Shown here piece by piece: positions 1 through 64,000 of a DNA stretch of 64,000 nt (its first letter is position 1; every line of letters starts with the position of its first letter). The stretch spans positions 45,756,001 through 45,820,000 of the forward strand of contig CM075979.1 in assembly GCA_038087875.1 (NCBI GenBank), in the 5' to 3' direction. The notes below the pieces were generated by a model that searched no databases, was not told where the DNA came from, and saw only the letters and a list, made by a program, of their open reading frames with translations. Position numbers and translations under genes: made by a program. This DNA is from Malacoraja senta. Taxonomy: Eukaryota.

Positions 1-1302
1 CCTTCTCCAACCCCCCCCCCCCCACCCCCGCACTTTCCCTGACGGCTCCCATTTGTGGACCCAGCCTGTGACCAGCGATCCCTTGCACACTATCCCACAC
101 ACGTTAGGGACAATTTATACAAACCTTTGGAGTGCAGGAGGTAACCCTAACCCTAACTCTAGGTTGATAGGCTTGATATTTATAAATTGTCCCTAGCATG
201 TGTGGGATAGTGTGCGGGGGATCGCTGGTCGGTGCGGCCATGGTGGGCCGAAGGGCACAGTATCTCTGAACTAAATGTGACACAGGGGCCCCAGGGGTTG
301 GACTTGAACCCTCAATATTCTGCATGGGAACTAAACTGTTGGTCACGAGTTATCCCAGAGGCAGGTCTCTCTTCCAATGGTCTCTCCAAACCCCTAGAGG
401 CAGCGAGCTTCTCAACTGGGTACAGGCAATGTTATCAATGTACCACCCACCTGCTCCGGCCACTGAGTCTAATACCCACCACCCATTTTGAACCAAGGCA
501 AGGGGTGGAGGGGGGAGGGGGGAAAGGTGGGGGTGATATTCCCAAAGTCTGCATTTATCCATAGTCAATGTTACTAGAACAGATGATGAGGCCTTTAGGC
601 AGCACTATTCGTGTGATCTAGCTGTCACAGGCTGGGTCCACAAATGGGGGGCATCGGGGAAAGTGGGGGGGGGGGGGTTGGAAAATGAGAGAAGGGAAGG
701 GGAGGGGGAGAAGGGGATGTGAGGGGAGGGGGGGGAGTGGAGAAGGAGGGATGGAGGCGGGAGGGAGGAAGAGGGGGGTGGAGGGAGTTCAGTCTACACT
801 CACTGAATCCATCCCTGTGAAAAGTTAGAGACGGTGATTTGGATCTGGAAGCGGACCAATACAAAATAAAACTGAACAATCTTTTCATTTGCACAATTGA
901 TTTTATTGTATTAATTTAAATATATTAATGTTTAAAATCCATGCATTGAAGGAAGAATATTTTACAGCCCATCTGTGGACCCTAACCCCAACCCTAGCCT
1001 TAACCCTAACCAGGCGTCACCCGCAGGACAGCATACGTCATCGTGTGACACTGCGCACGACATGATGAGACACCCAAGTGTCGCCCCTGGATTTTGAACA
1101 TTCCAAACACCTGGGGTGACAGGGAGACGCCGCGCGTCACTACATGCGTCACCACGCATCACGGCCCGACAACGATGCGGCAACCTCTTTTCAGAAAATG
1201 CCGCCCAAGTGGGACAGGATCTTAAATCCCTCACCCCACGGGAGGGGGAGAGAAACTGCAAAGCCACCTGCCCGCGTTTGGTTCATATCCCTCCAAACCT
1301 GA

Positions 1303-1655
1303 TAATAATAATAATAATGGATGGGATTTATATAGCGCCTTTCTAATACTCAAGGCGCTTTACATCACATTATTCATTCACTCCTCAGTCACACTCGGTG
1401 GTGGTGAGCTACTTCTGTAGCCACAGCTGCCCCTGGGGCAGACTGACGGAAGCGTGGCTGCTAATTTGCGCCTACGGCCCCTCCGACCACCACCAATCAC
1501 TCACACACATTCACACACATTCACACACATTCACACGCAGGCAAAGGTGGGTGAAGTGTCTTGCCCAAGGACACAACGACAGTATGCACTCCAAGCGGGA
1601 TTCGAACCGGCTACCTTCCAGTTGCCAGCCGAACACTTAGCCCATTGCGCCATCT
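1303..1655 (-). mobile_element. tRNA-derived SINE (teleost-like V-SINE/DANA type) with (TTA)n tail
   Basis: Minus strand: A box TGGCGCAATGG (about 1641-1652), B box GGTTCGAATCC (about 1597-1608), core TGTGTCCTTGGGCAAGACACTT, ends in ATAAATCCCATCC(ATT)n. Confidence 0.7.
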
Positions 1656-3304
1656 GTCGTCCCAATGGATCTATCCACATGGATCTATCCATGTGCCTCT
1701 CTCTGTCCCTGTCTTTCTATCTCAGGGCTCAAAATTAACGGTTGCCTGGATGTCAATCGTGTGACACCCAAAGCACCGCCAGGCAACCTAAAACCCCGGT
1801 CATTTTCCCCGGCTTGACACAGCAGATACTGGTTTATACCGAAGATAGACACAAAAAACTGGTGTAACTCAGCGGGTCAGGCAGCATCTCTGGAGAAAAG
1901 GAATAAGTGATGTTTCTGGTCATAGAAACATAGAAAATAGGTGCAGGAGGAGGCCATTCGGCCCTTCGATCATTGTGATCATGGCTGATCGTCCCCTATC
2001 AATAATCCGTGCCTGCCTTCTCCCCATATCCCTTGACTCCACTAGCCCCTTGAGCTCTATCTAACTCTCTCTTAAATCCATCCAGTGATTTGGCCTCCAC
2101 TGCCCTCTGTGGCAGGGAATTCCATATATTCACAACTCTCTGGGTAAAAAAGTTTTTTCTCACCTCAGTCTTAAATGACCTCCCCTTTATTCTAAGACTG
2201 TGGCCCCTGGTTCTGGAGTCGCCCAACATTGGGAAGATTTTTCCTGCATCTAGCTTGTCCAGTCCTTTTATAATTTTATATGTTTCTTTAAGATCCCCCC
2301 TCATCCTTCTAAACTCCAGTGAAAACAAGCCTAGTCTTTTCAATCTTTCCTCATATGACAGTCCCGCCATCCCAGGGATCAATCTCGTGAACCTACGCTG
2401 CACTGCCTCAATCACAAGGATGTCCTTCCTCAAATTAGGAGACCAAAATTGTACACAATACTCCAGAGTGGTCTCACCAGAGCCCTATACAACTGCAGAA
2501 GAACCTCTTTACTCCTATACTGAAATCCTCTTGTTATGAAGGCCAACATTCCATTAGCATTCTTCACTGCCTGCTGTACCTGTAAGCAGGGCTCGAAATT
2601 AGAGGTTGCCCGGGTGCCACTGACCACTCAAAGAGCCGCCGGGCAACCTAAACACCGAGTCATTTTGCCCGGCATGGCAACCAGATACTGGTTTGTACCG
2701 AAGATAGACACAAAAAACTGGCGCAACTCCGCGGGTCAGGCAGCATCTCTGGAGAAAAGGAACGCGACGTTTCGTGTTGACGGCGGCTGTATTACGGGGC
2801 AAAGATACTAGGTGCGGGGTGAGGAAGGGTCGGAGCGATTGACGGGCCCCGCACAGCTCCTCCTCCTCCCACCCCCCGCCCACCCTGATAAGGGCCTCTG
2901 CTTGTAAACCTGCTAACGGCGATAACCGCTTTCAAAACAAACCCTCCCGCACGCCGAGGCCGGGAGGAAGGAGGGAGGGGGAGGCCTCGGCATACGGGAG
3001 GGTTTGTTTTGAAAGCGGTTATCGCCGTTAGCGGGTTTACAAGCAGAGGCCGCTATCAGGGCGGGAGGAGGAGGAGATGGAGCCGCTGGCGCGGCCGCTG
3101 TGCGAAGCCCGCCATCGCTCCGACCCTTCTGAAGCAGCTGCACCAAAGATCTTATGGCTATAGGATCTCTGAGCAGCACCGCCCGGCCCCGCACCTTGCT
3201 GTTGGCTGCCGGATTAGGGAGGCGGTGGCGAGGAGTTCCCAACGGCCAAGGCAGCGGGGCGATGTTGTCCGAGGAGCGCTGACCTTCCTTCCTCCCCCAC
3301 CTTG

Positions 3305-3379
<75 letters not shown>

Positions 3380-3856
3380 ACGCCCCTCCACCTCCTTCTC
3401 CTGGGTCCCCTCCACTCCATCCCGCACTGATCCCCATTCCCACGTCAATTCAGTCCTCACTGACATCCCCTGTGCTCCCCTCCACATCTACCCCCCCCCC
3501 ATCTATTCATCCTGCGCTGATCACCCTATCCGCCTCGCATTGATTCTCCTGCCACCCCCCCCCCCCCCCCCATCCATCCTACACTGGTTCCCCAATTCAC
3601 CCTGTACTTACCCCTTTCCCATCCATCCAGCACTTCTCCTCCATCCATCCTGTACTAATCCACGCATTCATCCCGTACTGACCCACCCTCCATTTACCCT
3701 GCACCTTCCCCTCATTCATCCTGTAGTGATCCCCCATTCATCCTGCACACCCTCCGATCCACACTGTACTGACCCCCCCCCCCCCATTCATCCTGCGCCG
3801 ATCTCCTCCCCCCATCCTGTACTGATCCTCCCATTCAAGAAGAATGGGGGAACAGT

Positions 3857-3884
3857 CTGAAGAAGGGTCTCGACCCGAAACGTT
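3857..3884 (+). ncRNA. Minimal hammerhead ribozyme motif (Penelope-type), representative copy
   Basis: CTGAAGA-A-GGGT(CTCG)ACCC-GAAAC-GTT: CUGANGA and GAAA cores, stem II, palindromic ACGT stem III. Confidence 0.65.
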
Positions 3885-4185
3885 GCCTATTTCCCTCGCT
3901 CCATAGATGCTGCCTCACCCGCTGAGTTTCTCCAGCACTTTTGTCTACCCCCATCCATCCCGTACTGAACCCCCCCCCCATTCAACACCACTGACATCCC
4001 CCGTGCTCTCCCCTCACAATTTTACATACTCCAACCAACACGTACTAATTCACCTGCCTCAATCCATCCATTCTGCACCGACTGCCTTCTAATCCCCCAC
4101 CCCCGCCATCTATCCACCCCGCACTGATTCACACACACACCCCTCCCTGACCCTATTGTGCTGGAAATGTCTTCAGAGCGAACAT

Positions 4186-4535
4186 AGAAACATAGAAAAT
4201 AGGTGCAGGAGTAGGCCATTCGGCCCTTCGAGCCTGCACCGCCATTCAATATGATCATGGCTGATCATCCAACTCAGTATCCTGTACCTGCCTTCTCTCC
4301 ATACCCCCTGATCCCTTTAGCCACAAGGGCCACATCTAACTCCCTCTTAAATATAGCCAATGAACTGGCCTCAACTACCTTCTGTGGCAGAGAGTTCCAG
4401 AGATTCACCACTCTCTGTGTGAAAAATGTTTTTCTCATCTCGGTCCTAAAGGATTTCCCCTTGATCCTTAAACTGTGCCCCCTTGTCCTGGACTTCCCCA
4501 ACATCGGGAACAATCTTCCTGCATCTAGCCTGTCC
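4186..4535 (-). mobile_element. 5'-truncated CR1 3' fragment inserted in the hAT copy
   Basis: Flanked by AACAT on both sides. The empty site GCGAACATTGAC is present in the sister copy (about 11256-11267). Confidence 0.85.
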
Positions 4536-7500
4536 AACATTGACTATGCTAGATAACGAAATGCAATCAAATGTTTTCATTCCCAATGTTATTATTTGTT
4601 TGAATCCATAAAGATGGAGTAATTAAATTGTGAACACGTGAAACATTAAAACCGTAGTGTTCGATTGTCAATGCTGCCGTTGACACGTTATTACAGAATT
4701 AATTTTAACGACAAATCAATGCTCTTAATATGGAGTATCAGTACTGTAGTTATTTAATGAGCAACATTCACAACTATACGTACGCATATATGTTACCATG
4801 GTCCAGGATTTATTGACACAGGTTGATCATACCCTGAATAATCCAACCACATTTTTGTTTGGAAGTGGAAAGAACTAATAGAAATTGCATTCATTGCAAT
4901 GTGTAAAAAGAGTTGAGATACTGTATTATAATTTTGCTGCATGTCATTGTGGTATATATCATATGGTTATGGTTATATGGTTATATGGTTATATCTTGAT
5001 TCATGAATATGTTTAGTTTGTAACTTTATTTGAAGCAGAAATAATATGTGAATGCTTCATTGAGGATAATTCCGACTGGTAACTACGCACTTCGTCCGAG
5101 CACATTATCGCACGCGTCATGCAAACCATCTTAAATGACCACCTAAACTGTCATTTGGCAACCTAAAAAGCTGCCACGGTTGCCCGGCTGGCAACAGGGA
5201 AAAAAAGTTAAGCGAGAGCCCTGTGTAAGCCAACTTTCAGTGACCGGTGTACAAGGACACCCAGGTCTCGCTGCACCTCCACCTTACCTAACCTAACCCC
5301 AGTGAGATAATAATCTGCCCCATTGTTTTTGCTGCCAAAGTGGATAACCTCACATTTATCTATATTATACTGCATCTGCCACGCATCTGCCCACTCACTC
5401 AACCTGTCCAGGTCACCCTGCAACCTCCTAACATCCTCTTCACAGTTCACACTGCCACCCAGCTTTGTGTCATCCGCAAACTTGCTAGTGTTGCTCCTAA
5501 TTCCCTCTTCCAAATCATTAATATATATGGTAACCAGTTGCGGGCCCAACACCGAGCCTTGCGGCACTCCACTCGCCACTGCCTGCCATTCTGAAAAGGA
5601 ACCGTTCACTCCTACTCTTTGCTTCCATTCTGCCAACCAATTTTCTATCCATGTCAACACCCTACCGCCATTCCATGTGCTCTAATTTTAGTCACCAGTC
5701 TCCCGTGCAGGACATTATCAAAGGCTTTCTGAAAGTCTAAATACATTACATCCACTGGCTACCCCTTCATCCATTTTACTTGTCACATCCTCTAAAAATT
5801 CCAGAAGATTAGTCAAGCATGATTTCCCTTTCATAAATCCATGTTGACTTGGACTAATCCTTTTACTGCTATCCAAATGCCCCATTATTACCTCTTTGAT
5901 AATTGACGCCAGCATCTTTCCCACCTCCGAAGTCAGGCTAACTGGTCTGTAATTCCCCGTTTTCTCTCTCGCTCCTTTCTTGAAAATTGGGATAACATTA
6001 GCTATCCTCCAATCCACAGGAACTGATCCTAAATCTATTGAACATTGGAAAATGATCGCCATTGCATCCACTATTTCTAGAGCCACCTCCCTGAGGACCC
6101 TGGGATGCAGACCATCAGGCCCAGGGGATTTAGCATCCTTCAGTCCCATTAGCCTACCCAATACAATTTCTCGCCTAATGAAAATTTATTTCAGTTCCTC
6201 TACCCCCTTTGATTCTCTGTCCTCCAGTACATCTGGGAGATTGTTTGTGTCTTCCTTAGTGAAGACAGATCCGAAAGACCTATTCAACTGTTCTGCCATT
6301 TCCTTGTTGCCCATAATAATTTCACCCGTGTCTGCCTTCAAGGGACCCACATTTGACTTTGCTACTCTTTTTCCCTTAACATTATCTAAAGAAGCTTTTA
6401 CTGTCTCTTTATATTCCTGGCCAGCTTCCCCTCGTACTTCATCTTTTCAGCCCGTATTGCCCGTTTTGTTTCCTTTGTTGTCCTATGAAAGTTACCCAAT
6501 CCTCTGGCTTCCGGCTACTCTTTGCTGTGTTATACATCTTTTCTTTTACTTTTATTCTATCCCTAACTTCTCTTGTCAGCCACGGTTGCCTCCTACTCCC
6601 CTTAGAATCTTTCTTCCTTTTTGAAATGAAATGATCCTGCGTCTTCCGGATTATGCCCAGAAATTCCTGCCATTGCTGTTCCACTGTCATTCCTGCTAGG
6701 ATCCCTTTCCAGTCTACCTTGGCCAGCTCCCCTCTCATGCCTTCATAGTCCCCTTTGTTCAACTGCATCACTGACACTTCCGATTTAATGTTCTCCTTCT
6801 CAAATTGCAGATTAAAACTAATCATATTATGATCACTACCTCCAAGCGGTTCCTTTACCTCGAGTTCTCTTATCATATCTGGTTCATTGGATAACACTAA
6901 ATCCAGAATTGCCTTTTCTCTGGTCGGCTCCATTACAATCTGCTCTAAGAATCCATCTCGGAGGCATTCTACAAATTCTCTTTCTTGGGGTCCTGAACCA
7001 ACCTGATTTTCCCAGTCTACCTGCATATTGAAATCCCCGATCACCACAGTGGCATTACCTTTGTTACATGCCAGTTTTAACTCCTGCTGCAACTTACACC
7101 CTACATCCGGGCTACTATTTGGGGCTCTAGATAACACCAATTAGTGTCTTCTTGCCTTTACAATTCCTCAATCCACAGTGACTCTACCTCGTCAGTTCCT
7201 ATGTCTTCCCTCGCAAGGGAATGAATTCCATCCCTCACCAGCAGAGCTACCCCCCCTCCTCTGTCCACCTGCCTGTCCTTTCTATAGGATGTATAACCCT
7301 GAATATTAAGTTCCCAGGCCCGATCCTCCTGCAGCCACGTCTCAGTAATCCCCACAATGTCATATCTACCAACCTCTAACTGAGCCTCAAGCTCATCTAC
7401 TTTACTTCTTATACTTCGCGCAATCATATACAATACTTTTAATTCCTTACGCATCTCACCTTTCACATCGATCCCTTTTACACTTGGCCATACGCTCCTA

Positions 7501-9722
7501 TCCCTTTGTGAGCTTCCTTTCCCGTTAATTCTGGGGTCATTCACCATCCCTTTACTCTCTTTCCCTTTAACTCCGTCCTCGACTATCCCATTTGACACCC
7601 CACCCCCCTTATTCAGTTTAAAACCACCCGTGTAGCAGTGGCAAACCTCCCTGCCAGAATGCTGGTCCCCCACCTGTTAAGATGCAATCCGTCCCTTTTG
7701 TACAGTTCCCCCTTACTCCAAAACAGATCCCAGTGATCTAAGAATCTAAATCCCTGCCCCCTGCACCAGTTCCTCAGCCACATATTCAGGTCCCGTATCT
7801 CCCTGTTCCTGTTCTCGCCAGCACGAGGAACTGGAAGCAAACCGGAGATAACAACCATGGAGGTCCTGTTTTTCAGCATTTTTCCGAGCTCTCTAATGTC
7901 ACGCTGCAGAATATTCATCCCCTTCTTTCCGACATCGTTTGTGCACTGCCACTTCCGGCTGTTCACCTTCGCCCTGGAGGATTTTCTGCACTCTGTCCGT
8001 GACATCCTGGATCCTGGCACCAGGAAGGCAGCACACCATCCTCGAATCCCGTCTGTTCCCGCAGAAACCCCTGAACGTACCTCTCACAATGGAGTCTCCA
8101 ACTACAATGGCGTTGCCTGACGTTGGCCTCTTTGGTTTTGGCTCAACAGCCCTTTTTGCTTCGCAAGCCAGTCCGCCGCTCAGTGTGATAACGTCTTCTG
8201 TCCCGACAGCTTCTAAGTGGGTGAACCTGTTCACAAGAGGTACAACACCCGGGGACGTTTGCATTCCATGTTTCCCTCCCTTTCTCACCGTCACCCACCT
8301 TCTCTCTTCCAGTACCTTAGGTGTAAACAATCTTACTGTAGGACTCGTCGAGGAACGACTCCGTTTCTCGGACGAACCTGAGGTCATCCACTTGCTTCTC
8401 CAGTTCCCCAACACGGTCCTTCAGGAGCTGTACCTGGATGCACTTCTCACATCTGTAGCAGCCAGAGGCACCAGCAGTGTCCTTGACCTCCCACATACTG
8501 CAAGCATCACACTGAATCAGCTTGCTTGACATCTCCTTCCTTCGTCTCTCCCTCTCCAACGTTTTGCGTGGCCTCCTCACCGAAGACCCTCGGGCCAATG
8601 ACTCGCACTTTTCTCACAGGGCACTTCCCTCACAAGGCTGGCGGCGACGGCTGTAGTGCGGGGTGATGGAGGGTCGGAGCGAATAACGGCCTTGCACAGC
8701 AGCAGCAGCGACGGTGGCTCCACTTCCTCCTGCACGCCGCCCGCCCTGATAGCGGCCACTGCGTGCCATTCCGCCAATGGCGATAGTCGCTTTCAAAACA
8801 AATCCTCCCGCACACCGACGCCGGGAGGAGGGAGGGAGGAGGAGACCCCCTTCCGCTGTCTGAAGCACCTGCACCACTCGGCCACGCACCTTCCTGTTGG
8901 CTGGCGGAGGAGAGGAGGCGGTGATGAGGAGATCCCAACAGCCTCTCCCTTTGGCGGCGGCACTTGGCGGTGGACAGGGATGGCCAAGACAGCGGGGCGA
9001 TGATGCCGGTGTTGTCCGAGGAGCGCTGACCTCCCTTCCTCCCCACCTCCTCTGCCCCTTCCCCCCTCTCTCTCTCTCTCTCTCTTCCATCCCCCTTATC
9101 CTGGGACCCCTCCTCTCCATCCCACACTGATCCCCATTCCCACCTCTATTCAGTCCTCACTGACACCCTCTGTGCTTCCCTCCCCATCTACAACCCCCTC
9201 CCCCACCACCATCTATTCATCCCGCACTGATTCACACCCCCCCCCCCCCCCCCGACCCTACTGCACTGGAAATGTTTTCAAAGCGAACATTGACTATGTT
9301 TGATAACGGAATGCATTCAAATGTGTTTTAATTCCCAATGTTATTATTTGTTTTAAACCTTAAAGATGCATTAATTAAATTGTGAACACGTGAAACATTA
9401 AAACCGCAGTTTTCGATTGTCACTGCTACCGTTGACACGTTAACAGAATTCATTTTAACGGCAAATCAATGCTCTTAATATGGAGTATCAGTGCTGTAGT
9501 TATTTAATGAGGAACATTCACAACTATATACGTTGGATTTATCCAGGTTTTACTTCTACAGTCGGTCATATACATCACAAATTTGGTCAGGAGATATTTC
9601 AGTTGAAAATTTTAACATTAATTCTGAAGTGGGAATGGTGGAAACAGCTTTTATCAATAATTTATTTTAAAAATCTGGTGCATACAAACTGGGTATCTTC
9701 ATTGCTGTTCACAACACATACA

Positions 9723-11915
9723 CAGGGCTCGAAATTAGAGGTTGCCCGGGTGCCACTGACCACTCAAAGCGCCGCCGGGCAACCTAAACACCGAGTCATT
9801 TTGCCCGGCTTGGCAACCAGATACTGGTTTGTACCGAAGATCGACACAAAAAACGAGTAACTCCGCGGGTCAGGCAGCATCTCTGGAGAAAAGGAACGCG
9901 GCGTTTTGTTTCGCCGGTGACGGCTGTATTGCGGGGAAAAGATACTAGGTGCGGGTTGAGGAAGGGTCGGAGCGAATGACAGGCCCCGAACAGCGGCCTC
10001 TGCTTGTAAATCCGCTAACGGCGATAACCGCTTTCGAAACAAACCCTCCCGCACGCCGAGGCCGGGAGGAGGGAAGGAGGGAGGCCTCGGCGTGCGGGAG
10101 GGTTTGTTTTGAAAGCCCGTTAGCGGGTTTACAAGCAGAGGCCCTTATCAGGGCGGGCGGGGGGCGGGAGGAGGAGGAGATGGAGCCGCTATCGCAGCTG
10201 CTGCTGCCGCTGTGCGAAGCCCGTCATTTGCTTCGACTCGTCTGAAGCAGCTGCACCAAAGATCCTATAGCTATAGGATCTCTGAGCTGCACCGCTCGGC
10301 CTCGCACCTTGCTGTTGGCTGCCGGAGGAGGGAGGCGGTGGCAAGGAGTTCCCAATGGCCAACGCAGCAGGGCGATGTTGTCTGAGGAGCGCTGACCTTC
10401 CTTCCTCCCCACCTCGCCCCCCTCTCCCTCTCTCACTCTCCCTCTCTCTTGTACGCCCCCTCCACCCCCTTATCTTGGGACCCCTCCACTCCATCCCGCA
10501 CTGATCCCCATTCCCGCGTCTATTCAGTCCTCACTGACATCCCCTGGGCTCCCCTCCACATCTACCCCCCCCCATCTATTCATCCTGCGCTGATCACCCT
10601 ATCCACCTCGCATTGATTCTCCTGCCACCCCCCCCCCCCCCCATCCATCCTACACTGGTTCCCCAATTCACCCTGTACTTACCCCTTTCCCATCCATCCA
10701 GCACTTCTCCTGCATCCATCCTGTACTAATCCACACATTCATCCCGTACTGACCCACCCTCCATTTACCCTGCACCTTCCCCCCTCCCCTCATTCATCCT
10801 GTTGTGATCCCCCATTCATCCTGCACACCCTCCGATCCACACTGTACTGACGCCCCACCATTCATCCTGCACTGATATCCCCCCCCATCCATCCTGTACT
10901 GATCCTCCCATTCAAGAAGAATGGGGGGAACAGTCTGAAGAAGGGTCTCGACCCGAAACGTTGCCTATTGCCTTCGCTCCATAGATGCTGCCTCATCCGC
11001 TGAGTTTCTCCAGCACTTTTGTCTACCCCCATCCATCCCGTACTGAACCCCCCCCCATTCAACACCACTGACATCCCCCGTGCTCTCCCCTCACAATTTT
11101 ACCTACACCAACCAACACGTACTAATTCACCTGCCTCAATCCATCCATTCTGCACCGACTGCCTTCTAATCCCCCACCCCCGCCATCTATCCACCCCGCA
11201 CTGATTCACACACACACCCCTCCCTGACCCTATTGTGCTGGAAATGTCTTCAGAGCGAACATTGACTATGTTTGATAACGGAATGCAATCAAATGTGTTT
11301 TAATTCCCAATGTTATTATTTGTTTTAATCCATAAAGATGGATTAATTAAATTGTGAACACGTGAAACATTAAAACCGCAGTGTTCGATTGTCACTGCTG
11401 CCGTTGACAAGTTATTATAGAATTCATTTTAACGGCAAATCAATGCTCTTAATATGGAGTATCAGTACTGTAGTTATTTAATGAGGAACATTCACAACTA
11501 TACGTACGCATATATGTTACCATGGTCCAGGATTTATTGACACAGGTTGATCATACGCTGAATAATCCAACCACATTTTTGTTTGGAAGTGGAAAGAACT
11601 AATAGAAATTGCATTAATTGCAATGTGTAAAAAGAGTTGAGATACTGTCATAATTTTGCTGCATGTCATTGTGGGATATATCATGTCTTGATTGGTGAAT
11701 ATGTTTAGTTTGTGACTTTATTTGAAGCAGAAATAATATGTGAATGCTTCATTGAGTATAATTCCGACTGGTAACTACACACTTCGTCCGAGCACATTAT
11801 CGCACGCGTCATGCAAGCCATCTTAAATGACCACATAAGCTGTCATTTGGCAACCTAATAAGCTGCCATGGTTGCCCGGCTGGCAACAGGGAAAAAAAGT
11901 TAAGCGAGAACCCTG
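9723..11915. mobile_element. hAT-like non-autonomous DNA transposon, 6-bp TSD CATACA
   Basis: CATACA|CAGGGCTC...GAACCCTG|CATACA; collinear with 2587-5223. Confidence 0.85.
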
Positions 11916-13164
11916 CATACATCTAATCTGAATGTCCGGTAATGTGGCGTTTTGACAACTTTAAACATATTGCCAAATGAACATTTGCTGCAGTTATGTC
12001 CTTTGGCCATCTCTTGTCAGTTAGTGTAATGTTTAAGCTGTCAGATGGGTATAGTCGGTTTTAACAGCTATTATCATAAAATACCTTTCGAAATTTCCTT
12101 GCGACCTGTATATTTTGTTATGGATAAATTATGTGGGAAGCGAGAGTGTTTCTGTACCAATAGCAATAACGACCCATGGTATGGCCATGTCATGATAATT
12201 TTCGGTCCTTCACAGAAAACATGCTTGCATCAATCTGTAGTGTGCATGGTTACGCATATATGTTACCATGGTCCAGGATTTATTGACGCAGGTTAATCAT
12301 ACGCTGAATAATCCAACCACATTTTTGTTTGGAAGTGGAAAGAAATAATAGAAATTGCATTAATTGCAACGTGTAAAAAGAGTTGAGATTATAATTTTGC
12401 TGCATGTCATTGTGGGATATATCATGTCTTGATTGGTGAATATATTTAGTTTGTGACTTTATTTGAAGCAGAAATAATATGTGAATGCTTCATTGAGGAT
12501 AATTCTGACTGGTAACTACGCACTTCGTCCGAGCACATTATCATACGCGTCATGCAAGCCGTCTTAAATGACCACCTAAACTGTCATTCGGCAACCTAAA
12601 AAGCTGCCAAGGTTGCCCGGCTGGCAACAGGGAAAAAGATTAAGTGAGAACCCTGCTTGGTATAAATGTAATTGTCCCTAGTGTGTGTAGGATAGTGTTA
12701 ATGTGCAGGGATCGCTGGTCGGTGCGGCCTTGGTGGGCAGAAGGGCCTGTTTCCGTGCTGGATCTCTAAACTAAACTAAACAAATTAGACTCGATCTATA
12801 AGTTCACAGATGACACCATCGTAGTGGGCTGGATATCAAATAATGATGAGATGGAGTATAGATAGGAGATTGAGAACCTTGTAACCTGGTGCCAAGGCAA
12901 CAACCTTTCTCTCAATGTCAGCAAGAAAAATGAGATAGTGATTGACTCCAGGTACACATACATTGACAGTGCTGAAGTAGATTGGTCGAAGACCATTCAC
13001 ATTGTCGGTTTGGCCAAGAAAGCAAACCACCCCTTCACTTCCTAAGAAGGAATTGGAAGTTGGGATGTATCACAGCCAGGTTTAGGAACAACTCTATCCA
13101 AGACCGCCAGAAATTGCACAGAACCATGGATGTAGCCCCGACCATCATGCAAACCAACCTAAGA

Positions 13165-13348
13165 TAGACACAAAATGATGGAGTAACTCAGAGGGACAGG
13201 CAACATTACTGGAGAGAAGGAATGGGTGACTTTTCAGGTCGAGACCCTTCTTCAGACGTCTGAAGAAGGGTCTCGTCCTGAAACGTCAACATTCTTCTCA
13301 CCAGAGATGCTGCCTGTCCCGCTGTGTTACTCCAGCATTTTGTGTCTA
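13165..13348. repeat. Inverted dimer of the about 95-bp hammerhead-bearing short element
   Basis: TAGACACAAAAT...CCCTTCTTCAGAC|GTCTGAAGAAGGG...ATTTTGTGTCTA, centre about 13257. Confidence 0.8.
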
Positions 13349-13677
13349 CAATGGAAACCAACAAATACCATACCCTTTATCTTCTATGCGCACACTGTGG
13401 ACAGCTTGATTATAATCACGTATGTGTTGGAAGAAACTGCATATTCTGGTTTACACCGAAGATAGACACAAAATGCTGGAGTAACTCAGTGGGACAGGCG
13501 GCATCTCTGGAGAGAAGGAATGTTTCGGGTCGAGACCCATTTTCAGACTCTTGTAATCATGTAATCGATTGTATTCATGTATAGTCTTTTTTTGACTGGA
13601 TAGCACACAAACAAAAAGCTTTTCACACGTGATAATAATAAACTGAACTGAACTTCATGTTTTTGATTTCCATTTAG

Positions 13678-14016
13678 ATTCGTTGGATATGAACATTTTT
13701 GCCAGTCCGAAGAAAGTATTTTTGAACAAATCGGTTTTGTTGGAATGTAAATTTTCTGGGTTTAAAGCACCACTTGACCTTGACAAATGTAGGTGTGCGG
13801 TGGTTGTTCGGACCACACCAGGAAGAAATCTATGTTTTCAAACGGGAGTACCTACGCACAAGAACTCTAGCAAAGAAATAACCAACATTAAACTATCCGA
13901 AGGAGATGCTTCACTTCATCTTCATAATGTCCAATTGGAAAACGAAGGAATGTATACTTGCATTGTGTTTGTCACTCCTGAAAAGGCAGAAAAGAGTTCG
14001 GAACTGCGAGTTTTAG
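13678..14016 (+). CDS. NCR3LG1: Gene 1 exon: Ig V-set domain, B7-H6/NCR3LG1-like (apparent compensating +1/-1 frameshifts inside)
   Basis: tttag| acceptor at 13677, G|gtaaaa donor at 14017, phase 1/1. Reads (D)SLDMNIF..VLLECKFSG...GDASLHLHNVQLENEGMYTCIVFVTPEKA..LRVL. The GDASL..L..VQL...G.Y.C.V.VTP.KA pattern matches B7-H6 V domains. The C-strand VGVRW lies in the +1 frame. Confidence 0.8.
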
Positions 14017-14066
14017 GTAAAAGACCGTCAACATTACCTGGGGTGATCTGCACTGTTATTACTGGA

Positions 14067-16948
14067 GGTAGACAAATGTGCTGGAGAAAACTCAGTGGGT
14101 GCAGCAGCATCTATGGAGCGAAGGAAATAGGCAACGTTTCAGGCCGAAAACCTTTCTGCAGTGATGTAAGGTGGGGGGGGGGGGGGGGGGGGGCAGGGAG
14201 AAGAAAGGAGAAAGGAAGAGGAGGAGCCTGAGGGAGAGCTGAGAAGGGAAGGAAACAACAAGGGCTACTGGAAATTGGAGAAGTCAATGTTCATGCCACT
14301 AGGATGCAGACTACCCAAGTGGAATATGAGGTGCTGTTCCTCCAATTTCCGGTGGTGCTCACTCTGGCCATGGAGGAGGCCCAGGACAGAGAGGTCAGAT
14401 ACGGAATGGGAGGGGTAGTTGAAGTGCTGAGCCACAGGGAGATCAGGTTGGTTATTGCGGACCGAGCGGAAGTGTTCGGCAAAACGATCGCCAAGCCTAC
14501 GCTTGGTCTCACCGATGTAGATCAGCTGATATCTAGAGCAGCGGATGCAATAGATGAGGTTGGAGGAGGTGCAGGTGAACCTCTGTCGCACCTGGAACGA
14601 CTGCTTGGGTCTTTGAATGGAGTCGAGGGGGGAGGTAAAGCGACAAGTGTAGCATCTCTTGTGGGTGCAAGGGAAATTGCCAGGGGAGGGGGTGGTGCGG
14701 GAGGGAGGGAAGAATTGACCAGGGAGTTACGGAGGGAGCGGTCTTTGCGGAAAGCAAACGGGGAAGATGGGAAGATGTGGCGAGTGGTGGGGTCAAGTTG
14801 GAGGTGGCGAAAATGACGGAGGACTATTTGTTGTATGTGACGGCTAGTGGGGTGAAAGGTGAGGACTAGGGGGACTCTGCCCTTGTTGTGAGTGGGGGGG
14901 ATGGGGAGAGAGAGCAGTGTTATGGGGTATTGTAGAGACCCTAGTGAGAGCCTCATCTATAGTAGGGGAGGGGAACCCCTGAAGAATGAGGACATTTCAG
15001 ATGCCCTGGTGTGGAACACCTCATCCTGGGAGCAGATGCGGCGTAGACGGAGGAATTGGGAATAGGGGATGGAGTCCTTACAGGAAGCAGGGTGGAAAGA
15101 AGTGTAGTCTAGATAGCCATGGGAGTCAGTAGGTTTATAGTCGATGTCGGTCAGAAGTCTATCACCAGAGAACTGACTGTCCTGGTAGACCCATTGTCTC
15201 TGCCTGTTCGTGCCCCACCGAACTTATTTCCACATACCTCGACTCCATCCTATCCCCCTTGGTTAAATCCCTCCCTACCTATGTTGAAGACACCTCAGAC
15301 ACTCTCCGTCATCTCCGCGCATTCCATTCTCTAGCCACTCACCCCCTCATCTTCACCATGGACGTCCAGTCACTCTACACCTCCATCCCCCACCACGATG
15401 GTCTCAAAGCCTTCCGGTTCTTCCTCGACCAGAGAACCACCCTATACCCGGCCACTGATACTCTCCTCCGCCTAGCGGAGTTGGTCCTTACCCTCAATAG
15501 CTTCTCGTTTGACTCCTCCCATTTCCTCCAAATACAAGGCGTAACTATGGGCACACGCATGGACTCCAGCTATGCCTGCCTCTTTGTCGGGTATGTCGAA
15601 CAATCCTTGTTCGAGACGTACCCGGGCCCAATCCCCGTCCTCTACCTCCGCTACATCGACGATTGCATTGGTGCCACCTCCTGCACCCACACACAACTCA
15701 CTGACTTCATCCTCTTCACCACTAACTTCCATCTGGCACTCAAATACACCTGGACCATTTCCGACACTTCCCTACCATTTCTTGACCTCACTATCTCCAT
15801 CGCAGGTGATAGACTCCTTACCGACATCCACTATAAACCTACTGACTCCCATGGCTATCTGGACTACACTTCTTCCCACCCTGCTTCCTGTAAGGACTCT
15901 ATCCCCCACTCCCAATTCCTCCGTCTACGCCACATCTGCTCCCAGGATGAGGTGTTCCACACCAGGGCATCCGAAATGTTCTCATTCTTCAGGGAACGGG
16001 GGTTCCCCATCCCTACTATAAATGAGTCTCTCACTAGGATCTCTTCAATACCCCGTAACACTGCTCTCTCTCCCCATCCCCCCACTCACAACAAGGGCAG
16101 AGTCCCCCTGGTCCTCACCTTTCACCCCACTAGCCATCACATACAACAAATAGTCCTCCGTCATTTTCGCCACCTCTAACGTGACCCCACCACTCGCCAC
16201 ATCTTCCCATCCCCCCCTCCCGTCTGCTTTCCACAAAGACCGCTCCCTCCGTAACTTCCTGGTCAAATCTTCCCTTCCCTCCCGCACCACCCCCTCCCCG
16301 GGCACTTTCCCTTGCAACCGCAAGAAATTCTACACTTGTCGCTTTACCTCCCCCCTCGACTCCATTCAAGGACCCAAGCAGTCGTTCCAGGTGCGGCAGA
16401 GGTTCACCTGCACCTCCTCCAACCTCATCTATTGCATCCACTGCTCTAGATATTAGCTGATCTACATCGGTGAGACCAAGCGTAGGCTTGGCGATCGTTT
16501 CGCTGAACACCTCCGCTCGGTTCGCATTAACCAACCTGATCTCCCTGTGGCTCAGCACTTCAACTCCCCCTCCCATTCCGAATCTGACCTTTCTGTCCTG
16601 GGCCTCCTCCATGGCCAGAGTGAGCATCACCGGAAATTGGAGGAGCAGCACCTCATATTCCGCTTGGGCAGTCTGCACCCTAGCGGCATGAACATTGACT
16701 TCTCCAATTTCCGGTAGCCCTTGCTGTCTCCTCCCCTTCTCAGCTCTCCCTGAGCCCTCAGGCTCCTCCTCTTCCTTTCTCCTTTCTCCCCGCCCCCCCT
16801 CCCCCCACCCTACATCAGTCTGAAGAAGGGTTTCGGCTCGAAATGTTGCCTATTTCCTTCGCTCCATAGATGCTGCTGCACCCACTGAGTTTCTCCAGCA
16901 CTTTTGTCTACCTTTGACTTTCCAGCATCTGCAGTTCCTTCTTAAAAC
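14067..16948. mobile_element. Penelope-like element: inverted 3' copy (14067-about 15172, minus) joined to a longer plus-strand copy, 14-bp TSD
   Basis: RT (MDVQSLYTSIPH, YLRYIDD) and GIY-YIG (NLIYCI..YIGETKRRL..RF.EH) motifs. CTGTTATTACTGGA at 14053-14066 and 16949-16962. Confidence 0.9.
16820..16847 (+). ncRNA. Minimal hammerhead motif at the 3' end of the Penelope element
   Basis: CTGAAGA-A-GGGT(TTCG)GCTC-GAAAT-GTT, in the terminal repeat downstream of the GIY-YIG ORF. Confidence 0.55.
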
Positions 16949-16989
16949 CTGTTATTACTGGATCTTGGTGGTAAAATGGGTTTCACCAA

Positions 16990-17345
16990 TTGGCCTTCAA
17001 CGGCCAGCGTATTGAATATAGAAGTTTGAAGGTAATGTTGCAGTTATATAAGACGTTGGTGAGGCTGTATTTAGAGTATTGTGTTCAGTTCTGGGCACCA
17101 TGCTGTAAGAAAGATGTTGTCAAGCTGGAAAGGGTACAGAGAAGATTTACGAGGATGTTGCCAGGATTCGAGGGTCTGGGCTACAGGGAGAGGTTGAGCA
17201 GCCTGGGACTTTATTCTTGCGGCACAGGAGGATGAGGGGTGATCTTATGGAGGTGTATAAAGTTATGAGAGGAATAGATCGGGTAGACACACAGAGTCTC
17301 TTGCCCAGAGTAGGGCGATCGAGGACCAGAGGGCATATGATTTAA
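16990..17345 (+). mobile_element. CR1 3' fragment
   Basis: LQLYKTLVR..LEYCVQFW..ERVQRRFTRM. Confidence 0.8.
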
Positions 17346-17714
17346 GGTGAATTGGCCCTCTGTAAATCACCTCTAGTGTGTCGAGAGTGGATGAGAAAGA
17401 AAGGATAACAGAACTAGTGTGAACGGGTGATCGATGGTTGACGTGGATTTAATGGACGTAGGGCCGATTTCAATGCTGATTCTCAAATAAAATTGTAAAT
17501 GCAAAACTGTATAAAGAGTGACCACGTCAAAAGTATTTTAGTGTTCTCATTAATATATGCTACATATACTTAGCTGAATAATGTGGCAATCTAAATCTGC
17601 ATGTCGTCAAAGGCACTAAATTATAGGAAAGGAATGGTTGGCATGGACTCGATGGGCTGAAGGGCCTGTTTCCAAGCAGTATTAATCAATCAATCAAAAA
17701 TCAACATTAATTGA

Positions 17715-18725
17715 CTTTTATAACCATATAACAATTACAGCACGGAAACAGGCCATCTCGGCCCTTCTAGTCCGTGCCGAACACTTACTCTCACCTAGTC
17801 CCATCTACCTGCACTCAGACCATAACCGTCCGTTCCTTTCCCGTCCATATACCTATAAATTTATTTTTAAATGATAATATTGAACCTGCCTCCACCACTT
17901 CCACTGGAAACTCATTCCACACAGCTACCACTCTCTGAGTAAAGAAGTTCCCCCTCATGTTACCCCTAAACTTCTGTCCCTTAATTCTCAAATCATGTCC
18001 CCTTGTTTGAATCTTCCCTACTCTCAATGTAAAAAGCTTATCCACGTCAACTCTGTCTACCCCTCTCATAATTTTAAAGACCTCTATCAAGTCCCCACTT
18101 AACCTTCTGCGCTCCAAAGAATAAAGACCTAACTTGTTCAACTTTTCTCTGTAACTTAGTTGCTGAAACCCAGGCAACATTCTAGTAAATCTCCTCTATA
18201 CTCTCTCTATTTTGTTGACATCTTTCCTATAATTTGGCGACCAAAATTGTACACCATACTCCAGAGTTGGCCTCACCAATGCCTTGTACAATTTTAACAT
18301 TACATCCCATCTTCTATACAACGCTCTGATTTATAAAGGCCAGCACACCAAAAGCTCTCTTTACCACCCTATCTACATGAGATTCCACCTTCAGGGAACT
18401 ATGCACAGTTATTCCTAGATCCCTCTGTTCAACTGCATTCCTCAATTCGCTACCATTTATCATGTACGTCCTATTTTGATTTGTCCTGCCGAGATGTAGT
18501 ACCTCACACTTATCAGCATTAAACTCCATCTGCCATCTTTAAGCCCACTCTTCCAAATGGCCTAAATCTCTCTGTAGACTTTGAAAATCGACTTCATTAT
18601 CCACAACACCACCTATCTTATTATCATCTGCACACTTACCAATCCAATTTATCACACCATCATTCAGATCATATGACAAACAACAGTGGACCCAACACAG
18701 ATCTCTGAGGCACCCCACTAGTCAC
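17715..18725 (-). mobile_element. CR1 RT/3' fragment (second subfamily)
   Basis: MEFNADKCEVLHLG and ..ERRRL.GDLIEVFKI..FFTQRVV on the minus strand; (ACCATATA) tail. Confidence 0.8.
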
Positions 18726-19323
18726 CGGGTAAGGGAAATCTATTTTTATTAGGGCAAGAGTTGAAGGAAGGAAAGTGGTCCATTTTGTATTAGCCCATCA
18801 ATAGGTTAATATAGGACATAGGTTTGAGGTGAGAGGGGAGAGGGGAAATATTTAATAGGAACCAGAGGAGCAACTTTTTCACAGTGAGTGTATGGAACAA
18901 GCTGCCTAACGAGGTAGTTGAGGCAGGTACTTTAACAGACATTTGTACATGGATAAGAAAGGTTTAGAGTGTTATGCTCCGGTTTCCTGCCACACTCCAA
19001 AGGTGTGCAAGTTTATAAGTTAATTGACTTCTGCAAAAGAAAATTGTAAATTGTCCATAGAGTAGGATCGTGCTAGTGCACAGGGCGATCGCTGTTTGGT
19101 GCGGACTCGTTGGGCTGAAGGGACAGTTTCCACGCTGCATGTCTAAAGTCTAAACTAGTGTAGATGGGGCACTTTGGTCATTGTGGGCAAATTGGGCTGA
19201 AGGGTCTGCTTCTGTGCTGTATGCTGTGACCCTTAGACTTAAGAGTCTTATAATGTGACTTAGATATTTCTGGTAATACACTGCATGGCAACTAACCCGA
19301 GGTTGCACTTGTCTCTAATACAG

Positions 19324-19644
19324 TTCAGCCGAAGCTGCATTTACCCACACAACATGTTACCATTGAGACTGGTGCGGAGAAGCTGGTGATGTGTGATGCT
19401 ACAGGATTTTACCCTCAGGCACATAACATCTACTGGGAAAAAGTATCCAAGGATAAGACTGAGAACCTAAGGCACGATGTCTTCATCACACCTCTAGTTC
19501 TTAATCCGGATAAAACCTTTAATGTCTCCAGTGGAATGAGAATTGAACCAACTCCAGATGATAATGGCAATGTGTACAAGTGTGTCGTGGAGCACCAATC
19601 ATATAATGACCCTCTCTCGCTCGAGTTGAAACTCACAGTCAAAG
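19324..19644 (+). CDS. NCR3LG1: Gene 1 exon: extracellular Ig C1-set domain, B7-H6-like
   Basis: cag| and G|gtatgt splice sites, phase 1/1. VQPKLHL..VMCDATGFYPQAHNIYWEK..NPDKTFNVSSGMRI..DDNGNVYKCVVEHQSY..LTVK has both Cys and the Trp. Resembles human B7-H6 C domain (C..SGFYP.AINITWEK..DGTFNVTS..VYQCVVRH). Confidence 0.85.
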
Positions 19645-20203
19645 GTATGTTACATCCTTTGGAAAAGTTTGGTTTAGTTTGTTATTGCCAAATCTACCGA
19701 GGTACAGTTAAAAGCTTTTGTTTGTGTGGCCTTGAGTCCAGACTTAGTACATGGATAAGAAAGTTTAGTTTAGTTTATTGTCACGTGTACCAAGGTGAAG
19801 TGAAAAGCTTTTATTTGCATGTTATCGAGTCACAGAAACATCGAAAAGTAGGTGCAGGAGTAGGCCATTCGGCCCATTGAGCCAGCATGATCATGGCTGA
19901 TCATCTAAAATCAGTACCCCGTTCCTGCTTTTTCCCCATATCCCTTGATTCCTTTAGCCCTAAGAGCTAAATCTAACTCTTGAAAACATCCAGTGAATTG
20001 GCCTCCACTGCCTTCTGTGGCAGATAATTCCACTGCTTCACAACTCTCTGAGTGAAGATGTTTTTCCTCAACTTAGTCCTAAATGACCTACCCCTTATTC
20101 TTAAACTGACCCCTGTTTCTGGACTCCCCCAACATCGGGAACATTTTTCCTGCAACTAGTCTGTCCAATCCTTTAAGATATCCTCTCATCCTTCTAAATA
20201 GGT

Positions 20204-21249
20204 ATGTTACAATACTTTTCTTCAGCGGCGCTGCAATTCTGCCACTGGCCGTGTGCGCGATTTTGGCGCCTTTGAGGGGGGGGGGCGGGGTTAAAACGCG
20301 GGTTTCTCCTACCTTGTCCTGAATTATATTTCGTTGGAGTGCCAGCTTTTGCTGAAGAATCGTTCCGACGGGCGTTTTGTGTATTTTATATTTTTATTCG
20401 CCCGACAATTTCAGCGCTGGAATTATTTTAAAATCAGCTTCTAAAGCCGTCAACGTCGACAACGGGGACGGATTTCACGCATGGGACAGGAAAACGAAAG
20501 CAGTTTATTTTATACATAAAAGTGCTTCTTAAGAGGCCTTTAATTCACATTTTAATTTGCGAAACGGTGATTTTTGTCCCCGAACGAACCGGCAGTATTA
20601 TTCATGCCGATATGGGGTTAAATTCACCGCAAATGTAACGTTCCAATTGATCGCGTTCCAGAAAAACCCACTCACAAGATGATTTAAATGCCCATTAATT
20701 TACAGGTATTAAACATTAAATTCCTTCCATTTGACCTATAAATCCATGACAATTAGATTTAAAAATTATGTTATATTGTGAATTCTTGTGTGAATGTTAT
20801 TTGGACACTTAGGCTATTTAAAAATGTTAATCTATTCTTAAGAAATTGATAGATGTTTAGATCTAGTAATTGAATTTTGTAATTAGCTACAATTACTGTA
20901 GGTAACTAACTAATTATATGCTTTAATTTCATGTAATTTAAGTAAGTTTGTTTCATATTTGTTTCAGAATGCTTCAATCTATAATAACTGAAAATTTCTT
21001 TCAGTTCTCTTAATTTTTAAGAATGTTATGGGCTTTTGACTGTCCTTGATCACAGCATTTGTGTTAAGTCAATGGAAAAGCAATAGGGAACAAGATGCTA
21101 ATTTCCGAGTATGAAAATGGCCATAATTTTTTTAATACTGAAGATATGAAAATGATTTAGGTGTCATATTAAATGTCTTGTTATGCTTTATCTGATGGGA
21201 TAAATTACAGACTTGATTTTTAAAATCTCAAAATTTTGTAACATTGCAT
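20204..21249. mobile_element. Unclassified about 1-kb non-autonomous DNA element with short ATGTTACAA termini
   Basis: ATGTTACAA...TTGTAACAT; a second copy in opposite orientation lies at 52622-53588. Confidence 0.6.
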
Positions 21250-24144
21250 TTCTAAAGTGCAGAAAAGATTAGTTTGCTTTAGTTTATTGTCACGTGTACC
21301 AAAGGGCAGTGAAAAGCTTTAGTTGTATGCTAACCAGTCAGCGGAAAGACTATACATGATTACAATTGATTCATTCACAGTGTACAGATCCATGACAAAG
21401 GGAATAACATTTATTGCAAGATAAAATCCCGTAAAGTCTGATTAAAGATAGTCCAAGGGTTTCCAGTGAGGTTGCCCGTTGCTCAGGACCGTTGTCTAAT
21501 TGTTGAGAGGATGATTCAGTTGCCTGATAACAAACTATACATGAATACAACCAAGCTGTCCACAGTGCTTGGATAAAGGGCACAACATTTAGTACAAACT
21601 TTGAAGTCCAATAAAGTCCGACTAAAGATTGTTTAAAGGTCTCCAATGAGGTAGATGGGAGGTCAGGACCACAATCTAGCTGACGAAACGGCCATTCAGT
21701 TGCCTGATAACAGCTGGGAAGAAACTGTCCCTGAATCTGGAGGTTTTTGCTTTTAAACTTCTGTATCTCTTGCCTGATGGTAGAGGGGAGAAGAGGGAGT
21801 GACCAGGGTGAGACCCTTGATTATGCTGGTGGCCTTGCCGAGGCAGCTTGAAGTGCAGATGGAGTCAGTGGAAGGGAGGTTAGCTTGCACGATGGTCTGC
21901 GCTGCGTACAACTGTAGAAGCTTGTGAGGGTTGTTTGGGACATACCGATCATCTGAGCCTTATAAGGAAGTAGAGGCATGGTGTGCTTTCTTGGCCTCAG
22001 CTTCAATGTGGCTGGTGCAAGACAAATTAATTTTGTTTTTATTCATAGGAACTTGGAGATATTTTACAGCGTACTTTATTAAAATGTTTCCAATAATATA
22101 TATGAAAATATTTGTGTGTGCTTAATACATATCCTTCACTGAGATGTGCAGTGCTTTAACTAGTGTTTATCCTTTGACCAAGATAAGAATGAGAGGATTT
22201 AAGATGAGAGGGAAAAGAGTTATTAGAAACTTGAGAATAACTTTTTCAGAAAGAGGTGGTGGGTATATGGAAGGAGCTGCCAGGGGAGGTATTTGAGGCA
22301 ACATTTAAAAGACATTTGGAGAGGTTAGAAGGATATGGGGTAAATAAGGACAGGTGTCAAAAGTCAAGTCAAGTCAAGAGAGTTTATTGTCATGTGTCCC
22401 AGATAGGACAATGAAATTCTTCCGTGTTTAATAGGCATATGTACCAAAAAAGGAACAATTAAATTCTTACTTAGATGGACTACTGTAGATGGGGCATCTT
22501 GGTCAGCATGGAGAAGTTGGGCTGAAGGGCCTATTTCCATGCTGTATGACTCACTTCCACCACAAGTAGATACAGTCTCAGCCATTGAGAATGAACATAA
22601 TCCTGGCACATTTGTGGTTTGGTGGGGAAGTTTGGTTCTGGTCTTTCATTGACTGCTTAGTAATTCATACAGATTTTTGTGGCCTGGCAGTGCAAGCTTT
22701 TGGGAGACCCTGATAGAAATATCTAACATAATTAGAGGCATTGATAGGTGTAGAAGTCAGAACCTTTTTCCCAGAGTGGAAATGTCAAAGACTGGAGGAC
22801 ATAGCTTCAAGGTGAACAGGGCAAAGATTAAAGAAGATGTGCAGAACAAGTTTTTTACACAGAGAGTGTCTGGAACACGCTGCCAGGGGTGGTGGTGGAG
22901 GCAGATTCCATAGTGGCATTAACTAGGCTTAATTCAACACATTGATATACAGGGAATGGATGGATATGGATGATATACAGGCAGATTAATTTAATTTGGC
23001 ATCATGTTTAGCATGGACATTGTGGGCCGAAGGGCCTGTTCCTGTGCTGTATTGTTCTAAATCTGTTCTTTCCACATGCCATTAAAATATAAAAATATTT
23101 CAGTTGCCTAGTTGCCATGAGTAATATTTTTTCATTTTTTTTCCCTTTCTATGTACATTAGCTTAATCTCTCCTTTCCAATATGCAGCAGCAGAATTTAC
23201 TTTATTGCCAGTTCGGATCTGCGTTGACCAGCGATCACCCCCCCCCCCCCCCACTATCCTACACATTATGGACAATTTACAATCTTACCAAAGCCAATTA
23301 AGTTACAAACCTGCACGTCTTGGATTGTGGGATGAAACCGGAGCACAGAGAGAAACCCACACAGGTCACAGGGAGAATGTACAAACTCCATACACACAGC
23401 ACGTAGTCACGATTGATCCCGGGTTTTTGGCGCTGTAAGGCTGCAACTCTACTGCTGCGCCACTATGCCGTATCTAAAACTAACTATTACACACCTCTCT
23501 TCTGTACGTGTGGGTGAGTCGAGTCAGAAATTGAGGTGTGAATAGCCCTCTAAACCCTTGAATTATTTCTGATTGCAGCAGAAATAATGGAATCACTAAT
23601 TGGAATTCCTAGGCCTTTAATTAAAGGGGGATATAAATTGCACAATTATGGTTTCAATGTTAATAACTGTCCCCCCCCTCCCCCTCCCATTTTCCTCCCC
23701 TTTACCACCCGCCCCTTCCACTAAAATTCCTCCCTCCATGTTACATTTCACTATCCCCTTCACTCCTTATCTGACATCTTTTGTCTCCTTATCACCTCTA
23801 GCCTTTTGTCCACCCATCCTCAAATCAGTAAAAATCCCTTCTCACCTATCACTTTGTCCAACCCCCATGTTCTTTCCATCTTTCCCCCACTACAATCAGA
23901 CTGAAGGAAGGTCCCGACCCGAAACGTCACCTATCCATGTTCTCCAGAGAAGCTGCTGAGTTACTCCAGCACTCTGTTCTACACAACATTTTGGCATCTG
24001 TAGTTCCTTGTGTCGCCTCTTTAAAATCCTGTCCACTTGTATTGTTTACTATTGGCAAAAATGAACGAGTCTGCAAATCAAGAAAGTTATTTCACGTACG
24101 TGGTTTTTGTGGATATGCCTGATTCTTAGTGTTTTACATTCCAG

Positions 24145-24258
24145 AACCTGTGGAATATTCGTCAACAGGGGCTATTGTTGGAGTTGGAGTTGCTGCAATT
24201 ATTCTATTGCCACTACTTGCCTTTGGACTCTATAAGTTCATCGTGAAATACAGACCAG
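24145..24258 (+). CDS. Gene 1 exon: stalk + transmembrane helix + basic stop-transfer
   Basis: ccag| and G|gtaata, phase 1/1. EPVEYSSTGAIVGVGVAAIILLPLLAFGLYKFIVKYRP: about 22 uncharged hydrophobic residues followed by K..K.R. Confidence 0.85.
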
Positions 24259-24815
24259 GTAATATGACAAATGGAGAACGTTCCTCAATGCGTTGTAATT
24301 GTCTGCCTCGAGTTATAGCAGCTACAGCACGGAAACAGGCCATTCAGCCCACCACATCCACGCGACCATCGGGCACTCGTATACATAAATATCATTTCAT
24401 TCAGCCCACTTTCCCATGAGCTCGTACCTGATCCTACCACATTCCTCACACACAAGCGGAAAGTTACAGGGCACAACTAACCTAACTTTTTGGGGTGCAG
24501 GAGGAAACCAAAACACTCCAACATGGGGAACGTGCAAACTCCACATAGACAACATATGAGGTTAGCATTGAACCCCGCCTGTGTGCTGTGTAAAGTACTG
24601 GAGTTGTGTGGCTTTTGTGATTCTTTGATTGCTTCTTGTTACATTTCCCCAACATGGAGGGCTGGTGATCTATTAGTTTCAACCACAGATGACCCTGTGA
24701 TGATTGTATACCCATATAGACAGGCAGCCAGGCTTGGAGCTTCTCTTTGAATGGCCTCCTGGGCATAACTTGTTTCAGTTATAATTTTAGAGATACAGTG
24801 TGGAAACAGGCCCTT

Positions 24816-24947
24816 CCGCGCCGACCAGTGATCGCCCCATATACTAGTTCTATCAAGTCCGCGCCGACCAGTGATCGCCCCATATACTAGTTCTATCAAG
24901 TCCGCGCCGACCAGCAACCAGTGATCGCCCCATATACTGGTTCTATC
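24816..24947. repeat. 43-bp tandem duplication (2 full copies + partial) within a SINE end
   Basis: CCGCGCCGACCAGTGATCGCCCCATATACTAGTTCTATCAAGT repeated. Confidence 0.8.
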
Positions 24948-25123
24948 CGTCTCACTTGGGACAATGTACAGAAGCTGATTAACCCACAAACCTATACGTC
25001 TGTGGGATCTGGGAGAAAACCCACGCGGTCACAGGGAGAACGTATAAACTTCGTACAGACAGCACCCGAGGTCAGGATTGAACTCTGGAGTCTGGTGGTG
25101 TGAAGTAGCAGTTTTGGGGCCAA

Positions 25124-27015
25124 CTCTCAGACACCTCCTCCTACTTATCCCTGGACCATGACCCCACCTACGAGCACTAGGCCACTATCTCTAGCACCAT
25201 CACTGACTCCATCAACTCCCGCTCCCTGCCCCCCCCACCCCCGAGCCTCCAACCTCATCGTTCCCCAGCCCCGCACGGCCCGATTTTACCTTCTCCCCAA
25301 AATCCACAAACCTGACTGTCCTGGTAGACCCATTGTCTCTGCCTGTTCCTGCCCTACTGAACTTATTTCCACATACCTCGACTCCATCCTATCCCCCTGG
25401 TTAAATCCCTCCCTACCTATGTTCAAGACACCTCAGACATTCTCCGTCATCTCCGCGCATTCCATTCTCTTGGCCCCCATCTTCACCATGGACGTCCAGT
25501 CACTCTACACCTCCATCCCCCACCAGGAGGGTCTCAAAGCCCTCCGGTTCTTCCTCGACCGGAAAACCAACCAATCCCCGTCCACTGATACTCTCCTCCA
25601 CCTGGTGGAGCTGGTCCTTACCCTTAATAACTCTTCGTTTGACTCCTCCCATTTCCTCCAAATACAAGGCGTAGCTATGGGCACGCGCATGGGCCCCAGC
25701 TACGCCTGCCTCTTTGAAGAATACGTTGAACAATCCTTGTTCGAGATGTATCAGGGCCCCATCCCCGACCTCTACTTCCGCTACATCGACGACTGTTTTG
25801 ATGCTACCTCCTGCACCCACACACAACTCACTAACTTCATCAACTTTGCCACTAACTTCCATCCGGCACTCAAATACACCTGGACCATTTCCGACACTTC
25901 CCTACCATTTCTTAACCTCAATATCTCCATCGCAGGTGATAGACTTTTGACCAACATCCAGTATAAACCCACTGACTCCCATGGCTATCTGGACCACACT
26001 TCTTCCCACCCTGCTTCCTGTAAGGACTCCATCCCCTATTCCCAATTCCTCCATCTATGCCGCATCTGCTCCCAGGATGAGGTGTTCCACACCAGGGCAT
26101 CGGAAATGTCCTCATTCTTCAGGGAACGGGGGTTCCCCTCCCCTACTATAGATGAGGCTCTCACCAGGGTCTCTTCAATACCCCGTAACACTGCTCTCTC
26201 TCCCCATCCCCCCCACTCGCAACAGGGGCAGAGTCCCCTAGTCCTCACCTTCCACCCCACTATCAATCAATCAATCAGTTTTATTCGTCACTTGCACATA
26301 AAGTGCTAGTGAAATGAATATTGCCAGCAGCATTATTACAATGAAAAAGAATACACAAAAATACAATAACAATTTAACACAAACATCCACCACAGCATTC
26401 ATCACTGGTGGAAGGCACAAAATTTGGCCAGTCCTCCTTCATTTCCCCCCGTGGTCGGGACCTCAACCCTCCGCAGCCGCCGCTGCGGGCATCCAGATGT
26501 GTAGACAAGGTAAAAGTCCAGGTAAGTCCTGAATCGGTGCTTCCCTTCAGGTTGGTGTAGGCCGCAGGCCGGCAGTCGAAGATTTAAAGTTCCCGCCGCG
26601 CTGCAGCCAGAAGCACCGCAGACCGCAGGGCCGGCGGTCGAAGCTCCCCTCCCTAAAGCCGTCACATACAACAAATAGCCCTCCGTCATTTTCGCCACCT
26701 CGAACGTGACCCCACCACTCGCCACATCTTCCCATCTCCCCCTCTGCTTTCCGCAAAGACCGCTCCCTCCATAACTCCTTGGTCAATTCTTCCCTTCCTA
26801 CCCGCACCACCCCCCACCCCGGGCACTTTCCCTTCTCCTCCCTTTCTCAGCTCTCCATCAGCCCTTGGGCTCCTCCTCTTCCTTTCTTCTTCCCGCCCCC
26901 TCGCCCCCCATCCTGCAACAGTCTGAAGAAGGGTTTCGGTCCGAAATGTTGCGTGTTTCCTTCGCTCCATAGATGCTGCCACACCCGCTGAGTTTCTCCA
27001 GCACTTTTGTCTACC
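25124..27015 (+). mobile_element. Penelope-like element RT fragment, interrupted at about 26270-26655 by an unrelated short repeat
   Basis: ORF 25158-26309: FYLLPKIHK..PGRPIVS, MDVQSLYTSIPH, YFRYIDD; terminal hammerhead motif at about 26923. Confidence 0.85.
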
Positions 27016-27060
27016 AAGGAACTGCAGATGCTGGTTTACACTGAAGATAGACACAAAATA

Positions 27061-28312
27061 TAGAATTTTTCGAGGATGTAACTAGTAGAGTGGATAAGGG
27101 AGAACCAGTGGATGTGTTGTATCGACGTTCAGAAGGCTTTCGACAAGGTCCCACATAAGAGATTAGTATACAAACTTAAACCACACGGTATTGGGGGTTC
27201 ACTATTGATGTGGACAGAGAACTGGCTGGCAGACAGGAAGCAAAGAGTAGGAGTAAACGGGTCCTTTTCAGAATGGCAGGCAGTGACTAGTGGGGTACCG
27301 CAAGGCTCAGTGCTGGGACCCCAGCTATTTACAATATATATTAATGATTTGGACGAGGGAATTGAATGCAACATCTCCAGGTTTGCGGATGACACGAAGC
27401 TGGGGGGCAGTGTTAGCTGTGAGGAGGATGCTAGGAGGCTGCAAGGTGACTTGGATAGGCTGGGTGAGTGGGCAAATGCATGGCAGATGCAGTATAATGT
27501 GGATAAATGTGAGGTTATCCACTTTGGTGGCAAAAACAGGAACGCAGACTATTATCTAAATGGTGGCCGATTAGGAAAAGGGGAGATGCAACGAGACCTG
27601 GGTGTCATGGTACACCAGTCATTGAAAGTAGGCATGCAGGTGCAGCAGGCAGTGAAGAAAGCGAATGGTATGTTAGCATTCATAGCAAAAAGATTTGAGT
27701 ATAGGAGCAGGGAGGTTCTACTGCAGTTGTACAGGGTCTTGGTGAGACCACACCTGGAGTATTGCGTACAGTTTTGGTCTCCTAATCTAAGGAAAGACAT
27801 TCTTGCCATAGAGGGAGTACAGAGAAGGTTCACCAGACTGATTCCTGGGATGGCAGGACTTTCATATGAAGAAAGACTGGATAGACTCGGCTTGTACTCG
27901 CTAGAATTTAGAAGATTGAGGGGGGATCTTATAGAAACTTACAAAATTCTTAAGGGGTTGGACAGGCTAGATGCAGGAAGATTGTTCCCGATGTTGGGGA
28001 AGTCCAGAACAAGGGGTCACAGTTTAAGGATAAGGGGGAAGTCTTTTAGGACCGAGGTGAGAAAAAAAAAATTCACACAGAGAGTGGTGAATCTCTGGAA
28101 TCCTCTGCCACAGAAGGTATTTGAGGACAGTTCATTGGCTATATTTAAGAGGGAGTTAGATGTGGCCCTTGTGGCTAAAGGGATCAGGGAGTATGGAGAG
28201 AAGGCAGGCACGGGATACTGAGTTGGATGATCAGCCATGATCATATTTAATGGTGGTGCAGGCTCGAAGGGCCGAATGGCCTACTCCTGCACCTATTTTC
28301 TATGTTTCTATG
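27061..28312 (+). mobile_element. CR1 RT/3' end
   Basis: ORF 27112-28221 with SGVPQGSVLGP and FADDTKL; (TTTCTATG) tail. Confidence 0.9.
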
Positions 28313-28463
28313 TAAAATGCTGGAATTACTCAGCGGGCCAGGCAGCATCTCTGGCGAAAAGGAATAGCTGACGTTTTGGGTCGAGACCCTTCTTCAGACC
28401 CTTGTATCTTCAGAAAGAACATTTAGATTGCCAAGTTTTAAATACCTGCTTTGTTTTGACTAG

Positions 28464-28892
28464 TTCGTCCAGAGATCACTGGCCCCAATGGACATCAAAC
28501 CATGAAACATCATGAAAAAGAAATGGCCACTTGGACGGTTGGTCCATTCCGACCTCGTGAAATTATAATTCACTTATACCTAAAGAGGAAGGGGGATGAT
28601 GTGAGAAGTACAATTTTAGATTGGGACAGCAGAAAATCTACTGAAAACAGAAATGGAATGATCAACGGAGAGGGTCGCAATGAGTCGAGGATTCTGATGA
28701 ATTCAAATTGGGTCGATGCATCTTTTACACCATTGGATCCCGAATATAACAATGCAGATGGGATTGTGACGATCAATGTGAAAATATATCCAGATGTTAA
28801 CAAGGATGCAGGGGCTGAATTAACCATTGAAGTTCAACATACATCACTGAAACAGCCGATATCAAAGACATTGATACTGGATGTTATAGGAG
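28464..28892 (+). CDS. Gene 1 exon: first post-TM C1-set-like domain, cysteine-free, with long insertion
   Basis: tag| and G|gtaaag, phase 1/1, 143 open codons. VRPEITGP..ATWTVGPFRPREIII.. and ..DAGAELTIEVQHTSLKQPISKTL.LDV align to the C1 motifs xCxxxGFYPxxI and YxCxVxHxSL. Confidence 0.75.
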
Positions 28893-30880
28893 GTAAAGTA
28901 TAAATGTTTTCTTTAATCATTAATGTCTATATATTGTGATTTCAGTCCGAATGTCTTCAGAGTCATAGAGTGATACAGCGTAGAAACAGGCCCTTCAGCC
29001 CAACTTGCCCAAGCTGACCAACATGTCAGTCAGTCTGGACACTTCATCCCATCTGCCTGCGTTTGGTCCATATCCCTCTAAACATGTTCTATCCATGTAC
29101 CCGTCTAAATATTTCTTAAAAATTGTGATAGTACCTACCTCAACTATCTCGTCTGGCAGCTTGTTCCACACACTCACCACCTTTGTATGAAAAGGTTACC
29201 CCTCAGATTCTGATAAAATCTTTCCACCCTCCTCATCTGAAATCTATGTCCTCTGGTCCTCGATTCACCTACTCTGGGCAAAAGACTGTGGATCTCCCCG
29301 ATCTATTCCTCTGATGATCTTCTACACTCTATTTGATCACTCCTCATCCTCCTGCGCTCCAAGGAATAGAGTCCTAGCCTGCTCAACCTCTCCCTGTAGC
29401 TCAGGCCTTCAGGTCCTGGCAACATCCTCGTAAATCTTCTCTGCACCCTTTCCAGCTTGACAACATCTTTCTTGTAACAAGGTGTCCAAAATCTGCTGAA
29501 CATGATGCCAAGATAAACTAATCTCTGCTGCTTGCATGCACTCCATGTCCCTCCATTCCCTGCATATTCATGTGCCTATCTAAAAGCTTCTTAAACACCA
29601 CCATTTTATCTGCCTCCACCACCACCACCCCTGGCAGCCTGTTCCACGCTGTGTTTAAAAATGAAACGCCCCTCACCTCTCCTTTAAACTTTGCCACTCT
29701 AATCTTAAAGCTATGCCCTCCAGTCTTAGACATTTCTACCCTGGGAAAAATATTCTGACTGTCTACCTTTCATCATGTACGTCTCGATGGGCCGAAGGGC
29801 CTTTCCACGCTGTACCTCTAAACTAAACTAAACTAAATCAGGACCATTCTCTGGTTGGTAATAGATAGATAGATTAGATAGCCCTTTATTGTCATTCAGA
29901 CCGAAGTCTGAACGAAATTGCAACAGTCATACATAAAACAACAATAAACACATATTAACATCCACCACAGTGAGTCCACCCAACATCTCCTCACTGTGAT
30001 GGAGGCAAAAGTCTTAGGTCTGCAGTCTCTTCCCTCCTCTTCTCCCTCTGCGCTGAGGCGATACCCCCCGGGCGATGTTTCCCGCGGCTCAAACACCGCA
30101 GCCCGAGGTGGTCGAAGCTGCCGCCCACCAGTCCTGCAGACGCAGCCGCTGGCCCGCGGCCGAACCCCGGACTCAGGCCACCACCGCCAGAACACCGTCC
30201 CAGCCACCCTCACGTGAGTACCGTGCCATCTTCAGTCTCGGGCCGCGCTGCCCCGACATGGGCGTCGCTTCTCCCTCGGGCCGGGCCGCCCCGACTTGGG
30301 CGCTCACAGGAGCACTGTTCCAGCCCTGAGCCGGACCACCCTCACGGGAGCGAGCTCAGGGCGAGTCCTGACGGGCTCTGCCTCCGGAGCCTCGAGGTCG
30401 CCACCTCCATTAGGCCTCAGCGCAGACGGAGGCAGAGAAGGGGAATACGACAAAAAGTCGCATTCCCCCGCAGGGAGAGACTGCAAACCCCGTTACAACC
30501 CCCACCCCCCCAAAACACAAACTAAAAACCAAAAACTAGACTAACCAAAACAAAATAAACAACACAAAAAACACAAACAAACAGGACTGCCGATGAGCCG
30601 CTGCAGCCAGTGCCGCGCCGCCACAATAGGATGGTTCAATTGCCTGATGACAACTAATACATTAGTAATGGTAATACATTTGCAATGGGGGACTAGAACT
30701 GCACGCAATACTCCAACTATGGCCTAACCAAAGTCTGCAGAGCTGCATCGTGACCTTAACACTTTTAGGAGATTATCTCATCAGTCGACTCAAAGTCACG
30801 GAAAATTCACACAGTAATGTAATATGTTCTTGCTTTTGTAAATTTCAACTAGTTGATTTGTTTGTTTTCTTTTCTCAAAG

Positions 30881-31258
30881 TGCCACCCAAGGTTTTAAAC
30901 ATCTTCAAACCCTCTTGCATCATTCACAATGAACCTGCATCTTTGTTCTGTTCAATCACTGGGTTTAAACCGAGACCTTTATGTATCACGTGGCAACGAA
31001 AGAGAAAGAACATGGAGGCAGAAGAAATAGTTCGAATGGAGGAGGACAACAGGACAATTATTCCCGGTGGTGACGGGGAGATGTCCACATATAAACATTA
31101 CATCATTGAGATGAAGCACGATGATGAATCCTACAGCATCACTAGTGTACTAGAGATAGTGCCTGATATACAGCAAGATCAAGGCTCACTTTACACCTGT
31201 AAAGTACATCACAACGGCACCAATGACCAGGAGAGAGAAATCAAGTTAATGATTGCAG
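30881..31258 (+). CDS. Gene 1 exon: second post-TM C1-set domain
   Basis: caaag| and G|gtatat, phase 1/1. VPPKV..LFCSITGFKPRPLCITW..DDESYSITSVLEI..DQGSLYTCKVHH. Confidence 0.85.
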
Positions 31259-32160
31259 GTATATAATACTTCCATCTAAGCCTTGCATTGACAGAGGATG
31301 CAGAGTACGTACTTATTTGGAATGGTGTCTTAAATATCATACCACAACCATTAATGTACGCAGAGCGTTTGAAGGCTCTGGGTCTGTGCTAGCTGGAGTT
31401 TAGAAGGATGAGGGGGGGATCTCAATGAAACCTACTGAATAATGAAAGGCCTGGATAGACTGGATGTAGAAAAGATGTTTCTACTAATGTGAGAGTCCAG
31501 GACCAGACTCAGAGTAAAAGGAAGTACCTTTAGAATGGAGATGAGGAGGAATTCCTTTCGTCAGAGGTTGGTGACTCGGTGGAATTCATTGCTACAGACA
31601 GCTGTGGAAGCCAAGTCATTGGGTTTTTCACAGCGGAGATTTATAGGTTGTTGATTAATAATAGTGTGAAAGGTTATGGGGAGAAGGCAGGAGAATGGGG
31701 TTGAGAGGGAAAAATAGATCAACTATGATTGAATGGCAGAGTTGAGTCGATGGGCTGAATGGCCTAATACTGCCTTCTACACTGCCTTTTACAAGGGGAA
31801 TAATTTTGAATGGTTTTGAAAAAAATACAATAATAGGATACAATTGTTTTGGGATTAATGAAGTCATTCATTTTTCAAAAATTATATGTGTCTTTTTCAT
31901 AGTTTTCAAAAACATGGGTGATTGCATTTCTGGCCATTGATCATGGAAAGGCCACACATCTAATCCTTAGTTTTGTGAATCTGCTTGTGTTTGAATATAG
32001 AAACAAGGAACTGCAGATGCTGGTTTATACCAAAGATAGACACAATGTGCTGGAGTAACTCAGCGGGTCAGGCAGCATCTCTGGAGAACAGGATGGGTGA
32101 CGTTTTGGGTCGGGGCACTGCTATCTTGGCTTGTGTTTGAAGCCTTGTTTTTTATTTCAG

Positions 32161-32472
32161 CCATTCCAAAAGTGGGCCCAATAAAGTGCAACGCAGAGAA
32201 GATAATTGGTGGTGTACCCATGACGATAAGCTGTCCAATAAATGCGTTTTACCCCAGAGACATCACAGTGAAATGGCTGAAAAATGATGAAGAGACGTTG
32301 CAGAATTTCAAAGTTGCTGAGCCAGTAATTGGTCAGGATGGCCTCTATCATGTGGCAAGTGATGTGGAGATAGTCCCCACCAGGGCTGAGGCAACAGCCA
32401 AATATACATGCCGAGTGTCCCATCTGAGCCTGACTGAGCCATTACACACTGATTGGTTTGCAGGTGAAATGG
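32161..32472 (+). CDS. Gene 1 exon: third post-TM C1-set domain
   Basis: tttcag| acceptor; donor G|gtacgt at 32473 (alternative G|gtgaaa at 32464), phase 1/1. AIPKVGPI..ISCPINAFYPRDITVKW..DGLYHVAS..KYTCRVSHLSL. Confidence 0.85.
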
Positions 32473-33437
32473 GTACGTAACAAAGTTTAAGCCAAGACTG
32501 CTTTCATCTTAAACGGTCTTCAGTTGCTAATTCATTATGGATAGAGTGAAAGTGGAGGGGATGTTTCCACTAGTGGGAAAGTCGGGGACCAGTGGCCACA
32601 GCCTCAGAATAAAAGCACATACCTTTTAAAGGAGATGAGGAGGAATTCAGAGGGTGGTGAATCTGTGGAATTCATTGCCACCGATGGTGGTGAAGGTCAA
32701 ATCAATGGATATTTTTATCGGAGATTGGCAGATTCTTCATTAGTACGGATGGTGGGTGTCAGGGGTTATTGGGAAAAGGCAGCAGAATTGGGTTGAGAGG
32801 GAAAGATAGATCAACTATGATTGAATGGCAAAGTAGACTAGATGGGCCGAATCGCCTAATTGTGCTCCTATAACTTATGAACGTATGAATTATCTAATGA
32901 TATAGAACGAAGAACAGTACAGCACAACTGCTCGACCCACAATGTCTGACCAACACTCATCTGCCTGCACATAGTCCATATCCCTCCATATCCATGTGCC
33001 TATCCAAAAGTCTATTAAATGCCACTATCCTTTCTGCCTCAACCACCATCCCCGGTAACGCGTTCCAGACACTCACCCCCTTCTATATTAAAAAAATTGA
33101 CCCACACATCTTCTTTAAAATTTGCCCCTCTCACCTTAAAACTATGGCCTCTAGTATTTGATTTTTCTATCCTTTTTTTTCCAGACAGAGGCTCTGACTG
33201 TCTACCCTATCTATGCCTCTCCTGATATAATGTACCTCTATATGGGCTCCCCACAATCACTGCCGTTCCAGAGAAAACCACTAAATTTATCTATTGTATT
33301 ATTTTTATCCACAGTCTTTGAAAAGTGAAACACAAAGTGCTTGAGTAACCCAACGGGTCATACAGCATCTGTGGAGGGAATGGACAGGGACTTTGTGGGT
33401 CAGAAGCCTTCTTCAGACAGATTAATCTGTATGTGTG

Positions 33438-33932
33438 NNNNNNNNNNNNNNNNNNNNNNNNNNNNNNNNNNNNNNNNNNNNNNNNNNNNNNNNNNNNNNN
33501 NNNNNNNNNNNNNNNNNNNNNNNNNNNNNNNNNNNNNNNNNNNNNNNNNNNNNNNNNNNNNNNNNNNNNNNNNNNNNNNNNNNNNNNNNNNNNNNNNNNN
33601 NNNNNNNNNNNNNNNNNNNNNNNNNNNNNNNNNNNNNNNNNNNNNNNNNNNNNNNNNNNNNNNNNNNNNNNNNNNNNNNNNNNNNNNNNNNNNNNNNNNN
33701 NNNNNNNNNNNNNNNNNNNNNNNNNNNNNNNNNNNNNNNNNNNNNNNNNNNNNNNNNNNNNNNNNNNNNNNNNNNNNNNNNNNNNNNNNNNNNNNNNNNN
33801 NNNNNNNNNNNNNNNNNNNNNNNNNNNNNNNNNNNNNNNNNNNNNNNNNNNNNNNNNNNNNNNNNNNNNNNNNNNNNNNNNNNNNNNNNNNNNNNNNNNN
33901 NNNNNNNNNNNNNNNNNNNNNNNNNNNNNNNN
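33438..33932. other. Assembly gap (495 N) inside a gene 1 intron
   Basis: Run of N. Confidence 0.99.
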
Positions 33933-34028
33933 AATCTCAAATATTATGAATATTGATGTATGTTGTTTTGTGTATTATGTTACTTATTGAGTACTGGGCT
34001 TAAGGACCTGTTATGCTGCTGCATGTAA

Positions 34029-34731
34029 AGGGGCTGTCCCACTGCGGCAACCTAATCCGCGAGTTAAGAAGAGTGTCTTCGACCTTCAAGCTCGAGGGCA
34101 CTCGCCTGGAAAGCCTCGAGCTGGATCGACCGTCCGCGTTGAAACCTCGAGCTAGATCGATCGACCACACACACACACACACACACACATCGCAAAGGCG
34201 GGGACCAGGGAAAGCGGGGGAGCTATCCGAAATTCACACCCGCGATGAAGAGGAAGGTAAAAGACAGCTGCACAGTGTACGGTAAGTCCTTTGGAGAGCG
34301 TGGAGGGGGAGAGAAGGGGAGAGAAGGAGTGGAGACACTTTTAAGAAGTATAATAAAGTTTAGCGGGCATTTTACCTACCGGTCAGTTTTCCCTGGTCCT
34401 GAAAACTCCAATGAGCCAATCAAAATGCCCGGGCAGCGAAAGAGATTGCCTACAGCTGCCCTCCACTGCCTGTAACTAAATAGCGACCCCACTCCACTGC
34501 ACTACGAGTTAAAAAGAACCGTACCGACCAAATTTTACTCGCGGAACATTTTTCAACATGCTGAAAAAATTTCCGCAACCTAGCTGAGGCCGCAAGTATT
34601 CGGGAACTTCCCTCGAGCATGAAGGAGAGTTCCAGTGACCTCATAGGACCTCCACGACCATGCTGCGTGTTTGAGTCGAGGGCAAACTCGTCGAAACTCG
34701 CAGATTAGGTCGCTGCAGTGGGACAGCCCCT
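34029..34731. mobile_element. PIF/Harbinger-like MITE, TAA TSD
   Basis: TAA|AGGGGCTGTCCCACTGCGGCAACCTAATCCGCGAG ... CTCGCAGATTAGGTCGCTGCAGTGGGACAGCCCCT|TAA. Confidence 0.85.
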
Positions 34732-34799
34732 TAAGTCTTTCATTGTTCCATTTTGGTACATATGACAATTAATCACTCTCTTGACTCTTGAAAAGCCAT

Positions 34800-36062
34800 T
34801 CCAAGAGATAGAGTGATACAGCGTGGAAACAGGCTCTTTGGCCCAACTTGCCCACACCAGCCAACATGTCCCAGCTTCACTGGTCCCACCAGTCTGCATA
34901 TGGTCCATATCCCTCCAAACCTGTCACATCCATGTCCCTGTACAATTGTTTCTTAAACGTTGCATTAGTACCTGCCACAACTACCTTTTCTGGCAGCTTG
35001 TGCCATACACCCACCACCCTTTGTGTGAAAAGGTTACCCCTCAGATTCCTATTAAATCGTTTCCCCTTCATCTTAAACCTATGTCCTCTGGTCCTCGATT
35101 CCCCCACCCTGGGCAAGAGAATCTGTGCATCTACCCGATCTATACCTCTCATGATTTTATACATCTCGATAAGATCACCCCTCATTCTCCTGCGCTCCAA
35201 GGAATAAAATCCCAGCCTACTCAATATCTCCCTACAGCTCAGATCCTCTAGTTGTGGCAACATCCTCGTAAATCTTCTCTGTACCCTTTTCAACTTGCCA
35301 ACATTTGTCCTGTAACATGGTGCCCAGAACAGAACACAATACTCTAAATGTGGCCTCACCAACTTGTATACAACTGCAACATGACCTACCAACTTCTATA
35401 TTCAATACTCTGACTAATGAAGGCCAATGTGTCAAAAGCCTTTTTGACCACACAATCTACCTGCGACTCCACCTTCAAGTAACCATGCACCTAGACACCT
35501 CTGCTCTACAACACTCCTCAGAGCCCGACCATTCACTGTGTTGGTCCTGCCCACATTATACTTCCCAAAATGCAACAACTCACATATCTCCGTATTAAAT
35601 TCCATCAACCATTCCTCAGCCCACCTGGCCAATCGATCAAGAAACTGCTACAATTTTTCACAACCATCTTCAGTATCTGCAAAACCACCAACTTTTGTAT
35701 CATCTGCAAACTTGCTAATCTTGCTGTGTTCTCCTCTAAATCATTGATATAGATGACAAACAGCAACGGGCCCAGCATCTGCACTCCAAGGAATAGAGTC
35801 CCAGCCTAATCAACCTTTCCCTATAGCTCAGACCCTCTAGTCCTGGCAACATCCTCAGAAATCTTCTCTGAACCCTTTCAAGCTTGACAATATCTTTCCT
35901 ATAACATGGTGCCCAGAACTGAACACAATAGTCAAAATGCAGCCTCACCAACTGCACGACTTACGTCTTATACAACTGCATGACCTCCCAACTTCTATAC
36001 TCAATACTTTGACTGATGAAGGCTAATGGGCCAATGGCCTTTTTGACCACCTTATCTACCTG
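34800..36062 (-). mobile_element. CR1 3' fragments (two adjacent)
   Basis: [25 protein letters not shown] repeated on the minus strand. Confidence 0.8.
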
Positions 36063-36222
36063 CGTTTTGTAGTACAAAACCGATAGAAAAAGACCCTGAT
36101 GGTTCCTCAGAACTTTCAATGTTTCATCCCTTATTTTCTCAATTTGTTGTTAATATTTCTCTGAATTCTAGTGTTCTTTAAATTACACGTTCAGATTAAC
36201 CTTTTTTTCCCCTTTTCTCCAG

Positions 36223-36555
36223 CTTCATTGCCAAAGCTTACAGCAATTGAGGTTGATCCACTTTGCCCCGAAATGGGAAAGGAAGTAACACTCTCCTGCA
36301 AAGCTTACGGATTCTATCCTGAAGGAAATCAAATATCCTGGTTCAAAGAATTTGATAAAATCAAAGATCCATTCAAAGCAGGAATTACTCTGGGAGCAAG
36401 TGAACTGGACACAGAGAATGGTTGCTATTCACGTTCATCCAAATGGAAATACACACCAGCTGCTGATGACCATGGAAGAAAATTTAAGATGAAAATCTTT
36501 CATTCTGCAACTTCAAGCTACCCCAACACTTCCAGTTACACTTTAAAATTAAAAG
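36223..36555 (+). CDS. Gene 1 exon: fourth post-TM C1-set domain (F-strand Cys replaced by Met)
   Basis: Long pyrimidine tract + ccag|, G|gtgaat, phase 1/1. ASLPKL..VTLSCKAYGFYPEGNQISW..ENGCYSRSS..DDHGRKFKMKIFHSA. Confidence 0.85.
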
Positions 36556-37029
36556 GTGAATATTGTTGCAGCAAAATCTGCAGCCACATCGTACCATAAG
36601 AAGGATGTGGAAAAGGCGCAGAAGAGGTTTATCAAATGCTTCGAAAGGAACTGCAGATGCTGGTTTAAACCGAAGATAGACACAAAATACTGGAGTAACT
36701 CAGTGGGACAGGCAGCATCTCTGGAGAGAAGGAATGGGTGACGTTTCGGATCGAGACCCTTCTTCAGTCCTTCTCTCCAGAGATGCTGCCTGTCTCACTG
36801 TTACTCCAGCATTTTGTGTCTATCTTATCAAAATGTTGCTTGGTTTAGAGTGTTTTTGCGACAGGGAGACATTGGACAAACTTGAATTATTTTCTCTGGA
36901 ACGCCAGAGACTGAAGGGAGACCTGATAGAAGTATATAAAATAATAATGGGGTAGACAGTCAGAACCTTTTTCCCAGGGTGGAAATGTCAAAGACTAGAG
37001 GGTATAGCTTTACAAGTGAGGGGGACTAA

Positions 37030-37624
37030 AAGGTCTGTCTCACGAATCTGCGGTCATTGGCGGCGAAACGGGAAGAATCTGCCGCCATAGACCGCGCACT
37101 CGTGAGAAAGAACAATTCCCGGGCCGTGCGACGGTGTTCCCAACACCGCGCGGTGCAAAAATAAAATCGACAATGTCGAAAACCAAATACTCACCGCACA
37201 ACCTCCACCAGTGATGCACGAGTGCGCACGGCCGCTCGCACGGGCCGCCGCCAGTGTGGGTCGAGCGCCGTGCGTCAAACCTCCTCTGCCACAGCCTCCG
37301 CCAGTGACGCACGTGCCGCCGCCAGTGAGGCACGTGTGCTGCGCGGCCGCAGGCACAGCCACCACTACAGCGCCGCGATCAGGATGGCCGCCGCCGCTGG
37401 TGAGTCACGTGCGGGGGGGCGACGTCATCGCAGTCGGCCCGCCCTTTTTTTACTTACCGCAAGCACGTGGGACCCGCCGTGTTTGAATTAACTCGGCCCC
37501 CGCGCAGCATGCGTGCGGCGCTCCGGTGGATAGGCTCGACGCTCTCGCCGTTGCCGCGCGGTCCTCGCTACCGGCGATGCCGCGCTTCACCGCCGATGAC
37601 CGCAAACAGGTAAGACACGGCCTT
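37030..37624. mobile_element. PIF/Harbinger-like MITE (same family as 52032-52520)
   Basis: TAA|AAGGTCTGTCTCACG start; internal match to the reverse complement of 52440-52520. Confidence 0.65.
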
Positions 37625-38132
37625 TAGTTTAATGGTGATGTGCAGGGCAAGTTTTCTACATGGAACCTGGAACATGGAGGTACAATAGTGGTGTTCATGA
37701 AGCTTTTGAATAGGCACAGGGAATGGAGGAATATGGATCACATGCAGGCAAAGGAGACTAGTTTATCAATGTGTCAAGTTCAGCACAGACATTGTGGGCC
37801 AAAGGGACAGTCCCTGTAGTGTACTGTTCTTTGTACAGGAAACAGGCCCGTCGGGTCACCGAGTCTGCGCTGACCAGCGATCACCCCGTACCTCAGCACT
37901 ATCCTACACTGGGGACTATTTACAATTTTACTGCAGCCAATTAACCGACTAACCTGTACGTCTTTGGAGCGTGGGAAGAAACCGGAGCACCTGGAAAAAA
38001 CCTACGCAGTCAGGGGGAAAAAGTACAAAGCCCGTACAGACAGCACCTGTAAGGCAGCAGCTCTACCGCTGCGCCACCATGCACGATGTTATTCACTCTT
38101 GTAAATGACTCTTCTTTCATGAATTTCAACAG

Positions 38133-38444
38133 GGATTCCATTCGTCGACGACATTAAGTATGAGCCACCAGTGGCTGCGTACAGTTCAGAACATCATCTC
38201 GTCTGCAAAGTTGATAACTTTTATCCAAAACAAATTGGAACAAGCTGGTTATGTAAAGGGAAACCAATATCCGAAGGAGTCGAAGATGCAGGAGCGGTGG
38301 AGGATAAGAATGGATGTTTTCAGATGGAGTCCTCCTTGCGTATTAAGCCAACTGCTGTACAATTTGATGGAATGATTTCCTTTCAAGTGACGCATTCAAG
38401 GTTAAATACTCCAATAACAAAACAAGTGTCTTTAAACCTTTCAG
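38133..38444 (+). CDS. Gene 1 exon: fifth post-TM C1-set domain (F-strand Cys replaced by Phe)
   Basis: caacag| and G|gtatgt, phase 1/1. GIPFVDDI..LVCKVDNFYPKQIGTSW..KNGCFQMESSLRI..ISFQVTHSRL..PITKQV. Confidence 0.85.
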
Positions 38445-39257
38445 GTATGTTTCACATAGTCTCCCTTAGGGTCCTCCGTCTTCCCTCGGTTTGCGAGCTT
38501 CCATTTTATATTTATATGTTGCCCTACATTTCAACATTGGTTGATACAGCATTGAAATCAGCCCTTCGGCCCACTGAGTCCACGCCGGCCATCGATCATC
38601 CGTTCACACTAGTTCTATGTTATCCCACTTTCTCATCCACTCCCTACACACTAGGGGCAATTTACAGAGGGCCAATTACCCTACAAACCTGCACGTCTTT
38701 GGGATGTGGGAGGAAACCCACGCGATCACAGGGAGTTCAGGATCGAACCCAGGACTGTGGCGCTGTGAGGCAGCAGCTCTAACAGCTGACTTCATGATTG
38801 ATAAAAGAAGAATATTTCCAAAATGGCTGGATTCTGTACAGTGCCAGAATCCTGGCTTTGATCCTGACTACGGGTGATTTCTGTACAGAGTTTGTACATT
38901 CTGCCTGTGATCGTGTGGGTTTTCCCAGGGTGCTCCAGTTTTCTCCCTCACTCGAAAGATGTGCAGGTTTGAAGATTAATTGGCATCAATAAAATGTGTA
39001 AATTTTCACTAGTGTGCAGGATAGTGTTAGTGTACAGGGATTGCTGGTCGGCACAGACACAGTGGCCAAAGGGTCTGTTTCATTCCTTATAATAACAGTG
39101 GCCTTACACCAACATAAGGGCATATAGACTTTGTCTACTAAGCAATACAACTTCTCTCTTAAGAGTTCTACTTAAAACTAAAGGAATGCAGCAGACAAAT
39201 GCAGCATTTGTAACTACAAATGCATGACTCGTAACATGGGTCACTAATCTACATCAG

Positions 39258-39554
39258 TTTTGCCTCCTACCTTATCTCCTATCACAAGTGATCCAGCTCC
39301 ACGGCTACTGAAAGTGAAGCAAGCTGTTAATCTCTGTGTCTCCTTGACATCCTATGTTCCTGCTCAAATCCAAGTCAAGTGGCTTCTAGATGGGAAGCTT
39401 TGCCAAGCAAGGTGTGAATGCCCTCCTGAGATCACAGATGATGGTTTGTTTTCATCTAGTTTGAGCATAATGTTGGAGGCAGGAATAAATGATCACAGAA
39501 GTTGCATCAAATGTCCGGTGCTTCATGTGAAGGAATTCCAATTACTCTCTGAAG
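39258..39554 (+). CDS. Gene 1 exon: sixth post-TM, divergent Cys-rich C1-like domain
   Basis: catcag| and G|gtgaat, phase 1/1. VLPPTLSPI..NLCVSLTSYVPAQIQVKW..DDGLFSSSLSI..IKCPVLH. Confidence 0.7.
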
Positions 39555-39669
39555 GTGAATCTTACTCTATAGTGTTATGTTCAGCATGACATTTCATTAA
39601 AGTTAGAACTGCAATGTTGATGTTAGTGTAGAGATACAGCATGGAAACAAGCCCTTCGGCCCACCGAGT

Positions 39670-42600
39670 TATCTCCAGTTTGCTTCCAGTTCCTCGTGTT
39701 GGCGAAAGCAGGAACAGGGAGATACGGTACTTGTGCACTGGGGAACTGGTGCAGGGGGCAGGGATTTAGATTCTTAAATCACTGGGATCTGTTTTGGAGT
39801 AAGGGGGAACTGTACAAAAGGGACGGATTGCATCTTAACAGGTGAGGGACCAGCATTCTGGCAGGCAGGATTGCCACTGCTACACGGGTGGTTTTAAACT
39901 GAATAAGAGGGGTGGGGTGTCAAATGGGATAGTCGAGGACGGAGTTAAAGGGAAAGAGAGTAAAGGGATGGTTAATGACCTCAGAATTAATGGGAAAGGA
40001 AGCTCACAAAGGGATAGGAGAGTATGGCCAAGTGTAATAGGGATCGATGTGAAAGGTGAGATGCGTAAGGAATTAAAAGTATTGTATATGAATGCGCGAA
40101 GTATAAGAAGTAAAGTACATGAGCTTGAGGCTCAGTTAGAGGTTGGTAGATATGACATTGTGGGGATTACTGAGACGTGGCTGCAGGAGGATCGGGCCTG
40201 GGAACTTAATATTCAGGGTTATACATCCTATAGAAAGGACAGGCAGGTGGACAGAGGAGGGGGGGTAGCTCTGCTGGTGAGGGATGGAATTCAGTCCCTT
40301 GCGAGTGAAGACATAGGGACTGACGAGGTAGAGTCACTGTGGATTGAGTTGAGGAATTGTAAAGGCAAGAAGACACTAATTGGTGTTATCTACAGACCCC
40401 CAAATAGTAGCCCGGATGTAGGGTGTAAGTTGCAGCAGGAGTTAAAACTGGCATGTAACGAAGGTAATGCCACTGTGGTGATGGGGGATTTCAATATGCA
40501 GGTAGACTGGGAAAATCAGGTTGGTTCAGGATCCCAAGAAAGAGAGTTTGTAGAATGCCTCCAAGATGGATTCTTAGAGCAGCTTGTAATGGAGCCGACC
40601 AGAGAAAAGACAATTCTGGATTTAGTGTTGTCCAATGAACCAGATATGATAAGAGAACTCGAGGTAAAGGAACCGCTTGGAGGTAGTGATCATAATATGA
40701 TTAGTTTTAATCTGCAATTTGAGAAGGAGAAAGTTAAATCGGAAGTGTTAGTGATGCAGTTGAACAAAGGGGACTATGAAGGCATGAGAGGGGAGCTGGC
40801 CAAGGTAGACTGGAAAGGGATCCTAGCAGGAATGACAGTGGAACAGCAATGGCAGGAATTTCTGGGCATAATCCGGAAGACGCAGGATCATTTCATTCCA
40901 AAAAGGAAGAAAGATTCTAAGGGGAGTAGGAGGCAACCGTGGCTGACAAGAGAAGTTAGGGATAGAATAAAACTAAAAGAAAAGATGCATAACACAGCAA
41001 AGAGTAGCCGGAAGCCAGAGGATTGGGAAACTTTCATAGGACAGCAGAAGGAAACAAAACGGGCAATATGGGCTGTAAAGATGAAGTACGAGGGGAAGCT
41101 GGCCAGGAATATAAAGAAGGACAGTAAAAGCTTCTTTAAATATGTTAAGGGAAAAAGAGTAGCAAAGTCAAATGTGGGTCCCTTGAAGGCAGACACGGGT
41201 GAAATTATTATGGGCAACAAGGAAATGGCAGAAGAGTTGAATAGGTACTTCGGATTTGTCTTCACTAAGGAAAACACAAGCAATCTCCCAGATGTACTGG
41301 AGGACAGAGGATCTAAGGGTGTAGAGGAACTGAAAGACATTTTCATTAGGCGAGAAATAGTATTGGGTAGGCTAATGGGACTGAAGGATGATAAATCCCC
41401 TGGGCCTGATGGTCTGCATCCCAGGGTCCTCAGGGAGGTGGCTCTAGAAATAGTGGACGCATTGGTGATCATTTTCCAATGTTCAATAGATTCAGGATCA
41501 GTTCCTGTGGATTGGAGGATAGCTAATGTTATCCCACTTTTCAAGAAAGGAGCGAGAGAGAAAACGGGGAATTACAGACCAGTTAGCCTGACTTTGGTGG
41601 TGGGAAATGCTGGAGTCAATTATTAAAGAGGTAATAATGGGGCATTTGGATAGCAGAAAAAGGATTAGTCAACATGGATTTATGAAAGGGAAATCATGCT
41701 TGCCTAATCTTCTGGAATTTTTTGAGGATGTGACAAGTAAAATGGATGAAGGGGTGCCAGTGTATGTAGTGTATCTAGACTTTCAGAAGGCCTTTGATAA
41801 GGTCCTGCACGGGAGACTGGTGACTAAAATTAGAGCACATGGTATTGGGGGTAGGTTGTTGACATGGATAGAAAATTGGTTGGCAGCAAAGAGTAGGAGT
41901 GAACGGGTCCTTTACAGAATGGCAGGCAGTGGCGAGTGGAGTGCCGCAAGGCTCGGTGTTGGGGCCGCGCAACTGTTTACCATATATATTAATGATTTGG
42001 AAGAGGGAATTAGGAGCAACACTAGCAAGTTTGCGGATTACACAAAGCTGGGTGGCAGTGTGAACTGTGAAGAGGATGTTGGGAGGTTGCAGGGTGACCT
42101 GGACAGGTTGAGTGAGTGGGCAGATGCGTGGCAGATGCAGTATAATATAGATAAATGTGAGGTTATCCACTTTGGCAGCAAAAACAAGGGGGCAGATTAT
42201 AATGGGGTTAGGTTAGGTAAGGGGGAGGTGCAGCGAGACCTGGGCGTCCTTGTACACTGGTCACTGAAAGCTGGCTTACAGGTACAGCAGGCAGTGAAGA
42301 AAGCTAATGGAATGTTGGCCTTCATAACAAGAGGATTTCAGTATAGGAGTAAAGAGGTTCTTCTGCAGTTGTATAGGGCTCTGATGAGACCACATCTGGA
42401 GTATTGTGTACAGTTTTGGTCTCCTAATTTGAGGAAGGACATCCTTGTGATTGAGGCAGTGCAGCGTAGGTTCACGAGATTGATCCCTGGAATGGCGGGA
42501 CTGTCATATTGAAAAGACTAGACTTGTATTCACTGGAGTTTAGAAGGATGAACATAGAAACATATAAAATTATAAAAGGACTGGACAAGCTTTTTTTTTT

Positions 42601-43475
42601 TTAAATATTTTTATTTTATTAGAAGTAAGTACAATTGTATACAATCATATTTTCATAATACCTTTTATGTACAGCTTCTTATTTAAATTTTTTTTTGAAA
42701 TAAAGAAGAAAAAGAAAAAAGTTAGATAATGAAAAATAGAAAAATGTGAGATGTATAGTGTGTGAAAAAGAAAAATAAAGAATGAAAAAAGAAAGTTGAG
42801 ACATAGAAAATAGAAGAAAGAGAATAAAAGAAGAGAAGAGAAGAAAAGAAAATAGAAGGAGATCATTTATAATCTTGACCATCCGCAGTCACGGATTAGC
42901 TTTTACACCTGTTTTGCACCATATGTTTCCAAAAAGACGACAAATGGAGACCAACTCGTTATGAATTGGTCAAATTTATCTATTAGGAGGAATCGCATTT
43001 CCTCAAGATGTGCGGTATCCAACATACTTGCAATCCACATTTTGAGCGTTGGTATTGGTGTATTTTTCCAAAATTTCAATATTAATTTTTTTGCTATTAT
43101 TAAACCATAATTAAAAATTATGGACTGGACAAGCTAGATGCAGGAAAAATGTTCCCAATGTTAGGCGAGTCCAGAACCAGGGGCCACAGTCTTAGAATAA
43201 AGGGGAGGTCATTTAAGAATGAGGTGAGAAAAAACGTTTTCACCCAGAGAGTTGTGAATTTATGGAATTCCCTGCCACAGAGGGCAGTGGAGGCCAAATC
43301 ACTGGATGGATTTAAGAGATAGTTAGATAGAGCTCTAGGGGCTAGTGGAATCAAGGGATATGGGGAGAAGGCAGGCACGGGTTACTGATTGGGGACGATC
43401 AGCTATGATCACAATGAATGGCGGTGCTGGCTCGAAGGGCCGAATGGCCTCCTGCACCTATTCTCTATGTTTCTC
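39670..43475 (+). mobile_element. Long CR1 (end of ORF1 + ORF2), interrupted by an L1 fragment
   Basis: ORFs 39842-41626 (APE) and 41607-42512 (RT); 3' tail at about 43460. Confidence 0.9.
42591..43121 (-). mobile_element. 5'-truncated L1-clade LINE 3' end with poly(A) and 13-bp TSD
   Basis: GGACTGGACAAGC at 42578-42590 and 43122-43134; poly(T) at 42591. Minus strand reads IAKKLILKFWK..PTLKMW..EEMRF..FITSWSPF, as in L1 ORF2 C-termini. Confidence 0.8.
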
Positions 43476-45289
43476 TGACACACTAGGGGGCAATTCCCAG
43501 AGGGCCAATTAACTAACAAACCCACAAATGTACAAGATTCGGACACATACGATTCTTTTATTTATAAATATTGTTTATGACACTTGATAAATATTCTTGT
43601 TTTGTTGCTTTTGTTTTTTGTATGCTGTTTCACACTTGCTTTTTATATTTTTAATCTGTTCGAATAATAAAAAATAAAAAATAAATAAATCTTGAGAGGA
43701 ATAGATCGGGTTGTCGCATAGCGTCTCTTGCCCCGAGTTGGGGAATCGAGGACCAGAGGCCAATGGTTTAAGGTGAGGGGGATTTAATAGGAACTCGAGG
43801 GGTAACTTTCTCACACAAACGTTGCAATCAGAGGTAGTTGAGGCAGGGACTATTGCAACGTATAAGAAACATTTAAACAGGTATTTGGATAGGATAGGTT
43901 TAGAGGGGTATGGGGTAAATGCAGGCAGGTGGGTCTAGTGTAGATGCGGCATGCTGGTCGGAGTGGACATGTTGGGACAAAGGGCCTGTTTCCACACTGT
44001 ATGACTACGACTCTTTGTCTTTGGGATCTAGGAAGAAACCCGCACGTTCACATGGGGGAACGTGCAAACGCCACACAGACAGCACCCGTGGTCAGGATTG
44101 AACCTGGGTCTCTGGCGCTGCGCCACTGTGCCGTCCCTTCTCACTTCAAACTTTCCATTAGATTTATTTGATTGTCTCTTTCACAACAAAGTTTCACGTT
44201 GAACAAATTAGTTTTATTTTTTACTGGTGTTGTGAATAGATGATTTTGGATGTTCATTTGTTTAAAATCTGCTTGGGTGAGACACTTAGATCACTGAAGC
44301 AGGCCCTTCGGCCCAACTTGCCATTGTCAACCAAGGTGCCCAATCTGAACTAGTCCCACCTGCCCGCGATTGGCCCACCTTCTATCAATCTAGACTATTA
44401 CTAAAACTCTCATCTTGACCACTTCCTGTCTGCGTTGTATTAAATTTGCGCAAAAACGATCCCCCATAGCGCTACGTTTTTTCGCCACCTTATCATTCTC
44501 CTTTGCTGCGTCATATAAGTTTTGTCCCGATCGGTGAAATATTAGAAAACTTATTGGTCTGTTATTCGCCAGGACGGCGACGCCCCTTCCGGCACCCGCT
44601 GTCAATCACCGGCCGCGACAATAAAGCTGAAGGAGCGGAGTGAGCAAAGTGTGAACGGGGTCTTTGTTCTGCGAGTGGGGGCCCACACCCCCCCTCCCCT
44701 ACAGCCCGCCCCTCCCCTGCACCCCTCCTCCCCCCCTCCCCTACACCCCCCTCCCCCCTACCACACACGCCCATCACACACATACCCCCTGCTCCCACCA
44801 TCCCCCCTACCCCCACCTTCCCCCCTCACCCCACCCCCATAAGGTTGGAGGAGGTGCAGGGGAACCTCTGCCTGAGCTGGAAAGACTGCTTGGGTCCTTG
44901 GATGGGGTCGAGGGGGGAGGTAAAGCGACATGTGTAGCATTTCCTGCGGTTGCAAGGGAAAGTACCAGAGGAAGGGGGTGATTTGGGTAGGAAGGGACGA
45001 ATTGAACAGGGAATTGGTTCAGGTAGTCTTTGCTTTCGCCCTCCTTCCCCTCCCCTTCACAGCTCTCCCACAGCCTACTCTCTCCGCCTCTTCCTTTCTT
45101 TTTCCCACCCACCACCCCCCCACATGTGTGAAGAAGGGTCTCGACCCGAAACGTCCCCTATTCCTTCGCTCCATAGATGCTGCCTCACCCGCTGAGTTTC
45201 TCCAGCATTTTTGTCTACCTTTGATTTTTCCAGCATCTGCAGTTCCTTCTTAAACATCAGGTTTAATTAAGCTCTTTTTTATTCTGCAG

Positions 45290-45334
45290 ATAATGGCAAA
45301 ATGGAAAATGATGTCAATGAAGACGTCGATGAAG
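45290..45334 (+). CDS. Gene 1 candidate 45-nt acidic mini-exon
   Basis: T-rich tract + ctgcag|, G|gtaaaa, phase 1/1. DNGKMENDVNEDVDE lies in non-repeat sequence between repeats. Confidence 0.55.
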
Positions 45335-46119
45335 GTAAAAGTCTTCATTTCCAATAGTTACTGTATTTTGAATGTTTGCTTCAAGTAGAAATTTAGATCA
45401 TTACACATATTCCACATGTTTTCAAAACACAAAGTGCTGGAGGAACTCGGTGGCTCAGGCTGCATCTGGAAGGAATGTTTAGTTTAGAGATAGAGCACAT
45501 AAACAGGCCCATCGGCCAACCGAGTCCGCACCGACCACCGATCACCACACACTAACAATATCCAATACTCCAGGGACAATTTATAATTTTTACCGATGCC
45601 AATTAAACTCCAAATCTGCACGTCTTTGGTGTGTGGGAGGTATCTGGAGAAACCCCACGTGGTCACAGGGGGAATGTCCGAACTCCACACAGACAGCACC
45701 CGTGGTCAGGATGGAGCCCGGGTCTCTGGTGCTGTGAGGCAGCAACTCTACCGCTGCGCCCGTTATCTCTTCAAACTTTACACTAGATTTATTTGATTAT
45801 TTCTTTCACAACAAAGTTTCATGTTGAATAAAGTAGTTATATTTGTTACTGATGTTGACAATAGATGATTTTGGATGTTCAGTTGTTTAAAATCTCCTTG
45901 GGTGAGACACTTAGTCATAGTCATAGATCACAGGTAAAGGCCCTTCGGCCCAACTTGCCCTTGTCAACCAAGATGCTCCATCTAAACTAGTCCCACCTGC
46001 CCACGATTGGCCCATATCCCTCTAAACCTATCCTATCCATGTTCCCGCTCAAGTGTTTAATACTCTGACTTTGTAAGTGGCAATTTGATTTGACTAATGT
46101 CAGGTTTAATGAAAGGGAG

Positions 46120-46534
46120 ATAAAAATGCTGGAGAAACTCAGCGAGTGAGGCAGCATCTATGAAGCGAAGGAATAGGCGAGGTTTCGGGTCGAGACCTTT
46201 CTTTACTGATGTTGGGGGGGGGGGGTGTGGTGGGAAAAAAGAGGAAGAGGTGGAGACAGTAGCTGTGGAAGGGGAGGGGAAGGAGGGTGAAAGCAAGGAC
46301 TACCTGAAATTCGAGATGTCAATGTTCATACCGCTGGGGTGTAAACTGCCCAAGCGAAATATGAGGTGCTGCTCCTCCAATTCACTCTGGCCATGGAGGA
46401 GGCCCAGGACAGAAAAGTCGGATTCGGAATGGAAGGGGGAGTTGAAGTGCTGAGCCAGCGGGGAGATCAGGTTGGTTATTGCGAACTGAGTGGATGTGTT
46501 GGGGGAAGCGATCGACAAGCCTTGCGCTTGGTCT
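46120..46534 (-). mobile_element. Penelope-like 3' fragment running into a gap
   Basis: GIY-YIG C-terminal EEQHLIFRLGSLHPSGMNID and terminal hammerhead motif. Confidence 0.75.
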
Positions 46535-46734
46535 NNNNNNNNNNNNNNNNNNNNNNNNNNNNNNNNNNNNNNNNNNNNNNNNNNNNNNNNNNNNNNNNNN
46601 NNNNNNNNNNNNNNNNNNNNNNNNNNNNNNNNNNNNNNNNNNNNNNNNNNNNNNNNNNNNNNNNNNNNNNNNNNNNNNNNNNNNNNNNNNNNNNNNNNNN
46701 NNNNNNNNNNNNNNNNNNNNNNNNNNNNNNNNNN
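46535..46734. other. Assembly gap (200 N)
   Basis: Run of N. Confidence 0.99.
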
Positions 46735-47511
46735 TTTAGAAGGTTGCGGGGGGGACCTCATTGAAACTTACAGAATAATGAAAGGCATAGATAGTGGATG
46801 TGGAGAGGATATTTCCACTGGTGGGAGAGTCTAGGACCAGAGGTTAGTGCCCTCAGAATTAAAGGGCGCTCTTTTAGAAACGAGGTGAGGAGAAACTTCT
46901 TTAGTCATTGCCACATGTGGAGGTCAAATCAGTGGATATTTTTAAGACAAATTCTTGATTAGAACAGGTGTCAAGGGTTATGGGGAGAAGGCAGGAAAAT
47001 GGGATTAGGAGGCAGAGATCGGCCATGATTGAATGGCAGAGTAGTCTCAATGGGTCGAATGGCCTAATTTTGCTCCTATATCTTGTGAACTTTTAACAGG
47101 CACCAAGGATGTAGAAGTCCATCTGGTAATAGTTACATTTGTGGGAAAGAACTGCAGATGCTAGTTTAAATCGAAACTTGAATTTCGATTCTAAAGAAGG
47201 GTCTCGACCCGAAACGTCACCCATTCCTTCTCTCCAGAGTTACTCCAACATTTTGTGTCTACCCTGTTAATCATTACTTTAGTGACTTTGATCGCCAGCT
47301 ACCACTGCCTCAGGAGATCTTTGCAATCTGTGTGGCTTCTGGAATCTCAATCACATCAGAGTTGTTTATAGGTGGCCATACAGATTTTTATTCATTTCAC
47401 ACAGTAATTAAATATTATATCATTTGTATTTGCATAAGATGTTATTTTGAAATAATTTGTAATACTGAATGTATGTTCTATTTTGTAAACTCTTTAACTT
47501 TTGATGCATGT

Positions 47512-47517
47512 AATAAA
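47512..47517 (+). promoter_or_regulatory. Possible polyadenylation signal of gene 1
   Basis: AATAAA at the end of an AT-rich non-repeat stretch (about 47280-47530) that looks like a 3' UTR. Terminal coding exon not resolved. Confidence 0.3.
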
Positions 47518-48024
47518 TATTTTCTATCATTGAATGTGTGTGGATGTTTCATAAACCCCCAGAGATCTGAGTTGCTGTCATTGGTGGAGTCTGATATTGG
47601 CCCAGCTCTAAGCTGGCCACAGGTTTTGATTACCTGGTTTAATTTAGTTTAGAAATACAGTGTGGAAACAGGCCCTCCAGCCCGCCGGGTCCGCACTGAC
47701 CAGCGAACCCCACACATTAACACGACCCTAAAGACACTAGGGACAATTTGTACATTTATAACGCCAATTAACCTACAAACCTGTATGTCTTTGAAAACCA
47801 GAGCACCAGGGAGAAACCCACATGGTTACGGGGAGAACATACAAATTCCTTACAGACAGCACCCATCGTCAGGATCGAATCCGGGTTTTTTGCACTGTAA
47901 GGCAGCAACTCTGCTGCTACTGTGCTTAAAACATTGTGTTTTAAGACTAGCTGTATTTTAATAAAGGCTTAAAATGGAAACAAATAATAATTTCAGTAAT
48001 TGCAGCCAGGGCTAGATTAACAGA

Positions 48025-48680
48025 GAAAATAGGTGCAGATGAGGCCATTCGGCCCTTTGAGTCAGCACCGTCATTCATTGTGATCATGGCTGATCATCCA
48101 CAATCAGTAACCCGTGCCTGCCTTCTCCCCATACCCCTTGATTCCGCTAGTCCCAAGAGCTCTATCTAACTCTCATTTAAATTCATCCAGTTACTTGGCT
48201 TCCACTGTCCTCTGTGGCAGGGAATTCCACAAATTCACAACTCTCTGGGTGAAAAAGTTTTTTCTCACCGCAGTTTTAAATGGCCTCCCCTTTATTCTAA
48301 GACTGTGGCCCCTGGTTCTGGACCTGCCCAACATTGGGAACATTTTTCCTGCATCTAGCTTGTCCAGTCTTTTTATAATTTTATATGTTTCTATAAGATT
48401 CCCCCTCATCCTTCTAAACTCCAGTGAATACAAGCCTAGTCTTTTCAATCTTTCCTCATATGGCAGTCCCGCCATCCCAGGGATCAATCTCGTGAACCTA
48501 CGCTGCACTGCCTCAATCACAAGGATGTCCTTCCTCAAATTAGGAGACCAAAACTGTACACAATACTCCAGATGTGGTCTTACCAGAGTCCTATACAACT
48601 GCAGAATAACCTCTTTACTCCTATACTGAAATCGTCTTGTTATGAAGGCCAACATTCAATTAGCTTTCTTCACTGCCGTG
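48025..48680 (-). mobile_element. CR1 3' fragment
   Basis: ORF 48191-48655 minus, [26 protein letters not shown]. Confidence 0.85.
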
Positions 48681-50509
48681 GCGAGTGGAGTGCTGCAAGG
48701 TTTGGTGTTGGGGCCGCAACTGTTTACCATATATATTAATGATTTAGCTGGGGTAGGGAGGGAGGGGGGGGTAGAGAGGGAGGTGGGGCAGAGAGGGGTG
48801 AGGGGGTAGAGAGGGAGGGGGAGGCAGTAGAAAGGGTGGAGGGGAGGGGGTAGGAAGAGAGTGGAGGGGGTAGAGGGGGAGGGGGGTAGAGAGGGAGGGG
48901 TACAGGGGGAGAGGGTAGAGAGGGAGAGGAGTAGAGAGAGGGTAGAGGGAGAGGGGCAGAGAAGGAGCGGGGTAGAGACCCCACCCCATCCCTCCTCATT
49001 TCCTTCATCCTCCTCCCCTCACTCTCATTCCCTGTCCCAGGACCTACCCAGGTCGTAGAGCAGGGCCAGGTTCTCGTACTCAGCACAGCCCTGGCTGTAG
49101 ACTGCAGCCGTCAGCTCGCCAGCCGCATGGTCTCCAGTCCAGGCCCCGACTTCATCTCTGAGCTCGTCCCTGACCTCGGCTCGTCCTCGGTTCCACCAGC
49201 GGCTTCTTTATCGACGCCGGTCACAGCCCCGTCTCAAGCCCTGGGCTCGGCCCTCACTCCAGCTCCAGGCCCAACTCCAGCCCAGGCCCAGTCGCCGGGC
49301 TAAGCCCGCGGCAGCAGCTTCCCCACCGGGCCGCGTGCGGACGTGGACCCGAGGACCGAACTTGCCAGTTGAATGTGACGTCAGTCGGAATTTTTTCTAC
49401 AAAATGAGAGCTTGGAAAACTTTAATATTTTGAAGTGTGAGGGGGACTGTAGACGTTTAAACAACTCTCCCTACCTCCTCCTCTCCCTCAATCCCCCCAC
49501 TTTCCCTGATCAACTTCGATTTTTTCCTTCTCCGCCACTCCCCCCAATCCCTCCCTCACCTCTTCGTGCGGAGCCGATGGAGCTGGGCTTAAACGGCTCC
49601 GAGCCGAGCGTGCAGGGCCCGAACGGATCCCAGCGGAGCCGAGCGGAGTTGAGGAAGGGGGAGGGGGTAGAGAGGGAGAGGGAGGTGAGGTTGGTAGAGA
49701 TGGAGGGGGTTAGAGAAAGGGAGGAGACCGGCCTAGAATGCTTGAGTCCCCCTCCCGCGCGGAGTGACCCATCCTGCCTTGCGAGTTGATCGTGACGTCA
49801 GTCCGACTTTTTCCCTTCAAAATGAGAGCTTAGATTAGAAAACTTTAATATTTTGAAGCTGTTTTTAAAAGGTTAGAAACTTGTGAAATATAGGTTGAAA
49901 TGCGGCAGGATATTTATCCGATCCGTGTGTGTAGCATGTGTGAAAATGGGAAGGCTGTGGCCAAGCGTTTGGAAGAAGATAGAAATTAAGGAGATTAAAA
50001 GAAAGCTGACACGACCCTGTCCACACTGACACGAGAACAAAAGGAAGAGTTTTAGTTAAATACTAGACTAAGTGGGACGCGTTTAGGTCCCATTTTCACA
50101 TGGGACGCTTGGTCCCCCAACGCAATATTCCACCACTCGCGCATAGCCCCCAACTGCGCAGGTGCGGCTGACGGGTTCCCGCTGTGATGCCCCTGATCCC
50201 CCCCGTCTCCCCTCACTCCCCCCATTCCGCCCCTTGCCCATCACACCCCCCCCCCCCCATGCACTCACTCCATCCCCCCTCAACCCCCCCCCCCCACCCC
50301 TTCATTCACTCTTAGCGGCTCTCCGGCGGCGCAGCCATTCCTGCCCTTTGGGTTCCCATTGTGACGTAGAACACACAGGTATTACTGCGCAGACACAGCT
50401 GACGGGCACGGCAAGTGGAGAAGGGATTTATTAAAGCTTAAAATGTGAATAACTTAAAATATAACAACAATTGAAAGGTTAAAGATAAGATTTATTCAGT
50501 CTATTCTTT

Positions 50510-51765
50510 CTTGTTGAGTCCTGCAGCTGGGGGAGGGGCACGGCTTCAGGCGGGGGCTGTCAGGGGCCAGTGGGGAAGGGAGGAGCATCCTGCAGCCGGG
50601 CGAGGACTTCAGGCGGGGCCTGTCGGGGCCGGTGGGGAGGGGAGCGATGCTGTGGCCTACCGCTGCCTACCCCTGCCACTGCCTGCCCCTGCCGTGGACT
50701 ACCGCTGCCACCCCCTGCCGCTGCCATGGCCGCACTCCACCGGCTTCAGGCGGGGACCGGTGAGGAACATCCTGCAGCTGGGGATGGGGATGGCTTCAGG
50801 CGGGGCTGGTGGGAGGGGGGGGGGAGCATTCTGCAGCTGGGAACGGGATGGCTTCAGGTGGGGGCTGGTGGGAGGGAAGCTTCCTGCAGCAGTGAGGGGA
50901 TGGCTTCAAGAAGGGGCTGTTGAGGCGGAGGGGAGGAAGCATCCGACAGCCGGGAGAAGGGAAACAGATTCAGGTGGGGGCCGGTGGGGGAGTGCCGCGT
51001 GGCCTGCCACTGCCATGGCGTGCTGCTGCTGCGCCCTATCGCTGTTGTGGCCTACTGCTGTCATGGCCTGTCTCTGCCGCTCCTCACTGGCTTCAGGCGG
51101 GACCGGTGGGGGGAACGTCCTCCAGCTGGGGATGGACAGCTTCTGATGGGTGCCGGTAGGGTGGGGAGTGTGCTGTAGCCGGGGACGGTTTCAGGCAGGG
51201 TGGGGGTGTAGTGTCCTATAGCCCAGAGAGGGGGATAGCTTCAGGCGGAGGCTGTCGGGAGCCATTGGGGGGGGGTGGGGGGAAGTGTCCTGCATCCGGG
51301 GAGGGGGACGGCTTCAGGCTAGGGCCAGCGAGGAGCTTCCTACAGACGGGGACGGCTTCAGGTGGTGGCTGGTGGAGGGAAGTGTCCTGCAGCTGGGGAC
51401 GGCTACCGGCGGGGGCCAGCTGGAGCGTTCTGTAACCGGGGGACGGAGACGGCTTCAGGCAGGGGGGGCCGGAGTATCCTACAGCCAGTGGAGGGGGACT
51501 GCTTCATGCGGGTGCTGTTGGGGGTGCTGTTGGGTGTCGTTTGGGAGGGGGGGGAAGGCTTCAGGCGGGGGCCAGTGAGGAGCGAGAACCGTCCAGCAGC
51601 TGGGGACGGGGACGTCTTCAGGCGGGGGCCGCTGGGGCAGGGTGGGGAGCTTCCTGCAGCTGGGCAAGTGACGGCTTAAAGCGGGGGTCAGTGGGGGGGA
51701 GGAGCGTCTGCAGCTGGGGACGGGGACATCTTCAGGTGGGGGCCAGCGGGAGGGGGACTTTAGCT
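50510..51765. repeat. GC-rich degenerate minisatellite inside a larger repeat
   Basis: Recurrent GCAGCTGGGGA..GGCTTCAGGCGGGG units. Confidence 0.7.
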
Positions 51766-52031
51766 TTATTCTCCTCGCCGCCGATGATTGACAGCGGGTG
51801 CTGGAAGAGGCGTTGGGTCCTAGCGAATGACAGGGGAGAAGAACAAAAACCTTCATAACCTTTGTAATATTCCACCATTCGGAACAAACCTTGGTGCGCT
51901 TGCAGCACAGGAGAATGGTGAGTAAGGTGGCGAAAAATCGTAGCTCCATCGGGTACCATTTTTGCACAAATGTAAAAACAACGCAAACCGGAAAAGGACA
52001 AGATGAGAGTTTTAGTTGTATACTAGACTAA

Positions 52032-52520
52032 TGGCTCTGTCCCACGGGTTTGCGGTCGTTGGCGGTGAAGCGCGGCGGCGCCGGAAGAGGGGACCGCACG
52101 GCAACCACGAGAGAGCCGCATGGATGCTGCGCGGGGGGCCAAGTAGGGCCGGTTCAACGAGCTTGCGGTTTCGGCTGATGACGTCTTTCGGATCGCGGGG
52201 CTGTGGCGGCGGCCGTGCCGCACACATACCTCACTGGCGGGGGCTGTAGCGGTGCAGGTTCGACTCACGGCGCTCGTGCCTCACTGGCGGCGGCTGTGGC
52301 GGTGCCCGTGCCGCACTCGTGCCTCACTGGCGGCGGCTGTGCGGTAGGAACATAGTTTTGGACAGTGTTGTTTTTTTTTTTAGCACCGTGCGGTGTTGGG
52401 AACAACGCCGCACGGCCCCGGAATTGTGCGTTTGACCGAGCCCGCGGTCTCTGGCGGCCCAGGAGCGGTAGATAGTTCCTGTTTCGCCGCCAATGACCGC
52501 AGACTCGTGAGACAGGCCTT
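52032..52520. mobile_element. PIF/Harbinger-like MITE, TAA TSD
   Basis: Inserted into ACTAAGTGGGAC with TAA duplicated (52029-31, 52521-23); imperfect TIR GG.TCTGTC.CACG. Confidence 0.75.
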
Positions 52521-52621
52521 TAAGTGGGACCCATTGGGTCCCAGCTTCACACGGGAGGGCTGGTCCCCCAACGCAATATTCCACCTCTCCACCAATTCCA
52601 ATATACACACACACACTCACT

Positions 52622-53588
52622 AGCAATGTTACAAAATTTTGAGATTTTAAAAATCAAGTCTGCAATTTATCCCATCAGATAAAGCATAAAAAGAAGTTTA
52701 ATTTGACACCTAATTCACTTTCATATCTTCAGTATTAAAAAAGTTATGCCCATTTTCATACTCGGCAATTAGCATCTTGTTCCCTATTGCTTTTCCATTG
52801 ACTGAACACAAAAGCTGTGATCGAGGACAGTCAAAAGCCCATAACTTTCTTAAAAATTAAGAGAACTGAAATAAATTTTCAGTTATTATAGATTGAAGCA
52901 TTCTGAAACAAATATGAAACAATCTTACTTGGATGACCTGAAATTAAAACATATAATTAGTTAGTTACCTAATTGTTGCTAATTACAAAATTCAATTACT
53001 AGTTCTAAACATCTATCCATTTCTTAAGAAAAGATTAACATTTTTAAATAGCCTAAGTGTCCAAATAACATTCACACAAGAATTCACAATATAACATGAT
53101 TTTTAAATCACATTGTCATGAAGTTATAGGCCAAATGGAAGGAATTTAGTGTTTAATTCCCGTAAATTAATGGCCATTTTAATCATCTTGCGAGTGGGAT
53201 TTTGTGGAACGCGATTGATTGGAATGTTGCATTTGCGGTGAATTTAAACCCCATATCGGCAGGAATAACACTGCCAGTTCGTATCACCTTTTCGCAACGT
53301 AAAATTTGGATTAAGGTCATCCTAAGAAGCACGTTTATATGTAAATAACACGGCTTACCTTTAGCTGTCCCGTACGTGAAATCCGTCCCCGTTGTCGGCG
53401 TTGACGGCATTAGAAGGTGATTTTTATTTTACTCCAGTGCTGAAATTGTCCCGCGGTTTAAAATTATTCAGCCCGAGAAAATAAAATCCCGGCAGGCAGA
53501 AGAAAACCGCATTTTAACCTCGCCCCCCCCCTCAAAGGCGCCAAAGTCGCGCACACGGCCAGTGACAGAACTGCAGCGCCGCTGAAGG
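52622..53588. mobile_element. Second, inverted copy of the 20204-21249 element
   Basis: Reverse-complement similarity along its whole length; truncated by a gap. Confidence 0.7.
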
Positions 53589-53817
53589 NNNNNNNNNNNN
53601 NNNNNNNNNNNNNNNNNNNNNNNNNNNNNNNNNNNNNNNNNNNNNNNNNNNNNNNNNNNNNNNNNNNNNNNNNNNNNNNNNNNNNNNNNNNNNNNNNNNN
53701 NNNNNNNNNNNNNNNNNNNNNNNNNNNNNNNNNNNNNNNNNNNNNNNNNNNNNNNNNNNNNNNNNNNNNNNNNNNNNNNNNNNNNNNNNNNNNNNNNNNN
53801 NNNNNNNNNNNNNNNNN
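53589..53817. other. Assembly gap (229 N)
   Basis: Run of N. Confidence 0.99.
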
Positions 53818-56800
53818 TAAACTTTCTTGAATCTACTCACATGGCTGAGTGCGGCCTCTCCACTGTGGGGCTTCCACAGTCAGCAGCACTTCCGCAAACA
53901 GCGCGACCTTTGCACTCACGGGAAATTACGCAATCAGTGTGACGTGTCCACTAAGCGGAAGTCACAAAATGAGCGGGACTTTTGGATTGAACACAGTCGG
54001 ACCTAATAAAGCATTTATTCTTTCCAAACACAGTCGGACCTATTAAAGCATTTATTCCTTCCAAACACACAGACCTAATAAAGCATTGCAGTTTCAAGCA
54101 CAGGCAGGGCAGCAGGCCAAACAACTCATGGCATTGTCATTTCATTTCATTTCATTTCATTTCCAATTAAGCATTGCACTTCCAATCTTTCCTCATATGA
54201 CAGTCTCGCCATCCCGGGGATTAACCTCATGAACCTACGTGAATAGCAAGGATGTCCTTCCTCAAATTCGGAGACCAAAATGGCACACAATATTCCAGAT
54301 GTGGTCTCACCAGGGCCCTGTACAACAGCAGAAGGACCTCTTTACTCCTATACTCAGATTGTCTAATGTTTGCTACTGGAGACTAAAAAAAACTTTCATC
54401 TCGCCTGCCCTTCATTATCTCTCTACACTAAAGTTTGAAATGTTGATCAGATCTTATCAGTAGAGGATTCAAAGTTCGACAACTTGAGCAGAGTTCTCTT
54501 TCCACTGCCCTGAATGTGAGATAAAACACTACTTTCAGCATACACAGGCTCCATTTCACCTCCCTTCTTTTCCAGCTGAGTCCCAGTTTATATTTTCTCT
54601 CATGAAGAAATATATTTTCCACAATCATCTCATCAACTTCCCTCAAGATTTATTTTGTTTCAATCAGTCTGCTCTCATTATAGTAAACAGCAGAAAGAAG
54701 CTTCCTTACCCCAACACCTTTTCCTGAAAATGTTTAGTAGAAGATAGAATATAGAAAAGTACAACTCAGGAACAGGCCCTTTTACTCAAAATTCTAGCAG
54801 TTTCTTGCATCTACATTAACGTCCTTTCTTAACCAAATAACCAATACTGTAAAGGTCTTCAAATATGGTCTCATTTAGATAAAATATAACTTCCATTAAC
54901 AGTCATATAGCGTGGAAACAAGCCCATTGACTCAACTTATCCACATCCACACTGACCAATATACCCCATCGAAACTAGTCCCATCTGCATGTATTTGGCC
55001 CTTATTCCTCTAAACCTATCCTATCGATGTACCAGTCTAAATGTTTCTTAAACATTGTGATAGTAACTGCCTAAACTACCTCCACCGGCAGCTTGCTCCT
55101 TACACCCACCACACTTTGAGTAAAAAAATTATCCCTTAGGATACTATTAAATCTTTCCCCTCACCTTAAACTTAGGTGTAATATGAAAAAGTGACAAAGT
55201 GCTGGAGTGACTCAACGGCTCAGGCAGCATCTCTGGAGTACATGGATAGGTGACATTTCGGGTTTGGACCCTTCTTCAGACTAATTGTAGAATCTGACTG
55301 ATTCAGTTCTGATCTCAGGTGCTGTCTGTGTGGAGTTTTTAGACTGAAGAAGGGTCCCGACTGAAACACAGGGGTGGAAACAAAGCCTGGTAAGTGTTAG
55401 GTGGACACAGGTGAGATGGGAGGGGTGTAATTGGCAGATGGTTGGACAAAGGCCAGAGATGAAAAAAGAAAAAGTGAGATAAGGATAGCAGAGGCAGAAA
55501 ATGTGAAGCCAGAGGAATGAATTTGGTGGAAGGGGACGAGGGGGGAGGGGAAAGAGAACATTTGGGTGTGCATCCAAGAGAGGAACAGGGAAGAGAGGGG
55601 AGAATGGGGAGTGAGGAAAAGTGTTTGTAGTTTAGTTACCTAAAATTGGAGAATATAATGTTCATACTGTTGTGCTGTTGCTCCAGTTTGTGTGGTCTCA
55701 CTCTGGCAATGGAGGAGGCCCAGTGCAGCATGGATATAGGAAGGGGAATTAAAATGGTTAGCTTACTTAGCCCCAGTCCCCGCTCTGCAAACCTGAAACA
55801 TCGCTTGCCCATTTCCCTCTACGCTGACCCGCTGAGTTCCTCCAGTAATTTGTGTTTTGCTCAAGATTCTGGCATCTGCAATTCCTTGTCGTCCTTTAAA
55901 TTTACCGTCCTCACTGAAAACACCGCAGCATTACTGTGTGGCATGCGTTGGGGAGGGGAGGGGGGTGCGAAGAGATACAGATGTGGGAGAGGGGGAGACG
56001 GGGAAGTGGAGGGGGAGAGAAAGACAGAGTGACTGAGAGCTGATAGGAAAGAGTGTGGGAATGAGGGAGAGAGGTGGGAGAGTGCAGGACACATTGCAAA
56101 GAGGGAACTGAAGGGAAGTTGTTGTGATATTTGCCATTCTACTCCTTTTACGCATTGGAGGGATTTAGGGAACCGTATAACCATTGATGTTAGGTATTGT
56201 TCTGAGCCAGTCTGTTAATGGTACAGCCCCTCAGCTGTAAACAAATCACCAGGGGTGCCGAAAGATTGGGAGCCCCGCCAACAGTCTGTCCATTTTTTGG
56301 GTCTTTTTTTTACATTTTTAGTGTGTGTTAAAAGTTTGTGTAAATGTTCTCCGGTTTGTTTTATGTGTGGGGAGGGGGAGGGGATTTGGGGATTTTTTTT
56401 TTCAGTTTCTTACCTTGCCGGAGATGCAATTTTTTTCCGGGTCGCATCTCTGGTCGCTCTGCGGCCAACCATCGATGGAGCTGGAGGCCTCCTTGGACTG
56501 ACTTTGAGCCCCACAGCGGGGCATGGACCTAACATCGGAGCCGATCCCTTGCCTGGGACTTTGCATTGAGAGCTCGCAGTCTCGGGAGAGGCTAGTAGGG
56601 AGCTCCAACGATGCAGAGGCTCGACCAGCCCCGACGTGGGGTTCGATCGCTCGGCGTGGGGGAGCTGACATCCCCCCCCCCGATGCAGGAGCTGATTGCC
56701 TCGTGCGGAGGGCCAAAATGCCACCAGCTACGGGAATCAAGATCATCCCATCAACGGAGGGCTCAAGGACACCGACCGCCGGAGAGGAAAGAGGGAGAGA

Positions 56801-56984
56801 TTTGAACTTGTTTTTCGCCTTCCATCACAGTGAGCAATGTGGAGGAGTCACTGTGATGGATGTTTATGTTAAAATGTATTTTGTGTGTTCCGTTGCTTTT
56901 TATTTGTATGACTGACTTGGAAAACCAAATTCCTCGTATGTTGCAAAACAACTTGGTTAATAAAGTTATATTATGATTGCGACC

Positions 56985-57270
56985 TCAGCTGTACACCAAT
57001 CACCCCCAAACCTCACCTGTACACCAATCACCCCCAAACCTCACCTTTACACCAATCACCCCAAACCTCACCTGTACACCAATCACCCCCAAACCTCACC
57101 TTTACACCAATCACCCCCAAACCTCACCTTTACACCAATCACCCCAAACCTCACCTTTACACCAATCACCCCCAAACCCACCTTTACACCAATCATCCCC
57201 AAACCTCACCTTTACACCAATCACCCCCAAACCTCACCTTTACACCAATCACCCCCCGAACCTCACCTGC
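56985..57270. repeat. Minisatellite, 27-28-bp unit, about 10 copies
   Basis: AAACCTCACCTTTACACCAATCACCCC(C) tandem. Confidence 0.9.
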
Positions 57271-57540
57271 AAATGCCTTTCATCACCTTCCTCACCTGTA
57301 TCTACCTACTTGCCAAATTCAGTCCTGCCCCTACCGCTATTTCCCATCCTTTTCTGCCCCCCCCCCCCCCCCACCACCGTCTCCACTCAGTCCGAAGAAG
57401 GGTCATGTTAGGTGCGGACACTGTGGACCGAAGGGCCTGTTCCTCTATGGAGACACAAGGAACTGCAGATGCTGGAATCTTGAACAAAACACAAAGTGCT
57501 GGGGCAACTCAGCAGGTCAGTCAGCATCTGTGGAGGGAAT

Positions 57541-58900
57541 GCGTACCAGGTCCCCATCCCCGACCTCTACCTCTGCTACATCGATGACTGTTTTGGTGCC
57601 ACCTCCTGCACCCACACACAACTGACTGACTTCATCCGCTTCACCACCAACTTCCATCCGGCACTCAAATACACCTGGACCATTTCCGACACTTCCCTAC
57701 CATTCCTTGACCTCACTATCTCCATCGCAGGTGATAGACTTCTTACTGACATCCACTACAAACCCACCGACTCCCATGGCTATCTGGACTACACTTCTTC
57801 CCACCCTGCTTCCTGTAAGGACTCCATCCCCCACTCCCAATTCCTCCGTCTACGCCGCATCTGCTCCCAGGATGAGGCGTTCCACACCAGGGCATCCAAA
57901 ATGTCCTCATTCTTCAGGGAACGGGGGTTCCCCTCCTCCACCATAGATGAGGCTCGCACCAGGGTCTCTGCCATACCCCGCAACACTGCTCTCCCTCCCC
58001 ATCCCCCCCACTCACAGCAAGGGCAGAGTCCCCCTAGTCCTCACCTTTCACCCCACCAGCCGTCACATACAAGTGATCCTCCGTCAGTTTCGCCACCTCC
58101 AACGTGACCCCACCACTCGCCACATCTTCCCATCTCCCCCCATGTCTGCCTTCCGCAAAGACCACTCCCTCTGTAACTCCATTGTCAATTCTTCCCTTCC
58201 CTCCCGTACCACCCCCTCCCCGGGTACTTTCCTTTGCAACTGCAAGAGATGCAACACTTGTCCCTTCACGTCCCCCCTCGACTCCATTCAAGGACCTAAG
58301 CAGTCGTTCCAGGTGCGACAGAGGTTCACCTGCATCTCCTCCAACCTCATCTATTGCATCCGCTGCTCTAGATGCCAGCTGATTTACATCGGTGAGACCA
58401 AGCGGAGGCTTGGCGATCGTTTCGCCGAACACCTCCGGTCGGTCCACAATAACCAACCTGACCTCCCGGTGGCTCAGCACTTCAACTCCCCCTCCCCATT
58501 CCGTATCTGACCCCTCTGTCCTGGGTCTCCTCTATGGCCACAGTGAGCAACACCGGAAATTGAAGGAAATGCACCTCATTTCTACCATAGGCGGTAACCA
58601 CAGGCGGTAACCATCGCCTGTGGAGCCTGGGGCGGACACAGACGAACTCTCCACCACAGCGCGGCGTCAGCGTCAGTCTACATCCTGGGGGCTTGAACAT
58701 TGAATTCTCCCAATTCTGCTAGCCCTTGCTGTCCCCTCCCCTTGTCTCTTCCCATCCCACAGCCCTCGTGCTCCTCCTCCGTCTTTTTTCCTTTTTTCCT
58801 TTCTTCTCCCCACCCCCTATCAGTCTGAAGAAGGGTCCCAACTCAAAATGTTGTCTCTCCATTCCCTGCACAGATGCTGCCTGACGTTGAGTTTCCCTTT
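57541..58900 (+). mobile_element. Penelope-like element 3' part (RT end + GIY-YIG)
   Basis: YLCYIDD, NLIYCIRC..YIGETKRRLGDRFAEH; degenerate hammerhead at about 58824. Confidence 0.85.
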
Positions 58901-59315
58901 CACTTTGTGTTTTGCAGTACTGTTCTCTATTAAGAATTATATGTATTATTATGAATACAATTTATCTTTGAAATTAAAAATCCCCTCCATAGATAATTCC
59001 TGACACACTCCAGTACTTTGTGTTTTGCAGTACTGTTCAATTAAGAGCTTTATATACATATTTTATCATGACTAAAGTATAATTTTGACATAAAACACAT
59101 TCCCACAACAGATGCTGCTTGGCCCAAGTTACTCCAGCACCCTGTTTTTTGATGATGAGGATACTTTATTCACTTGTACCCAGGTAGGTACAGTGAAAAT
59201 ATTTGTTTTTGCATTAAAAGTATACAAAAGAGTCACCACAAAGGCATCGACAAAGTTACAAAAAGTACTTATCCCTTAGTATTTCGCTCCCTGGAGTGAA
59301 AAGTACTAGGCTCCT

Positions 59316-59551
59316 CTGGAGCTCCATCCACAGCCCGACCTGGAGCTCCATCCTCGGCCCGACCTGGAGCTCCATCCACAGCCCGACCTGGAGCTCCATC
59401 CACAGCCCGACCTGGAGCTCCATCCACAGCCCGACCTGGAGCTCCATCCACAGCCCGACCTGGAGCTCCATCCACAGCCCGACCTGGAGCTCCATCCACA
59501 GCCCGACCTGGAGCTCCATCCACAGCCCGACCTGGAGCTCCATCCACAGCC
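59316..59551. repeat. Minisatellite, 24-bp unit, about 10 copies
   Basis: CTGGAGCTCCATCCACAGCCCGAC tandem, no spacers. Confidence 0.9.
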
Positions 59552-59940
59552 AGGCTATCCGAGGCTCCGACCTCGTCCTCGGGGCTCCGACTCAACCCTG
59601 AAGACTCCGACCCTGCACCGCACCGCACCGGCGTCTCCCTAGGGTGCGGCGCCCCGTGGGAGCCTTCCAGCCACCCGCGCCCTGTACGAGTCTGTACTCT
59701 ATGTATTTATTATTATAGATGCAGTTTGTTTTCACAATAAAACCACAGTTGTTGCCTGACCCACCACGTTGCCTTTTGATGGACTGGCCTATGTGCTATT
59801 ATTAAGCATCTTCATTTGCGGATGACACAAAGCTGGGTGGCAGAGTGTGGACCAGTGTGTGTCTCTGCCAGGGAGAGCTGTGTGTGTCTCTGTGCCGGAC
59901 AGAACAGTGTGTGTGAACGCGGTAACCATCGCCTGTGGAG

Positions 59941-60083
59941 CCGGGGGCGGACACAGACGGGCTCTCCACGGCAGCGCGGCGTCAGCGTCAGCGTCAGTGT
60001 ACGGGCGAAAGTGAAAGTAAAGAGTGCGGAGGTTTGGGCGGGTGTCGGGGCTCAGGGCGGTGTCGGGGTGAAGCGAGGCGGCC
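59941..60083 (+). promoter_or_regulatory. CpG-rich promoter/5' region of gene 2 with GC box, three CGTCA half-CRE sites and an ISRE/IRF-E
   Basis: GGGGCGG 59944-59950; CGTCA at 59980, 59986, 59992; GAAAGTGAAAGT 60007-60018; directly upstream of gccATG at 60084. Confidence 0.65.
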
Positions 60084-60159
60084 ATGCCGTGCAGTGGCGA
60101 CTTGTGGCCGGCCCTGTTCCCGGGACTCATCGCTGTGCTCGCCCTGCTCGGGGCCGCAG
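60084..60159 (+). CDS. NCR3LG1: Gene 2 exon 1: signal peptide
   Basis: Kozak-like gcggccATG; MPCSGDLWPALFPGLIAVLALLGAA; strong phase-1 donor G|gtaagg. Confidence 0.8.
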
Positions 60160-60246
60160 GTAAGGCGGGGCTGGGAAGCGACCTCTCTCCCACCCAGAGG
60201 CAAGGGCGACACTGCGCCGCATCCCGCCGCCCCCTCACCAAGGAAT

Positions 60247-60795
60247 GCACACTCACACCAGTGCACACTCGCACACACCCCAGTGTATACTCACTCCAGT
60301 GTACACTCCCACCCACACCAGTGTACACTCACACCAGTGTATACTCACACACACCCCAGTGTATACTCACTCCAGTGTACACTCCCACCCACACCAGTGT
60401 ACACTCACACCAGTGCACACTCACACACACCCCAGTGTATACTCACTCCAGTGCACACTCACACACACCAGTGTACACTCACACCAGTGTATACTCACAC
60501 TCACCCCAGTGTATACTCACTCCAGTGTACACTCACACTCCCACCCACACCAGTGCACATTCACACCAGTGTATACTCACTCCAGTGTACACTCCCACTC
60601 ACACCAGTGCACAATCACACCAGTTCACACTCACCCCAGTGTATACTCACTCCAGTGTACACTCACTCTCATACCAACGTACACTCTCACCGATGTACAC
60701 ACACTCACATTTATGTACACAACAAACACCAATGCACACTCAATCTCACACCAGTGTACACTCACACCACTGTACACTCAATCTCACACGAACCA
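60247..60795. repeat. CA-rich cryptic minisatellite in gene 2 intron 1
   Basis: CACACCAGTGTACACTC / CAGTGTATACTCAC variants. Confidence 0.85.
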
Positions 60796-61830
60796 GTGAC
60801 AAGTTGCGTTGATACTTAATTTTCTCTGCACTCTTTACAGTTTATTGCCATAAATCTGAAAAAGGTGCAGAGAGGATTCAGCAGGATTTTGGCAGGACCC
60901 GAGGGCCTGAGCTCTGGGGAGAGGTTGGACAGACTGGGACTATTCCTTGGAGGACAGGAGGCTGAGGGGTGATCTTATAGAGGTGTATACGGTCATGAGG
61001 GGAATAGATAAATATACACTCTTGCTCTGAGTAGGGGAATCAAGAACCACATAGGTTTAAGGTGAGGGGAGAAAGTTTTAATTGGAACCTGAGGGGCAAT
61101 GTTTATCAACAAATGAATTAAAAATCTGGGGTAGATAAGAATGCTGGAGAAACTCAGCGGATGAGGCAGCATCTATGGAGCGAAGGAATAGGTGACATTT
61201 TGGGTCGAGACCCTTCTTCAGATTATTGGGATTATTTTGCTAAAGTGAATACGAATTCATGATACATTTTCAGGTGCTGTGTCCGTAGTTTGTACGTTCT
61301 CCCTGTGACTGCGTGTGTTTTTCCCGGGTGCTCCAGTTTCCTCCCACACTCCAAAGACTTGCAGTTTCTTAGGTTAATTGGTTTCTGTAAACTTATAAAT
61401 TGTCCCAAGTGTGTAGGATCATACGAACATAAGTGATAGGAGTAGAATTAGGCCATTTGGCCCATCAAGTCTACTCCATCAATCAGTCATGACTGATCTA
61501 TCTCTCCCTCCTAATCCGATTCTCCTGCCTTCTCCCCATAACCTCTGACACCGGTCCTAATCAAAAATCTATCTATCTCTACCTTAACTATATCCACTGA
61601 CTGCCTCCACAGCCTTCCGTGACAAAGAATCCCACAGATTTACCAGGATAGTGCTAGTGTATCGCTGGTCGGCACGCACTCGATGGGCCAAAGGGGCTGT
61701 TTCCACTCTATCTCTGAACTAAATTTTCACACTGCATCACCGTGCTGGCTAAATTCTCTAAAAATGTGTTTCCTACTTTTTGTTTGTCGATTTGTTTGTA
61801 GACTGGCAACTTGTTTCTCTATGATTGCAG

Positions 61831-62190
61831 AAGGAGGAGATCTGGTTGTGTCAATGAATTCAAGAATAGTGGAAGTCTTTGTGAATAAAGATGTCCTTCT
61901 TGAATGCCGAGTGTCTGGTTACAAGACCAGTGAGATCAACCTTCAAAATGTGGGTGTCATCTGGTACCTTAAAAGGTTGGGGGCCCCCACCAGGGAGGAA
62001 GTGTATAAATTCAGCGGAGGAAAGCATACACCTTACAGAAAAGATGCTGCGATTTTTGATGATGAGTTAAAGAAGGGAATTGCCTCTCTCTTCCTCCCAC
62101 TTGTTCAATTTAATGAAGAAGGAGATTATACCTGCGTAGTCTTCATCAGCCCGGACCAGGGAAGTGGCAAATCTACAATGATTGTTTCAG
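61831..62190 (+). CDS. NCR3LG1: Gene 2 exon 2: Ig V-set domain, B7-H6/NCR3LG1-like
   Basis: tgcag| and G|gtaaaa, phase 1/1, open. EGGDLVVSM..VLLECRVSG..NVGVIWY..EEVYKFSGGKHTPYRKDA.I..ELKKGIASLFLP.VQFNEEGDYTCVVFISPDQGSG. Confidence 0.85.
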
Positions 62191-62218
62191 GTAAAAACAA
62201 TTAACAAATATTTCAGGC

Positions 62219-62503
62219 ATGCACAGTGGTGCAGCGGGTGGAGCTGCTGTCTCACATTCCAGAGACCCCGGTTCGATCCGGACCTCGTCAGTGTGGAGTT
62301 TGTACATTCTCCCTGTGATGGGTTTTCTCCGGGTGTTCCGGTTTCCTCCCACCCTCTAAACATGTGCAGGTTTGTAGGTTAATTGGCTTTGGTAAAATTG
62401 TAAAATTGTTCCTACTGTGTAGGATAGTGCTAGTGTACGGGGTGATTGCTGGTCGGCATGGACTCGGTGGTCTAAAGGGCCTGTTTCCATGCCGTATCTC
62501 TAA
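62219..62503 (+). mobile_element. HE1/V-type tRNA-derived SINE (representative; similar copies near 23170, 37850, 38560, 45480, 47640, 61270)
   Basis: A box TGGTGCAGCGG, B box GGTTCGATCC, core GGTTTCCTCCCAC, CR1-like tail GGGCCTGTTTCC..TCTCTAAA. Confidence 0.75.
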
Positions 62504-63515
62504 AGCCTGAAGTCTAATGAATTTGTCCTCTGTTTATATCTTTGACATTTTCACCCATATAACCATATAACCATATAACAATTACAGCACGGAAACAGGC
62601 CATCTCGACCCTTCTAGTCCGTGCCGAACACGTATTCTCCCCGAATAAAATCCCGAATCTCACCCAGGGATAAAACGTTCTGACAATCTACTCTTTGAAA
62701 CGGAACACAAAAAATGATTCACTCAATCGTTATATATGTAATTGCAAGCTGCAATAGCGATACACCTGTAAACTAAAAATAAAAATACCCAACACATCTC
62801 CACCATGTGTCTACGCAACCTCCGACATTCCAGAGAAAACAATGCAACTCTGTCCAACTTCTCCTTGTAGTTAATACCACCTAATACATCAACTTTCTAC
62901 CCTGAAAAGGACATAACCATGGACTGTTTGCCCTCCTCCCATCAGGGAGGCGGTACAGGAGCCTCAGGTCTCGTACCAGTAGGATGAGGAACAGCTTCTA
63001 CAATTATACCGTCGCATTGCTGAACTCGGAGTCCCGCCGATAGATTCCTCCGGTCCCTCCGTCCCCATTGTTAATTATTCTGTATTTTTGATTATTCTGT
63101 ATCCTCTTTTAAAAAAAAATTCTATATTGCACTACTACTACGGACTGACGCAAAACTGCATTTCGTTGTACCCATACTCAGTATTTGTGCAATGACATTA
63201 AAGTTGAATTGAATTGAATTGAATTGAATTGAATAAAATGCTGGAGTAACCCAAGTGTGTAAGATAGAATTAATGTACAGGGTGATTGATGGTCAGCACG
63301 GACTCGATGAGCCGAAGGGCCTATTTCCACGCTGTATCTCGAACCTAAACTAAACGTTTCAATTTGTGCACTCATTACTAGATTTGGATTAAAAATATAT
63401 TTTTAAACGTCCACTAATATCAAATGACTATGGGACATGCTGGCTCGTGTGGGCAGATTGGGCTGAAGGGCCTGTTTCCACACTGTATGATTAACATTGA
63501 TTATTATCTTCACAG

Positions 63516-63837
63516 CTAAACCACAAATGACTTTATCCGCAACTGCTATCACAATTGAGAATGGGACGGAGAAATCGGTGAAATGTGACAGTACTGCGTT
63601 TTACCCCTTGGAGATTCAGATAAGTTGGCTCAAGAAATCAAAGAGTGGAGAACAGACGATCCTGGGACCACATTTGCACAGGATCTCCTGTTAGAAATAC
63701 AGATGGAACCTACAATGTGTCGAGCCATATGAGGCTACGTCCAACACTCCAGGACGATGGTAACACTTACGTCTGCTTAGTGAGACATAGATCACTTGGT
63801 AAGCACGCAGAGTTGACAACCCATCTGACTGTCAGAG
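63516..63837 (+). CDS. NCR3LG1: Gene 2 exon 3: Ig C1-set domain with an apparent +1 frameshift at GGG 63664-63666
   Basis: cacag| and G|gtaagt. AKPQMTL..VKCDSTAFYPLEIQISW in one frame; DHICTGSPVRNTDGTYNVSSHMRL..DDGNTYVCLVRHRSL in the next. Exon length 322 nt is not a multiple of 3. Confidence 0.8.
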
Positions 63838-64000
63838 GTAAGTTTAATTTTAGTTATAGAGGTAATGTGGAAACAGGCCCTTCAGCCCAACGAATCCACA
63901 CCGACCATCGATGGGCCAAATATGGGCAGGTTAGTCGGGCGTAGATGGGGTATCTTGGACAGTATGGACAAGTTGGGTTGAAGGGCATTTGTCTGTGATA

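Follow-up and report, generated by a model that had tools for sequence, protein, structure and literature searches.

The locus described here, which lies in a 64,000-nucleotide stretch of the genome of the skate Malacoraja senta (the window), raises the question of whether a relative of the natural cytotoxicity ligand B7-H6 can carry a long series of immunoglobulin (Ig) domains behind its transmembrane (TM) segment and, if so, on which side of the membrane these domains lie. The first-pass annotation had proposed ten exons, and re-examination confirmed that all of them are located on the + strand, have AG/GT borders, are of phase 1, have lengths divisible by three and are free of stop codons. 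The proposed order of V, C1, TM, six Ig exons and an acidic mini-exon also stands, while the assignment of all six post-TM domains to the C1-set does not, since the first of them (E4) is only C1-like. The total length, previously given as 2880 nt, is corrected to 2886 nt, or 2871 nt if an inner acceptor of the TM exon is used, with E9 being 6 nt longer than was implied.

The ectodomain is encoded by a V-set exon of phase 1 (E1, 13678-14016; Pfam V-set E 1.8e-08), which is 52-57% identical by tblastn to the V domains of the homologue models P0001 and P0080, and by a C1-set exon (E2, 19324-19644; Pfam C1-set E 8e-11). The TM exon (E3, 24145-24258, with an alternative acceptor at 24130) encodes a 19-residue stretch of hydropathy 2.66, behind which K..KYR stands; its counterparts in P0001 and P0080 align with it and start EPVE.SS, and the homologues favor the inner acceptor at 24145. 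The TM exon is followed directly by E4 (28464-28892), a cysteine-free Ig-like domain recognized through its phmmer relatives, AF2 modeling and hhalign. Two C1-set exons with canonical Cys-Trp-Cys come next (E5, 30881-31258, E 2.1e-12, 47.6 bits; E6, 32161-32463, E 3.5e-16, 59.7 bits), and then three C1-set exons with altered cysteines: E7 (36223-36555, 25.0 bits), with the F-strand Cys replaced by Met, E8 (38133-38444, E 1e-12, 48.7 bits), with the F-strand Cys replaced by Phe, and E9 (39258-39554, 22.9 bits), which is without the B-strand Cys and has a weak acceptor tract. The gathering cutoff of Pfam C1-set (PF07654), 21 bits, is passed by E2 and E5-E9. E9 is missing from the models P0001 and P0080 and matches residues 885-987 of P0002 and 897-1002 of P0081. 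The last exon, E10 (45290-45334), is an acidic 15-residue cassette exon matching the repeated DYGKKENDVNEDADE-type units of P0001 and P0080; whole units of this kind differ between isoforms of relatives. An assembly gap (33438-33932) lies within the E6/E7 intron; no reading frame crosses it and the flanking exons are colinear with homologues, and since E6-like and E7-like domains are directly adjacent in five homologous proteins (e.g., P0001, residues 787-898 and 897-1008), no exon is expected there.

Regarding the fold of E4, Pfam gave no match for this domain; its AF2 model (pLDDT 85.6) is a beta sandwich in which residues 61-77, an insert of ~17 residues, are disordered, hhalign against C1 exons returned probabilities of 91 and 83%, and Foldseek matches were Ig V-type and MyBP-C domains. 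E4 is accordingly predicted to have diverged from the C1 fold while remaining C1-like, its insert being disordered. The seven post-TM domains of the family have pLDDT values of about 85-93, with disorder restricted to the E4 insert and the acidic linker, and an orthologous E6 domain matches Ig CH, MHC-I alpha3, beta-2-microglobulin and HLA-DM.

The suggestion that the V and C1 exons form a B7-H6-like pair was borne out, as both the window C1 exon and the ectodomain of a ray orthologue match human B7-H6 structures first. Among solved structures, the C1 exon matched human B7-H6 (3pv6/4zso/6yjp) with E 1e-16, the next match having 2e-11, and the V-C1 region of the ray orthologue matched B7-H6 with E 3.5e-31 and CD276 with 1e-25. 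Human B7-H6 (NCR3LG1), the NKp30 ligand, is likewise a type I protein with a V-set and C1-set ectodomain; it has, however, a Gag-related cytoplasmic tail with short motifs, whereas the post-TM exons of the skate gene are Ig-like and accompanied by an acidic linker. The Gag-related tail is a feature of human B7-H6 and may not define the family. Judged from sequence and structure matches, the ectodomain is closest to that of human B7-H6 among characterized relatives, and its likeness to an NKp30 ligand is predicted.

The order V-C1-TM-(Ig)n, the conservation of which the first-pass annotation had proposed to test, recurs in uncharacterized RefSeq models of other chondrichthyans and of amphibians. 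These models, from chimaera, sharks, rays, bichirs, coelacanth, frogs and a salamander, share a signal peptide, V, C1, TM and seven Ig-like domains with an acidic linker. Family members were found in the cartilaginous genera Amblyraja, Leucoraja, Rhinoraja, Narcine, Hemitrygon, Pristis, Mobula, Heptranchias, Heterodontus, Cetorhinus, Pristiophorus and Callorhinchus and, in the bony lineages, in Erpetoichthys, Polypterus, Latimeria, frogs and Pleurodeles, and some are automatically annotated as NCR3LG1 or NR3L1. A phmmer search with E4 returned 49 relatives in which the E4 domain follows a TM, the latter at residues 230-330. Conservation of the post-TM domains equals or exceeds that of the ectodomain (identity to the chimaera sequence is 44% for E5 and 36% for V). 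The support consists mostly of automatic gene models. From these, the family is ancient, multi-copy and related to B7-H6, and its age reaches back at least to the divergence of cartilaginous and bony fishes; the Ig-domain tail appears to be lacking in amniotes and teleosts. Short transcript-derived fragments were searched for and none matched this gene, and no paper describing the V-C1-TM-(Ig)n architecture was found in the literature.

The skate copy itself shows several signs of damage or of incomplete assembly. A stretch of ~19 codons in the V exon (about 13782-13838, + strand) is out of register through two compensating indels, in an A run and a T run: frame 0 reads NVGVRWLFGPHQEEIYVF, as in homologues, and the literal exon frame reads DKCRCAVVVRTTPGRNLC. 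Both Cys are present in the literal frame; because of the frame slip, the V-domain Trp, invariant in nine of nine relatives and intact in the shifted frame, is lost from it. A leader exon was not found in the 13.6 kb scanned upstream of the V exon, nor were the two or three further acidic mini-exons and the terminal, stop-bearing Ig-like exon of the homologues detected in the readable sequence of the window, and the skate gene model is consequently without start or stop. With this frame slip and these absent exons, the skate copy may be non-functional or mis-assembled. That it is a paralogue already decaying or dead, within a birth-and-death cluster and at an unexpressed locus, is a real possibility that we hold to be somewhat less probable than its opposite; besides the scrambled codons and absent exons, it would explain the weak acceptor tract at E9 and the lack, among the protein-search matches, of an annotated protein of exactly this locus. 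Against this, ten exons totalling about 2.9 kb are stop-free with retained splice sites, the encoded products share 78-91% identity with paralogues or orthologues that look expressed, both V-exon indels fall in homopolymer runs, as is typical of assembly error, and the absent exons may sit in the gaps at 46535-46734 or 53589-53817. A dead skate copy would in any case be compatible with the explanation of the family developed below.

Regarding topology, the earlier proposal of a type I protein with a cytosolic Ig array is supported as a prediction, although not its number of six domains, as full-length relatives have seven. In V, C1, E5 and E6, the two canonical Cys never vary (with Cys, Trp and Cys of E5 and E6 present in 19 of 19 relatives); in E4, E7, E9 and the terminal domain, the pair is impossible in every sequence. 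In E4, both Cys are absent in the skate, the F-strand Cys is absent in every relative and the Trp position is L, I, F or V in 18 of 19; the F-strand position of E7 is M, V, I or L in all 19 relatives; only 2 of 18 relatives have an F-strand Cys in E8; the B-strand position of E9 is never Cys; and the terminal Ig-like domain of relatives is without the F-strand Cys. In all lineages, the canonical disulfide has been lost in five of seven post-TM domains, the two E8 sequences being the exceptions, while both ectodomains keep theirs. Sequons occur at 1.48 times the expected number in the ectodomain (59 observed, 39.9 expected) and at 1.10 times in the post-TM region (79 and 72.1), a modest contrast; a single N-glycosylation motif is deeply conserved, that of the ectodomain C1 (E2; 8 of 10 sequences), and no sequon is conserved across the ~700-800 post-TM residues. 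In every member the TM is followed by basic residues (K/R). The relatives terminate in an Ig domain, and a C-terminal TM is absent from all members; most members have a single TM, and those of ranid frogs have three ahead of the E4-type domain, again an odd number. Because disulfide loss, chance-level sequons, basic post-TM residues and odd TM counts agree, the array is predicted to lie on the cytosolic side, and the signs fit a reducing, non-glycosylating compartment. The perfect Cys-Trp-Cys of E5 and E6 would also suit an oxidizing compartment.

Alternatively, the array could work extracellularly, the functional product being a TM-skipped, secreted V-C1-(Ig)n protein, antibody-like and innate, comparable to UrIg2, with TM-including transcripts ending early or carrying the array as a mere by-product. 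Isoforms that skip the TM exon are annotated in two species, with the loss of exactly 38 residues in Hemitrygon and of 31 in Heterodontus, and in these the whole array would be secreted; skipping keeps the frame because all exons are of phase 1. If the donor at 24258 is unused, the frame stays open for 54 more codons before the stop at 24419, so that a form with a short tail would result, and the retained disulfide residues of E5 and E6 also point this way. Elasmobranchs moreover have multi-C1 secreted or membrane proteins such as UrIg2, which provide a precedent (PMC12227049). We nevertheless consider an extracellular array unlikely. The TM exon with its basic stop-transfer flank is conserved in almost every member and, contrary to the possibility of constant skipping that the initial proposal left room for, it is retained in six of seven Hemitrygon and at least four of five Heterodontus isoforms. 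V9K7L7, a separately sourced protein entry from the elephant shark differing from the RefSeq genome model in 8 residues, has signal peptide, TM and array in one protein. The loss of possible disulfides from five of seven domains, with a lone Cys kept, is unusual for secreted C1 domains, the post-TM residues have no conserved sequons, and the three-TM frog forms leave the domain on the same predicted side.

The cytosolic reading also presupposes that TM and array belong to one gene, and here the earlier claims of no leader-like exon in the TM/E4 intron and no second TM both withstood scrutiny: a dedicated scan of the intron for ATG-started leader-like exons was empty, and a hydropathy scan of all + frames from 13.6 to 61.8 kb gave only one convincing TM. 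The Callorhinchus (elephant shark) gene has the exon order of the skate and occupies 13.7 kb in all, and its TM-to-array intron is only 583 bp long with stops in every frame. In all members, a juxtamembrane motif, K/R-(V/A)-P-P-K-(I/V)-T, joins the TM directly to E4. Although the skate TM-to-E4 intron, 4.2 kb long, is packed with LINE fragments, the end of the skate gene is unread, and Gnomon models can fuse neighbors (V-C1 is present twice in the Amblyraja and Leucoraja models), it is highly improbable that a short B7-H6-like V-C1-TM gene is followed by a separate multi-C1 gene with a leader of its own or a TM that escaped notice, given the scans, which include no further TM before the next gene, the same exon order in more than 20 species, the short chimaera intron, the motif and the coverage of both parts by V9K7L7. 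The ten skate exons form, as far as can be read from sequence, one gene.

Several known systems resemble parts of this architecture. Butyrophilins likewise combine a V-C ectodomain of B7 type and a single TM with a folded domain in the cytosol, through which, by analogy, intracellular state could be coupled to ectodomain display; their membership was rejected, as no post-TM exon has a PRY/SPRY (B30.2) match by Pfam and the tail consists of C1-type Ig domains. Extracellular-type modules also form long cytosolic scaffolds in the FN3 array of integrin beta-4 and the Ig domains of titin and MyBP-C, and the top structural neighbor of the predicted array is the titin I-band Ig chain; those proteins, however, use FN3 or I-set domains, whereas the skate-family tail uses the C1-set. 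To our knowledge, C1-set domains are otherwise known from Ig, TCR, MHC, beta-2-microglobulin, tapasin, SIRP and B7-H6 ectodomains. UrIg2, which is among the sequence and fold matches of the family, and Ig heavy chains also place many C1 domains in series behind a V domain and have acidic stretches; in these, the TM follows the last C domain and all domains have disulfides, while in the skate family it follows the second domain and most later domains are without a disulfide. A UrIg2-type V-(C1)n identity was rejected on the position of the sole TM, between the second and third Ig exons. IGSF1 is cleaved at a linker and has a second, C-terminal TM, so that its Ig loops are all luminal. An IGSF1-like identity was rejected because the skate gene has no second hydrophobic segment and no relative has a C-terminal TM. 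The likeness that remains is that, in IGSF1, Ig domains lie downstream of an internal hydrophobic segment (PMC6552037), as in the skate family.

Taken together, the window probably holds one copy of an ancient B7-H6-related family encoding a type I protein with a cytosolic Ig-array tail. The conserved plan of the family's genes opens with a leader, V and C1; behind a single TM exon come one C1-like domain of derived type and five C1-set domains, and the 3' end is made up of acidic cassette exons of 15 residues and a last, Ig-like exon. The predicted protein would combine a small, NKp30-ligand-like ectodomain with a cytosolic tail of ~700-850 residues containing seven folded Ig-like domains. 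The tail could serve as a partner-binding scaffold, allowing the ligand to report cell state or receive signals; this role is suggested by likeness to integrin beta-4, which uses FN3 modules, and butyrophilins, which use B30.2, and a signaling function of the tail is likewise suggested by analogy. Skipping of the symmetric TM exon may yield a minor secreted form. The chances seem evenly balanced that the ancestral B7-H6-type ligand of jawed vertebrates had a seven-Ig cytosolic array binding intracellular partners, with TM-skipping exporting a soluble array. Because RefSeq already lists these proteins, under the title "uncharacterized protein," work on expression constructs and antibodies could start immediately.

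If the array is indeed cytosolic, C1-set domains, a hallmark of adaptive-immunity ectodomains, would be used inside the cell, where they would either link cell state to recognition by NK or T cells or let the ligand signal inward. The C1-set is treated as a marker of the extracellular machinery of adaptive immunity, and a conserved family with five to seven of them on the far side of a stop-transfer helix would be an exception to this rule. The NKp30/B7-H6 axis of early vertebrates would thereby gain an intracellular arm, raising the question of its replacement in mammals.

All ten exons claimed for the skate gene in the first-pass annotation were found on the + strand, each with AG/GT borders, in phase 1, with a length divisible by three and free of stop codons. 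The V exon (E1, 13678-14016) encodes a Pfam V-set domain, and C1-set domains above the Pfam gathering score are encoded by the ectodomain C1 exon (E2, 19324-19644) and by five exons behind the transmembrane (TM) exon, namely E5 (30881-31258), E6 (32161-32463), E7 (36223-36555), E8 (38133-38444) and E9 (39258-39554). The TM exon itself lies at 24130-24258, with an inner acceptor at 24145 that corresponds to its start in homologs, the first post-TM Ig exon, E4 (28464-28892), has no Pfam match, and an acidic mini-exon (E10) is present at 45290-45334. From the V exon up to the next gene, a hydropathy scan of all + frames picked out a single convincing hydrophobic helix, and a scan for ATG-started, leader-like exons detected none in the TM/E4 intron or in 1-13677; the first-pass annotation had likewise seen neither a leader nor a second TM exon from the TM exon to the last Ig exon. 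A hydrophobic stretch at 32109, just 5' of E6, was rejected as a TM helix or leader, having no ATG and being a translated pyrimidine tract. If the donor of the TM exon were left unused, the frame would stay open for 54 codons (24259-24419) to a stop, giving a V-C1-TM product of the conventional, short-tailed kind.

Regarding domain folds, human B7-H6 structures were the top match both of the C1 exon in the window (E 1e-16; next match 2e-11) and of the V-C1 region of the Narcine ortholog (E 3.5e-31; B7-H3 at 1e-25). Non-mammalian B7H6 is said to have been defined by Flajnik et al. in 2012. The post-TM region of the Narcine ortholog matches Ig heavy-chain constant domains, MHC class I alpha-3, beta-2-microglobulin and HLA-DM beta-2 (E 1e-16 to 1e-12) and is assigned by its sequence to the classical C1-set. 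AlphaFold2, run with a 19-sequence alignment, gave seven separate beta-sandwich domains behind the TM helix (pLDDT about 85-93) with disorder confined to an insert in E4 and the acidic linker, and the structural neighbors of this array model were multi-Ig chains, e.g., titin I65-I70, the IgM and IgE heavy chains and UrIg2. Modeled alone, E4 reached a pLDDT of 85.6 with residues 61-77 disordered; its family profile aligned to C1 exons of the window at 91% and 83% probability, among solved structures it lies closest in fold to V-type Ig domains and to a domain of MyBP-C, and an atlas search returned Ig-like features and nothing further. The earlier description of the array as six C1 domains thus holds for the five exons recognized by Pfam and only approximately for E4, which aligns to C1 at the profile level. 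In full-length relatives there are also two to four more acidic cassette exons, each of 15 residues, and a terminal exon for an Ig-like domain.

With E4 as the query, a full phmmer scan detected 49 proteins, nearly all of which are long gene models with an E4-like domain after the TM helix, at about residue 230-330, under the name "uncharacterized protein" or the automatic names NCR3LG1/NR3L1. Two weak matches were rejected, P0048 as unrelated and bacterial and P0034 as an environmental/Logan sequence in which the family likeness is absent, and multi-C1 proteins of the frogs Bombina, Discoglossus and Pelodytes, which match only in part, were left out of the member count. The family is present in skates and rays (Amblyraja, Leucoraja, Rhinoraja, Narcine, Hemitrygon, Hypanus, Pristis, Mobula), sharks (Heptranchias, Heterodontus, Cetorhinus, Pristiophorus), the chimaera Callorhinchus, bichirs (Erpetoichthys, Polypterus), the coelacanth Latimeria, many frogs including Xenopus laevis, and the salamander Pleurodeles. 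The order V-C1-TM-Ig array recurs in cartilaginous fishes, bichirs, coelacanth, frogs and salamander; the family is evidently old. The closest relatives, Amblyraja LOC116984368 and Leucoraja LOC129705966, share 78-91% identity over E4-E8, so that the window locus is either their paralog or their ortholog in a different skate. The Amblyraja and Leucoraja models P0001 and P0080 have V-C1 twice before the TM helix, a 4-Ig form like that of B7-H3, and lack a domain of the E9 type; in Amblyraja the gene covers 115 kb, and these double V-C1 models could represent true 4-Ig genes or fused neighboring genes.

It is possible, if on balance doubtful, that the copy in the window is defective. At 13782-13838 (about 19 codons) the literal frame of the V exon reads DKCRCAVVVRTTPGRNLC, while the shifted frame reads NVGVRWLFGPHQEEIYVF and matches all relatives; the literal frame is therefore out of register here and the invariant V-domain Trp is lost, the exon still being open. 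The 13.6 kb 5' of the V exon yielded no leader exon, neither a terminal exon nor a stop could be located up to the next gene, and the terminal Ig exon and the extra acidic exons were absent by permissive tblastn with four homolog C-termini and all family proteins examined. Against decay, the two compensating indels of the V exon lie in homopolymers, one in an A run and one in a T run, which makes assembly error an alternative to early decay, and the terminal exon could be hidden in the downstream gaps at 46535-46734 and 53589-53817. None of the protein search matches is an annotated product of the locus.

The window is vertebrate DNA with many LINE fragments and three N runs. The N run at 33438-33932 lies in the E6/E7 intron, 975 nt 3' of the E6 donor and 2290 nt 5' of the E7 acceptor; since E6-like and E7-like domains adjoin directly in the homologous models P0001, P0080, P0081, P0002 and P0004, no exon is expected within it and no frame crosses it, and the exon order on either side is colinear with that of relatives. 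The E9/E10 intron contains, in sense orientation, a near full-length LINE ORF2 (39842-42512; endonuclease and reverse transcriptase, in two ORFs), and more reverse transcriptase fragments were detected at 15259-16179, 25158-26309 and 27112-28221. The next B7-H6-like gene, in tandem, begins inside the window with a leader-like exon (60084-60159) that reads MPCSGDLWPALFPGLIAVLALLGAA followed by gtaagg, a V exon (61831-62190) with 61% identity to the Heterodontus family member P0024, and a C1 exon at about 63515-63854. Just 3' of this leader-like exon, a minisatellite (60249-60789; 38/76-nt unit, about 4-8 copies, 85-90% match) yields long spurious His/Thr-rich ORFs.

Regarding its membrane side, the array is predicted to be cytosolic, as five independent sequence features agree. 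K/R is found right behind the TM helix in every member and acidic residues precede the helix, a charge distribution that follows the positive-inside rule for a type I protein, and a conserved motif, K/R-(V/A)-P-P-(K/E)-(I/V)-T, joins the TM helix to E4. All 19 relatives compared have the canonical Cys-Trp-Cys in both E5 and E6, and 10 full-length sequences keep it in the V and C1 ectodomains; a canonical Cys pair is impossible in E4, E7, E9 and the terminal domain of every sequence, and in E8 of all but 2 of 18. The B-strand position of E4 is W/C/V/F and its F-strand position is never Cys, E7 has a B-strand Cys (19/19) and M/V/I/L on the F-strand (19/19), E8 has the B-strand Cys in 16 of 18 sequences and the F-strand Cys in only 2 of 18, E9 has the F-strand Cys and never that of the B-strand, and in the terminal domain the B-strand Cys is present in most sequences (11/15) and the F-strand Cys in none. 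A reducing compartment would suit both the lone buried Cys and the ancient, lineage-wide disulfide loss. The ectodomain has an excess of N-x-S/T motifs (59 observed, 39.9 expected), behind the TM helix their number is at chance level (79 observed, 72.1 expected), and the sole such motif shared between classes belongs to the ectodomain C1 (8/10). The ranid frog members P0023, P0047 and P0028 (Aquarana, Lithobates and Rana) have V-C1, three TM helices, in a Skint-like topology, and one or two E4-like domains; three being an odd number, their E4-like domain falls on the same predicted side. The cytosolic array suggested in the first pass is in line with the TM flank charges, the disulfide loss, the sequon counts and the odd TM number, and with a fifth feature, the conservation of the post-TM domains.

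RefSeq isoforms from which exactly the TM exon is skipped are present in Hemitrygon (X6, P0054, 38 residues missing) and Heterodontus (X3, P0071, 31 missing), one of them auto-named hemicentin-1-like; given a signal peptide, their predicted products would leave the cell as proteins built wholly of Ig domains. They are rated as a real minor product or splicing noise, and it is unlikely that the secreted protein is the main functional form. The Callorhinchus gene is compact (13.7 kb), with leader, V, C1, TM, E4, E5, E6, E7, E9 and terminal Ig exons (an E8 match was not recovered from the DNA examined), canonical splice sites at the TM exon and a 583-bp TM/E4 intron that is closed by stops in all frames. 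The Callorhinchus UniProt entry V9K7L7 combines a signal peptide, the TM helix and the complete array; eight of its residues are unlike those of the RefSeq model and the first 28 residues of that model are absent, pointing to a separate sequence source. UniProt entries of the V9K series are presumably derived from the elephant-shark transcriptome. Given this gene structure and V9K7L7, it is very unlikely that the TM exon and the array belong to two genes. A word-indexed protein search with E4 for transcript fragments (length window 78-248 aa) matched nothing.

The gene models are public, yet uncharacterized, and Ig domains behind the TM helix of B7-H6-like genes are undescribed in the literature searched, outside which PMC3709836 and PMC4594805 may mention them. 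No catalytic or known signaling domain was detected. When this skate is compared with chimaera, E5 is 44%, E7 48% and V 36% identical; conservation of the post-TM domains equals or exceeds that of the ectodomain, and this conservation at the protein level suggests that the tail is under selection. The protein would combine an NKp30-ligand-type V-C1 ectodomain with a tail forming a rod of folded Ig domains, in which a flexible acidic linker, whose length differs via cassette exons, would precede the last domain. On the most economical reading, this tail would be a partner-recruiting cytosolic scaffold, comparable to the integrin beta-4 FN3 tail and to the B30.2 domain found in butyrophilins.

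Follow-up and report, generated by a model that had tools for sequence, protein, structure and literature searches.

A putative disulfide-free, C1-derived immunoglobulin domain at the head of the post-transmembrane array of a B7-H6-like gene in Malacoraja senta

In a stretch of 64,000 nucleotides from Malacoraja senta (GCA_038087875.1, contig CM075979.1, positions 45,756,001 to 45,820,000 of the forward strand; hereafter the window), the exon at 28464-28892 on the + strand encodes the first immunoglobulin (Ig) domain behind the transmembrane (TM) segment of a B7-H6 (NCR3LG1)-like gene, which is composed of a V exon, a C1 exon, a TM exon and then six Ig exons, D1 to D6. The domain in question, D1, contains no Cys at all, and alignments of its homologues point to a loss of the canonical cysteine pair that is both ancient and conserved. 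Taken as a whole, the observations are in our view probably best explained by D1 being a disulfide-free domain of C1 descent that opens an array of Ig domains behind the membrane anchor of a B7-H6-like protein.

The D1 exon is flanked by splice sites on both sides (acceptor AG, 28462-28463; donor GT, 28893-28894), the span between them being exactly one exon, and it is in phase 1 at both ends, as is usual for exons of the Ig superfamily. Its reading frame runs from 28466 and comprises 142 whole codons and two split codons, with neither a stop nor a Cys; a frame read literally from 28464 runs into many stops and was rejected. The original prediction, which had been made from this DNA alone, had described an open, cysteine-free frame in which Trp stands at the position of the B-strand Cys and Ile at that of the F-strand Cys, with the C-strand Trp lost and the FxP and VxHxSL motifs retained, and all of these details were borne out when the canonical columns were assigned by alignment to D2 and to 19 D1 domains of the family. 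The B-strand position is taken by Trp23 (28532-28534, + strand, within ATWTVGPFRP), at a position where 9 of 20 D1 homologues have Cys and all four batoids have Trp. The C-strand position is taken by Leu37 (28574-28576, + strand), where Trp occurs only in Pristiophorus and in one Heterodontus gene and the others have L, V, I, F or A, and the F-strand position by Ile121 (28826-28828, + strand, within ELTIEVQHTSL), where I, V, L or F is found in 19 of 20 domains and Cys only in Pristiophorus (P0032). The stretches FRP (residues 28-30) and VQHTSL (residues 123-128) correspond to the F-x-P and V-x-H-x-S/L signatures of the C1-set, and both F28 and V123 are conserved to at least 90% in the D1 family alignment. 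Together with R41, P109 and L138, they make up the five nearly invariant residues of the family, all of which the window D1 retains.

Structure prediction assigns an Ig fold to this domain, the AF2 model of the window D1 (36 sequences) being an Ig sandwich with a mean pLDDT of 86 and a pTM of 0.78, for which Foldseek returned an Ig match probability of 1.0. Profile comparisons further indicate that D1 is of C1-set ancestry and a sister of D2, as hhalign aligned the two over their full length (99.5%, E=5e-23), with values of 97.8% for the ectodomain C1, 97.4% for D3, 97-98% for D4 and 84.8% for the V domain of the family. Searched against the PDB, the D1 profile matched C1-type constant domains only (best 1.3e-6), namely those of IgA, IgM, MHC class II beta2, beta2-microglobulin and TCR C-beta. 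Pfam gave no match to the window D1 at E<=10, so that the gathering score of the C1-set (PF07654) is not reached; among the homologous D1 domains, 18 of 36 matched the Pfam C1-set, the best with 8e-9. A phmmer search with the window D1 against 1.84 billion representative proteins returned 49 homologues (E<=1e-10 for 15), and these homologues, together with the exclusive match of the profile to C1-type constant domains, indicate that the zero-Cys exon is more than the product of chance.

Among the matches listed, the top structural neighbours of the D1 model were V- and I-set domains (Z 10-12, about 110 aligned residues), as seen both in re-ranked Foldseek matches and in a Foldseek-independent search, and no recognisable C1-type constant domain was present among the best 50 neighbours listed. 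The predicted structure has a C' strand of seven residues and extra short strands. A control model of D2 (AF2 pLDDT 91) had V-type neighbours as D1 did, even though D2 passes the Pfam C1-set and keeps both of its Cys, and because D2 gives the same V-type neighbours, the enlarged C'-to-D region seems to be common to D1 and D2 and older than the loss of Cys. The original description of D1 as a C1 fold is thus right with regard to ancestry and loose with regard to topology: the Ig sandwich and the C1 descent were recovered, and the predicted shape seems to depart from that of a classic seven-strand C1 domain.

It had also been suggested that an insertion of about 40 residues follows the C strand and may serve as an interaction or phosphorylation loop. 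A long polar stretch, beginning DSRKSTENRNG, is indeed present, and D1 with its 142 residues is 42 longer than D3 (100 residues). The variable loop itself spans residues 54-85 (28625-28720, + strand) between the conserved W53 and S86-F87, and is thus about 32 residues long and predicted to be only partly disordered, the part with an AF2 pLDDT <50 being residues 62-75 (28649-28690, + strand), flanked in the model by a short helix and short strands. Across 36 homologues the length of the loop ranges from 13 to 44 residues, with a median of about 30, and the frequency of the top residue is 0.26 as compared to 0.48 in the remaining domain. The loop is more polar than the rest of the domain, its content of Ser and Thr is 0.14 versus 0.15 elsewhere, and Tyr is not enriched either. 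The proposed function found no backing in these 36 homologues, in which neither conservation nor an enrichment of Ser/Thr marks a docking site or phosphosite. Judged by its sequence, it looks like a tolerated variable loop, which may have been put to lineage-specific use.

The nine exons from V to D6 lie on the + strand, are all in phase 1-1 and could be joined in silico without a stop. The ectodomain is encoded by a V exon at 13678-14016 (Pfam V-set, with its middle in a shifted frame in this copy) and a C1 exon at 19324-19644 (Pfam C1-set), of which the best solved relatives are the human B7-H6 structures 3PV6, 4ZSO and 6YJP (E=1e-16). The TM exon at 24145-24258, bounded by AG/GT, encodes a hydrophobic core followed by basic residues, and its splice to D1 is in phase and reads ...KYRP-V-RPEITGP. 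Beyond D1 lie D2 (30881-31258), which is its nearest relative and has a canonical Cys pair and a Pfam C1-set match, and D3 (32161-32463), a canonical C1 domain (Pfam C1-set, E=7e-16). These are followed by three more exons that match the Pfam C1-set: D4 (36223-36555), with the B-strand Cys retained and Met at the F-strand position; D5 (38133-38444), with the B-strand Cys retained, Phe at the F-strand position and an extra Cys in the motif NGC[FY]; and D6 (39258-39554), with Val at the B-strand position and the F-strand Cys retained. At 45286-45339 on the + strand, the acidic repeats of the Amblyraja radiata protein gave a weak match in tblastn (E=0.03), which probably marks part of the acidic linker found behind the Ig array in orthologues. 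The placement of D1 directly after the TM segment, which had been part of the original prediction, is confirmed by the in-phase splice and by orthologous proteins that carry the TM-to-D1 junction. An Ig heavy-chain constant cluster was also considered for the locus and was rejected on inspection, as the TM segment is unlike that of Ig heavy chains and precedes the domains.

In most of the matching proteins, which have 600-1500 residues, D1 covers about residues 250-450 and comes right behind a single hydrophobic segment. The homologues come from skates and rays (Amblyraja, Narcine, Hemitrygon and Mobula), sharks (Cetorhinus, Scyliorhinus, Heterodontus, Pristiophorus and Stegostoma), the chimaera Callorhinchus, the coelacanth Latimeria, the bichirs Erpetoichthys and Polypterus and many frogs, and the order of TM followed by D1 is common to all of these groups; no amniote or teleost was found among the D1 matches whose species were looked up. 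The number of Ig domains behind the TM segment ranges from 2 to 9 in the orthologues. Most of the proteins are named 'uncharacterized' in the databases, with the exception of Bombina (RefSeq) and Rhinophrynus, which are called NCR3LG1, and of one Polypterus entry called 'NR3L1', the NCR3LG1 naming of frog members in RefSeq being automatic. When the V-C1 part of the Callorhinchus protein was compared with solved structures, human B7-H6 came first (E=5e-25), ahead of CD276 and TAPBPR. These similarities to solved structures place the V and C1 ectodomain nearest to B7-H6 among known proteins and make the gene a putative member of that family. The window D1 is 86-88% identical to residues 522-667 of A. 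radiata XP_032894416. This closest database protein (P0001) has a duplicated ectodomain, V-C1-V-C1-TM, in a gene model of 115 kb, in which two tandem genes may have been merged.

The cysteine states of the individual domains were read from alignments with collinear orthologues, in the columns of the B-strand Cys, the C-strand Trp and the F-strand Cys. All three residues are present in 22 of 22 sequences in the ectodomain C1, in 17 of 17 in D2 and in all collinear orthologues in D3 (both Cys in 14 of 14). In D1, the B-strand position holds Cys in 9 of 20 domains, Trp in 6 of 20 including all four batoids, and otherwise F, Y, L or V, with the C-strand Trp in 2 and the F-strand Cys in 1 of the 20; Pristiophorus alone has the full Cys-Trp-Cys trio. 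D4 retains the B-strand Cys and the Trp and has Met, Val or Ile at the F-strand position, D5 likewise retains the B-strand Cys and the Trp and has Phe at the F-strand position (8/8) along with the invariant extra Cys, and D6 has Val or Ile at the B-strand position and retains both the Trp and the F-strand Cys. The canonical pair is therefore absent from D1, D4, D5 and D6, that is from four of six post-TM domains, in essentially all orthologues. As these states are identical in cartilaginous and bony fishes, they were fixed before the two lineages split, an event estimated at about 450 million years ago, which gives the age of the family.

The loss of the pair in D1, which the original prediction had described for a single sequence, is accordingly shared by the orthologues, with the F-strand Cys absent in 19 of 20 and the C-strand Trp absent in 18 of 20 D1 domains. 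The complete lack of Cys did not hold up as a trait of the family: the number of Cys in D1 varies from 0 to 7, the Amblyraja orthologue has two, and a count of zero is peculiar to the window copy. Cys counts are very variable and often odd in the post-TM domains as a whole, as compared to exactly 2 in 23 of 26 V domains. Since the unpaired core Cys of D4 to D6 are as invariant as the pairs of D2 and D3, conservation of Cys alone cannot demonstrate a disulfide. The second invariant Cys of D5 (NGC[FY], 8/8) is located at the start of strand E and could form a non-canonical bridge. The net charge per domain revealed nothing special for D1.

The copy in the window may be damaged, either because it is a pseudogene or through assembly indels. 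Its V exon is open, but the frame is shifted in the middle of that exon (about 13785-13880), where the counterpart of the conserved C-strand segment NVGVxW...EEIYVF known from the orthologues lies in another frame, and identity to the orthologue is 52% for the V exon as compared to 82-91% for the other exons, D1 being at 88%. In addition, an exon for the C-terminal 'IIWY..YPFDE' domain of orthologues was not found in the window at E<=10, where three N gaps are present. Both defects, together with the difference between the two Cys of D1 in the A. radiata orthologue and none in the window D1, would be expected if the features specific to this copy, such as the lack of any Cys, were due to drift in a dying gene whose D1 exon merely happens to be still open. 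We consider this explanation unlikely, as nine exons are all open and splice in frame, D1 has diverged no further than the other exons, the five nearly invariant residues of D1 are all in place, and the defects could stem from gaps and indel errors in the assembly. Moreover, decay of this copy cannot account for the missing canonical pair, an absence seen throughout the family.

With regard to the side of the membrane on which D1 resides, several features of the family argue for the cytosol. A hydropathy scan found one TM segment, between the ectodomain C1 and D1, in most full-length members and no later hydrophobic segment. Counted over the family, K/R and D/E number 53 and 19 in the 12 residues that follow the TM segment and 32 and 42 in the 12 that precede it. 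The family thus displays the sequence features of a type I protein with a cytosolic tail, namely a signal peptide, a single TM segment and a positive-inside charge distribution; the leader exon was not located in the window. N-x-S/T sequons are positionally conserved in none of the post-TM domains as opposed to 15 of 22 sequences in the ectodomain C1, the density of post-TM sequons being close to compositional expectation and on its own not decisive. In the Callorhinchus UniProt entry V9K7L7, which we take to be derived from cDNA, the TM segment and the domains from D1 onward are joined in one chain. Based on these features, together with the missing canonical pair in four of the six post-TM domains and the unsteady number of their Cys, we lean towards D1 being cytosolic in a real and major isoform. 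There, the array would have to fold under reducing conditions, which fits the disulfide-poor D1 and D4 to D6.

In Hemitrygon, Heterodontus, Bombina and Rana temporaria, RefSeq lists pairs of isoforms whose only difference is the TM cassette, which suggests a second form of the protein; one Scyliorhinus model also has no TM segment. In the isoform pairs (P0054, P0072, P0049/P0088 and P0017/P0075, from a ray, a shark and two frogs) the cassette is 31-38 residues long. Because all exons are in phase 1, skipping of the TM exon keeps the frame and would lead to secretion of the whole array, and in our reading membrane and secreted forms are both made. The original prediction had attributed the loss of the disulfide to a move into the reducing cytosol. 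The position of D1 directly behind the TM segment and the conserved loss of its pair agree with that proposal, and its causal step is plausible only, given the intact Cys-Trp-Cys of D2 and D3 and the TM-skipped isoforms.

The same evidence can be read as an array that works only outside the cell, with the secreted, TM-skipped V-C1-D1...Dn molecule being the productive one, the long TM-containing mRNAs being minor or non-productive, and the loss of disulfides having no relation to redox conditions, for example if a Trp or an aliphatic core compensates for the disulfide of D1. The exact skipping of the TM cassette that the models predict in four species, representing two vertebrate classes, along with the Scyliorhinus model, is in line with such a reading, and so are an N-[RT]-T sequon in D2 of elasmobranchs (6/17 sequences) and the fact that C1-set domains are known only from oxidising compartments. 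In addition, no orthologue has lost either Cys or the Trp in D2 or D3, as would be expected of domains that need their disulfide, and this counts against a cytosolic array. However, the TM segment is present in most of the predicted isoforms and in V9K7L7, and its exon, positive-inside flanks included, has been conserved between chimaera and frogs. Four of the six post-TM domains have no canonical pair, which would be very unusual for secreted C1 domains; no sequon is conserved family-wide, and the number of Cys varies erratically, with many odd counts. On balance, we regard an exclusively extracellular array as improbable.

Finally, that D1 to D6 form a separate downstream gene with a leader exon of its own, the TM exon closing an upstream V-C1 gene, is highly improbable: the shared phase 1-1 of all exons means that matching phases alone do not prove joining, and the repeat-filled interval of 4.2 kb between the TM exon and D1 could hide a short leader exon, but proteins from more than 10 species including V9K7L7 join TM to D1 at the same point, and no model in the family begins with D1 behind its own signal peptide.

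Here we propose that the protein is built as a signal peptide, V, C1, TM, D1 to D6, an acidic linker and a last domain, with D1 next to the membrane. D1 would have arisen from a C1-set domain as the sister of D2, the enlarged C'-to-D region giving both of them a strand complement that resembles V- and I-set domains. Before cartilaginous and bony fishes split, D1 would have lost its F-strand Cys and its C-strand Trp, and its B-strand position would since be occupied by Cys or by a bulky aromatic residue, Trp in batoids. With its canonical positions lost, D1 is therefore expected to fold without the canonical disulfide. In the TM isoform, cleavage of the signal peptide, the single TM segment and the basic residues behind it would place D1 in the cytosol a few residues below the membrane, where it might link the anchor to the remainder of a disulfide-independent Ig array acting as an intracellular scaffold or sensor, in analogy to the B30.2 domain behind the ectodomains of butyrophilins; in TM-skipped isoforms the same array would be secreted. 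More tentatively, we speculate that the ancestral B7-H6 might have been two-sided, with an NKp30-type ligand on the outside and, in the cytosol, a string of C1-derived Ig domains free of disulfides that reports or scaffolds, with splicing also releasing a soluble molecule. If so, adaptation to the cytosol would have gone furthest in D1, which would have given up Cys and Trp along with the disulfide, and we know of no earlier case in which C1-set Ig domains function there.

The tail of human B7-H6 is short, carries signalling motifs and is of gag-like origin, and we know of no report of Ig domains behind its TM segment. Human B7-H6 (3PV6, 4ZSO and 6YJP) shares with the window gene a type I layout with a V and C1 ectodomain and one TM segment, and differs from the fish and frog family in the 2 to 9 Ig domains that the latter carries behind it. 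Butyrophilins (BTN/BTNL) resemble the family in having a B7-related V-C ectodomain, one TM segment and then a folded domain; functionally they offer the best parallel for a folded domain placed behind an ectodomain of B7 type, a likeness that is one of analogy only. Their intracellular domain is B30.2/PRY-SPRY and not Ig, and it can report the state of the cell interior to lymphocytes outside; no sequence relation between D1 and this domain was seen. Titin and MyBP-C offer a precedent of another kind, in that their cytosolic domains are, as predicted for D1, Ig sandwiches and fold without a disulfide in the cytosol, and the structural neighbours found for the D1 model included titin Z1Z2 and MyBP-C. 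The sequences of these muscle domains are of the I-set, however, and no membrane ectodomain is attached to them, whereas the D1 profile matches the C1-set. The non-rearranging UrIg and UrIg2 genes of sharks and skates (PMC12227049; PDB 9DMX) combine one V domain with many C1-type domains; in UrIg2 all C domains precede the TM segment, and each of the solved domains has the canonical disulfide and Trp (PMC12227049). UrIg2 appeared among the PDB matches of the window ectodomain C1. An identity with UrIg/UrIg2 was nevertheless rejected, their TM segment being C-terminal and their solved domains keeping the disulfide; in the window gene the TM segment comes after the first C1 domain, and most of the later domains are without the pair.

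The C1-set domains of antibody constant regions, MHC, beta2-microglobulin and tapasin are a hallmark of adaptive immunity in jawed vertebrates and are generally seen as domains of the extracellular space or the lumen that need their disulfide; we know of none in the cytosol. The present family is conserved and puts C1-derived domains behind a membrane anchor, each with its own fixed pattern of kept and lost Cys. If these domains are cytosolic, they would illustrate the adaptation of this fold to a reducing environment, a matter of relevance to the design of intrabodies, and would suggest that B7-H6 once possessed a module for inside-out sensing or scaffolding, as butyrophilins do. If instead the secreted form is the working one, the family would represent a large soluble relative of B7-H6 with unusually disulfide-poor C1 domains. 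In the literature, we found no description of Ig domains behind the TM segment of B7-H6; earlier studies on the evolution of B7H6 may already cover the tail. Our analysis adds the ancient loss of Cys in D1, the fixed Cys states of the individual domains, the sisterhood of D1 and D2 with their V-like expansion, the lack of conservation of the insertion and the existence of TM-skipping isoform models in four species.

The remainder of the window contains a second member of the B7-H6-like family, a paralogue with V and C1 exons at 61683-62204 and 63515-63869 that continues past the window end. Introns and the region upstream are filled with retroelement reverse-transcriptase ORFs (25158-26309, 27112-28221 and 5208-8414), and a LINE-like ORF (39842-42512) as well as N gaps (46535-46734 and 53589-53817) are found in the interval 39600-61000.
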